Below, one piece after another: positions 1 through 64,000 of a DNA stretch of 64,000 nucleotides. This DNA comes from Chiloscyllium plagiosum (taxonomy: Eukaryota). The position numbers were made by a program, and so were the translations under genes. Each line of letters begins with the position of its first letter. Within the stretch, counting starts at the first letter, position 1. The stretch spans positions 17,747,145 to 17,811,144 of the forward strand of contig NC_057745.1 in assembly GCF_004010195.1 (NCBI RefSeq), written 5' to 3'. Below the pieces are notes generated by a model, which was given only the letters and a program-made list of their open reading frames with translations, was not told where the DNA came from and ran no database searches.

Positions 1-2016
1 AGTGAATCCTTAGAAGAGTATAAAGGCAGTAGCAGTGTACTTAAGAGGGAAATCAGGAGAACAAAAAGGGGACATGAGATAGCTTTGACAAAAAGGGTTA
101 AGGAGAGTCCAAAGGGTTTTTACAAATACATGAAAGGCAAAAGGGAGAGAATAGTACCCCTCAGAGATCAGCAAGGCGGCCTTTGTGTGGAGCTGCAGGA
201 GATGGGGGAGATACTAACCGAGTATTTTGCTTCAGTGTTTACTGTGGAGAAGGACATGAAGTATAGAATGAAAAATGTCCATATGACACAGGACAAAGTG
301 CTGGATGTTTTGAAACGGATAAAAGTGGATAAATCCCCAGGACCAGATCAGATGTACCTTAGAACTCTGTGGGAAGATAGGGAAGTGATTGCTGGGCTCC
401 TTGCTGAGATATTTGTATCATTGATAATCACATGTGAGGTTCCAAAAGACTGGAGGATGGCTAATGTGGTGCCACTGTTTAAGAAAGGTGGTAAGGACAA
501 GCCAGGGAACTGTAGACCGGTGAGCCTGACGTTGGTTGTGGGCAAGTTGTTGGAGGGAATCCTGAGAGATAGGATGTACATATATTTGGGATGACAAGGA
601 CTGATTAGGGATAGTCAACATAGCTTTGTGCGTAGGAAATCATGTCTCACAAATTTGATTGATTTTTTTGAAGAAGTAACAAAGAGGATTGATGAGGGCA
701 AAGTGGTAGACTTCAGTAAGGCATTTGACAAGGTTCCCCATGTGCGACTGGTTGGCAAGGTTAGATCTTATGGAATACAGTGAGAACTAGCCATTTGGAT
801 ATAGAACTGGCTCAAAGGTAGAAGTCAGTGGGTTGTGGTGGAGGGATGTTTTTCAGACTGGAGACCTGTGACCAGTGGAGTGTGAGATGCTGGAAAAACA
901 CAGCAGGCCAGGCAGCATCCGAGGAGCAGGAGATGCTTTGCTCCTGTTCCTCGGATGTTGCCTGGCCTGCTGTGTTTTTCCAGCATCACATTTTTCAACT
1001 CTGGTCTCCAGCATCTGCAGTCCTCACTTTCTCCTACCAGTGAAGTGTCACAAGGATAGGTGCTGGGTCCACTACATTTTGTCATTTATATAAGTGATAT
1101 GGATGTGTGTATAAGAGATATAGTTAGTAAGTTTGCAGATAACACCAAAATTAGAGGTGTAGTGGACAGCGAAGAAGGTTACTTCAGATTACAAAAGGAT
1201 CTTGATCAGATGGGCCAATGGGCTGAGGAGTGGCAGATGGAGTTTAATTTAGATAAATGCGAGGTGCTGCATTTTGGGAAAGCAAATCTTAGCAGGACTG
1301 AAACACTTAATGGTAAGGTCCTAGGGAGTGTTGCTGAACAAAGGGACCTTGGAGTGCAAGTTTATAGTTCCTTGAAAGTGGAGTCGCAGGTAGATAGGTT
1401 AGTAAAGAAGGCATTTGGTATGTATTGAGTATAGGAGTTGGGAGGTCAAGTTGCAGCTGTACAGGACATTGGTTAGGCCACTGTTGGAATATTGCGTGCA
1501 ATTCTGGTCTCCTTCCTATTGGAAGGATGTTGTGAAACTTGAAAGAGTTCAGAAAAGATTTACAAGGATGTTGCTAGGGTTGGAGGATTTGAGCTATAGG
1601 GAGAGGTTGAACAGGCTGGGGCTGTATTCCCTGGAGCGTCGGAGGTTGAGGGGTGACGTTATAGAGGTTTATAAAATCGTAAGGGGCATGGATAGGATAA
1701 ATAGACAAAGTCTTTTCCCTGGAATGGGGAGTCTAGAACTAGAGGGCAAAGGTTTAGGGTGACAGGGGAAAGATATAAAAGAGACCTAAGGGACAACTTT
1801 TTCACCCAGAGGGTGGTACGTGTATGGAATGAGCTGCCAGAGGAAGTGGTGGAGGCTTTTACAATTGCAACATTTAAAAGGCATCTGGATGGTTATATGA
1901 ATTGGAAGGGTTTGGAGGGATATGGGCTGGGTGCTGGCATGCGGAACGAGGATGGGATATCTGGTTGGCATGGATGAGTTGGACCGAAGGGTACATTTCT
2001 ATGGCTCTGACTCTAA
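1..2016 (+). mobile_element. CR1 LINE, decayed ORF2 RT plus 3' tail
   Basis: KSPGPD, WRMANVVPLFKKG, LGP..F, KFAD, LEYCVQFW, NFFTQRVVRVWNELP across frames, with stops; ATGGCTCT/GACTCT tail. Confidence 0.93.
884..1035. mobile_element. Short fold-back Penelope pseudo-LTR insert inside CR1
   Basis: TSD accagtgRagtgt at 871-883 and 1036-1048 splits the CR1 TSGVPQG motif; internal inverted repeat; ends ccagcatctgcagtcctcactttctcc like the other pLTR copies. Confidence 0.85.
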
Positions 2017-2814
2017 GTAGAAAATCAGCAATTGTACTTCATTGGCTTAAAGTGTGAAGGCTTGTGAAATGCATTATGTAAATGCAAGTCTTTTATTTGT
2101 GGGTATTGAATTACTCTGCCATTTTCCAGTCACTGGTCCACTGTGATCATGATGGCTGCCATTTTGAATTTATTTTGACTTCCCTTAATTTTAAGCCCTA
2201 CATCACATGCCAATCCCAAGCTTACGTTAAGTTCAGAAAAGGCGCACGGCTGGAACATTTTTTTTTCTTGGCTGTTGTACTATTCCTGTGCAAGTATGCA
2301 TTCTATTGCTAGAATCATATCTGAAGTTGGTGCAGGGACCCCTCCCCCAGGCAAATCACAATGTACCTTCTATCCCATCAACCCCACATCTCCCCTATGG
2401 TTTTCCAGCTTTTCCTTCCATTCTGTGAATGAAGGTCTCTGAGTCTCCCTGCTTAACTTTGCTGTGATGATCATCACCACCGTTTTTCTGCCTTAAAACT
2501 AAAGTTGGGTAAAAACAAAAGGTTGCATGGTGTCATACTCACATATTTAGAGGTCACCCTCATCTTGGCTTCTGATTCTTTCCAGTGGCTGGTGGTCCCG
2601 GTGTAGGGAGCCCCAAAATGCCCAGGATAGTAGCCCGGATGTGGTCTATCCAGGGCACAATTCTGGCCACTCCTACCAACAATAACTGCATCATATTACA
2701 CACATTCATACATAGGACCTGTTCTCTAACTCAAAACGGGATATGTCCAAGTCTTGCACCTTTTTGAATTATCCAGGAGCTTGGGGAGTCCGTGTTCCTC
2801 ATTGCTTCCTGCAT

Positions 2815-2970
2815 GGCAATGGTGTGGCCAATCAGAGTTGGATTGCAAACCAATCAACACCATTTCCTGTTTTGGTATAAATTGTGATCATTTGAATTTT
2901 TTGGTATTCTTGCATTTATTTTGATGAGCATGAGATTGAATATGTCAGCACCTTGTCAACAATATTCTGT
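2815..2970 (+). repeat. Old interspersed repeat (second copy inverted at ~4905-5050)
   Basis: aaccaatcaacac and tttggtattcttgca are shared with the reverse complement of 4941-5020. Confidence 0.55.
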
Positions 2971-3761
2971 GTTCATTTTTATCACTTCCAGCACTACTCA
3001 TATAAGTTAAAGGTATTTAGGTTAGCTGATAAAAGGACAATAACAGTTCCTCTTCTGATTAAAAGTTCCCATAATCTTTAGGGAGCACACTGCTGGTGAA
3101 TAGAACAGGACAACAGAAGCTTATGAAAAGATGCCAGTTTGAAAACATTTTGCAGATTGTGAAACTTAAAATGTTTCCATTCAGCAAAATTTAATTGTTC
3201 TAATTAGCTTAAAGATTTTAATCCTTTCAAAGACCCAGAGATTAATTAATAGTCATTATTTTGCTGAGTCAAGGTAATGTGCTTTGTCTGTGCTTGTTTC
3301 CTCCCTGTCTGTGTTAAATAGCCTCATATTTGATCAGTTTTTGAAAATTTTTTTTGTGTGAGCATTCAGAGGATTGCACGTTGAATGGACTGGCAGACTG
3401 TGGGAACAAAGCCAAGGACACGTGCAGTGTTGCCAGGCTGTGTCACTGTTGCCACGAATGACAGCATTGGGCTGTGGAAAGTACGCATTGTTTGTTAGAT
3501 GGCTGAGGTCTTGCTGCATAAACCAAACACAGTCGCATCTGAAAGAAATCTGTCAAACTCTTTAATCTTTGTTTCAAGACAGATTCTCAGTAAGCATTCT
3601 GAGAATTTCATTCAGCTGCCACGTAATTGTATTATTTTACATTACATCATTTCCTCTTCTTTAGGGGGACATTCTGCAACACTAATGTTTGTGTTGATTC
3701 TCGATATTCCTTTTCAGCTCATCCCCTCTCTTTTCCTGAAGGTGCTACCCACTTGGATAGT

Positions 3762-4145
3762 GGGGTCAGCCATGGCTTAGTTAGTAGCAGACTCGCCTAC
3801 AAGTTATAAAGTTCCATTTGAAGTCCCACTTCAGTATGCGAGTACAAAAATCAAGGCTGATGCTCCAGGGAAGCACAGAGAGGAGATGAGATGTGAAATC
3901 ATCACTCCATCTGCCGACATAGAGTCTGTTGGAAAACTGGGGTGGGGGGGATGTTCTCCCTACTTATATCTATTGCTCAATCAAACAATAAATTGTCATT
4001 ATCACAGTGCTGCTCTGCACAAACATGGCTGATGTGCTTCCCGCATTACAATAGTAATGATATTTCAAATGTAATTATTTGACTATAAAGTAGGTTGAGT
4101 AGTACAGTAGTTATGAAAGTTGCTTTATCAATGCTAGTCTGCTTC
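3762..4145 (+). mobile_element. Degenerate DeuSINE-like (SacSINE1-type) tRNA SINE
   Basis: tRNA-like head tggcttagttagtagc; Deu-like core cattatcacagtgctgc...tgcacaaa.atggctg; L2-like tail tgaaag..gct.tat.aatgc.agtct; related tails at 6180-6347 and 44330-44560. Confidence 0.6.
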
Positions 4146-4543
4146 CTGGAAGAGAAGAATTGATCTTGAGCAGGAAAAAGGACTTTCTTTCTTCCCCCTT
4201 CCCTCATCCAAGGTGTTGCCATAACCTAAGGTGAACTAACTCATGAAGAACTAGGGTTACACCTGGGAATATTGTGTCTTTGTACCTTCATAGTTATCTG
4301 CGGTGCAACTGCACACTTAGCCCGACAATGGATTTCTTCAATAGATTCTAAACCTTTCCTTTTTTCTGGTATGAATTGGTATTTGCTCCACTGTCTTTTA
4401 CACCTCCTTTCAGCTCCTTCCTCACTGACATCAGTGTGGAAATCAAGCCTGATCACTAGTGTACATTGCTCCTGGTGGCCAGTATAGAATGGCTTAGATG
4501 ACCAACATCTGGCAGTTCCATTAGTTGGGGAAAGTTTTCATTT

Positions 4544-4870
4544 CATAGAATCCCTACAGTTTGGAAATAGGCCCTTCAGCCCAACAAGTCCACACTGACC
4601 TTCCAAAGAGTAACCCACCCAGACCCATTCCCCTACCCTATATTTACCCCTGACTAATGCACCTTATACTTTGGGCAATTTAGCATGGCCAAGTCACCTG
4701 ACCTGCACATATTTGGATTGTGGGAGGAAACTGGAGCACCCGGAGGAAACCCACATGGACACAGGGAGAACGTGCAAACTCCACACAGACAATCGCCTGA
4801 GGCTGGAATTGAACCCGGGTCCCTGGTGCAGTGAGGCAGCTGTGCTAACCATTGAGCCACCATGCTGCCC
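4544..4870 (-). mobile_element. HE1-type V-SINE
   Basis: Minus-strand A box TGGCTCAATGG and B box GGTTCAATTCC; V-domain gtgtggagtttgcacgttctccc; CR1-derived tail. Confidence 0.9.
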
Positions 4871-5149
4871 CAAAGTTATTAGATAGTGCGACCCTGAGTT
4901 TCGCTGAAAATGTTTCTTTTAACTTTTTTTTTACTTTCATCTGGACAATTTGCAAGAATACCAAATTAAAGAGAAAATGACACCTATGCTATGTAAAGGG
5001 ACAGTGTTGATTGGTTGACATGTGAACTTTGATGGTTAGAAGTGTTGCTATAGATAGGTACCAGTTAATGATGACTAACAGTTAACTGTCAAGCTTTGTT
5101 TAAATTTTAATCTAACAGGTCAAGGCATTGCTTTGAAAATGGCTATCAT

Positions 5150-5600
5150 CTGAAACAAAAACAGAAATTGCTGGAGAAACATAGCAGCTCTGGCAGCATT
5201 TTGGAAAGAAAGCAAAGTAAATATCTTAGGTCCAGTAATCCTTCTTTAGAACTGATTGTAGATAGGAAAAGGTGGTATATTTGCTGAAGACAGGGGGTGG
5301 AGGGGCAAGGAGTAAACAATAAGCCAAAATGGAACCCAGAGAGAGAAAACAGTAGTTGGACAAAGGGATGATAATGCTGAGCCAAGGAGAAACAAAAGCT
5401 GCAATAAGAGTCCATTAGTGCATGAAAATGGATTGGCTGTGAGCCAATGTAATTACAAGCCTGGGGTGCGGGAGTGGGTTAAGGACATGGAAGAAGGTGC
5501 TCAGGCTCAATTATTGAACTTGGTATTGATTGTGAAGGCTGCAGGGTCCCAGAGCGGAAAATCAGATGCTGTTCTTTGAGTTTACACTGACCCTCGCTGC
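5150..5600 (-). mobile_element. Penelope-like element 3' end with pseudo-LTR
   Basis: CKLKEQHLIFRSGTLQP C-terminal motif; degenerate hammerhead at ~5215-5255. Confidence 0.8.
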
Positions 5601-6170
5601 CATCTGTTTTCTTGCATTGAAACAGGTGCCGTGTGAGTAGATGTTTCCTCTGTCTGCAAAAAACAGGGTCCTGTATATTAGTATAGTTAGCTTCCAGAGT
5701 GTGCAAGTACAAGTGAACCCAACTGACAGTCCTGAACTGGTTGTCAGTGTAATGCTTTGCAAACCCAGGATTATCTGGCAAATATTGTCCAATTATGAAA
5801 TCACATCTGATGTTTCACAGATATTGTCCAACTATGAAATCAACATCTGATGTTGTGAGTTTTGCAAACGCTGGTTAGGTATGGTCAGTAAGTTGTTTGT
5901 TGTGAACAATTGAAGAATGTTGTTATTTGATAGGATATACCAATTTTGGGGGCATATGGCCTACATACATAGCATCACACAAGCACTGAAATTCATATAC
6001 CACATTCCTGATTAGTGTGATACACTGAACAATTTTTTGGCAGCATGCTGTTAGTGATGTTCCCACTAAATTGAAACAGAATAAAACGGCTTTAAACTTC
6101 TGCTGCACACTTTGAGATACCTTATCTTGCCAGGGTAATCAAAGATAGTTTTGGCAAAACTTATTCATCA
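5600..6170 (-). mobile_element. Second Penelope-like fragment, GIY-YIG endonuclease region
   Basis: RNVVYEFQCLCDAMYVGH (VVY...YVG motif); ~40-bp tandem duplication at 5781-5853. Confidence 0.75.
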
Positions 6171-6899
6171 GCTATGGTTACCTGCTCATGATTACATTGT
6201 TCTTAATGGTAGCTGCTGTGTGCAAATTAGATGCCTATGTTTCCTATATTGCAACAAAAACTATGCTTCAAAGAGTATTCAAGTGCTGTAGAGGACTTTG
6301 GTATGTCCTTAAGCTGGGAGAGGCCCTGTAAAAATGCAATTCTGTCTGGAGAACATGATGAAAAGGAAAAGCAGAAATCGCCAACCCAATGGGTCATTTA
6401 ATGAGGCAAGGCTATTGGGTGTGAAGGAAGATTAACGATGACCACATAACACCTCAAATTATACACCTTGTTAAAAATTCCAACAACAGAACTTCACAGA
6501 AGGAGCCCTATATTTCTTTCTCTTTCGAGATTAAAACTTAACCAAGTACTTCATACTAATATTAGCACAGTCTGATTTTCACATTGGTCATGGAATTAGA
6601 ATGTAGTTGTTTAGAGGAGCAGTCAACTTTGGAAAAAATAACATGAAGCCAATTTGTATTGAATTTTTTTCTGCTGATGAGTTTTGAGACTATTTATAAA
6701 AAGGATAAAAAAGGCGGTGTCCTCTAAATTTCAATGCTGTAATTTCAGAGTGTTCTGGCCTGCAGAATGGTTACATTGGAATATGTCTCAACCAGTATTC
6801 TTTCACTGGTATAGAAACAAGAGTTTATCTTACTAAATGTGTTTTTTAATATTGTTTGATTTCCATGGTGGCATGAATGCCTTTTTTGTCTAAGTGTTG

Positions 6900-7052
6900 G
6901 GATATGTTTTGATGTCAATTCCCACATGTTTGAGGTCACTGTGAAGTCCTCGCCTGAGGTGTGCAGATTCTCAGGTTAAACTCACCACCAGTTATCTCTC
7001 TCTTGAATGAGAGAACAGCCTGTGGTCCATGGTGACTGTAGTAATTTTCATT
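6900..7052 (+). mobile_element. Old tRNA-SINE body (same family as 14075-14286)
   Basis: cctgaggtgtg...caggttaaac..caccagtt matches the reverse complement of 14120-14165. Confidence 0.6.
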
Positions 7053-7126
7053 TTCTACAGGTGTTAGAGGCTCAATAATTCAGTTATGACTTTGAAGCTC
7101 TTCCTGGGTGTTGTACTGAAATTAAT

Positions 7127-7942
7127 GGATAGAATTTAATGTAAGCTCTTTTCTGCCAAATTGACAGCCAGCAGTCAGGACCTGGGATAGCAAGATACAT
7201 TTGGGATGAATAACTGGAGACTGTTCTATATGGGTTAAGGGCAGGGCAGGGGGCCTGGGTCAGGTTCAGTGCTGAGGCTTGTGACTTGCTCCACTGACAA
7301 AGTCATGTGTCGCCTCTTTTTCTGGAAAACCCATTGTATTAAATTCCAATCAGGCACCCCACAGGGCAGCAGTGGTGAATGTTCCCCAGGATCAAGAGGA
7401 TATGGGCGGGGGGGGAATTCCATCCACTGAGAGCATCTGGCTAACTAGAGACTGGCAGCTCATCATTGCTCAGCCAAACCACTGACCAGTGGTGGTTGAT
7501 GTTGGTAATGCAACCACCATGGTCAGGGTTGCTGAGGTCACAGATGAATGATGGTTGGAGACAGATTGTGGGGTGGACTTTGAGGAGATGGGGTATTGGC
7601 AGCAAGAGCCAGGGTTGCGTGTGTCCCTTACTGGCCCCAATTTCCTCAGTCCTTCTCAATGACAGGCTTCTCAATCAGGCACTGAGCAACCGCAAAAAGG
7701 TTTACTTCTTGGGTTTCCCACACAACAAGCCCTCTGCTTACTGTTGTGTAAATCCCAGCAGCACTGAGATGAGGTCCTCAAGTGGGCCTTAGTTACCACT
7801 TAATTGCTCCAATTAACAAAGAAGGTCTTCTTGCTACAGACTTAATTGAGGTAAAGGCAGGAAAATATTGCACCCCCCCCCCCACATGATCAAATGCTCC
7901 CATCACCAAATTCAGCAAGGGAGTGGGCATTAAATTCTGCCC
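7127..7942. mobile_element. Non-autonomous DNA transposon (PIF/Harbinger-like MITE)
   Basis: TIRs ggatagaatttaatg (7127) and cattaaattctgccc (7928-7942), 13/15 match; no ORF. Confidence 0.55.
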
Positions 7943-8105
7943 TCTGTTTTCCATAACCAGTCAGCATCATGAGGAGTCAGGGACATATAACATATAATTT
8001 GGATACTGCATTATAACTATTATTGACTCTTGAAGAGATTGGTTGTAGACTGTGTATAGTATCTGTGAGAACAGCGCAGATTGACAAGGACAGTGGTCTT
8101 TTTGG

Positions 8106-8480
8106 ATTCATTCAACTGATGTGGATGTTGTTGTCTGGGCCAGCATTTATTCCCCATCCCGAATTGTTCCTTGAGCTGCCTTTCTGAACCTCTGTGGTCC
8201 ATTTGGTGTGGATACACCAAAAATGTTTTTGGCGATGAAATTTCAGGATGCTCACCCAGCAAAACTGAAAGAATGCCGATATATTTCCATCAGGAGGGGT
8301 GAGTGGCTTGGTGGGGATCTTGCAGGTTCCCATGTATCTGCCTCCCTCCTTCAGGATGGTAGTGACTGTGGGGTTAGAAGGTGCTGTCTAAAGAGCCTTG
8401 GTAAATTTCTGCAGTGCATCTTTTACTTGGTGATGCTGCTATGAGCATAAGATGTGGAGAGAGTGAATGTTTGTGGATAT
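8106..8480 (-). mobile_element. 3' end of a second CR1/L2-superclade LINE family
   Basis: Same 3' sequence (gggccagcatttatt.cccatccc...ccttgag) as the copies at 35775, 54490 and 63245. Confidence 0.75.
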
Positions 8481-8884
8481 GGTGTTTTAAAATATTAAGG
8501 ATTGGATTGAAATGGGTGGATGAAAGTGGTTTTGACTTTTTTATTTATTATTGTGGTTTAAATGGTGCATTTGACCAATCAATAGACTCCTGTAGCTTTG
8601 GCATGTCATCTATTGTCAAGCAACTTCTAACTGATTGATTGCCAAGTAACCTCAACCACATCATTCTTAACCAAGACAGAACCAGCCTATCATCAGTTAT
8701 AAAGACTCAACTCAAAATGTTAACACTGTTTTTGTCTCCAATGATACAGCTAGACCAGCTGAGATTTTCTGGCAGTTTCTGTTTAGGTAATTAAAGGAAT
8801 GGAAACACTTTGAGGGATGAAGAGAACTCTGGTTTCTAAAGTTTTGCTGTTTTTGAATTACGCCCTTGCAATGTGAATATTTAC

Positions 8885-9133
8885 CTCCCACAACTGTGTC
8901 CCTGCCAAAACCAACGCACCACCACCTCGCTACCCTCACCAACCCCATGACCTCCAGTCCCTCACTACCACCTACCACTATCACCAGCACAACCTCACCC
9001 CACCATCCCTAGCCCCCAACCACCACCTCCACCAACTTCTCACCATCAACTACCGACACAATGCCCACCCCTACCCCCACTACCATCCCTAGCCTCCACA
9101 AATCCCTCCACCCTCACCAACACCACCAGCACA
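8885..9133. repeat. Degenerate (ACC)n low-complexity tract
   Basis: C/A-rich cac/acc triplets. Confidence 0.8.
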
Positions 9134-9321
9134 ATTCTTTAAGGCTTTTATTTGATTTCAGTGTCTTGAGTTGCTCAATAATCACAACCAGCACTGGATG
9201 CAGGGCACTGGCACCATTGTATCCTGCAGGGCAATTTAAATCCTTTTGAAAATATTTGAATAATAATTTGGTTTAGGAATGGTATTAAGATCGTAGCAAA
9301 GCCTTGAGTTATTGTGCAGAT

Positions 9322-9651
9322 CTTAGAATCCCAACAGTGTGGAAATAGGCCACTTGGCCCAACAAGTCCACATCAACCTCAGAAGAGTATCCCACCCAGA
9401 CCCATTCCCCCACCCTATTACTTTACATTTCCCCTGACTAATGCACTTAACCTACACACCCCTGAACACTATGGGCAATTTAGAAAGCCAATTCACCTAA
9501 CCTGCACATCTTTGGATTGTTGGAGGAAACCAATGTAGACAGGCGAAGAATATGCAAACTCCACACAGATAGTCTCTCTGAGGCTGGAATTGAACCTGAC
9601 CCCATGGCACTGTGAGGAAGCAATGCTAACCACTGAACCACCGTACCACCC
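9322..9651 (-). mobile_element. HE1-type V-SINE
   Basis: Near full-length match to the 4544-4870 copy. Confidence 0.88.
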
Positions 9652-9719
9652 TATATATTGCTTCATCTAATTCAACATCTTAAAAATGTACATTTCACCA
9701 TTTTAATGAGAAATGTTGA

Positions 9720-10043
<324 letters not shown>

Positions 10044-10455
10044 TGAAAGATATGCCACAAGTTCTGTGATGACCGCACTGGCCAATAGGATCCCCACATT
10101 AGGGCCTGGCCAGGACCATGCTACCCCCTTAGAATTGGCATTGATTCCCCTGAGGCAGCAGAAGGGAGATAAGGCATAATTCATGCTGCTACTCCTGATG
10201 CCTTTGGAGAGAGCTGTATTGGAAGTAGTTAGACATGGTCGTATGTTGGGGAGATTTCTGCTGTTCATAGTAAAGATTTTTGCACATACTCTAAACACAG
10301 CTAAGACTTGTTCAAAATAATAGGAACTGTCCTGCCATCTGGCTGATGGGACAAAGTGCAAAAAGACAATGCAAGGCAGTCAGGGATGCTGTGAGCATGA
10401 AGGTGGGCTCAGTGAGTACATGTAATGACAGCAAGCGAAGAACCTGGAGATGAAC

Positions 10456-11045
10456 TATTATGGACCAGGCCAGACCCCCTCCAAATATTTTAAGAAGATA
10501 GCCTAGACCCTAACTTTTTCTTATTTTTAAGGCAGATGTGAAGTGAATATTCCAGGTGTGATGCAACTCATCAAACCACTCAACTTTATGCAAAACAGAA
10601 TTTATTTGAACATTACAGTTGACACAGGAACAAAAGAAAGCAGAATTTAGAATAGCTTACCTATCGGAAAACTTAACCAACTCGATACAGCAACTAAACT
10701 AATTAACTATTCCAATACAGTAACATCCCAGAAACACACCCCTTGGCAAAAAGGTAAATTCAAACACAGATTCTTACAGGCAGGAGGGAACAACATCCAG
10801 AAAAAGATTTCAGAAATAGTCAGAGGAATCCTTTACTGAAGTTTGCAACACTTCTTGTATTCAAAACATCTTGTGACTGCTGCAGCAAAAAAAACTAGAA
10901 AACAAACCTGAACTGGGAGAACTGGCCTTTCCCCTTCCATTGTTAAACTGTTTAACCCTAAACGCATTGGCACCTCTGCCTTTACAACCTCTCTTCCAAA
11001 AAACCAAGGACAAATGAACCTTTTTAAGGTGTCAGCATTGTCACA
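10456..11045 (-). mobile_element. Probable solo LTR
   Basis: Termini t(a/g)ttat...gtcaca resemble TG...CA; minus-strand AATAAA (tttatt at ~10600); ~590 bp, no ORF; TSD not clear. Confidence 0.45.
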
Positions 11046-11474
11046 CTACAAGCTGGGTGAATAATCCTGTGTGCAAAGTGTGCTTGCTGCAGCCTGACAA
11101 TGATAGTTGCCTATGCAGCAGTGAAGTGCAGAAGTCACATGACGGTTCAGATGGCTCGCACACGTTAAATGCCACTGTCTGTGGGTACAAGGTGTATGTG
11201 GTCAGTGCCCATGGAGTACATCCTGAGATGTTGGGACCCAACGTTGGAAGTTCTTCAGAGCACATGGTGAGCTGAAGCTGCCAAGTATCTGCTGTGACTT
11301 TCATGTTGAGAATTCTTGATATCCAGCTTGTTTGGCATCTTTGGTCAGATAGGAAGCTGAAGGTTATTTGATGCTAGTAAGGCATTTAACAAGATATAAT
11401 CTCCCTTAATTGGCAACTCACTGGGGCTAGTGAGAAACTTGCCTTGCTACTCGACAAATGCCTAAAAGGTGCAG

Positions 11475-12290
11475 ATAGAGTCATAGAGTCATAGAAATGT
11501 ACAGCATGGAAACAGACCCTTCGGTCCAATTTGTCCATGCCGACCAGATATACCAATCTTTTCTAGCCCCATTTGCCATATTTGGCACATAACCCTCTAA
11601 ACCCTTCCTATTCATATACCCATTCAGATGGCTTTTAAATGTTGCAATTGTACCAGCTCCACTTTCTCTGGCAGCTCATTCCACACACACACCACTCTCT
11701 GTGTGAAAAAGTTGCCCCTTAGGTCCCTTTTATATCTTTCTTCTCTCACCCTAAACCTATGCCCTCTAGTTCTGGACTCCCCCAACCCAGGGAAAAGACT
11801 TTGTCTATTTATCCTGTCCATGCCCTTCATGATTTTATAGACTTCTATAAGTTCACCCCTCAGCCTCCAACGCTCCAGCGAAAACAGCTCCAGCCTATTC
11901 AGCCTCTCCCTATAGCTCAATCCCTCAAACCCTGGCAACATCCTTGTAACTCTTTTCTGAACTCTTTCAAGTTTCACAACATTCTTTCAATAGGAGGAAG
12001 ACCACAATATTCCAAAATGGCCTAATCAATGTCCTGTACAGCCACAACATGACCTCCCAACTCCTAAACTCAATACTCTGACCAATAATGGAAAGCATAC
12101 CAAATACTTTCTTCACTATCCTTTCTACCTGCAACTGTACTTTCAAGAAGCTATGAACTGCACTCCATGGTATCTTTGTACAGTAATATTCCCTAGAACC
12201 TTACCATTAAGTGGATAAGTCCTGCTTTGATTTGCATTTCCAAAATGTAGCACCTCGCATTTATCTAAATTAAGCTCCATCTGCCACTCA
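11475..12290 (-). mobile_element. CR1 LINE 3' fragment
   Basis: KLERVQKRVTRMLPG...NFFTQRVVCVWNELP; (atagagtc)2 tail. Confidence 0.92.
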
Positions 12291-12744
12291 CAATGTTGAG
12301 ATAGGCTTTGCCAAACTTCTCACCTGATTCTTCCATGAGTTTTACCACATCCCACCTTGCTCAGGTCTCTGTAGGATCCCACCCATGATATTGCCTTGAG
12401 TTATAAGTAGCAGGTCAGTTTTAGTCACCTACATGTACAGTAATTTAAAAGGATCAACTTGTGGTGGCCTTGGAGCTTGCTACTTGGTTATGCAGCTTCC
12501 AGAGATTATTATTGAGCTGTGTCTACCCTGTAATATTACTCTAGCTACTTTAGGATCAGTTTTTCAGGTGATTACATATACACTATTTTCTTCAAACCTG
12601 ATCAGGTCCTTTGTAGTTTCCGTCTTGGTGGAAGACCCTTTTAACTGTAATGTGTCATGTTACACTATGGAGTCATCAGAAAGCCTTTTGGGCTCTTCAC
12701 AGTATAAAGTAAGATGTTGTGGTTTTGAGACTAGAGCCTACCTG

Positions 12745-13380
12745 GCAGGGTAGTAAAGAAAGTTTCTAGCACACTTTCCTTTATTGTCCAGGCTTTTGAG
12801 TATAGGAGGTTGTATAGGATGTTGGTGTGGCTAAGTTTGGAGTGCTCTGTACAGTTCTGGTCGCTCTGCTATAGGAAGGATGTTATTAAGTTGGAGAAGA
12901 TTCAGAATGGACTTATCAGGATGTTGCTGGGACTGGACGGTTTGAGTTATAAGGACAGGCTGGATCGGCTGGGACGTTTTTCACTGGAGCATAGGAGGTT
13001 GAGAGGTGACCTTATGGAGATTTATAAAATTATGAGGGGCATAAATGAGCTTAATAGCAAAGGTATTTTCTGGGGGGGGGAGTTCAAAACTAGGAGGCAT
13101 ATTTTTAAGGTGAGAGGAGAAATATTTTAAAAGGAACCCGAGGGGCAACTTTTCACAAGAAGGATAGTTCCTATGTGGAATGAACTGCCAGAGGAAGTGG
13201 TGGATGCAGATACATTTACAACATTTAAAAGACATTGGATGGGTATGTGAACAGGAAAGGTTTACAGGATATGGGCCAAGCGCAGGCAAGTGGGACCAGT
13301 TTAGTTTGGGAAGCCTGGTCAGCATGGACATGTTGGACCGAAGGGTCTGTTTCCGTGCTGTATGACTCCATGACTCTATA
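12745..13380 (+). mobile_element. CR1 LINE 3' fragment
   Basis: LECSVQFWS...RRLRGDLMEIYKIM; atgactcc/atgactct tail. Confidence 0.92.
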
Positions 13381-14074
13381 ACTGAACGTCCAACGTGACG
13401 GTATAGTTACTGACATTCTCTGTTTAATCTCAGGTATGAAAGCTCACTGGAGCGTGTAAGAGAGGACTATTAATATTAATGAAATCATATTCCAAATAAA
13501 CATGGGCAGAAAAAAAAGTAGAATTAATTGCAAAAAATATTTTAAATACTTTTGTGGAATGGGATAAAAGTTTACCAATTTGTGATACAAACTGAGATGA
13601 ATTTGGTAATGCAAGAACACATCAAAATAAATATATGGGAAGGAAAAGACTTGTAAGTATGTGAGGAAAGAGCAAGGGAGTGGAACAAATTGGATAATTC
13701 TTTGAAAGGGATGGTACGGGCATGATGAGCATTTCCTCTGAAATTATCTCTATCCCTTGTGTTGTGTTGATGATGCACACTTTTCTAGTTTTACATTTGC
13801 ATCCCTTCCTCTAAATCTTAACCAATCCTACATTTTCATGATTGCATCATTATAACTTCATTATATGCTTAACTTTGCATATTTTCATTCATTCCCCTAA
13901 CTCTGTCAATTGCTTATTGCTAAATAGTACCATTTCAACATGCTCAAACACTCTTTTTCTGTTTCTTGACATATTTTCCCATCATGCAGCACAAGCATAG
14001 ACTACTTAAAATTCACTGCTTTAGTTGAATAGATTGAAATGACTGGATTAATACTTCGTTGATATAGTGGAGAC

Positions 14075-14286
14075 GTAAAAGTAAGTTGCCATTGTTCCAC
14101 TGTCTCAGTAGAGAGAAATTAACTGATGATGGTTTAACCTGCAGGTCACCACACTTCAGGTGAGGGCAGAGATTGAGAAAGAAAGTCCTTCATGGTAACC
14201 TGAGCCAGTGCAGGAAATTGAACCCATGCTGATTGTATACTATGTATTATAAACCAACTGCCCAGCCAACTGAGCTATCCGACTCC
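14075..14286 (-). mobile_element. tRNA-derived SINE
   Basis: Minus-strand A box TAGCTCAGTTGG and B box GGTTCAATTTCC; similar heads at ~20245 and ~56880 (+). Confidence 0.7.
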
Positions 14287-14777
14287 AGTGGAGAGGATAT
14301 ATTGAGAGGTTAGGCCTTGATTTTCCACAGTGCTATTACAGGATCAGTGTTCTTGGCCTGGTGGATCTTTTGAAGTGAAGGTCCCCTTGGATATGAGGCC
14401 CCCTCCCACATTAAATTTGGAGGCTGGGGCATATAATTGGATGGGGCTCCATGACCTCCATCTGATCGAGTCTGGAGCAGGCAGGCTTGTGGATAGCCTC
14501 TCTGGCAAGATGCTAATTGAGGCCAAATGTGGGTAATTTATGCCAGGTTAAGGTCCTCATGTTGCTGCAGCTGAGATTGAGTGGCAGGCAGAGGTGTTAC
14601 CACTTAGCATGACTTTAAATTCTGCCATTCTTTCTAGATCTTCGTTTCCTTTAATCCACAGTGTTTACGCCCACACTCATTTGTTGGTGACTGGGCGCCA
14701 TGAGGATAGTTGATGTGGATTTGTGTGTTTGGTATCTCTGTACTTCCGTTAACATTGCCTCTTTCCCCATCATCTAG

Positions 14778-14873
<96 letters not shown>

Positions 14874-16415
14874 TAATCCAATTTGTATATATACTCTTTT
14901 TGCAGCTGAGTAAAACATAATGGGAGGAATTTCTCCCTTTCTTGATTTATAACCAACCAAATCATAAAAGTTATTTATTGGGTGATTTTTCTAGCAGCCT
15001 TTCCCTTTTATATGTCTCATTGTCTTTAGACATAATCAAGCACTTAGCAGCTACAAAAAAGCTTGGTTTCTTAACAATCAGGTTTATTGCAGTAAATAAT
15101 TGCTGCATTTTGTGGGGAATGAGTTTGTTCGTTGCATTATGCAAGAAATCAATGGTAATGCATATTCAATTAAAATGCTTGCACCTTGGAGCTTTCCTGG
15201 TTACTTTGTTCCCATTCTTGGTGCAAATCAGCTATTTTGGTCCTTTTATATTTTTCCTTTTCATTGGCTATGACTAATTATTCAAAGCATTAATTGTTCC
15301 CACAGTGCAGTTGAAGAGAACACTTCCCAAGTTTTCACTCTGCTTGAATCAGGTTCCTTTGACTCCGGAGCTATCCTGGAGATCTGTTCTGTCAGCATTT
15401 ATGCTTCAACATCTGATTTTTTTATCACCACGGCAACATTTTGACTCAGTGTGATGAGTGTGCATATCTGCACTCATACATTCAAATTGCTAAAGGTTCA
15501 GCTATTGATGGGTGAGGCATATTCAATTCCAAACCAAGATTTCCTTTTGACCTCGTTTTACAAAATCAATTGTCAATAACACAACATATGCTGTGCCCTA
15601 TTCTGTCCAGCTATGAAAAGTGGCACTGTGTGAGCCTGGAGAAATTGTGTGCTTGTTAATTATAATGACAATGTGTGTATTGTTCTGAAGTTTCAGGGAA
15701 GCTGTTCTATTGTAAGGTTTCCTTGAAATAGGAGCCACCAACTTTTATCCCTGTGGGATTTGCTCTTAAACACATTGAATTGCATGCAAGTCCACGTGAA
15801 ATCAGTGCATCTGTATTCTGTATATGTTGTTTGTGTTACCAAGAAAGTGTGCCAAACAATAGTGTAACCAAATAACCTGTAAAAGTTCCATAATGTCACA
15901 GGCAGACAAGGTAGTGAAGGTGGTATTTGGTACCCTTGCCTTTATTGGTCAATACATTGAGTATAATTGAGTGTAGGAGTTGGGCTGTCATGTTTTGGAA
16001 TATTGCTTTCAATTCTGGCCTCCCTGCTATATGAAAGATGTTGGGAAACTTGAAAGGGTGCAGAAAAGGTTTAACTACGATGTTGCCATGGTTGGAGGGT
16101 TTGAGCCATCGGGAGAAGTGAATAGGCTGGGGCTATTTTCCCTGGAATAGTGGAGGCTGAGGGATGACCTTATAGAGGTTTATAAAATCATGAGGGGCAT
16201 GAACAGGGTGAATAGCCACTGTTGTTTTCTCATGATAGGGGAGTCCAAAGGCAGAGGGCATAGGTTTAAGGTGAGAGGGGAAATATATAAAAGGAACTTA
16301 AGGAGCAACGTTTGCACACAGAAGGTGGTGCGTGTATGGAATGAACTGCCAGTGGAAGTGGTGAAGGCTAGTACAATTACAGCATTCAAAAGGTATCTGG
16401 TTGGGTTACATGAAT

Positions 16416-16545
16416 TTTCCTAAAGAAGGGCTTATGCCAGAAACGTCGATTCTCCTGCTCCTCGGATGCTGCCTGAACTGCTGTGTTTTTCCAGCACCAC
16501 ATTTTTCAACTCTGGTCTCCAGCATCTGCAGTCATCACTTTCTCC
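16416..16545 (+). mobile_element. Penelope pLTR fragment with hammerhead motif (variant A, G5 mutated)
   Basis: TSD ttacatga at 16406-16413 and 16546-16553; CTAAAGA-A-GGGC-ttat-GCCA-GAAACGTC. Confidence 0.82.
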
Positions 16546-16612
16546 TTACATGAGTAGGAAGGGTTTAGAGGGATATGAGCCAAATGCTGGCAGATAGAAC
16601 TGGATTGATTTA

Positions 16613-16707
16613 TCCACAACCACCTGATGAAGGAGCAGCGCTCCAAAAGCTAGTGCTTCCAAATAAAGCTGTTGGACTATAACCTGGTGTGTGTGATTTT
16701 TAACTTT
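16613..16707 (+). mobile_element. Penelope-type pLTR fragment with hammerhead motif (variant B, G12 mutated)
   Basis: cac-CTGATGA-A-GGAGC-agc-GCTCC-AAAAGCTA-gtg; same family as 47633-47998. Confidence 0.8.
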
Positions 16708-17224
16708 AGAATATCTGGTCGGCATGGACCAAGGGATCTGTTTCTGTTTTTTACAACCCTATTTCTCTAATTTTGGCTAGAGATGGATGGGAAGTTGTGT
16801 AATCATGATGACTTCATTAATGGTGTCTTTGAGTAATAGGTCAAAATAACTTATGAGCTGAGTCATGTGTTTTGTGGCTATGATTTGCATGGAGGCTTTC
16901 TGAGGCTTAGCAGGTTTTCCTGCTGCAACTTACCAAACCCACCTCAGTGAATGCATATCCTGCCCCTACAGCATCAATCTTATCCGATTCTAGTCCCATT
17001 CTTCTGTTTGCCTTGACTCTGACTGCAATGAGCAGCTGACTGACTATGTTCAAGCCCCTGGACTGGGATCAGAGGCTGCCCTTAACTCATTGTGCCAAGA
17101 CTCCCTGAGCGAAGGCTATCTCCCTTGATTAGACTAAGGACTACTGACAGCCATGACAAGTTTCCTGGCTTTGTGCCTACATTAAATAACATGGAAGTAC
17201 AGCAGTACTGTGAGTCTGGTTAGG

Positions 17225-17545
17225 AGGCACATTGGCACAGTAGCTCAGTGCTTAGTACTGCTGCCTCGCAGCATAAGAGACCCAGGTTCGATTCCAGCCT
17301 CAGGCGACTGTGTGAGGTTTGCACATTCTCGCTGTCTCAATGTGGGTTTCCTCTGGGTGCTCCAGTTTCCTCCCACATACCAAAGATATGCAGGTCAGAT
17401 GGATTGGTTATGTTATTGGTTGCCCATAATATCCTGGGATGTTCAAGCTAAGTGGATTAGTCATGGTAAATACAGGGGTACAGGGACAGGGATGGGTCTG
17501 GGTGGGATGCTCTTCAGAGGGGCAGTTTGGACTCATTGGGCTAGA
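17225..17545 (+). mobile_element. HE1-type V-SINE
   Basis: A box tagctcagtg, B box ggttcgattcc, V-domain. Confidence 0.85.
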
Positions 17546-18769
17546 CTGTCGGTATTCAATGGAGAAGGCAAGGCAAGAATGCTGTGATCATTAGGGTAGG
17601 CTGAAAATGAGTGAGTGCTAAGAGAGCAAGCAAACAGCTCAGTGATGCAGCCTGGTCCAGTTCATGAGCTGGATGTGTCCCTGAGTCTAAACTGCAGCCC
17701 GAGGTGCAGCTTTGAGGTACAGAGTAAGTAGATTGGAGATGTACCATGAGGGGTCTTAGAACCTTGCACATGCAGATGTAAGATCCGCAGTCAATAAACC
17801 ATTAACAAGCAATAATTCCCCTTAATGGGCAACTTATAATTGCAGGTGGCAATATAACTTTGATGGCCAGAACTCAGTTAAAAGATGCAGTGAGTTGTTC
17901 TCACATTGAAATGGACCTTGTTGGACTTCTTGTATGCTTCTGCCAAATTTTTTGCCATAGCCCACATCATTCCGGCCCTTGAAGATTCCACCTGAAACTT
18001 TTATTTAATCCTTTTGCAAATCAGAGTTTTGTTGATGCTCCCTTTGCCTCCCCTTTCATACTTCAATAAAAAGAAAGATTGCTGCAGCATTCATTAAATG
18101 CTTTTGAGAACATCACATCAGCTTCTTTCTTCAACGATAACAGCATGCAGTAATCTTATGAATAGTCATTGACCTGAAGTATTGGAATAGATTTTCAAAG
18201 TGGCGTGGACACCTGGATGAATTCTAGGCCCTGACCCAGCACCAAGGTACATCACTCTTCCAAGACAATTTTCAGATGCAAATGGTATAATTTGGGCTTG
18301 GTGCCAAATTACTGGGAGTGAGCAACTCCAGCGGCAGCAATATTGGAGGCTGCTACTGCATCACCAATTGGAGGCAAAAACCCAGGAGGTCAGACATGGT
18401 GGACAGTAGCCATGGCAGATGTGTTAGAAGCAGTGCTTGTGCTGGCACTAGTTGGTCCCTATACATTTGAATAATCCTCAACTCTGAAGAGACTTACTTG
18501 GTCCCCATGGGGGAACCCAACAGCTGTGCTTGAGCAGACTGTTCTGACCTAGCCAACAAAAACATTGAGAATTACAGAGGCTGCTCAACACGCTCAAGAG
18601 CAGTTAATTGATGACGATCACAAAAGATCAAAGAAGCCTCAAAAAATACCCGCAATCCCTTTAAAAATTGAAAAATGTCTTGGAAGCTTTGAAATCTCAA
18701 GGAGAAACTCTGAGAACATATTCCACCCCTATTCCCTAGTCCTTTCATAATCCGCCTATTATCTGGCTT

Positions 18770-18865
18770 TTCTCTTCACTGATGCTATCTGGTCTGCCGA
18801 GTATTTCTAGCATTTTCTAGTTTTATTTCAGATTTCCAGTGTCTGCAGTATTTCAGTTTAGTTTT
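18770..18865 (+). mobile_element. Old Penelope pLTR 3' fragment
   Basis: ctgatgct...ctgccgagtatttctagcatttt...cagatttccagtgtctgcagtattt; similar remnant at 8695-8785. Confidence 0.6.
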
Positions 18866-19099
18866 GATCCCAGTTTTTGGACTTTTGTTTGCTGTGGTGC
18901 CTATGGATGTTTTTCTAAGAGGCCCTAATGAGGTAGTAATGGACACCAAGGCAGAAAAGGAGACATTGAAAGGGATGGGGATGGGGCAGAGCCGAGTGAA
19001 AGGGAACCACATAGTATCAACCAGCATGAGGGTGAGGAAGAGAAGTTGGAAATCAGTAATGCAATTGTACATCAGGTTAGGGTGTATATCATGGCAATT

Positions 19100-19362
19100 C
19101 ATAGAAACTACAGTGCAGAAAGAGGCTAAACAGCTCACCGAGTCTGCACCGACCCACCGAAGAGCATCCTGTCTCTGTAACACTGCATTTTCCATGGCCT
19201 GCACATCCCTGGATACTACAGGGCAATTTAGCATGGCCAATCCACCTAACCTGCACATATTTGGACTGTGAGAGGAAACCAGAGCACCCAGAGGAAACCC
19301 ATGCAGGCCCAGGGACAACATGAAAACTCCATGCAGACAGTCACCCAAGTCTGGAATTGAAC
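19100..19362 (-). mobile_element. HE1-type V-SINE (head truncated)
   Basis: gggcaatttagcatggccaatccacctaacctgcac...gaggaaaccc. Confidence 0.82.
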
Positions 19363-20791
19363 CGTGAAATTGTTTTGCTCAATTAAAAATGTGATTGATC
19401 CCACCATGATGACAGTGCAATTGTGTCTGTAGGTGTCGGATTTCAGTCTTCAATCAGATGCCACATTGTTGATTGACCCAACTGAATAGACTTGGTTGCG
19501 ACTTTGAAGCTATTTGCTTCTTCCTTCTGACCTTTAAGTAATAGCATTCTGTACTTATCATTTAAGTAATATTTCCAAATATTTGCAATTTGTTTCAGCA
19601 TTGAAATTAGCTACGCACAATTAAGTTTCTGTAATGCAATTCATTCTTTTTTGTAAAGTCTTAGTAAGTTGATTACCATTTTATAATGGTCCTCCTAGTT
19701 TCTGCAGATCCCATAGAAGGTGCAAGCATGATTTTTGTTTTGTGTGTAAAATTCATAACAAAATGAATGAAATGGAAGCCATTTAGCAGGGTTCTGATTT
19801 CTACAGTAGGAAAGTTTTTTTGGGTGTATTGACAGAGGAAAGGGTGAGAACAGGAAGTCATGCACTGAAGATCAGGATGTGATTAATGGTGTTCAGTCAT
19901 CTCATTCAGGAACTCTTAGTATGCATGAATTTGGAGAAATTTACAGGGAAGGAATTTTTTTAAATGGTTTTGTTTTTATGAGAAATTTAAAGTGAAACAT
20001 GAGAAAAAAGTCACACCCAGCATTCTGAAGACTTACCAAAATCATTAGATACCAACAGAAGAGTTGATAATGTAAAGCATACAACTTACAAACTTGCTGC
20101 AAACAGGAATTGCATGCATCTAATCACAGCTGTCCTGTTTGAGGTTACTAAGCGATCAAAGAGCTTGGGTTAATACAGGGCTTTATCGTGTTAGTGCGCA
20201 GCAAATTATTTTTTAGGGGAATACCTCAACATGCAAACAGGAAGCTGGTTAGCTCAGTTAGCTACATAGCTAAAGTGTCTTTTAGGATTGTGGCAACAAT
20301 ATAGGTTCGGTTCCAGTACTGGCTGTGGTAGACCTTTTACATCCTGCCCAAGGAAGGGGAAGGCATTAACAAACCACCATCGACAAAAACTACCAAGGAA
20401 AATGGTTCAGGATAAAGCATCAGCAGACAGTGAGCTAACGACCCACCTTTAGGTCAGAAGCTCAAGTACACACAATTCAAAGGTCCATTTTAAGGCACTA
20501 ACATGGCCCATCTGCATAACACCAGGGATGTCAGTAGAATGAAGTGAAAAAATCCATATCGAAAGGTAATAAGCTAGATCATTTCTGGGCTTTTGTTCCT
20601 ACAGTTACTTATACTAATAAGGAAGGGTGTAGTTAATCGTGTGATAGCTCAGTAGCAGCACCTTCCTTCCCACTCAACACCTATTAATGCTACCTTATGA
20701 ATTGGCTGACTGGTGGCCTTCCCCTCAAGTGAATTATCTCTGATCAGGTGACCTCATCATCAAAAAGAATGCACAGTTTACTGTACTGGCA

Positions 20792-20965
20792 GGGAGAAAG
20801 TGAGGACTGCAGATGCTGGAGATCAGAATCGAGAGTGTGGTGCTGGAAAAGCACAGCAAAGCAGGAGAATCGATGTTTCGGGCATAAGCCCTTCATTAGA
20901 AACCAGGGCTTATGCCCGAAACATCAATTCTCCTGGTCCTCGGATGCTGCCTGACCTGTTGTGCT
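20792..20965. mobile_element. Fold-back Penelope pLTR insert
   Basis: TSD tttactgYactggca at 20777-20791 and 20966-20980; two opposed, decayed hammerhead stem-II/GAAAC motifs. Confidence 0.85.
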
Positions 20966-21184
20966 TTTACTGCACTGGCATATTGTATTGGTGTCTATCT
21001 CTCTTCCCTGCCCTAATCTTGGTGTGTCAAATGGCATGTGGCCATGGTACACAAACTCGACATTTCATTTCTCTTTGGAGCCAGCCTGCACAGTCTGTCT
21101 GACAGCAGTCCCAGGCTTCACAATGGTCATCAAGAATAATCAGCGATTGTTTCTGCAGTAGAACAACTGATGGATTCTGTTGCA

Positions 21185-21282
21185 AGCACAGAGAATGTTG
21201 GAAAACTCAGCAGATCTGGCAGCATCCATGGAGACAGAAACAGAGTTAACATTTTGAGACTGGTACGACTCTTCTTCAGAAT
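21185..21282 (-). mobile_element. Penelope pLTR fragment (hammerhead variant C, decayed)
   Basis: Reverse complement reads aatt-CTGAAGA-A-GAGTC...CTC-AAAATGTT-aact. Confidence 0.7.
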
Positions 21283-21376
21283 TGGATTCTGTTGTTCAAA
21301 ACAGACCGAGACCAGCACCGAGACAGCAGTTGTACAAACACAAAGATTGATCTTTCTTCCAATTTTTTCTCCTCAG

Positions 21377-21464
21377 TGGTGAAAGTGGGGCTGGAAAGAC
21401 AGTGGCTGCAAAATACATCATGAGTTATGTCTCCAGAGTCTCTGGTGGTGGGCCCAAAGTACAG
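21377..21464 (+). CDS. MYO1E: MYO1E exon (~exon 5), P-loop [29 protein letters not shown]
   Basis: cag|T GGT...CAG|gtaaag, 88 nt, phase 2/0. Confidence 0.96.
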
Positions 21465-22081
21465 GTAAAGCGACATCATTTTACAGCAAGATCTACATTA
21501 TATCATATTTTCTTTTAATTTTTTTTATGCCAATATGCCTCTGCCTTGAAGTTTGCATTTTCACAGAAATTTGAGTTCATGTAGATTTCCTTCTGCATCA
21601 TTAAAACAACTTTATCTAGAGGCTAGAAAATGGTAACTTTACAGAATTGCTAAGGCACTGAAGGGGGCTATTCATCTCATCATGTCCTCACTGTCTCTTC
21701 AATGAGCATTTATGACCATCCCATTGCCATTTCTCTGTACCCTTGCATATTGTTTCCAATTAAATAACCTTCTAATGCCATCTAGAAGTTCACAATGTTT
21801 GAATCCATCAAAGACTTTGTCGATTATGAATGCTGTGATTGGTAATTCCAAAATGTTCAAGAAGATGAGTTCTTGAGTACTGTCTCTCAAGACTGCTCAG
21901 CTGCCTGGCTGGGTTGTGTAGTTCCTACACCTCCTGTGATATTGAAAATATAAAGTTCATTTCAAGATAAAGAAATAGTACTTCAGACAGAATTTTTTGT
22001 GTGCAGTGAAATATTCTGTTATTGACCAGTGCAGCAGATTTTCATATAACCCGAATGCAGTAATTTATCATTCCTTTTTAA

Positions 22082-22225
<144 letters not shown>

Positions 22226-22764
22226 TGACTGTTAATATCCTGTGGGTTTGGCTGGGAAACTCTGATGGAAAGTCTTCATCTCCAGTAATGTTTGGTGGTT
22301 ATTTCTGGTTTGATCCTTTTCCTCCAAGTGCTAAATTTCCTTTATAGAGCAAATAAGCATGGTTCTCATTATACTTCATCTCCCAAACATTACTCACTGT
22401 GAATTCTTGGCCAAACCAATTTTTCTGTCTACAATGCAGTCTGTTTCTGTGGCCTTTACCCTCTAACCAAGTGAACTTTACCTAATGGCTAGCAGCATTT
22501 TTATTCCAAGATGTATTTGACTATGTTTCCAAAACAGAAGTAAGGTTAGAAATAACTATTAATATCATATAATAATGTTGTTGATCACAATTTCTAGCAA
22601 GCAAAACATCATTTTAAATCATAGCATGCACTGATAATAAGTTATTTATTTTTATAATTCTGATATTTTCCTCTGAATAGGAAAAAAAAATTGCCTCTTT
22701 TGTTCTCTAAGAGTATTGGAAACTAATGTGATGTTTGAAAATTAACTATGCTTCAATTAAACAT

Positions 22765-23370
22765 TGAGTCATAGGGGTTTACAGCAAGGGAGTGGGACTT
22801 CGCCCCAACTTGTCCATGCCGCCCAAGTAAATTTCACAAGTAAATTAGTCCCATTTGTTTGCATTTGGCCGATATCCCTTCATACTTATCCCATCCATGT
22901 AGCTATCTAAATGTTTCTTAAATGACAAAATTATACTTGCCTCCACCACCACCTTTGGCAGCCCATTACAGACAATCACCACCCTGTATGTGAAAATATT
23001 GCCCATCCAGACCCTTTTGTATTTCTCTCTCCCCTTAAACCTCTGCTCTCTAGTTTCAATTTATCCTCATGGTAGGGGAGTCTATCTACCTTACCTATGC
23101 CTCTTATGATTTTATAAACCTCTATAAGGTCACCCCTTAGTCTCCTACACTCCAGGGAAAGAAGTCCCAGCCTATCCAACCTCTCCTATCCAACAACTCA
23201 AACCTTCCAGTCCAGGTAGCATCCTAGTAAATCTTTTCTGCGCTCTTTCAAGTTTAATAATATCCTTTCTATGGTAGGGCGACCAGACCTGCATGCAGTA
23301 CTCCAAATGGCTTCACCAATGTCTTGTAAAGCTGCACCAAGATGTCCCAACTCCCTGTACTCAATGCTGT
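22765..23370 (-). mobile_element. CR1 LINE 3' fragment
   Basis: DRLGLLSLECRRLRGDLIEVYKII on the minus strand. Confidence 0.9.
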
Positions 23371-23490
23371 GACATGCTGCAGTCACTTAAAAAATGGGAG
23401 AAAGTGAGGACTGCAGATGCTGGAGATCAGAGCTGAAAAATATGTTGCTGGAAAAGCGCAACAGGTCAAGCAGCATCCAAGAAGCAGGAG

Positions 23491-23526
23491 AATCGACGTT
23501 TCGGGTATAAGCCCTTCTTCAGGAAT
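23491..23526 (-). ncRNA. Minimal hammerhead motif (core intact)
   Basis: Reverse complement attc-CTGAAGA-A-GGGC-ttat-ACCC-GAA-ACGT-C-gatt. Confidence 0.6.
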
Positions 23527-23541
23527 GAGGAAGGTGTCCTC

Positions 23542-23577
23542 ATTCCTGAAGAAGGGCTTAGGCTCGAAACGTCGATT
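23542..23577 (+). ncRNA. Minimal type I hammerhead ribozyme motif (core intact, sense to MYO1E)
   Basis: attc-CTGAAGA-A-GGGC-ttag-GCTC-GAA-ACGT-C-gatt; predicted cut after C23573; helix I weak. Confidence 0.65.
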
Positions 23578-25097
23578 CTCCTGCTCCTTGGATGCTGCCT
23601 GACCTGCTGCGCTTTTCCAGCAACACATTTTTCATTTTAAAAATGGTTGCGACTGTACAGTCTCTGCTTTTGACCATCAGCATTGAAGCTATATCAATTC
23701 TAGGTGGTGTTTGTATTTTCTGTGCATTTTCTTACCAATGCTGTGATAGTAGGGCTAATCCCACATGTAATAATGCAACACAAATCAACTTTGAGGTAAT
23801 CAAAATAAAATGAAAATGATACAACTCCAATCCTGTCAGGATGTCTACCTAACTTTGTTTACATCAGTACCTAATAATTATCCAATTCGAATGCTGAGTC
23901 TTATTCAAATGAAAGTTCCCAGTTGTTAGCTAAGCAATGTCTTCTGAGCAGATCTTTTCTATGGCTGAGAGAAGTTGTATTCATATAAATAAATAACCTC
24001 CTGGCCCTTGCTGAAGGTTTGAAGGTATATGCTATACAAACACGGGTAGGTGAGGAGGGGATAACTGCTTCTGGACTTGAACCTGATGAGCAAGAGAAGT
24101 CACCAGGCTTGTGCTTACCAGCTGGATTTAGTTGCTTTCCTCCTGAGTAGCCCCTTCTTCCCACAAGCCTGGGTGTGTGGAATCACCTCAACTATTGCAT
24201 CAACTAATGCAAGTGAATAGCACAGCTCAAAAACTCGAAACTGGGACATTTCATGTCTGTACAACAGCGGTTTACTCATTTATATTAAGCAATCGGAAGG
24301 GTTGAAACAAGTACTGCCTCAAATTACACATTAGGTTTGTTTTTTTCTCTGTTTTGCTTTTGAGGGAGCATATAAAATCATCTTTCAGCAACATCTGCCG
24401 AACTCACTTCTTAACAAGTATTGTAGTAAAAAAGAAATTTTACCAGTTTTTTTAGACTCTTTTTAGAAGTGACTCTCAGTAGCCTTTTGCAGAAAAGAGC
24501 AGACTGTAGTGTCATTCTCATTATCATCTTGTGCTGTCTTCCCTGAACTGGAATCTGATCCATGTCTGAGGTGGGGATGATTGGTTCCTCTCTGATGAAC
24601 ATTGGTGAACCAGTTGGGTTTATGCAACTGTTGTCAACATTCATCTTAGCTTCTCTGGTATTAGCCCACAAATTACTGATCTATTCAATTCAGGTTTCAC
24701 AACTAGTAGGAACGGTTATGAAGCTGGATTAACAACTCGGAATTTAATGTGAAACTCTGATTCCACACTTGTGGTTGACCACTTGGTGCCTTTAGGGCAA
24801 CAGGGATGGGTTAAGAAATGTTGCCTCACTTGCATCGCCCACATCCACAGGACCAAGTAAAAAATTAAACAAAAGGTACAGGATAAGCGAGCACAAAGAG
24901 CCTGCAGTTTAGCAATTGTATTCCATCACAAGTTGAGAGGCTATGCTAGGAATGAAATAAAAAGGCATTGAGCAGAGATACTCTTGCATTCAGCAGCCTT
25001 TGTGTTATAACCTGCATCTTGTTCCATATTGGTTTCAGCTAGCTCTCCAATACCTAGTTAAAATAAACTGTTTATTGTACAAAACAATGATAGCACT

Positions 25098-25418
25098 AGC
25101 ATGATGGCTCAGTGGTTAGCATTGTTGCCTCACAGCACCAGGTCTCCGGGTTCAATCCTAGCCTCAGGCAACTGTCTGTGTGGAGTTTGCACATTCTCCC
25201 TGTGTCCATGTGGGTTTCCTCTGGGTGTTCTGGTGTCCACCCATAGTCCAAAGATGTGCAGATCAGGTGGATTGGTCATGCTTAAAAAGTGCCCATAATG
25301 TTCAGGGGAAATGTAGAGTAATAGGATAGGAGAATGAGTCTGGCTGGGATACTCTTCAGTGGGTCGGTGTGGACTTGTTGGGCTGAATGGCCCGTTTTTT
25401 GCATTATAGGGATTCTAT
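25098..25418 (+). mobile_element. HE1-type V-SINE
   Basis: A box tggctcagtgg, B box ggttcaatcc, V-domain, CR1-like tail. Confidence 0.9.
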
Positions 25419-26544
25419 AAAAAAAAGATACAGAATATTTTAAAAAGGGATAAAGTTGAATCGCAAATGAGGTTTTTAGCAGACCTCTCTACATGTTTAA
25501 CTGATTGAATGTAGAGAAAAAAGAATGTTAAGTAAACAGTCAAAGGTCGGGTGCATACTGAACATGTTTTCAGCAACTTAGAATCCTATACAATGAATTG
25601 GAAAATAGTAGGTTTTCTGGTGTTATCGGAGACCTCACCCAGCTTTTTAAAGATCAGAAGCTGAATCTAGAAAATTAAAAATAATATGTTTCAGTGTGTA
25701 GGTGATTGATGACTCTGTTATAGGACCTCTATAATTTCATTACACAGTGCTATGCCTTTAATTATTAGAAGCCTAAGTAAAAAGAAGGAAAATGACAACC
25801 AAAATAGTGGAATGAAATGTAGGAATAGAAAATGTTTTAAAATACGAGATTGATTGAAAAAGTGCAAATTGTGCACTTGGAGAAAAGTAATCAACTCAAT
25901 TTTTAAGTTCTCTATAGGAAGAAGAGGTGTAATGTCTGCCTGTAAAAAGATTGCTTGTAATAAAACAATCTGGAGGTTATATATTCACTTTTGCAAGTTT
26001 TACTTGCCATAATGTTGATAATGCAGTAACTGAACCATTTTGAACTTTGGATTTTCAAAAGGTTCCGAAGGTGATATTACGCTGACTTTTACAATTATAA
26101 ATTAACGTAACATTGTGGGAAGAAGTTAACAATGATACACTTTGTAAGTTCTGAGGAAGTTCCAATGGGGAACAAGAATCTCAATGTTCATTTAGTGTAG
26201 AAGGTTATTTCGTTCTGAAGATCCTCCATATCCTGTTTCTCCAATTTCTCTGAGGTATGGAGATGCTGAGGCAAGTTGATAGTATGTGGTCCTTGCTTCT
26301 CCATATGGATGGACAATAATTCCAGGTCACTTTTGTACTTATTCTTATAGCCAGATTTAGAGCAACTCAGAGCAGTTCTTCACTGAGATCATTTTTATTC
26401 TTAATATGGGCTGATGCTGATGGGACCCACAAGTTGCTTTTTCATCTTGTATGACTTCCCACTTTAGAGGATAGTTTGTTTCGAGTCAGAAGAGCTGGTG
26501 AGATTACAGATCGGAGCTGGATCACGAAGCTCTTGCTTTATTCC

Positions 26545-26610
26545 TGATGATCCAATCTGCTGCCCCATCATTCCCTATGATGACTCAATCTGCTGCCCCA
26601 TCATTCCCTA
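26545..26610. repeat. 33-bp tandem duplication
   Basis: tgatgaNNcaatctgctgccccatcattcccta x2. Confidence 0.9.
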
Positions 26611-26869
26611 TGTGAATCCAGCAATGTATTAATAGCTTTTACCACTCCCAAGTTGCCTTTTTAATGCCAACAGCAAACTCAACTTTCTAATTTTTCCAGC
26701 AATCTGTTTCACATCTGATCCAATGCCCTAAGGGAAATTTAAAAATATTCTCATTTTTAATCTAGCCCAAATAAGTTATACTGCTAACATCTGTGCTCAC
26801 TGTTGAAAATAAAATTTATGCTGACCTCAACCTCATCTATACATTTTCATCATTCTAAACATTTTGTTG

Positions 26870-27509
26870 TCAGCAGCGAAAAATCAGAATGGTGTGTTGC
26901 TTTCCTGGTGCCAGGATCAAGGATGTCTCGGAAAGGGTGCAGAATGTTCTCACAGGGGAGAGGGGCCAGCAAGAGGTCATTGTCCACATTGAAACCAATG
27001 ACATGGGAAGGGAAAAGGTTGAGATTCTGAAGGGTGACTACAGAGAATTAGGCAGGAATTTAAAAAGGAGGTCCTCGAGAGTAGTAATATCTGGATTACT
27101 CCCAGTGCTACAAGCTAGGGAGGGCAGGAATAGGAGTAAAGAGCAAATTAATGCATGGCTGAGGAGCTGGTGTATGGAAGAAGGATTCACATTTTTGGAC
27201 CATTGGAATCTCTTTTGGGGTAGGTTTAGGGTAAGAGGGGAAAGATATAAAAGGGACCTAAGGGGCAACTTTTTCACGCAGAGGGTGGTATGTGTATGGA
27301 ATGAGCTGCCAGAGGAAGTGGTGGAGGCTGGTACAATTGCAACATTTAAAAGGCATTTTAATGGGTATATGAATAGGAAAGGTTTGGAGGGATATGGGCC
27401 GGGTGCTGGCAGGTGGGACTAAATTGGGTTGGGATATCTGGTCGGCATGGACGGGTTGGACCGAAGGTTCTGTTTCCATGCTGTACATCCCTACGACTCT
27501 ATGATTCTA
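26870..27509 (+). mobile_element. Internally deleted CR1: ORF1 SGNH-esterase fused to ORF2 C-terminus and tail
   Basis: VCCFPGARIKDV...VIVHIETND...VVISGLLP...FLDHW (ORF1 esterase) joined at ~27220 to RFRVRGERYKRDLRGNFFTQRVV. Confidence 0.88.
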
Positions 27510-27659
27510 TGTGCAGGCTAGGTGGATTGGCCATGCTAAATTGCCCATACTCAGGGGTAAATATAGGGTAGGGGAATGGGTCTGAGTGGGTTATTCTTCG
27601 GAGGGTCAGTGTGGACTTGTTGGGCCGAAGGGCCTGTTTGCACACAGTAGGGAATCTAA
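27510..27659 (+). mobile_element. HE1 SINE 3' half abutting the CR1 tail
   Basis: gtgcaggctaggtggattggccatgctaaattgccc...gggccgaagggcctgttt. Confidence 0.85.
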
Positions 27660-28085
27660 GAAAAAAAATCGGGGTCTGATCCCTCATTGAAATAATCTTT
27701 TTTGTCCTGAAAGGAGGTTTCTGTTTGCCTTTACACGCCACAACTGTTACCCAGCACAGACTGGGCAACAGGAATTTTACATAAATCAGTCTAAGACCAG
27801 ATGCATCTGAGCTTTTTGCTTGGTCTCAAGGTTGTCTTTCATTGGAAAGCTCCTGATCATATCAAATTAGGTCGAGGGAAGGAACCACTTTTCTTTAATT
27901 AGCTGCCTTAAAGTAAATTGCAGGAAGGAAAGGAAAGCTTTGTACAAATTAATAAAGGATGAAGAAGGTACAAAGTCTGATCCAGCTTGAGTTTGAGACG
28001 AGAAAACTGCAAATGCTCGAATCCAAAGTAGATTAGCAGGAGGCTGGAAGAACACAGCAAGCCAGGTAGCATCAGGAGGTGGAGA

Positions 28086-28120
28086 AGTCGACATTTCAGG
28101 TGTAACCCTTCTTCAGGACT
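28086..28120 (-). ncRNA. Minimal hammerhead motif with 4-bp helix I
   Basis: Reverse complement agtc-CTGAAGA-A-GGG-ttaca-CCT-GAA-ATGT-C-gact (ACGT palindrome decayed to ATGT). Confidence 0.6.
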
Positions 28121-28781
28121 GGGGTGGGTGTGGGGAATTGCAGATAAAGAGGGTGGTGGAGGCAGGGTGGTGAAGTGGGGATAGGTGAAGACAGGCAGAG
28201 GGTACGACCTGGTTAGTCAGTGGAACTGTAAGTAAACATTATTTCAACAGCATCTCAAACATCAAAAACTGTATGCACAACAAACTTTTATCTACCCACC
28301 TCCATAACCAGCGCTCCTCGAACATTCCAGAAGATTCCCCCGGCCTCTGGAACTGCTCGGACGCCATTAGCCATGCAGCTGGTGCACCTGCCACCCCCAC
28401 GATGATTGATGATGTCAATTCCGCCCCCACCATGGCCACTCCCACAACAATTTCCGCCCCTCACAATTCCTCATGCATCACACGTGACATCACTTCCGCC
28501 CCTCACATCATTGCTGATGTCACACGCTCAGTGACTTCCGCCACCCCTACTGACGTATCTGCCACCACTTCCGCCCCCACCAATGCCACTCACCTGCATT
28601 CTGCTGACACGCCCCCCACAGATCCCACTGTCACCATTTCCAAGTTGGAAAGAAACTGGTTATTTCCCTGGAAGTTGTGTTATGCAATGTTGCATTCAGG
28701 GAGAGCAGAGGATTTGATTGAACTAACCCTGGGTGAGGTCTGGGGGCTGTATTCACATTGAATCTGGGTCTGCAGCACTGA

Positions 28782-30430
28782 CTCCAACCTCTCCCTATCT
28801 GAGTGTTCTGCACTCCTCTCCCTCCACTCCAACCCCAACCTCACCATTAAACCAGCTGACAAGAGAGTGCTGTGATATATTGGTGCACTGCCCTCTACCT
28901 CGCCGAAGGCACATGCCAACTCGCTGGCATCACCTCATACCGCCTGCTAAATTATGACCAGACCATCATCGCTGAGACCATGCACGATCTCGTCGTCTCC
29001 CATTACTACCCGTTTCTATGTTCTCTCCAAAGTTCATAAACCTGACTGCTCCAGCCGACTGATCATTACTGTCTGCACCTGCCCCAATGAACCCATCTCC
29101 TTTTATTTCCATTCTGTCCTGTCCCCGTTGGTCCAGGAAGGCTCCACCTACATTCAGGACATCATCTACACCATTCACCTTCTCCACAGCTTTCAGTTCA
29201 CTGGCCCCCACAATCTCATCTTCATCATGGACATTCAGTCTCTTGACATCTGTGTCCTCCATGAGGAGGACCTCAAGGCCCTCCATTGCTTCCTCACTCA
29301 CAGACCCACCCAGTCCCCCTCATCTGACACCTTCCTGAGAGAATTCGTCCTTGCCCTTAACAACATTTCTTTTCAATCCTCCTACTCACTTGCAAACCAG
29401 AGGGGTGGCTATGGACACCTGCATGGGTCGAATCGATTCCTACCTCTTTGTAGGTCACATAGAACAGTCCCTCTTCTGTAGTTATCCCGGCACTATCCCC
29501 CACCTTTTCCTCTGCTGCATTGATGACTGCATCAGCGCTGCTTCGTGCTCCCACAAGCAGCTTGAATAGTTCATTAATTACTCCAACACCTTCCACCCTG
29601 TCCTCAACTTCACCTGGACCATCTCCGACACCTCGCTCCTCTTCCAGGATCTCTCTGTCTCCATCTCCAGCAAGCGACTTACCATGGACATGTATTAGAA
29701 ACCCACCATCTCCCACATCTGCTTCGATTCCACATCGTCCCAAATACCCTGCTGCAAAAATGCAATCCCATACTTCAAATTCCTCCAGCATATCTGCTCC
29801 CAGGATGAGCAATTCCACTCCAGGACATACCAGGTGTTCTCCTCCTTCAAGGACTGCAACTTCCCCACCAGCATGATCATCAATACCCTCAGCCACATCT
29901 CCTACATTTCCTGCAGCTTTGTCCTCAAACAGAATCCTTCCCAGATACACAAGGATAGATTGCCCCTGGTCCACATATTCCACCCCACTCATCTCCAAAT
30001 ACAGTGCATCATCCTCTGCCACTTCTACGATCTGCAATCAGATCCCACCAACAAGTTGATATTCCCCTCCCCGCCCCACTGCATTCTGCAGGATCCAATC
30101 AATCTGTGACACCCTCGTAAGGTCCATAATCCCCCCAACCCCTTGTCCACACTTGGAACTTTCCCCTCCATCTGCACAAAGTGTAAAACCTCCTACTCAC
30201 CACCATCCAAAGGCCCTGAGAATCATTCCAAATGCAGCAAAGATTCATGTGCATTTCCTCTAAATTGCCTCTGTTGCTCCTGATGTTGTCTCAACTCCTT
30301 CGGGGAGACTGAGCGCAAATTCCGGAACCAGTTCAGGGAATATTTATCATCCATACACTCCAATTGACCACACTTTCCGGTGGCCGTCCATTCCAACACC
30401 CCCCGCCCACCCCCCCACTCCTCCATCTCC
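28782..30430 (+). pseudogene. Decayed Penelope RT + GIY-YIG ORF
   Basis: LTIKPADK, RFYVLSKVHKPD, FIMDIQSL, QTRGVAM, CIDDC (from YIDD), FGETERKF; many frameshifts. Confidence 0.88.
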
Positions 30431-31402
30431 ACTAAGCCATCAGCAAATACTAAACTCTCCCGTTTCAACCTGGAGCTGGGCTGGGACTGAACACTGGAGT
30501 AAACCCTCACACCCTCCCTCTAGATCCCGCACCTAGCCCCCTACCACCCCATCCCTCTTTCAGCTGTCTTCCTTTTCCGTCCAACAACCCCATCTTCACC
30601 CCCTGCCCCCACACTCCGCTGTGCGGGATCCCACAGGAAGCAAAATGTGAAAATGGCCAATCGTTGATGGAGTGGGTTAATATCATCCTGAACGTTGGCC
30701 AAAAGTGAGTGGGGGTGGCGTGGGAGGGTGGTGGGGTGGGGGGTGTCAGATCCTGCATTTCCTACCTCTTTGCAATGCTGAGGATCCTCCTCAGTCCCAG
30801 AGCCTACTCCAAAACCCCACCCCCTCACCAAACCTCACCCCCCAAACCCCACAACCCCAGAGACAGTAATAAGATCCCATTTTCTGGATTAGTGGTGCTG
30901 GAAGAGCACAGCAGTTCAGGCAGCATCCGAGAGCAGTAAAATCGACGTTTCGGGCAAAAGCCCTTGATTAGGAATAAAGGCAGAGAGCCTGAAGCGTGGA
31001 GAGACAAGCTAAAGGAGGGTGGGGGTGGGGAGAAAGTAGCATAGAGTACAATAGGTGAGTGGGGGAGGCATCTGCAGTCATTGTTTTTACCTAGTTGATC
31101 TTAACCCTACTGCGAATCCTCTTGCAAGGATGCCTGCCTTGAAGATGTTTTCCTCTTCTCTCTACAAGAATCTCAGGGAGTCCCTCTCCCACTGCAACTC
31201 CCAGGTTATTTCCTCTGTCCTGAAGCTCTTCAACCATGCCTACCTGCCTATCTTCTTTTCCACCTATCCACTCCACCCTCCCCCCATCCCCGACCTATCA
31301 CCTTCATCCCCTCCCTCACTCACCTATTGTACTCCATGCTACTTTCTCCCCACTCCCACCCTCCTCTAGCTTATCTCTCCACGCTTCAGGTTCTCTGTCT
31401 TT

Positions 31403-31438
31403 ATTCCTGATGAAGGGCTTTTGCCCAAAACGTCCATT
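31403..31438 (+). ncRNA. Minimal hammerhead motif in Penelope 3' pLTR (G12 mutated)
   Basis: attc-CTGATGA-A-GGGC-tttt-GCCC-AAAACGTC; the inverted sister copy at ~30940-30975 retains GAAACGTC. Confidence 0.6.
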
Positions 31439-31625
31439 TTACTGCTCCTCGGATGCTGCCTGAACTGCTGTGCTCTTCCAGCACCACTAATCCAGAATCT
31501 GGTTTCCAGCATCTGCAGTCATGGTTTTTACCTGGTTAGTCAGTGACCAGCTTGGGTTTGCCAATTGTAAAAGGAAAAGAGGGTTTCAATGCTATTTCAG
31601 ACACTTCTGTTTTCTCTTGTCTAAC

Positions 31626-32101
31626 AGCTGATTTTTATAATCAGGCCAAACATAGTGCACAAGCCTGTCATTTGAGGCAGCATTCTCTGATTAACAGATG
31701 ATTGGTAAAATTTTAACTGAGAAGGTAAATAATGCAGAAGCTTACTCACCCTTTTCCTGCCTCTGGTTGACTGACTGCAAATTTGACTTGGAGACAAGGA
31801 CGCCTACATAAGGCTCATGTTTAGTTAGACAGGTCAGATTTCAATTACTTTTTGGGGCCCGACGTGCTAGTATAGCTTGAAACCTGAGTAGGAGAGCAAT
31901 ACTTGATGGCCCACTTGGGCCTACATTGCCTTAGGCTCTCTGTCAAGGCAACAGAAAAACCCTTTACTAAAGCTTCACCTTTTACTGTTTCTTTCAGTGA
32001 TCGAAGGCAGTCTCCGAGCTAGTTTTAAAGGTGGGGATGCCACTTTTGATGAGAAAGTTGCGAGATGATGTTAAAGTCGGGCCTGGCTGTTAAAATCAGT
32101 C
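31626..32101. mobile_element. MITE-like element
   Basis: TIR-like agctgatttttataatcaggcc and ggcctggctgttaaaatcagtc. Confidence 0.5.
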
Positions 32102-32430
32102 AAGCTTTCCTACACCTGCTCCCAATAGATGAACATTCCACCTGGGAGGAAAAGTTCATCCCTTTGCCACTGGATTACACTCCAACACTTCCCTATAATA
32201 TTTCAGAAGTCAATTAATGTATCACCACATACCAATTAGAACCGGCACAACACAGATGTATTCAAACACTGTCATTTATACCAGGAAGCAGTAAATGGCT
32301 GATCAAAAGTGACAGCTTTGAAATGATCCATGAATATTGACAGTCTGTCTGTCAATCTCTGTGAATGGTTGTAATAGTAGCTATACAGATGCATCTTGGA
32401 ATAACTGCTTAAGGAATAAGAGCCTTACAT

Positions 32431-32654
32431 GCACTTTTGTATGTAACAGTATTGTCTAATGTACAAATGTCATTGTCACTGTCTTGTCATATGTGGAACT
32501 GGGATTTGAGGTTTGTCCTCATCGCCCTGTAAAATGGTTGAACAGTAGGGTTTGGGGCCCAGCTTTGCTGCTCCTCTCCCTTGTAAAGTTGCTGTCTCTT
32601 GTGTACAGCTGTAAATGTTTTTTGTAAACTGTTTTGTAATTTGTTTAATAAAAT
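32431..32654 (+). mobile_element. TSD-flanked 224-bp retro-insertion ending in AATAAA (L1/Tx1 3' UTR or mRNA 3' end)
   Basis: Perfect 15-bp TSD ataagagccttacat at 32416-32430 and 32655-32669; T-rich body; AATAAA at 32647-32652. Confidence 0.75.
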
Positions 32655-32759
32655 ATAAGAGCCTTACATTCTTCCTCAGAATTCCGCCCTTCCCATGGAA
32701 CTGCATCTTAGCATCTGTAGTGGCTCTGTTAAAATTCCAACTATAACTGGGTAGTCTGT

Positions 32760-32960
32760 ATGTGGAATGAACAGCCAGAGGAAGTGATAGATGCAATTAC
32801 AATCTTTAAAAAACATTTAGGCAGGTACATGAATAGGAACGGTTTAGAGGGATATGGACCTAGTACAGGCACATGGGACCAGTTTAGTTTGGGAAACCCA
32901 GTTGGCATGGACAAGTTGGACCGAAGAATCTGTTTCTGTGCTTATGACTCTGACTCTATG
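32760..32960 (+). mobile_element. CR1 3' end
   Basis: WNEQPEEV...FKKHLGRYM; tgactctgactctatg tail. Confidence 0.85.
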
Positions 32961-35774
32961 GTATATCAAAAATGTTTTAAGAGTGAAGGAAAGTGAAGCA
33001 GGATATATGACTAGCATCTGATCATTAGTGTTTGGAATTACCGTTTCCCTTTAGCCCTCTGGCACGTTGCCCCATTTCCCAAATACTTTCTGACATTGAT
33101 TGGATTATTCAGTCATGTTTTGGCGATGTACGTTGTTGGTGATATAAAGTTTTTAGTACTAATGAGTCTACCAACACACTTCTGGGGCAGCGTTTAATTT
33201 GTCTGCTGATTGCTTTCCTGATTTGCTTGTGGCATAGTCCAATCAGTTCAATGTTTTGGACTTACATCAGCCAAAAAACTTTAGAATTATTTTGTGGAAC
33301 CCCTTCCAATCTAAAGTTTGCAATGGCAGGAGTCAAAACAGGGAATAAACAAAAGAAGCACATTGTTAAGAAATTAAGATATCAAAACTATTATTCAGAA
33401 ACTCATGTTTCGAAAGAATTAAAGTTGATGAGAAAATGAATCACAAAGGAGAATGTGCAGAAGAGGTATGAGAGGTAAAGTGCATATGTTCATATTTCAT
33501 TTTTAATTTGAAGTATACACTGAGAGCTGTTGGAGTTATCTAGAGTATGTAATACTTCTGATTGGAAGAGCTTTATCATTGCGCTATTAGCGTTTATTTT
33601 CAGTGTTTTTGTTTATTATAAAAGGTGGGCTAACAAGGCAGTGATTAATTTTGGAAACTTGATGGTAAACTAAAGGGTTGATTCCATGACCAAGTTCTAT
33701 CGGCAACAAGCTTCACATAGAGAGCTTTGGACAAGGAATTGCCAACTTGGAAATCTTGATTTTTGTCATTTTTGAAAGAAAATCAGAGTTGGTGTTTCCC
33801 AAGCAGTGCTCCCTCTGATTGTCCAAGAGATGAATTGGCCATAAAAATCTATTGCGCCCCTCGATTGAATTTTGAAAGCTGCAAGTCGTTTAGGAAGGAG
33901 GTGGAGCTATGAAAAGGTGAAAGATTGGCTCTGTTTATTAATGATAGTATTAGAACAAATGAGAAGGTGCAGTTTGGGCAGAGATGAGAAATGAAACAGG
34001 CAATAAGTTATTTGGGTGTGCGTGTGCATGTGTGTGTGTTGAACAGGTTTCCCCAACAGAAACCACACAGAAGAATGGAGTTTGAAGGACAACATAATGG
34101 GATCTTGTCTGAAAGGTATGGCAATCATCTTGCGGGATCTTAACCAGCATATAGATTGAGGAATAGACTAGTATTTCAACTTAACTAAGAGTGATTAAGA
34201 GGGCATGAAAGCAAAGCTAGCTAAACAGAGTAGGCAAATTACGTTAAGGAATAGGTCAATAGAGATGGAGTAGCAGACATTTAATGAAATATTTCAACAT
34301 ATGAGAACAGACGTATTTTGATGAGGAAGAAAATTCTAAGGGAAGAATGTACCATCTGTGATTAACTAAAAAATTTAAAGTCAGCATCAGGCTTAAAGAT
34401 GGCATATAACTTTACCAAGACTGATGACAGGTCAAAAGATTGGACAGGATATAAAAAGCAGTAAAGATCAAAGAGTTTAAAAGGATGAAAAATTAGAGTA
34501 CGAGGGAAAGCTAGCTAGAATGATAAAATGTGAAAGTAGAAGCTTTTAAGATAGTTAGGAAAGAAAAGTGTTAACAAAGTACATGCTGGTCCTATAGAAA
34601 ATGCATCTGGGGAATTAATAAGGAGGTGGCAGATGAATTGAACTAGTGTTTTGCATCAGTGTTCACTCTGAGGGATGCAAGTAACATCCCCAAAATAGTT
34701 GAAAATCAGGAAATGAAAGAAAGAGAGGAAGTCAAGAAAATTAGAATCAGCAGGCAAGTGGCAGGAAGCGAATTGTGCACCTGTTCTGATAGAGTCCACC
34801 CGAGTCTCATAAAAGAAATGCTTAGTGAGATAGTTAGTTATAATTTTCCAAAATTCCCTAGATTGAGGGAAGGTTCCATCAATTGTAAAATTACAAATGT
34901 AACTCCTTTATTCAAAAAGAGAGGGAGGCATGCAGCAGGAAAACTATTGGCCAGTTGGCTTAATAACTGTCAAAATGAAGATATTGGAAATTATTATAAA
35001 GATGTGATATCAGGGCACTTATAAATTCAAGGGAATCAAGCATGGTTGTGTGAACAGAAAATCATGTTTAACCAGTTTATTGGAGTTGTGAATAAAGGGG
35101 AATTGCTGAATATACTATAATTAGATTTAAAGAAGGCATTTGATAAAAGTGCCACAGCAAATATTATTGAGGAAAGTAAAATTTCATAGTGTAATGGGGA
35201 GGTATCACACTGGCAAGAGCAGGAGACAGAGAAAAGGGATAAATAAATCATTTTCTGTTTGCAAGATGTAATGTCTTAAGTGCCACAGAATTCATTGCTG
35301 AGGCCTCAATTTTATTTACAAATTATGTAAATAAATTGGCTGAAGGAACCAAAGGTATGGTTGCTAGTTTTGATGATGACACAAAGATAGGTCAGAAAGT
35401 AAGTTGAGTAGAACATATAAAGAGGTTCAAAAAGGATGTAGATAGAGTAAATGAGTGGACAAAGATCTGGCAAATGGAGTGTAATGTGGGAAAATGTCTA
35501 ATTGACCATTTTGGGAGGAGTAACAAAAAAGAAGCCTGTTATCTAAATGGAGGGAGATTGCAGCGCTCTGAGATGTAGAAGAATCTGAATGTCCTAGTTC
35601 ATGAAGTACAAAAGGTTAGTACACACTTGTCAAATGATAATGAAAACTAATAGAATATTATCATTTAGTGCAAGAGGAATTGAGTACAAAGGTAGAGAGA
35701 TTTTGCTTCAGTTATATACAGCATTGGTGAGACCACACCTGGAGTACTGTGTGCAATATTTCACCTTACAAAAT

Positions 35775-37340
35775 TTCAGTCATGGGATATGAGTGTCGCT
35801 GGCTGACCAGCATTTATTGCCTGTCCCTAACTGCCCTTGAAAGGTAGTGGTGAGCTGCTTTCTTGAACTGTTACAGTCCATATCTGGTAGATAGACCCAT
35901 AATGACCTTAGTCAGATGTCACATGACACCAGGTTACAATCCAACAGCTTTATTTAAAATCACAAGCTTTCAGAGTGCTGCTCCTTCATCAGGTGAAGTG
36001 ATGTCCTTAGAGAAGGAGTTCCAGGATTTTGACCCCGCGACAGTGAAGGAATTGTGATATATTTCTCAGTAAGGATGGTGGTGGGTTGGAGGGGACCTTG
36101 CAAGTGGTAGTATTTCCATGTATCTGCTGCCCTTGCCCTTCTAGATGGAAGTAGCCATGAGTTTGGAAGGGATTTTTTAAAGATCTTTGGTGATCTTCAG
36201 CAGTGCATCTTGCAGATGGTACACACTTCTTCTACTGCTGAGTGTCAGTGGTGATTGGACTTTGTGGATGTAGTGCCAATCAAGTTGTTTTGTCCTGGAT
36301 GGTGTCAGTTTCTTGAGCTGCACTCGTCCTGAGCAATATTCCATCACATGCCTGACTTGTGCTTTGTAGAGGGTGGACGGGCTTTGGGAAATCGGGAATT
36401 AAGTTACTCAACACAGTATTCCTAGCCTCCTACCTGTCCTTCTAGCCACTGTACTTATATGGCTAGTCCAGGTGAGTTTCTGGTCAATGGTAATCCCCAG
36501 GATGTTGATAATGGGGAATTTAGTGAATGTCAAGGGGTGGTGGTTAGATTGTTTCATATTGGAGATGGCCATTGCCTGGCATTTGCGTTGCATGAATGTT
36601 ATTTGCTAGTTTCTCAGCCCAAGATTGAATGTTGTCTCGGTCTTGATGCATTTGAACCTGAAATGCTTCAGTATCTGAGGAGTCGCAAATGGTATTGAAC
36701 ATTGTGCAATCATCAGCGAACATCCCCTCTTCTGAACTTAGGTTGGAGGGAAGGTCATGAATGAAGCAACTGAAGATGGTTGGTCTGAGGACAATATCCC
36801 AAGAACTCCTGTAGGGATGTGCTGGAGCTGAGATGACTGACCTCCAACTACCACAACCATCTTTCTCTGTGCGAGGTACAACCTCAAACTGCAAACAGAG
36901 AGTTTGCCCTTGATTTCCATTGATTCCAGTTTTACTAGGGTTCCTTGATGTCAAGGGCTGTCACTCTCACCTCTAGAATTCAGCTCTTTTGTCCATGTTT
37001 AAACCAAGGCTGCAGAGAGATCAGGAGCTGTGTGACCCTGGCGGAACCCAAACTGAACATCACTGAGCAGGTTATTGACGCTGCTGATGACACCTTCCAT
37101 TACTTTACTGATTAAGAGTAGACTGACAGGGCAGTAATTGGCCAGGTTGAATTTGTCTTGCTTTTGTATACATGGCATATTTAGGCAATATTCCACATTG
37201 TCAGGTGGATGCCAGTATTATAGTTTGGCTATGGTTGTGTCACGTTCTGGAACACAAGTCCTCAGTGCTAATGCAGCAGAGTTGTCAAGGCCAATACCCT
37301 TTGCAGTATTCAGTGCCTCCAACTGTTTCTTGATATTACA
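35775..37340 (-). mobile_element. Second CR1/L2-superclade LINE family, RT to 3' end (continues 38125-38185)
   Basis: ANYCPVSLL, QFGFRQGH, VVVGGQSS, PTIFSCFIHDLP, MFADDCTMF. Confidence 0.85.
35912..36000 (-). mobile_element. Penelope-type pLTR fragment with intact-core hammerhead (variant B)
   Basis: TSD atgWccttag at 35902-35911 and 36001-36010; reverse complement tcac-CTGATGA-A-GGAGC-agc-ACTCT-GAA-AGCT-T-gtga. Confidence 0.78.
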
Positions 37341-37345
37341 TGTGA

Positions 37346-38122
37346 GGTAATGCACTTAGGCAAGTCTAATTCTAGAGCGAATTATACAACGAACGGAAGA
37401 GCCTTGGGAAAAATTGATGGGCAGAGAGATCTGGGAGTGCAGGTCCATTGTACCCTGAAAATTGCAGCACAGGTGGATAGAGTGGTCAAGAAGGCATATA
37501 GTATGCTTGCCTTCATTGGACGGGGTATTGAGTATAAGAGCTGGCAAGTCATGTTAACATTGTACAAGACGTTGGTTTGGCCACATTTAGAATACTGTGT
37601 ACAGTTCTGGTCACCACATTACCAAAAGGATGTGGACACTTTGGAGAGGGTGCAGAGAAGGTTTACAAGGATGTTGCCTGGTATGGAAGGTGCTAGCTAT
37701 GAAGAGAGGTTGAGTAGGTTAGGTTTATTTTCATTAGAAAAAAGGAGATTGAGGGGGGGTCCTGATTGAAGTTTACAAAATCATGAAGGGTATAGACAGG
37801 GTGGATAGAGACAAGCTTTTTCCCAAGGTGAAGGATTCACGCTTTCAAGGTGAGAGGTGGAAAGTTTAAGGGGGATACATGCGGCAAGTACGTCACACAG
37901 AGGGTGGTGGGTGTTTGGAACACATTGCCAGCACAGGTGGTAGAGGCAGGCACGGTAGATTCATTTAAGATGCGTCTGGATAAATGCATGAGTAGGTGGG
38001 GAGTAGAGGGATACAGATGCTTAGGAATTGACCGACAGATTTAGACAGTACATTTGGATCGGCTCAGGCTTGGAGGGCCGAAGGGCCTGTTCTGGTGCTG
38101 TAAGTTTTCTTTGTTCTTTGTT
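37346..38122 (+). mobile_element. Younger CR1 3' fragment
   Basis: 139-aa open ORF MHLGKSN...RDLGVQV...LEYCVQFWSPH; ttctttgttctttgtt tail. Confidence 0.92.
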
Positions 38123-39145
38123 CACACGGTGTGAACTGTATTGGCTGAAAGCTGGTAACTGTGATGCTGGAGACCACTAGAGGACTAATAATTCAAAAGC
38201 ATTGTCAGCAGTTCAGCATAAGTTTTTTAGACTAATATCTAGAATGAGCACGTTGGCTTACAAGGAAATTTTGGACAGGCTGGACTCGGTATTTAGAAGG
38301 GTAAGAGATAACCTGATTGAAACGTATTAGATTTTGAGGAGTCCTGACCACACAGGTGTGGAAAGGATGATTCCTTTCATAGGAGAATTTGAAATTAAAG
38401 AATTGCTGTTTCAAATTAGGGGAATGTCCATTGCAATCAGATTTTTTTTCTCTTAGAAGATCAACAGTCTTTGGAATTCTTGCCCTTAAATGGCAGTGGA
38501 GGCAGAATATTTTTAAGGCAAAGCTGGATCGATTCTGATAAATAAGGGGGTGCAAGGTTCCCAGGGGTCGGCAGGAATGTGGAGCTATCAGAGCAGCCAA
38601 GGTCTCACTATATATTGAAGCAGACGTGATAGTCCAAGCGCCTGCTCCTGCTCCTAATGTGTATGTCTATATGTAACTCCATTCCATTCCTTTCTGAATG
38701 GCTAAATCATTGTAATTCGCAAACACTTGTCTGAACTGTAAACTATAAACTTGTATGCTAGATCCAACTTTAGAACAAGTAAAAGCAAAAATTCTTAAGA
38801 TGATGAGTTTGGAGCATTCCAGAAAAATTGTTGCTGATTAAACTGAGTGATGTTCATTAACCTACTCACTCCTCAGACTTGCAGACATTTCTATACCCTG
38901 TAACTAAGGAGGGAACTTTAAGTGAGCTATTTAAATTTGACTTTCTATATTAAGCAATTCCAATGAAAGGTTAAAAATACATGTGGTGATTGTTTGTGAC
39001 CACATCATTGTAACATGTTATGATGTAAAGTAGCCAAACTAAGTTCTATAGTTCTGATGCATCATTAGATTTTTTTGCTGTGTAATTCATGGCTGCTGCT
39101 TATTTTGGGCCTGTGGTTTTTCTCTGTTATTAAAAATATGACTAA

Positions 39146-39334
<189 letters not shown>

Positions 39335-39614
39335 TGAAGTGGTTGGTGATCTAGGTAGGGTGAGGGGCTGACATCTCATACATATCTACAGTATTAGTGG
39401 GTGAAATTGCCAGAATTCAGCTAGCTATGTTTAAGGGTGCTTATTGACAATACTAAAGACCCCACAACTAGTTAATGGTGTGATTCAAAGTCACTCATTT
39501 ATAGGTATTAATATCATAGAAATGTAGCTGGAATGTTTTAAAAATAAATATACTTGATCCACTTTTGCTGCTAATTAAATATATGTTTGCATTCTGAAAA
39601 TTCTGAACTTTCTG

Positions 39615-40620
39615 TAGGTAGAGTACAATGTGAAGAACTATGAGGTTACTCACTTTGAAACTAAGAATAGGGGCAGGATTAGGCTTTTCAGGCCATCAGG
39701 CCTATGCACCATTCAATATAATCATGGCCGGTTGAACACTTCAATACTTTACCCAGTGTGTCACCGTAATCATGAGTAAAGAAGCAGATTTTTTGTAAGC
39801 CTATGAAATTTGTAAATCTTGATGTTAAAGAATCCTTGGATGTACTCCAGCAGTGAACACAGAAAAGTAGCCTGCAGGTACAGCAAGCAATTATAAAGAC
39901 AAAGGATGTGCTGCTCTTTATTGGACCATTAGAAGAATGCTGAACACAGTCTTGGTCTCCATATTTAAAGAAGATGTGCTTGCATTGGAGACAGCACATC
40001 AGAGGTTCACTGCATTGGTTCCTGGATGGTAAAGGTTTTCCGATAATGAAAGGTCAAATGACTTGTGGTTATGCTCACTGGAGTTTAGAAGAATGGAAGA
40101 TGATCTCATTGGAATATATAATATTCTGAAGGGACTTAATTAGTTTCCCCTGGGTTGGAAATCTGGAACACGGCTGCACAATCAAGACAAGAGGTTGATT
40201 ATTTAAGGCAGAGATTACGAGAAACTCCTTTATTCAATTATTATTCCAGGAGGTAGTGAATACACCATTGTTGAGTATATTTACGGCTGATACAGTCGGT
40301 TCTGATATAATGCAATAGTTCTCCTCTCGTGCGATCTTGCGTTGTAAGAAAATTGTGCAATAGCTGTGCCATTTAAACTAATAGGGCTGGAATTGTGTTA
40401 TAACCAATGCAGTTAAGAAAGGTTTGTGTTCTACAAATAGCAGTCTAAATTCTTCAATCGCGTTAAAGCCAATTCGCACTGAAGAAACACGTGTTATAGC
40501 AGAACCTACTACACCAACAGATTGTATTGTCTTTCAAGAGATATTGGGAGTGGGCATGAAATTGGAGTTGAAACTCAAGATCAGCTATGATAGTATTAAA
40601 TGACAGGACCTATACTCCTA
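39615..40620 (+). mobile_element. Old fragmented CR1
   Basis: gtgaagaactatgaggttactcactttg; cttggtctccatatttaaagaag; gagtttagaagaatggaagatgatctcattg. Confidence 0.65.
40293..40511. mobile_element. Tc1/mariner (pogo/Tigger-like) MITE
   Basis: TA|CAGTCGGTTCTGATATAA ... TTATAGCAGAACCTACT TIRs; related copy at 46193. Confidence 0.75.
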
Positions 40621-40842
40621 CTTTTGTTTCTTAATTATAATCATTTATAAATGTGGAACTGGATGCTAAAAGAAAAAGTGTTCTTTGTCCCATATATCTC
40701 ATTTAAACAATTTTGTTTGTTTCATTCCAAATGGAGTTTGTTCTGTTAATATTCCAGTTGCAGACATGTGTGTAATCATGCAGCTAGAATTAACACATTT
40801 TAACTTGCTTTAAAAATAAGACTAATTTTATGTCTCTTCCAG

Positions 40843-40977
40843 CTCATTGAAGGTGCATCTGCAGACCAAAAGTCTAATCTGGGAATCACTAGTCTGGACT
40901 ATTATTTTTACCTCAATCAATCTGGTTCCTACAAAGTGGATGACATTAATGATCGGAAGGATTTTCAAGAAACATTG
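40843..40977 (+). CDS. MYO1E: MYO1E exon (~exon 8) [45 protein letters not shown]
   Basis: cag|CTC...TTG|gtgagg, 135 nt. Confidence 0.95.
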
Positions 40978-41483
40978 GTGAGGTTTTATTCTTGCTTCAC
41001 AGAATCAATCATCTCACATTTTATTGATTGAAAGCAGTTGTCTGTGTGGACATGGCCTTGATGGCTAAATGCACCACATCGTGCTTCCTGATGCCCTGCA
41101 GACTGATATCGACCAGGCTCTGTCTGAGTTGATTTCTTTATAACATGGCCTCCATTGTTGGCAAAATGTTTCCCTTTTTTGTTATTGAAGGGTCAGTTAG
41201 GCAAAGCAGGTAATGCTGTTCCAGGCTTGACAAAGCCAACTGTTGAATCTCTTGATCCTTCTACAAGATACTTATACTATGCAGTCATTTTTTCCAAAAT
41301 AGAAGCGTTATTCACTTGCTAGCTGTCCTGTAAATAAATTTAACATAAATTATAAACCAGCAGCGAGATCAATGATTCTCCAAATCACGTGCCTCATCAG
41401 ATAAGCTTCATCAGCAACTTCAGGAGCCAATCTGTTTTGTATGTTTGGACATCACTAAATTTTAAATGATTATTCATTTCCAG

Positions 41484-41616
41484 CACGCTATGAACGTGAT
41501 TGGAATCTTTGCTGATGAACAGGCGATGGTTTTACAGATTGTGGCTGGCGTGCTTCACATGGGCAACCTGAGTTTTAAAGAGGTTGGCAACTATGCTGCT
41601 GTAGAAAGTGAAGAAT
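41484..41616 (+). CDS. MYO1E: MYO1E exon (~exon 9) [44 protein letters not shown](F)
   Basis: cag|CAC...GAA T|gtaagt, 133 nt, phase 0/1. Confidence 0.95.
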
Positions 41617-41659
41617 GTAAGTACTTTGTTTCTGGAGTCTCAGCATGTTACAAGTCAAG

Positions 41660-42145
41660 ATGCGTTCGTACGTTTGTATTAGACCAGAGCTGGTGAACTG
41701 TGTACAGTTTTGGGCTCCTTCCTAGAGCAAGAATATTAAAACAAAGTTGAGAAGACAGAGCAGATTCACCTAGATGCTGCCCAGTATAAAGGAAAACCAG
41801 GACATCTTGGTCCAAATCAGGTTGTTGAGTATTTGATAGTATTTGATAGAAAAACCTTTGATGGGGAAAAGAAGAATGGATAGGACAAGATAGATAGAAG
41901 CAGACTATTTCCACAATCAATTCTGGGACCTTTCTATAGACCAGAGGAAATCTTTTTATCCACTGGGTTATGAGGCGTGTATCAACCGAGTTAACAATTG
42001 AACTAGAAAGTGCAGGGACATTTAAGACTATTTTGATAGTTTATTCAAGATAATGGGATAGAAGCCTGGCACATGGGATGAGTCTCACTGCTTGTGTGCG
42101 GTTAACTGCCAACATGGAAGTGGTAAGGCCAAAAAGCCCAATCCT
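41660..42145 (+). mobile_element. Old CR1 3' fragment starting ~45 nt after the exon 9 donor
   Basis: ttagaccagagctgg...tgtgtacagttttgggctcc; gattcacctagatgctgcc. Confidence 0.65.
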
Positions 42146-43804
42146 GCAAAATCTCTGCAAACATTAGCATAGCCATCAAACTTTTCCAGATTTAACTCTG
42201 TTGCACCTACATCCTTGCAAATGTTCATAAATATTTATCCTGCTACTTGCGCACTCTTAGTTGCCATGTTTGTGCTATTCAGCATCTGACCTGTGACACA
42301 TCGCTCAGTGTGTCATTGGCTATCTCAGCACACCATGACAGTGATGCAATATTATTCTCATCTCCATGCCAAATGCTGGGGCAGATTTTGACTTTGGCTG
42401 GTAGCAAGTCAGCAGCCTTTTATACATCTTTTCCGACTGTCATTTTCAATTATCCCAATGAGGAGAGATGAGAAACAGCTGCTAATTTATTACAACCAGA
42501 CTTACATTCTTGTGCAATGTCAGGAATGTTCCAACAGAGTGAAAGACAGGTATTAGGATTGTGATTTCAATAGTACGCCAGTGAACAAGTTTTCAATTGA
42601 AAAACGAGCAGGTTTGTTGGATCTAGTTGGGTTTTTGGTTCCTAAATCAATCTTTGCGCTTTGCAGGCGGTGATTTGAAACAGTTCTCTCTGTTAAAGTT
42701 TTGTAATCGCTGTTCAATCTGTTTCTAAACAGTGAGGTAAAATGCTGTCTCACTGGAATGAAAATCAGATGGGTTTTATAAATGCTGATTGACACCTCAT
42801 GGTCATTGCCTAAGAGCAATAAGTTTAAAAAATTTACACCATTGTATCAAAATTAGAATTGGGAGGTTCTTCTAAAAATGTGGAATGGCTAGTGTTTTAT
42901 TTTACTGTACTAAAAATAAATATATCCTTTGTAACAATAAACACAAGTTCAGATGGCTACTGTCAGATTTTTGCACTGAACTTTCTTTCCTCAGGAAGTG
43001 TTTGATTTCCTGTTTCTTTCTCTTGTGCACCGTTTTCCCTTGATCCTGCACATAGTTGTATTCTGTTCCATCTTGGACAATTTTGCAACATTCCCTAATT
43101 ATGGATGGTTTATTTTACCCTGGGATTGTAAGCGCCTGCCTGTAGCAGTCTGCATCCTGTTCTGAAACATCTGTGCCTGTTGCAGCTGCCAAAACCCACC
43201 AACTGCATTTTAATTTGAAACAGAGCTCGTTCAATTTACTGCAGCCTTCTTGTGACCGTTCTGTGACCAGAATTCACCATCTACGAGAATGTCTATTTGA
43301 ATTTCCAATGGTGTGAATTCCCAGAGCTTCTGACAGATTCCCAGAAACTGGGTGCATCTGGTCGATCTGTAATGATTAATTTCAGGAGGATTGAAGGATG
43401 GTTTTGAATGCTGTCTAAGGCTGCAAGAAGGATTGCTTTAGCGGTTATGTGCCTCAGGTTTACGCCCACCTCTCTTGAAACCATTGACTCAGAGTTATAG
43501 CCCCACAACTGTTAGCGAGCCTCCCTAGAATGTTTTTTCCTCAAAGCTTCCTGGAATATGGCGACTGCATTCTAGGGTAATTCATGTACTACTTAAACAG
43601 CACTTGTGTTTGTTTTAATGCATTTTGGTGTTCCCCTCGCATTTCTGTGCCTCTCAGGATGACCTAGACAACATTGGCAACACATGCCCTGGCACAGCAG
43701 AAACACAAGTCTCCCTGCATGCTCATGGACATTGTGGTACAGCTGATTGTCAGCCCTTTGGAGGAACTGTCCTGTTTACATCCTATTAACTTTAACAGGG
43801 TGAA

Positions 43805-44097
43805 TGGCATGGTGGCTCAGTGGTTAGCACTGCTGTCTCACAGCACTAGGGTCCCAGGTTTGATTCCAGCCTCGGGTGACTGTGTGGAGTTTGCATATTC
43901 TCCCCGTGTCTGCGTGGGTTTCCTCTGGGTGCTCCAGTTTCCTCCCACAGCCCAAAGATGTGCAGTTCAGGTGAATTGGCCATGCTAAATTGCCCATAGT
44001 CAGAGGGAAATGGGTCTGGGTGGGTTACTCTTCAGAGGGTCAGTGTGGACTTGTTGGGCCAAAGGGCCTGTTTCTACGCTGTAAGTAATCTAATCTA
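43805..44097 (+). mobile_element. HE1-type V-SINE
   Basis: A box tggctcagtgg, V-domain, taatctaatcta tail. Confidence 0.9.
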
Positions 44098-45849
44098 ACA
44101 TAAAACCGTTTCTACAACTGGCCAGCCATCTGACTGGGTAGTAAAGATAAAAATGGTGCCTAGTGTGTTCAGCATCATCACACGTTCTTCCCAGAACCTT
44201 GCAGTGCATTTATTGTGTCACTGTGATGCAGTGGCAACTCTGTTTTATTTCTGAAATGGAAAGTTCAAGTTATTCTTCAGAAACATGAGTGCAAAGTTTA
44301 GGTTTGCAGCAGGACAGAACTGGAGAGTTGTCAACAGTGTTATCATCAATAATTCTCCATCGACTGTCATCACTAAGACAGAATAACCAGTCATTATCTG
44401 CTTGCTGTTTATGGGATCTTACAGTGTAGAAGTTGCTTGGTATCATTCATATTTTTCAGCAGTGGCTACATTTCAGAGGTACTTAATTGGCTTCAAAATA
44501 GTTTGGGATGTGCTGAGGTCATATATGAAATGAACTGTATAAATGCAAGTTCTTTCTCTTGCTGTTAATGAAATGTTTTCTTTATCACAGCGTACAATTA
44601 CAGACTCTCTACACACCTGGATTTTCAATATAATACAACTGTATTTAATTCCCAAGTGGCTTCAATCAAGGCCAAATTGAACTCTGACAATTCATTTAAT
44701 GAACAGCTTGTGAAGTGGTGCTTTAAAAGGCAGAGTGCTGTGACCCAGCCGTGTGTGAATACTAATCACTCCTCAGTAATTAGGTTCACCTGTGATTGAA
44801 AGTCAGGAACTTCAAAATATTGCAGTAATTGTTCTAATCATACAGGGGGGTATTTCCAAAAGTTGATGACCCTCAACATTCTCCAGATAACATAATGATA
44901 AGAATTGTAGCTCTGGCAAGGTGGCACCAGTGTGATTGTGATTTTTGGACAGATAGAGACTTAGCACTTCCAACAACGTTGAGTCCAATATGTCTTCTTC
45001 AGAACATAACAGGCCTGGAAAAGTGATGCATTTTAAACATGTTCACACAGAATGAGCAATATGATTTAGTGCCATTTCCCTGCTTTTTCCCGTAATCTTG
45101 AATTTTGTTTCTACTTAAATATTTGTCAAATGCTGTCTTGAATTTCCTCCAACTATTTGCTTGCTTTGCTGGATGGCACTGGCTCAAAGAGAGAGCAGAA
45201 GTCCCCTAGAGTAGCAAGCCCTCCAGGATTGACTTGCAGTCTCCAGGAATTGGAGATATTGTTGCATGCAACTCTGGAGAAAAATTATGCAAACTTTCAA
45301 AAATATATTTCTTTTTTTTTGGATGTTTCCCTTTACCAGATAAAGTATTGTTGAAAAAAGGGAAATAAAGACTCTTTAGCTGACATCATCCAATTGGGTA
45401 ATAGGTTATTCTATTTTCCAGTTGGTGAAGGAAAGCAGTGTATCACACGGATAGATGTGTGGATGAACTAATGGAGAGAGAGTGGGTCATGTGATGAAAC
45501 CTGCAAAAATCAAATTAATCACTGTTTAGAACCCTATAGCCCTCTAGTGTCTCATCCACATTATGTTTGTCATATATGAGCCTATGTATGAGTATAAGCC
45601 TCACCAAAAGCCCATACATAGCTAATGTCTAGATTGGAGCAATGGGCTTTGAGGCCTAATGTATGTTCTCTACCCCAATCTCACCAAGATATTTCAAGCT
45701 CATTCAGATTAAGCATTAACTTCCGCACCAACCACTGCATATACAGGCACTGGACCATCATGGAGCTGTGCTCTTGTAGCTCACATTACATTTTAGTTCT
45801 TATTTTATTTATATTCTTTCCGAATAACTGTTTAGGACCCAGCTGGATT

Positions 45850-46545
45850 ATTGTGTCCAAGATTGCGCACCACTATTTAGGATAGATGTCAAGACTTTTG
45901 ACAGGGTGCGCAAGAGATTTATTGGAATGGTTCCAGGGATGATGCACTTCTGCTATGTAAAGAGACCAATAAAGCTGGGATTGTTCTCCTCAGAGCAGAG
46001 AAGGATAGTTGAACTTTAATACAGATATACAGAACTAGGAAGGGTTTTGATAAAATCAGTAAGAAACTGTTTCCATTGGCAGGATGGTCAGTAACCAGAA
46101 TGTTCAGATTTAAGGTAATTGGCAAAAGAGTAACCAGAAAATTATTTCATGCATTGAGTTTGGGTGGTGGGAATTTACTGCCTGATATAGTACAGTGTGT
46201 TCTGGTATAATACGACCTGGTTCCACTGCAACCTCGCACTATAGAAAATCACGCTGTGGAGAAACGCAATAGAAAATGCTATACACATTCAGTAGAAAGT
46301 TTGCATTATCCAAACAGTGTCCACTATTCATCAATCATGTTATAACCAATTTGCGTTGATGAAACGCACGTTATACCAGAACAATCTGTTTGGGAAGCAG
46401 ATTTAATAGTAATTTTCAAAAGGAAAAATGTGCAGAGCTATATTGAAAGTCAGAGGAGTGGAACAAATTCAATAATTAATTTCACAGACTTAGAACAGGT
46501 ACAGTGGGCTGAGAGGTTTGCTTCTGTGCTGAATTCTATGATTTC
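45850..46545 (+). mobile_element. Old CR1 3' fragment
   Basis: caccactatttagga, agggtgcgcaagagatttattggaatggttccaggg; gaattctatgatt tail. Confidence 0.7.
46193..46388. mobile_element. Tc1/mariner-like MITE
   Basis: TA|CAGTGTGTTCTGGTATAA ... TTATACCAGAACAATCTG TIRs. Confidence 0.75.
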
Positions 46546-46754
46546 CAGAGATATTTAACACAATGTGTTATTAAAAAAAAGTCTCCCAATTTGCCTGAAC
46601 CCGTCATTTGGCCTGCAAAAATACTCTGAAGGATGTAAACTTTCAAGACCCTAAATTGTTTATCCTTAATTCCTCTCACTATTCCAGTAGAAGTGTTAAT
46701 ATAAACACTTTAAACAAGCTAATACCCCCAGTAAAATAATGTATCGTGTAATGA

Positions 46755-47027
46755 TTAGATTCAGAGATTAGATTCCCTACAGTGTGGAACTGGCCCTTTG
46801 GCCCAACAAGTCCACACCAACCCTCCGAAGAGTGACCCACTCAGACCCATTCCCCTATATTTACCACTGACTAATGCACCTAACACTATGGGCAATTTAG
46901 CATGGCTAATTCACCTAACCTGTACATCTTTGGATTGTGGGAGGAAACCAGAGCACCTGGAGGAAACCCACGCAGACACGAGGAGAATGTGAAAACTCCA
47001 CACGGACAGTTGCCTGAGGCGGGAATC
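46755..47027 (-). mobile_element. HE1-type V-SINE
   Basis: gattagattccctacagtgtgga...gggcaatttagcatggc...aaactccacacggacag. Confidence 0.88.
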
Positions 47028-47283
47028 GTAATGTTAAAGTTGCATTAATTCCACCCAATGTGACAGACTTTAGTTGGAGACAGGGAGTTCTGTGCCAGTA
47101 TTTATGGAGAGCAAGCGTATTCTGTACAACTTGTGAGAGTCCTTGGTAATTATGACTAGTAAAATAAACTGTAGTTATTGCAATTATGCACTAAATTATC
47201 TTGCTAGCTAAGACAAGTGCCTCTACTATTTAGACTCACCAGTGGAACTATTGGATAGGCCGTAGACACAGTATAGTCAAAGG

Positions 47284-47463
47284 AGGATTGGCAGACAATC
47301 AGGAGGCTGGAAGAACACAGCAAGCCAGGCAACATCAGGTGGTGGAGAAGTCGACGTTTCGGGTGGCCTTCTCCAGCTCCTGGTGCTGCCTGGCTTGCTG
47401 TGTTCTTCCAGCCTCCTGCCTGTCTACCTTGGATTCCAGCATCTGCAGTTATTTTTTGTCTCT
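47284..47463. mobile_element. Fold-back Penelope pLTR insert
   Basis: caggaggctggaagaacacagcaagccaggca / tgcctggcttgctgtgttcttccagcctcctg inverted arms; same subfamily as 27996-28120. Confidence 0.82.
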
Positions 47464-47576
47464 AAAGGCACAACCATTGTCTTGTGCCACCCACTGGCAG
47501 GGATGGTAGATACCACAAAGCGCGGGATGGTATTTTAGGCAAACACTTTGGCAGCATACTAATGTCATTTTAGGCT

Positions 47577-47869
47577 GAATTTATCTTGTCAATAGTCTAG
47601 CTTGTTTTTTTAAAAAAAACTATCTAAATCATAGTTAAAAATCACACAACACCAGGTTATAGTCCAACAGGTTTATTTGGAAGCACTAGCTTTCAAAGCG
47701 CTGCTCCTTCATCAGGTGGTTGAGAATTTATCTTGTCAATAGTCTAGTTTGTTTTTTTAAAAAAACTATCTAAATCATAGTTAAAAATCACACAACACCA
47801 GATTATAGTCCAACAGGTTTATTTGGAAGCACTAGCTTTCAAAGCGCTGCTCCTTCATCAGGTGGTTGA
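47577..47869. repeat. ~146-bp tandem duplication (flank plus hammerhead-bearing pLTR)
   Basis: Units 47577-47723 and 47724-47869 are nearly identical. Confidence 0.93.
47684..47718 (-). ncRNA. Minimal hammerhead motif (duplicated at ~47830-47864)
   Basis: Reverse complement cac-CTGATGA-A-GGAGC-agc-GCTTT-GAA-AGCT-A-gtg. Confidence 0.65.
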
Positions 47870-47872
47870 TGA

Positions 47873-47907
47873 AGCCTGATGAAGGAGCATCACTCCGAAA
47901 GCTCGTG
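47873..47907 (+). ncRNA. Minimal hammerhead motif (core intact, sense to MYO1E)
   Basis: CTGATGA(47876)-A-GGAG-catca-CTCC-GAA-AGCT-C-gtg; predicted cut after C47904. Confidence 0.62.
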
Positions 47908-48240
47908 CTTCCAAATAAACCTGTTGGACAATAACCTAGTGTTGTGTGATTTTTAACTTTATCCACCCCAGTCCAACATCAGCTCCTCCACATCCTGGCT
48001 AAACCATGTCATTGTAAATGAAAGCACAGTAAAATGTCTCTGTGTAGAGGATATTGTAAGCCTTATCAATTAAGGCTTCAGAATAAAACAGATATTTGCC
48101 TTCTTTTTAATCATTGATGAATTTTTGTAAATCCATAAATTAAGACTTGTGTTTGCAAAGGAGCCAAGACTTCCCTATACATAAGATGAGCAAAATTCCT
48201 TTATTGAGCAAATAAATAACTCTGATTATTTATACCACAG

Positions 48241-48437
48241 TCCTAGCATTCCCAGCTTTCCTACTTGGTATTGATCAAGAGCGATTAAAGGAAAAATTGA
48301 CCAGCCGGAAAATGGACAGCAAATGGGGAGGAAGGTCTGAAAGCATTAATGTGACGTTAAATGTGGAGCAGGCATGTTACACAAGGGATGCACTTTCCAA
48401 GGCTCTTCACGCACGCATTTTTGACTATTTAGTAGAT
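48241..48437 (+). CDS. MYO1E: MYO1E exon (~exon 10) [65 protein letters not shown]
   Basis: cag|TC CTA...GAT|gtaagt, 197 nt, phase 1/0; contains the TEDS site (Glu). Confidence 0.95.
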
Positions 48438-49995
48438 GTAAGTACAGCTGGGCACTTTGTATCTGCACAGAGATTAATGTGGTTTCTAACAATGGTAAAG
48501 TGAGATCATGCTGTTAAATATTTAAAGGAGCAGTATCCAGACGTTGCCTATTGTCATGGAGCTACATTGTTTTTCATGGAGGCTCAGGGAGCTGCTTTAG
48601 AACATTATTTCGACTCTAATCAGCAGATAGGTTGTGAAAACGGTGCTTGAAATGTTGGATGAACATTGAGCGATAAACACAGTAGAATAGTTTCTCATTA
48701 TAATGTAATTGTTACTAAAGCATTTGTGACAGCATTTATTTCACACAGACCCCGAGGAAGTCTTTTAAACAAAAGGATTGTCCTAAACTGTCCTTCCTCT
48801 TTAATTGAATCCCATAGACTGATCGAAGTGCTTTTTACTGAACAGCATTGTTCTGTATTTTCTTTGCCTCCATTGCAGATGTTTTTTGCCACATGTGCTC
48901 TGTTGTTACTGTCACAGCAGTCAGCTTGTTTGACTAAATGAACAATTCTCCCTTAATTAAATTATCTCATGTACCAGGTTTCTCATTGTTACAGCATTAA
49001 AGAAATACTCAATAGAAGCAACATAGAAGATGCAATTAACTCTTAGGTTGCTCCAATTAAATATTTTAGATCCAAACCTGAATCTAATATATTAAGCCAT
49101 TAAACCAGTAGTTCTGGAGCACGAGTTATTGATAAAAACAAATTAAGTACAGAGTACAGAGTATTGCTTGAAATTACAGAGTATTGTCTGCCAATCCTTC
49201 TGTAAACAAGAAATTAACCATTTGATTAAAAGCATCCAACTCCAATTCTCTTCAATATGAGAGATTTTCCACTTGTCAAGGTGAGGACTAGGGTCTGTCA
49301 GAAAAATGGCTCCTGACTGCTGTACTATGGGCCCCACTCCAGCAGAAATATGTTTTTTTCTCAGGAGAAAACAAGATTGTGATTGGCTGTCATGTCCCTT
49401 ACAGTTCATTGGTCTAATGGTGCTGTCTGAATTTGCTGAGATTCACATGTGCTAGCTAACTTGGGTTTATGGTTTCTTGCATCTTTAGATCTGTACAGCA
49501 CCAAGGAGGAAGAGTATCTGAGGGAAAGGGAAAGCTTTTTTTTGTACTGATTCCTCATGAGTATTTCTTATCTCACACTTTTAATAGTGGTTCTGCTGAT
49601 AACTTAGCTCCTTGTTGTGATTTCAGGGTTGTTTTTGGATAGTTTCAGTGTTGACTGTTTCAAACCAAAAACATTTTAATTGCAAGATGACTGACAAAAA
49701 GATGTCAGTCATTTTGTTAACATTTTTCCTGATTTTACTACATTATTAATAAGATTTTATTATTAAGTTGGCAGAGGGTCTATTGCAGATAAGTTTTTAT
49801 TATAATTATAACAGGACTGATGTAATGTCTGTGCATTGAAATTCCATTCTATGCTGTAATATTGAAGATATCTTTATTAATACTAAACATGAGGAATTTC
49901 ACATCAGCATGGTAACTAAATTGTGCAGCTATATTTCAACACCAAAATATTTTTCCACAACATGTGTATTCACCAATATTTTGTATTTTTTCTAG

Positions 49996-50076
49996 TCCAT
50001 TAACAAAGCCATGGAGAAAGACCACGAGGAGTACAACATTGGTGTTCTAGATATTTATGGCTTCGAGATTTTTCAA
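49996..50076 (+). CDS. MYO1E: MYO1E exon (~exon 11) SINKAMEKDHEEYNIGVLDIYGFEIFQ
   Basis: tag|TCC...CAA|gtatga, 81 nt, switch II. Confidence 0.95.
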
Positions 50077-51329
50077 GTATGACTTTAATTTACTTGTTTC
50101 AGTGCAGTTTATTTTCACACTATTGTTCAAGTAAATTTAAGCATCAAATACAGTATTTATGAACAAATTCACACAAGTAACTTTAAATTCTCCTTGGCGT
50201 GTCTCAAAATACTTCAGTTCCCTGTGTTCAGTAAGTATTTTTATCCAGCTAGTAATTTTGAATGACAATAAAAGTTGGTGTTTTCTCTTGAGTCGAAACA
50301 ATTAATGTTATTAATAGGTGGACACTGCAGCCCAGATGTTCACCATGTCAGAGAGCCTCACATGACCCTGCAAAACTAGGAAGTGCCATATTTACGAGCG
50401 GGACTTCCAATTTCCAGCCACTTCTGAAATTTTCACCATACCAGAGCATCCTGTAAGCAATTATAGGATTTGTGCTGCATGTCTAATTTTCCAATCTATT
50501 TTCAAAGTGGGGTGCCTGTTAAGTGAATGATTTGATGACCAATTCGCGTTCTTACAGAATTGACATGTTTGTTTTCATACAACATTAGTGAGAGAAATTT
50601 CAACATGTTTTGAATTTTTTGTATCAATCAGAGTTTTGCAATAACCATCAATACTCAGCTAACTTTAGTTTATATCAGCATGGTTCCTGAAGTCTGCCTA
50701 TTTTGGATCTATGGGAGAATGAAGAGCAAAGGGTGATGTGTGGGGCACGGATTAATATGAGTTGACATTAAGTTGGCATAATAGCTATAAAGGGCCTTTG
50801 CAGGTAGGTGGCTCACATGAGTTGGCATAATGAGGGTGGGTACAGGAGCAAAAGAGCTTTAGGTGAAATTGAGATTATGAGGGTAGGTAGAAGGACATGT
50901 GTTGGTAAAGAGTGTATGAGACATAATGGAGGTGTGTACAGAGGCATAAAATGGCATGGAAGATGAGGGAACATTGGGGGTGTGTGCATAGTGTTAGCTG
51001 AGTTATGGTGAGACTGTGGAGGAGTAATGGGCTGTGAAGGTTGAAGGGCTGTTTTTGCCTTTATTAGTTTTATATTCATCTTCAACAGCGATGGTGTAGT
51101 GAGGGTCTGGTCCACATCTAGAGCCTACACCCTCCACTCTCATTCCACTGTCACCCAACCCATCTCCACCATTGTGCAATGAAAATCCAACCTCATGGGC
51201 CAGTTTTTCCCACTTTAGGGTTGGAAATGTCCCAAACTGTGATTGAAAATCAGGATCTTAACATATTTGTAAGATCCCTTTATGCTCCATTTTTAAAATC
51301 TTGGATGTTTGATTTTAAAACTGCAAGAT

Positions 51330-52103
51330 TATTGCAAATGGAGTTTAATATACGTGTGAGGTCTTGCATTTTGGAAAGTCGAATTGAGGTAGGCGTTTCA
51401 TGGTGAATGGTAGGGCCTTAAAGAGTTTGTGGAACAGAGGGGCCTTGGAGTTCAGGAACACAGTTCTCTGAAAGTGGAATCACAGGTAGACAGGGCAGTG
51501 AAGGCAGTTTTTGGCACACTGGCCTTCATCAGTCAGGGCACTGAGTATAGAAGTTGGGAATTATGGTGCAGTTATACAGAATGTTGGTGAGGCCACACTT
51601 GGAGTATCGTGTTCAGTTTTGATCACCTTGCTACAAGAAGGATATTATTAAACTGGAAAGAGTGCAGAAGAAATTTACAAGGATGTTTCCAGACTCAAGG
51701 GTCTGAGTTATAGGGCTAGGATTTTTTTTCTTTAGAGCATAGGAGATTAGGAGGGGACCTTAAGAGGCATGGATAGGGTAAATGCACTCAGTCCTTTTCC
51801 CAGGGTTGGGAAATCAAGGACCAGAGAGCATCAGTTTAAGGTTAGAGGAGAAAGAATAAAAGTGAACCTGAGGGGCATCTTTTTTACATAGAGGGTAGTA
51901 TGCATATGGAATGAGCTGCCAGCCTTTGAGGTGGGTACATTAACAACATTGCAAAGGCATTTGGACAAATACATGGATAGAAAAGTTTAGAAGGCTATGG
52001 GCATAGCGCAGGGAAACGGGTTTGAAGTGGACGGCCATCTTGGTCGACATGGAGCAATTTGGGTGAAAGGGCCTGTCTCCATGCTGTAGGACTCTGACTC
52101 TCT
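51330..52103 (+). mobile_element. CR1 3' fragment
   Basis: ggcaaatggagtttaat-like start, gtgaggccacacttggagtat, tggaatgagctgcc; gactctgactctct tail. Confidence 0.88.
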
Positions 52104-52235
52104 AAGAGAAATGCTGGACTTGAAATCTGCTGTTTGACCAGACTTTATACCTAACACTAATTTCTAAGTTTTACTGAAAGTGTTTATGTGCTGCTAATGT
52201 CTTCATTTTCAAGATGTTCCCCTGTGTATTTGTAG

Positions 52236-52373
<138 letters not shown>

Positions 52374-52769
52374 TAGATAGCCCCCTTATTTAAATGAACT
52401 GGTTGCAGCATCAAGCAGTAGCTCCATCTAATTTAGTCATTCTTTCTGTAACCTTCCAGAAATATATCCAACGTATTTGCATTTATATAATAATTCAAAG
52501 TCTTATCCCCAAAGTTTACTGCACTAAGTGGTATCATTACAAGATCATGAGACTAAATGGCCAGCTTTTTTTTCTGCACTTCTGTTATCTTCTCTTTAAT
52601 CACATTTATTCTAAGGATCATATCACTGAATATATTTTTGTTTTGCTTGGGAGCATTGATATTGGAAACTTGGCAAATGAAAGTTTGATATATTTATGAA
52701 GCTGAACTGACAAATAGATTATATTACAGCCATTAACTGCTTTGCAGAGGATGTTTATGTTCCACAAAT

Positions 52770-52885
52770 TTTGGGACACAGTGCTCATGTCTGTGCCTCT
52801 GGACAGATAGACCCTGGGTTAAGTCCTGCCATCCCTGAAGGTGTGTCATAAGAGGTCCAAACAGGTTGATTAAAAATAATCTATC
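52770..52885 (+). mobile_element. Short tRNA-like SINE (minus copies at ~60270-60365/61982-62006 and 62025-62122)
   Basis: tgcctctggacaga...ctgggttaagtcc...ggtgtgtcataa...aggttgatta; the minus copies share cagaggtagggacacta. Confidence 0.55.
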
Positions 52886-54022
52886 CATAAATCCTGCATT
52901 TTAAACTGTTTGCACATCAGTAAAATGCCACTTTAAAGAAAATCTAGACCTTTCACCATTTCAATTCATTTTCTGTCCCTGTTTCAATTTAATTTTGATC
53001 CATTTTCCATGCAAGGAAGGTCGACATGAATCTTCATCCACTCCATTCCCCTGTCAACCGTACAGTCTTAAATCATATTGACCTTGAGCATAGGTCAGAT
53101 CTAAAACTAGTTAAAATTCCAGAATCACGTACTTGAGGATTGGAAATAATTCATCTGTTTGAATGTTATTTTTACAGACATATAAATGCATTAAGCTCTC
53201 ATCCATTGTTATTGTTGGTCTGATAAATATAACAAAGATTGGTCTTGGACTTTATAATGTGACCACAAGACACTCTTCAAAATGTTATTAGTTCAGTATA
53301 CATTCTGGTTTTAAAACAAACTGTGACAGGTCTTTTTTGGAACTAGTGTTCAACATCAACTTTTTAATTCGTCACACTTCAATGTTTTCACTTCCAGAAA
53401 ATATATTAACTTTGTCGTCATAATTTCTCAATTAAACAAAGACAATTTTCATCATTTAAGGAATAACTTGTTGCCCAGTGTTATATCTGCCTTTGACACC
53501 TATCAACAATAACTTGCTGTATATTAATTATAAATGATGAATTTTCTCTGTTTTAATTCACATTTACAAAGACCAATTAATTTTTGAATACAACCAACAG
53601 TATTGGTCAAAGGGCTTCCATTCAAATTATAAGTATTCTCCGGACTGTTTCACTGTATTGGCAAGTCAAAAAATTTTCTTCAAGATGTAATTAACAAAAA
53701 CCAACTTTTAATTTGCATTATGTTACAAAAGAAAATCATATATAGTACAGAATTTTTGACTGTTTGGCCAAAAAAACAGCTAGATTGTAATTGTATTAGA
53801 ATCAGCACCAGTGTGCTTCACCTTGATGAGCAGAAAATGTGCAAATGTACTTTTGAAATTGAAACTTAGCAGAGGCTGTTAGCCAGCAATTATAATTTGT
53901 AGTACTACTGTGTTTTAGTGAGTACTGTTACTATTCAATGTCCTTTATTTCAGTTCATCTGCAATCATTTCTCTTCAGCCTGAATGAGCTCATCAGTTAA
54001 TATGTAATTTTCATTCCCCCAG

Positions 54023-54109
54023 GAAGAATACGTGCAGGAGGGAATCAAGTGGACTGCAATCGACTATTTCAATAATAAAGTAGTCTGTGACCTCATAGAG
54101 AACAAAGTT
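54023..54109 (+). CDS. MYO1E: MYO1E exon (~exon 13) [29 protein letters not shown]
   Basis: cag|GAA...GTT|gtaagt, 87 nt. Confidence 0.95.
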
Positions 54110-54489
54110 GTAAGTATCAGAACTGGTTCTTCTATATACTTAGAACAAAGTTCAAATATATGAAATTGTATCTTGTTTCATATTTCATTATTCATCAGCT
54201 GTTTATTGAAAAAGAATTCATGCTTCTCCCCTCAATTGATCATTGGTTTTACTTAGAAGTATTCTCATAAAAATGTTTCCTTTAATCTATTATAAATCTC
54301 TTGGCCTTTTCTAATTATTTAAACTTTCTGATTTGTTTTTGGCATCTGTTGGCTAATATTAGACTCCAGTAACCATATGGCCATTGCTGTGATCACCCCT
54401 GTTCTTCAGTGTTCTATGCTGTGATTCTTCTGTTGAAATTTGCAATTGGTCTGTGATAGCCACTTGTCTACAGCATAGGAGGAATGTTT

Positions 54490-56375
54490 ATTTATTCACT
54501 CGTAGGATGTAGAGATCACTGACTGGGTAACAATTATTGCCTGTCCCTAGTAATGCTTGGGAAGGTAATGGTGAGCTACCTTCTCAAACCACTGCAGTAG
54601 GTTGACCCACAATCCCCAGAGGGAAGGAATTCTAGGATTTTAATCCAATGACAGTGAAGGAATGGCTATGTATTTCTAAGCCAGGATGTTGAGTTGCTTG
54701 CTGGTGATAGTGTTCACATGTATCTCCTGCCCCATCCTTCTGGATGGAACTGGTCATAGCTTGGAAGGTGCTATGTAAGGATATTTAGTGAATTTATGCA
54801 ATGCATTTTGCAGATCGTACAAACTTGTGCTCCTTTGCATCAGTGACGGAGAGAGTGGGTGGTGGTGGAGAGAGTGTGTATTTGTAGATGTGAAGCCACT
54901 TTAAGGGGGTTGCTTTGGCCTAGAGCTGCTTGAGAATTGTTGGAGCTGCACCCATCCAAAAGGTGGGGAATATTCCATCACACGCCTGACTTGTGTTTTG
55001 TAGATGGTGGGCAGGCTTTGGGAAGTTATTCACCACAGTATTCCTAGGCTTTGATCTGCTTTCACAGCCACTGTGTTTACACAGCGAGTCCAGTTGAGTT
55101 TCTGGTAGCCCCCATGATGTTGATAGTCGGGGATTCAGTGATGGTAACACCATTGAATGTCAAGGTGTTTGATTGTCTCTAATTGAAGATGGTCATTGCC
55201 CGGCATTTGTGCGGCACAAGTATACTTGCCACTTGTCAGCCTAAGCCTGGATATTGTTCAAATCTTGTTTGACCACATCTGCTTCAGTGCCTGAGGAGTC
55301 ACAAATCGTGCTGAACATTGTGCAATCATCAGCGAACATCGCTACTTCTGACCTTATGATGGAGCAAAGATCATTGATGAAGCAGCTGAAGATTGTCGGG
55401 CCTAGGACGCTACCCTGAGCAACTCCTGCAGAGATGTCTTGGAGCTGAGATGATTGACCTCCAACAACCACAACCGTCTTCCTATGTGCCAGGCATAACT
55501 CCAACCAATGGATAATTTACCCCCGATATATATTGATTCCAGTTTTGCTCGGGCTTCTTTATGCCACATTAGGCCAAATGCGGCCATAATGTCAAGGGCA
55601 ATCATTCTCACCTCACCCCTGGAATTCAGCTCTTTTGTCCATGTTTGAACCCAAGGCTGTAATGAAGTCAGGAGCTGATTGGCCCTCGTGGAACCAAAAA
55701 TTGGCATCACTGAGCAAGTTATTGCTGAGTAGGTGCTGCTTGACAGCACTTTTGATGACATCTTCCATCACTGTACTGATGATTGGCTGTAGAGTGGTGG
55801 AGCAGTAATTGGCTGGGTTGAATTTATCCTGCTTTTTGTGTACAGGACAAACAAGGGCTATTGCCAGTGATGTAACTGTAATGGAACAGCTTGGGTAGAG
55901 ATGCATCAAGTTCTGTTTGGCATGCATGTAGTCCTATTTGGTGGTTTCATCAGGTTGACACTCATTTTTAGTATGCTTTCCTGCACTCTCCTTTGAACCA
56001 TGGTTGAGTGGGTAATCCGCTGGCCATGAGGTTGCAGTTCATGGTGGCCCACAGTGCCTCATAGATGCCCAGTCTTGAGTTGCTAGATCCTTTCAAAGTC
56101 TGTCCTATTTTTCACGGTGTTGGTGCCATTCTGCATGGTGGAGGGTGTTCTCAATGTGAAGGGAAAACTTCATGTCTACAAGGACTGTGCAATGGTCACT
56201 TTTACTGATACTGTCATGGACAGGTGCATCTGCAGCTGACAGATTAAATAAAGTCAAGTATATTTTTCCCTCTTGTTAGTTCCCTCAGTGCCTGATGCAG
56301 ACCCGGGCTAGCAGTGATGTCTTTAGGACCTGACCAGCTCCATCAGTAGTACTGCTACTGAATCACTCTTGGTGG
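54490..56375 (-). mobile_element. Second CR1/L2-superclade LINE family fragment
   Basis: PVHKKQDKFNPANYC, ALDIMAAF, AGVAQGSVLGPTIFSCFINDL, MFADDCTMF. Confidence 0.88.
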
Positions 56376-56980
56376 TAAATGATAAATGTGTTGAAGCATT
56401 TCTGATTTATTATTTTCTTCTTGGACTACAGATTTAATCTTTCAAAGATAAATTACAAGGATTATAAACAGAGTGTCTTATGAATGACATTTGCCTATAT
56501 ATGTATTAACAGCAGGTAAGCAAGGGAATCGTAGATACTGTATGTATGAATTTACAATGTCATGTGTAATATCTTTCTCTAATCAACAAAGATCAATTAT
56601 TTAATCTGAATCTTTAGCATACGACATGATATATTAAATATATATTTTCTTTCTAATTACTACTTACCCTAGGCAGAAATTCTTACTCGAACAGTCAATA
56701 AAGTGGTAGTAATTATGGGCTTTAATATTTTCAATCTTTCCCTTTGGGTAGTTAAAATGGACAAACTCTTTTATGGAGATGATCATTTGTTATGCAAGCT
56801 GTTGTTAATAGTTTCATAGATTTCTTGATAATCTTAGTGTTGGTTTGATTTTTAGGAAGACAAGGTATTCTTTGAGAAGGGTCAGTTAACTAAGTTTGCT
56901 GATAGTTTGTGTTTTAGAATGATGGTAACAGCATGAAGTTTGACTCCTCTTTAGGTTGAGCCAGTCTTGAAGCTTAGCTC

Positions 56981-57101
56981 AAAGAGAGAGAAAATGCTGG
57001 AAAATCTCAGCAGGTCTGGCAGCATCTGTAAGGAGAGAAAAGAGCTGACGTTTTGAGTCTAACTGACCCTTTGTCAAAGCATCCGCAGTAATTTGCTTTT
57101 A
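56981..57101 (-). mobile_element. Penelope pLTR insert with U3-A8 hammerhead variant
   Basis: Perfect 14-bp TSD ttgaagcttagctc at 56967-56980 and 57102-57115; short inverted 3' piece 57078-57101. Confidence 0.85.
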
Positions 57102-57744
57102 TTGAAGCTTAGCTCCTTGCCCTGCCTGTGGTAAACTTGCAGCACAAATTGTAATTAGCAACCCTCAGATAATCAAGGTTGCTATCTGAAGAAGCTGGAT
57201 AACCATGTGGGCCAATTATTATTATGTTGAATGAATTAAAATATATTCATATGAAGAGCAAATCATATAAAATGATGAGTTCAGAGTGATGACAAACAGG
57301 AAAGTAATAAACTTTACAATACATTATGAAACCTGGCTTAGGAAGACGATAAGTGGAGATCAAATCTGCAAGGTGCTGGGTGCTTGAGGAAGTGAACAGA
57401 AAGTGGTGAGGTGGCATGGTTTATCACTGGAGATTGGCACAAAGCCCATTTTAATGAATGTGACAGATAGAAAAGGGATAAAACTAATGATAGGAATATG
57501 TTCAAAGGTCATCACCATAACAACGGAGGTGGATTACTGCTATCAGATGTCAAAACAATTCATATTAAGGCCTCTTTTTTATCATGGAATGGGGACCAAA
57601 TAAGGAAAGCCAGGAAAATCAAATGAAGGTCAAGAAGATTCTGTTAGAAGTAAAGATAAATATTATGCAAATTTAAAAGCTGATAAAGAGTTGTGTATCA
57701 GGAAACAGAGCAATGCTGAAAAAATGGCAATACATTTTCCAAAT

Positions 57745-58783
57745 CAGGGCAGTGAGTGGGAGGGGAATTTGCAGTGATGGTATTCCCATGTTTTGCTGCC
57801 CTGGTCCTTCTAGATGGTGGTGATCATGGGTATGGAAGGTGCTGTCTAAGGATCTTTGGTGTATTTCTGCAGTGTATCCTATAGATGGTACACACTGTTA
57901 CTACTGAGCATCAGTATTGGAGTGAATGAATGTTTATGGATGTGGTTCTAATCAAACAGTCTATATTTTCTTGGATGGTGTTAAGCACCTTGACTGTTGG
58001 TGGAGCGGCACCCATCCAGTATAGTGTGGAGCATTCTACCACATTCCTGACTTGTGCCTTGTAGATGATGGACAGACTTTGGGCTATCTGGAGATGAGTT
58101 ACTCACTGCAATATTCCTCACCTCTGACCTGCTTTTGTAGCCACCATATTTATATGACTCGTCCAGTTGAGGTTCTGGACAATAGTAACCCTCAGGATGT
58201 TGATAGTGGGGGATCAGTGATGATAACACTATTGAATATCAAGGAGTATTGATTAGATTGTCTCTTATTGGACATGGTCATTGTCCAGCGTTTATGTGGT
58301 GCAAATGTGGTGCAACTTGTCAGCCCAAGCCTGGATATTATCCACATCTAGTTGCCCTTGAACATGGACTGTTTCAGGATCTAAGGAGTCACGAATAGTG
58401 CTGAATATTGTTAAATGGTCACGAATGGTGGTTAACGTCCCCATTTCTGACCTTATGATGGAGCAAAGGATGTTGAAGCAGCAGATGATGGTTGGGCTCA
58501 GGACATTACCCTGAGGAACTCCTGCAGAGATGTCTTATGGCTGAGATAAATGACCTCCAATAACCACAGCTGTCTTCCTATGTGCCAGATATGTCTCCAA
58601 CCAGCTGACAGTTATTTCTTCTGATTCTCATTAATTCCAATTTTGCTCGGGTTTCTTGATGCCACACTTGAATCAAATGCAGTCTTCATATCAAGGACAT
58701 TTACTCTCACCTCCCCTCTCCATTTCAGCTCTTTTATCCATGTTTGAAACACGATTGTGATGAGTGCAGGAGCTGAGTGGCCC
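57745..58783 (-). mobile_element. Second CR1/L2-superclade LINE family fragment
   Basis: Colinear with 54690-55690. Confidence 0.85.
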
Positions 58784-59176
58784 ATATGTCAACTGTCTTT
58801 AGAGATGAAGCCCATTCTAGTCCTTACATTATAGACCTGTGCTTCCTCTCAATTGTGGTGAAGTACTCGAGTTTCTGATGAGGAATAGCATAAGGGATCA
58901 TCTGGAAGGCCAGGTACAGATCGGAGAGAGCCAGACTACTCTTAGAACATAATGAATTTGGAGAGATTTGATGTCCTGTTGGGTACATGGTTCAAAACCT
59001 ACAGGGCACCATTCACACCATAACATCAAATGAAAGTAAGACATTTTGACAATCTTTTTAGTAAAAGGTGGTGGAATTATGAAGCACACGCAAATAAAAA
59101 TGCTTTGGCAGGTTTTGAAAAAAGACTGTTAATTTCTGCTAGGAACAATGATAAAATTCAAGTTCTTATGGAATAA

Positions 59177-59551
<375 letters not shown>

Positions 59552-60365
59552 TGACTTGAATTATTAACATCATACTGGTGTCAAGACATTGTGAATCCTA
59601 GTAAAGGCCTAAGACCATCGGATCAGGACCCTCCATAAAAAAGAAAACTGAGGTGAAACAAGAAGTGGTGGTTAGGTGAAAGTAGAAACTGTTGCCTAAT
59701 CCTCAATGATATATCATTAAAACTAGGTTGAGACAGTCCAAACACTGCTCCAGTGTCCATGACAGACATTATTCAGGTTTACAAACTCATTCCCATCATT
59801 GTTCTTTTATATGCAGTGGATCGTATCTATGTGCAGGCATCTTCTCTCTCTTTCTTCAAACTAGAATATTCTGAAGGGGAGCAGACCTATCACTGAAGAA
59901 GTCGACAGTGGTACATTGATAAAACCTTGCATGATCATCAATATGCAAACTACACAAAAACTGACATTTACAAGGAAGTTTCAGACACTCGCATTCTTCA
60001 GGGAAGTTCCAGTCTATAGCAGCATGAATGGCTAAGCAATGTGTGCAATTTACTATAAAATTCTGTTTTCCTAACAACCTGCTGTTCTCAGAATCCAAAA
60101 CTGCTGAACTTTCTACCTCCCAGAGTGGTCATCACCTCCCACCCACAGGTTTTTAAAACCCCAGTTTGTCATGATTTAGTGATTACTATCTTCTTTACTT
60201 CTTGCTCTGAATATTTAATTCCTTATCAATCCTACCTTGCTTTGCAAACAGGCCTTACCACTTTTACATATTTTCTTAATCAACCCATTATAGAAATATA
60301 ATTATACACCTCTGTGTGTGGGACTTGAATCCAGTCCTTCTGAATCAGAGGTAGGGACACTAACA

Positions 60366-61981
60366 TGGTTAGTGGTTGGGGAACATTCAGACTTCATCAG
60401 CACACAGTCTTCTACTAATGAAGTCAGTGACGGTAATGACACACCCGCTTAGGTTGGCCACTGAAGTCTTGAATATGGACCAGTTCACACCGACTCTAAG
60501 CCGTCCTGTAGAAGCCCTTCCCCATTTCGGTACTGGGTCCCTCACGCTTCAAGTTCTGCTTGTAAGCCAGGAGGAGGAGCACAGCGTTTTGATCTGATTT
60601 TCCAAATTGCAGATGGAGAATGGAGTGGTAGGCATCTTTGATGGTTGTATGGCAATGGCCAAGGATGTTTGGACCTCTGGTGGGATGTAATTTTGAAGTG
60701 CTTTGAGAGGTTAGTCATGGCTCACATCGACTCCACCCTCCTAGAATGCCTTGATCCTTTGCAATTTGCCTATCATTGCAGCAGCAAACACCATCTCCCT
60801 GGCCCTACGCTCATCCCTGTAACATCTGGATGACAATGATACCCTATGTCAGGCTTCTACTTGTTGACTACAGCTCTGCCTTTAGCACCATAATTCCAAA
60901 CAAACTAATTTCTAAACTCTGAGGACTAGGCCTCAGCTTCCCTCTTTGTAACTGGATCTTCAACTTCCTGACCCGTAGACCGCAATCAGTAAGGGTAGGT
61001 GATAACCCCTCCTCCACAATCATCCTCAACACCGGTACCTCGCAAGGCTGTGTACTCAGCCCCCTACTGTACTCCTTAAACACTCACGACTGTGTGGCCA
61101 AATTCTGCCCCAACTTCATTTACAAGTTTGCTGACAATATCATTATTGTAGGTCGGATCTCAAACAACGATGAGCCAGAGTACAGGAAAGAGATTGAGTG
61201 CTTAGCGGCATGGTGGAAAGACACCAATCTCTCCATCAACATCAGCAACATGGAGGAGCTGGTCATTGACTTAGAAGTAGAGTGGATGGCATGCCCTATC
61301 TGCATCAATAATGCAGAGGTAGAAATGGTTGACAGCGCTGAAGTTCCTGGAAGTGATGATCACCAAACATCTGTGCTAGTCCACCCACATTGGCGCGATG
61401 GTCAAAAAAGGACAACAATGCTTCTGCTTCCTCAGGAGGCTACAGAAATTCAGCATATCCGCAAAGTCTGTTACACCAATTTTTATAGATATATTGTAGA
61501 AGCATCTATCTGGATGCAAAACAGCGTGGATTTGACAATGCTCTTCCCAAGACCACAAAAACCTATAGAGAGTCATGAACACAGCCCATTCCATCATGCA
61601 AACCAGTTTCCCATTTATTGACTCCATCTACACTTCCTGCTGCCTCAGGAAAGCAACCAACATTATCACAGCCCCCTCCCAGCCCAGTTACACTCTCTTC
61701 GACCCTCTTCCTTGGACAGAAGATATAAAAGTTTGAATTTGCTTACAAACAGAATCAAGAACAGTTTCTTCCCTGCTGTCATCTGACTTTTGAACACACC
61801 TCTTAAATATTAATATTGATTTCTCTCTCTGCACCTCCTCTGTAGCTGTAATACTGTTTTCTGCACTCAGTTCTGCTATCCTGATGCATTTTGTATGGTA
61901 TAACCTGTCTGTAGAGCACGCAAACAAAACACTTTTCACTCTATCTCAGTGCATGTGACGATAAATCAAAGTCAGACTCAA
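60366..61981 (+). mobile_element. Rex1/Babar LINE with 5' inversion
   Basis: + part (60688 onward): [37 protein letters not shown]; minus part 60366-60685: PTRGPNIL.HC...FGKSD (endonuclease end); TSD actaaca at 60359-60365 and 61982-61988. Confidence 0.85.
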
Positions 61982-62279
61982 ACTAACACTGTGCCACAGT
62001 AGCCCTGATCCATTACAACATGCAGATATTATCTTAATGAATCCATAATAGAGATATTATTACACACCTCTTGCCTTCTGGTCCAGAGGTAGGGACACTA
62101 CCATTGCACTATAAGACCCCTTGTCTTACCACTTGCGTTGTAAATTATAAAGCAAAATATACCTGAAATTGCTATTCCTAACTGTCTCTTATATTGCATC
62201 TTATTTATTAGAATCTTTCCTGTCAGTGGTTTATGCAGTAAGTGGTTATTGACCTGTTGGGGTGTAGTCACTGGCTAGT

Positions 62280-62990
62280 GAATGTATAAACACAGTCAAT
62301 AAATACCAAGGGAAATTCTTAAAATTGTTGAAGGAGAATTATGAATTCTTTGGGAGATTTCCAGACCATTGTGTATCAGCAGACAGACAAATGGAAAGGC
62401 TGCTTGTTAATGCAGCCTGATCCCGATAATCATCAAACACTCTTTGTGAAGAAATTTCCATTTGGATCACGCAGATTAGAAGCAGCCAATCTCATCTCTC
62501 ATTTAGTCAGCGGTTCCTGTCTAAACAAAAACAGGAAACTGTTTCTAGCTAAAGCTCAACAGTTCAGTGTGTAGTGCACAGTCCATAGGTAGAAAAGAGC
62601 TTCATTTGAATGGGCTGGACACTGTGTACTGATGGACGAAAAGAGTTTCCTCTCCAGGTCCCGTTTTCTCAACTTTCAAATGGTCAGCGTTCCAGGGGAG
62701 GGCAAAGAAAACACTTCAAAGACACTCTTATCTTTTCCTTTAAATGCAGCAACGTTAATATTAATGAAATGGAAGGAGCTTACACCCAATTGTTCAAAAT
62801 AGCAATAATTTGTCCATCTCATTTTGAGCCCATTTTGTCATAATGTTGAGACATTATCAGACAAGGAAAGAACAGGAACCAAATGTACATCATGAATCCC
62901 TGTACCTAATGGACTTCGTGTCCCATAACCCGAAGAGATTCATGGATTAGGAACAGGCCTGTTCAGTTACATGAAACTTGCACCCCTCAG
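62280..62990 (+). mobile_element. Old RTE-clade LINE fragments
   Basis: WAGHCV, SQLSNGQRSRGGQRKHFKDTL, GLFSYM-like terminus. Confidence 0.65.
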
Positions 62991-63244
62991 TTAATGTAAT
63001 CCTTGATTTGAGGGACACCTGATGACAGCTGGCAGATTTTTTAAGATCGCCAAACATTTTCAGACTTCACTGTCTACAGAAACAATCCAGATCCTCAGTC
63101 CTAGTTCATTGGCATCTTCATCTAGCCTCCTTTAACTTTCCTTTCACCATTTGACTATCAGTGTGTTCAGTGGGACAACTTAATGCTGCAAGTATAATTT
63201 ATAGACCAATGCATTAAACCTGTTTTAGATATTGTTTTTGTTTA

Positions 63245-63865
63245 CCAGCGAAGTGGGTGTTGCTGACCAGGCTAGTATTTATTACCGATCCCTAAATACG
63301 TTTGAAAAGATGATGGTGACCTGCTTTGTTGAACTATTGCAGTCCATATGGTGCAGGTATAGTGCTTTTAAGAAGGGAGGTCCAGGAGTTTGACCCCATG
63401 ACAGCAAAAGAATGTCTGTATAATGCTAAGTCAGGATGGAGTGTGATGGAATACTCCGCACTTGCCTGGATGAGCGAGTTCCAACACCATCAAGAAGTTT
63501 GACAGCATCCAGAACAAAGCTTGACTGGAACCACTCCTAGAAATATTCACTCCCTCCACCACTGATGTCCAGTGGCAGCAGTGTATATCATCTACAAAAT
63601 GCACTGCAGAAATTCACTGAGGTTTCTTTGACAGCTCCTTCCAAATCCACAAGTGCTTCCATCTAGAAGGACAAGGGCAGCAGATGCATGAAAACCATTA
63701 CTACCTGTAAGTTCCCCTCCAAGCCACTCACCATCCTGACTTTGAAATATGTCACTGTTCCTTCAGTGTCTCTGGGTCAAAATCCTGGAACGCTCTCCCT
63801 AATGGCATTGTGGGCTTACCTAAAACACATGGACCACTGCGATTCAAGAAGGCAGCACCTCCTTT
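63245..63865. mobile_element. Second-family LINE 3' ends joined in inverted orientation
   Basis: Minus piece 63245-63447; plus piece 63440-63865 (TTCKFPSKPLTILT). Confidence 0.75.
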
Positions 63866-64000
63866 GCAGGGGCACGTACTTAGTGGCAATTACCTTTTCA
63901 ATCTCACAGATCCATATAAAGTATGCACCCCAGGTACTTCCTTTGTATCTGGCTTAGATGCCATCAGCACAAGTGTGGAAACTGAGGCAGAATTATTAGA

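Follow-up and report, generated by a model that had tools for sequence, protein, structure and literature searches.

Minimal hammerhead ribozymes (min-HHRs) in the pseudo-LTRs (pLTRs) of metazoan Penelope-like elements (PLEs) were described by Cervera and De la Pena in 2014 (PMC4209133). According to the portions of the literature drawn upon here, canonical endonuclease-bearing (EN+) PLEs comprise a pLTR, an adjacent inverted and 5'-truncated copy and a tail of 30-40 bp (PMC8557442, PMC3846280), and the CX2-5CxxC linker between RT and endonuclease was defined for Neptune, being present in Nematis as well (PMC8557442). Frangieh et al. (2024; PMC11167929) worked on PAc, the Poseidon of Anolis carolinensis, while the Penelope of D. 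virilis was reported to have a splice acceptor at the edge of its hammerhead (PMC4209133, PMC2377424). Retrozymes, for their part, have been defined by a tandem arrangement in which two or more successive repeat units each have a complete hammerhead (bioRxiv 10.64898/2026.07.22.740005).

The window analysed here, i.e. the whole stretch of 64,000 nucleotides, had been proposed in a first-pass annotation to hold at least 12 dispersed motifs of this kind, and all 14 that were named are indeed present at or near their assigned places, the minus-strand numbers denoting the left end of the motif. With positions counted from C3 of the core (CUGANGA, GAAA and UH), so that the hammerhead cut lies at +28 in family A numbering, the core is complete in seven motifs, namely 23522(-), 23546(+), 28116(-), 35992(-), 47715(-), 47861(-), and 47876(+). 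It is broken in the other seven, by G5A together with loss of the G10.1-C11.1 pair (16420), G5A (20899), G5A and G8C (30971), G12A (31407, 16624, and 21279), or G5A with loss of GAA (5249); neutral CpG decay accounts for many of these substitutions. A local tandem duplication of 146 bp accounts for both 47715 and 47861, which were therefore counted as one event, and the resulting 16 events in 64 kb agree with the proposed density of about one per 5 kb (Table 1). A strict minimal-hammerhead descriptor, the check suggested at the outset, passed five window motifs and 29 across 464 kb. Ten dinucleotide-shuffled controls gave 0, 0, 0, 0, 1, 0, 0, 0, 0, and 0, and the reversed sequence gave 0. The motifs are thus real minimal hammerheads, and their attribution to the type I class of Penelope-like pLTRs holds for core, helix I and stem II alike. 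A search of Rfam up to E=5 gave 17 matches with the hammerhead family absent among them, the palindromic inserts matching only miRNA hairpin models.

Table 1. PLE-derived features of the window (C3, core anchor; positions with a sign are counted from C3).
Coordinates	Strand	Feature	Remarks
886..1035	.	Family A head-to-head insert, without hammerhead core	Arms stop at ~+30/+32, near the cleavage site; TSD ~13-15 bp
5158..5256	-	Family C stub, hammerhead heavily decayed (C3 at 5249)	
8697..8800	+	Family C stub, decayed	Absent from the first-pass annotation
16416..16546	+	Family A1 solo stub, -4 to tail end, core broken (C3 at 16420)	TSD ~10 bp; host repeat presumably CR1-like
16613..16706	+	Family B solo stub, -11 to +82, G12A (C3 at 16624)	No TSD found around the stub
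18746..18860	+	Family C-like remnant, core unrecognisable	
20793..20975	.	Family A head-to-head insert	Minus arm G5A (C3 at 20899); plus arm from +7; TSD ~15 bp by eye
21185..21285	-	Family C stub, G12A (C3 at 21279)	12-bp TSD
23397..23634	.	Family A4 head-to-head insert	Two complete cores on opposite strands (C3 at 23522-, 23546+); tail on minus arm; folds into a single long hairpin
27998..28207	-	Family A3 end plus ~90 nt of body upstream of it	Complete core (C3 at 28116); helix I is AGUC/GACU
28224..28640	+	Family A2 N-terminal ORF region, piece	92% to L074 over 384 nt
28783..30245	+	Decayed PLE RT-thumb-endonuclease body	DNA 67-78% identical to family A loci; RT piece with 52% protein identity to L019
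30882..31068	-	Inverted A2 arm with broken core (C3 at 30971), covering -97 to ~+89	
31068..31241	+	Family A2 tail end and ORF start	97% to L074/L075
31242..31531	+	Family A2 3' end	Body with TTATCT at -36, hammerhead G12A (C3 at 31407), tail
35919..35998	-	Stub of family B type (C3 at 35992) with complete core and U as cleavage base	
47290..47465	.	Family A3 head-to-head insert, core broken	Absent from the first-pass annotation
47633..47722	-	Family B stub with complete core (C3 at 47715), spanning -7 to +82	Belongs to the 146-bp tandem duplication 47577-47869 as its first unit
47779..47995	.	Family B head-to-head insert	C3 at 47861 (minus arm) and 47876 (plus arm, with the tail); the latter lacks the helix I 5' strand, lost at the junction
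56985..57085	-	Family C stub, first core box missing	14-bp TSD

The layout proposed for variants A, B, and C stands, save that AUUC/GAUU, with a U-U mismatch inside it, forms helix I in most A copies. Family C is an older relative of A. As in the min-HHRs of PMC4209133, as far as the relevant parts of that paper go, the motifs have a type I core with one extra base after A9 (A in families A, B, and C; U or C in E, F, and G, between positions 9 and 10.1), a G10.1-C11.1 pair and a palindromic 15-16 region (ACGU, AGCU), and fall into several consensus families within one genome that differ by compensatory changes. Stem II is 4-5 bp in families A, B, and C, in contrast to 7-8 bp in Schistosoma (PMC4209133). 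Pairing had been expected to persist despite sequence change, and 78.8% of 99 cells are paired compared with 23-41% when the partners are slid. Between families, 21 double changes were counted and 0/500 shuffles reached the observed pairing, in an alignment of only 11 related rows whose two B rows are shifted by one column in the 3' half, the B pairs being largely scored as broken for that reason. This between-family pairing would have been conserved through selection in active source elements rather than in the stubs. The cleavage base of the window's B copies (A, A, A, U, and C) is never G, just as first noted; one decayed B copy outside the window has G at this position.

The inserts are very probably the dead-on-arrival 3' ends of EN+ PLEs. 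In both A and B the hammerhead sits in the pLTR, downstream of the end of a GIY-YIG/RT ORF, and long copies of each subfamily extend into that ORF; in family A it also lies just upstream of the next ORF start, and hammerhead plus tail of A2 run on into an ORF start in loci L074 and L081. The ORF pieces ending upstream of A and B contain a CX4CX2C linker (CNRKKCKTC in A, CHGRGCKRC in B) and GIY-YIG-type motifs, and align to each other with E=8e-16. The atlas places both families among clusters in which 13-56% of members carry PF01541. Judged by the linker motif, shared with Neptune (PMC8557442, PMC3846280), families A and B would represent the pLTR and "tail" 3' ends of EN+ PLEs of Neptune type, unlike PAc as presented in the available parts of PMC11167929. 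Pfam gave a weak GIY-YIG match to the A piece (E=0.052) and no RT or GIY-YIG match to six other, decayed PLE ORF pieces or to the window's own four. ORF start and ORF end were found in separate loci and no full-length intact element was recovered from these 3-kb loci, which often contain N runs. The likely ORF start of A is about 170 nt after C3, as opposed to stem II in PAc (PMC11167929). A translation start inside the hammerhead is not put forward, the loop II ATG of A1 not being kept in A2, A4, and A5.

Some inserts are solo stubs and others join two arms head to head, one with a tail and one without, and a TSD often surrounds the insert; 33 of 122 family A events are inverted, most of them with this combination of arms. 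The 3' ends of the inserts fall at either +80..97 or +120..125 from C3, a spacing of about 35-40 nt, and the same two ends are seen in B and F. That short ribozyme-bearing ends insert without the ORF, as had been suggested, is borne out. TSDs of 8-15 bp do exist, and calling them the rule was an overstatement: 6 of 17 window stretches score at least 7.5, a further TSD at 20793 being added by eye. In a 764-kb sample, TSDs of 11-21 bp were called in 20/31 inverted A events (controls 1/310) and 10/28 short solo ones (controls 2/252), 18/28 of the latter thus having none; a stricter threshold gave 26/122 A events. Head-to-head arms of which a single one bears the tail, heavy 5' truncation and TSDs of about 8-15 bp are all shared with canonical EN+ PLEs, from which the present inserts differ in that most consist of the final 90-240 bp only (PMC8557442, PMC3846280). 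Opposite-strand pairs 100-700 bp apart, and motifs mostly dispersed singly and "probably related to truncated PLEs", were likewise described in PMC4209133. With about 420,000 family A events extrapolated genome-wide, the copies outnumber the 4,000-9,000 given there for coelacanth and Xenopus by about two orders of magnitude. In its consulted parts, that paper covers neither cartilaginous fish nor the mapping of 5' ends.

Whether such inserts are truncated PLE insertions or a retrozyme-like non-autonomous family had been left as alternatives, and the former is favoured: long copies reach the GIY-YIG/RT ORF, and on a tree of 71 arms the short ones are intermingled with the long ones across subfamilies (21 label changes compared with 23.2 in shuffled trees, 96/500 shuffles being as low), albeit one built on only 81 columns with many open forks. 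Discrete SINE- or retrozyme-like families arising from short masters or circles of their own are highly unlikely, and the idea of a non-autonomous family is already largely refuted. They would accord with the very high copy number, the fairly fixed length, a 67-base B stretch found exactly in 151 places and the 50 head-to-tail unit junctions matched genome-wide. Those junctions are varied and few against several hundred thousand events, on which ground tandem retrozyme units were rejected; inversion junctions also differ from copy to copy, and the window is without multi-unit arrays apart from the one local duplication. Moreover, the RNA that PAc requires for insertion reaches past the RT start (PMC11167929, in the part relied on), a portion that the stubs do not have. 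A single minor RNA back-joint (1632 to 1505, four reads) was seen in a poly(A) single-cell library, which is unsuited to circles. Non-LTR retrozymes (a subject also of PMC7229834) share the type I hammerhead, a noncoding short form, the PLE pLTR link and occurrence in a chondrichthyan (bioRxiv 10.64898/2026.07.22.740005); they differ in being tandem, whereas the present inserts stand alone or head to head, and their few tandem junctions vary. The original choice between random truncation points and discrete short families fits neither way, as truncation in A, B, and C is not random and the ends are clustered, and yet no separate family emerges.

The clustering lies at the upstream edge of the hammerhead and not at its cleavage site. 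From all-against-all extension with manual review, 51 family A 5' ends were placed at +5..-16 (1240 nt at risk) as against 12 at -17..-200 (3960 nt), about 60% of the A arms that reach the core stopping at its upstream edge; the peak window was picked after the data were seen, on visual inspection six arms were moved to the "long" group, 45 of 155 low-scoring arms were excluded and the arms of one inverted insert are not independent. In family B, 11/20 loci end at -7..-20 and 18/30 arms at +8..-12. The pile-up sits about 30 nt behind a conserved AT-rich motif, T[TA]AT[CT] at -34..-36 in 27 of 34 long A arms and TATAAAT at about -40 in long B copies, which suggests run-off at a transcript start; the pile-up may indicate the point at which the copied RNA starts. 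In A the motif departs from a canonical TATA box, and since the initiator-like bases also belong to helix I, their conservation has a second cause. A splice acceptor at the hammerhead edge was rejected for A1, A2, and A4, which have no AG there. The same clustering was put to the test in family F, copies of family E being too few, with a shifted pile-up at -15..-25, in step with the TATA-like box of that family, predicted in writing beforehand; the prediction failed (0/47 arms), 2/47 arms ending within 0..-35 and 10/47 reaching the 250-nt limit. In the sample, one of eight F arms starts downstream of the cleavage site.

Following what was described for PAc (PMC11167929), the PLE protein would nick both target strands and reverse transcription would start internally at two sites on uncleaved RNA, priming on both strands yielding the inverted pairs. 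PAc has in common with the present elements two internal RT start sites that define the tail, one of them 111-118 nt past stem II, and, on the reading proposed here, nicking and extension of both target strands and uncleaved RNA as the main template (PMC11167929). The preferred reading, though it falls just short of an even proposition, is that reverse transcription starts in the 5' pLTR of the normal transcript and runs off its 5' end, the transcript itself beginning with the first base of helix I or close to it, and with longer copies derived from read-through RNA or the 3' pLTR. A tentative extension, somewhat more doubtful than probable, is that transcription of the Neptune-type PLEs of this vertebrate starts at this base, about 30 nt after the AT-rich box, and that a "strong-stop"-like cDNA made from the internal RT start sites near +85 and +122 is integrated directly.

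The pile-up could instead be a hot spot at which Neptune-type RT pauses or switches template at the hammerhead, or at a protein bound to it, on a long RNA, a distinctly possible reading that we nonetheless rate as doubtful. In keeping with it, the ends per 100 nt rise across the motif from 0.37 (+24..17) to 1.18 (+16..6) and 4.11 (+5..-16), many inversion junctions fall on the motif's own short palindromes and no RNA 5' end was seen at the pile-up, four runs of RNA reads on L014:980-1640 showing no start or end peak (no reads in X21, about 2% of X20). None of the listed records that contain the sequence is registered as RNA. Read ends at -4/-3 on L014 are indistinguishable from subfamilies diverging upstream and were not counted. 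However, the enzyme would have copied both helices before reaching the peak, which is located beyond the structure on its 5' side, the rate drops to 0.09 just upstream, and family F, with an equivalent hammerhead, has only 1/47 ends in 0..-16.

That the 5' ends arise from hammerhead cleavage in vivo, or that the stubs are active ribozymes kept by the host, is very improbable. Six of 108 at-risk ends do fall at +25..+32 (0.72 per 100 nt, compared with 0.12 and 0.37 in the flanking bins), a small excess that includes the 886-1035 insert, and all core bases are retained in 45 of 68 sampled A arms spanning the core. Against this, most stubs retain the portion upstream of the cut, and no RNA read ends there, such reads being absent for PAc too (PMC11167929). 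The stub copies decay neutrally after insertion: the CpG at C11.1-G12 changed to CA, which is lethal, 12 times and to TG, which is tolerated, eight times in 68 arms, and control CpGs decayed alike (CA/TG 10/11 and 8/8). The head-to-head inserts, in turn, are computed to fold as long hairpins (-177 and -101 kcal/mol) that bury the motif; given this folding and the neutral decay, the term "system" originally applied to the copies was too strong. The duplex of the 4-nt palindrome amounts to just -1.7 to -2.5 kcal/mol.

The architecture of the inserts is already published, as far as the parts of PMC4209133, PMC8557442, and PMC11167929 drawn upon extend; the trait beyond it is that stubs in some families begin at the upstream edge of the ribozyme. 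Such clustering, here in A, B, and C, is not reported for EN+ PLEs in the same parts of PMC8557442 and PMC3846280, and may already be contained in Fig. S2 of PMC11167929 and Figs S2-S4 of PMC4209133. The shark inserts exemplify a published class cleanly and in very large numbers. They are of use in annotating repeats, as such palindromes may be taken for miRNA hairpins or miniature DNA transposons, and family F of this genome serves as an internal negative control for the family-specific pile-up. They also touch the question of the role of the PLE hammerhead and of where PLE RNA starts. Should a start at helix I be true, it would explain the abundance of solo minimal hammerheads in metazoan genomes and would place the ribozyme at the capped end of the mRNA, mostly uncleaved when copied; several hundred thousand stubs would then be a fossil map of the 5' end of the element RNA, and the minority of stubs from +25..+32 the first genomic trace of cleavage in vivo.

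All 14 motifs named in the first-pass annotation are present in the window, and they are real, abundant and for the most part ordinary hammerheads. The core is complete in seven (23522, 28116, 35992, 47715 and 47861 on the minus strand; 23546 and 47876 on the plus strand) and incomplete in seven (5249, 16420, 16624, 20899, 21279, 30971 and 31407). A strict descriptor returned 29 motifs in 464 kb, five of these in the window, against at most one in each of ten shuffles and none in reversed sequence; the window motifs were not recognised by an Rfam search. The extra A of the hammerhead is a natural variant attributed to CChMVd. On this point PMC4209133 states only that some canonical hammerheads have a similar unpaired base. 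The only same-strand hammerhead pair in the window, and its sole candidate for a dimer in cis, is the duplicated family B stub (a short truncated insert), which lies antisense to the myosin gene; the cis-dimer is absent from its predicted free fold. In an inverted insert the motifs lie one on each strand and the whole folds as a long hairpin, so that a dimer in cis cannot arise.

Pairing was compared among 11 natural representatives of families A, B and C, the Penelope-like element (PLE) 3' ends bearing a minimal hammerhead in the window, and of E, F and G from outside it. The structural covariation claimed earlier held in that pairing is kept across families: 78.8% of 99 cells paired, whereas sliding the partners brought this down to 23-41%, and there were 21 double changes. 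The comparison is descriptive rather than a test of significance, since it has few, related rows and both B rows are displaced by one column. On visual inspection helix I is closed by C-G in A and B, by U-A in C and by A-U in E, F and G; the palindromes are ACGU or AGCU. The hammerheads of E, F and G (L047:4401, L050:5032, L091:2947 and L095:4757, loci elsewhere in the genome), which the window lacks, have a stem II of greater length and an extra base that is U or C. A particular family F 30-mer has 4,217 exact occurrences. The family F ORF, presumably Poseidon-like at its C-terminus, crosses the hammerhead core with its stop codon inside stem II/loop II (L091:2667-2960, L147:117-380), so that cleavage would come just past the stop codon.

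Upstream, long copies of family A enter the end of an ORF in which GIY-YIG-type motifs accompany a CNRKKCKTC linker. In a long family B copy, RT and thumb motifs, a CHGRGCKRC linker and endonuclease motifs precede an untranslated stretch of about 500 nt that contains CA repeats. The A and B ORF pieces align with each other at E=8e-16, and GIY-YIG-bearing atlas clusters rank top or near top for both; Pfam gave a weak match for one piece (E=0.052) and nothing relevant for the remaining pieces. The A and B linkers are of the CX2-5CxxC kind that PMC8557442 assigns to Neptune and Nematis. Family C, which is older, shares the downstream part of its end with A. At two loci (L074 and L081), the A2 hammerhead and its tail (a 35-40 nt extra 3' stretch) run on into the ORF start. 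In family A (L074:1381-2280) no stop codon interrupts the frame between the hammerhead and the ORF, tail included, which adds a hydrophobic stretch at the N-terminus. A loop II ATG is present in subfamily A1 and absent from A2, A4 and A5.

The A-end profile found 155 arms (single copies) in 122 insertion events, 33 of them head-to-head, in a 764-kb sample, of which 264 kb came from around the window and the rest from 50 10-kb pieces taken at round coordinates. Extrapolation from the 57 well-scoring events in 478,511 bases of the 50 pieces gives about 420,000 A events in the 3.56-Gb genome. The 3' ends fall into two classes, at about +80..97 and +120..125 (positions are counted from C3, with which CUGANGA opens; the predicted family A cut lies between +27 and +28), and most inverted events have one arm of each. 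The two-ended pattern recurs in B and F, and the inserts of all three have the inverted-pLTR-plus-tail (pseudo-LTR) layout published for PLEs in PMC8557442 and PMC3846280. Of the 31 inverted A events, 20 had a called target-site duplication, as did 10 of the 28 short solo ones (mismatched controls, 1/310 and 2/252). In PMC11167929, PAc, the Poseidon of Anolis carolinensis, has two internal RT start sites corresponding to the two 3'-end classes, and its protein extends both target strands. A single site (L032:2721-3118) has four A arms in a row, joined both head-to-tail and head-to-head, with tail ends joined directly to -5. At L080:1367-1490, an ORF start is preceded by four head-to-tail copies of a 33-nt piece whose end is the first RT start site, as if reverse transcription had restarted time after time.

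Features of the window
Feature	Position	Strand	Remarks
B duplication, 146-bp tandem	47577-47869	minus	holds core-complete 47715 and 47861
Tandem duplication, 33 bp	26545-26612		2.1 copies
Myosin-head gene exons	9720-10046, 59177-59554	+	PF00063
Composite, 3.3 kb	28208-31544		bounded by 16-bp direct repeat (28208-28223, 31529-31544)
Piece of A2 ORF start region	28224-28640		
Palindrome	886-1035		both arms end at most about 4 nt from the predicted cut

The inserts between these myosin-head exons, on both strands, are presumably intronic. The window also holds many RT fragments, which we take to be CR1-like; its repeats suggest a vertebrate of cartilaginous-fish-like type. The 3.3-kb composite combines A2 pieces that are young (92-97% identity to other copies) with a much older RT-endonuclease body (67-78%), and may be one insertion carrying older DNA or a set of nested events.

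A separate non-autonomous, retrozyme-like family, as had been proposed, is not supported: short and long arms mix on a tree built from 41 short and 30 long arms (71 in all; 81 columns, many forks left open), with 21 label changes against 23.2 when shuffled, inversion junctions vary from copy to copy, and head-to-tail junctions are few (50 in the whole genome) and varied. Decay of the CpG spanning C11.1-G12 has given CA, which is lethal, 12 times and TG, which is tolerated, 8 times, much as at other CpGs, and there is therefore no sign of selection after insertion.

Truncation at the 5' end, for which random loss and discrete short families had been set against each other, is not random, although the short forms do not appear to be a separate family. 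The 5'-end map covers 110 A arms of at least 55 bits (45 of the 155 were left out), six arms having been reassigned to long by eye and two tandem arms reset to -5. Ends numbered 51 in +5..-16 (1240 nt at risk) against 12 in -17..-200 (3960 nt), a density of 4.1 against 0.3 per 100 nt (nominal p 2e-21, the interval being picked after the fact), and the excess is present in both solo and inverted arms. In family B, the end falls at -7..-20 in 11 of 20 loci and, by our own reading of 44 rows, at +8..-12 in 18 of 30 sampled arms; conservation in a C-like alignment of 47 copies starts at about -5. Ends around the cut (+25..+32) occur in only six of 108 well-scoring A arms, slightly above the level of the flanking bins; most templates were therefore uncleaved, as for PAc (PMC11167929). 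The main texts covered, few of them from subscription journals, include papers on minimal hammerheads, the tail, PAc and retrozymes (bioRxiv 10.64898/2026.07.22.740005), but none that describes clustering of 5' ends at the hammerheads of PLEs.

As to the cause, T[TA]AT[CT] at -34..-36 and an initiator-like TCATTC or TTATTC whose A is at -4 are found in 27 of the 34 long A arms, which represent divergent subfamilies; the corresponding sequences in family B are TATAAAT near -40 and TCCACA, whose A is at -8. The TATA- and initiator-like labels follow the promoter consensus. PLE transcription begins in the pLTR according to PMC6765202, and a rotifer pLTR has TATA- and initiator-like motifs according to PMC3846280. 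Run-off, in which reverse transcription reaches the transcript 5' end, is our preferred reading, held tentatively and at somewhat less than an even chance. RNA reads on one A1 copy, from an unsuitable library, gave no start or end peak. A prediction set before the test, that family F (TATAAA at -53) should pile up at -15..-25, failed, with none of 47 arms there and two within 0..-35, these arms coming from the matches listed first among the 4,217. The result speaks equally against stalling at hammerheads in general. A pause or switch specific to Neptune is somewhat less likely than run-off, and other causes are less likely still. Since family F lacks the pile-up, the effect is family-specific, and it is the only unusual trait of these inserts.
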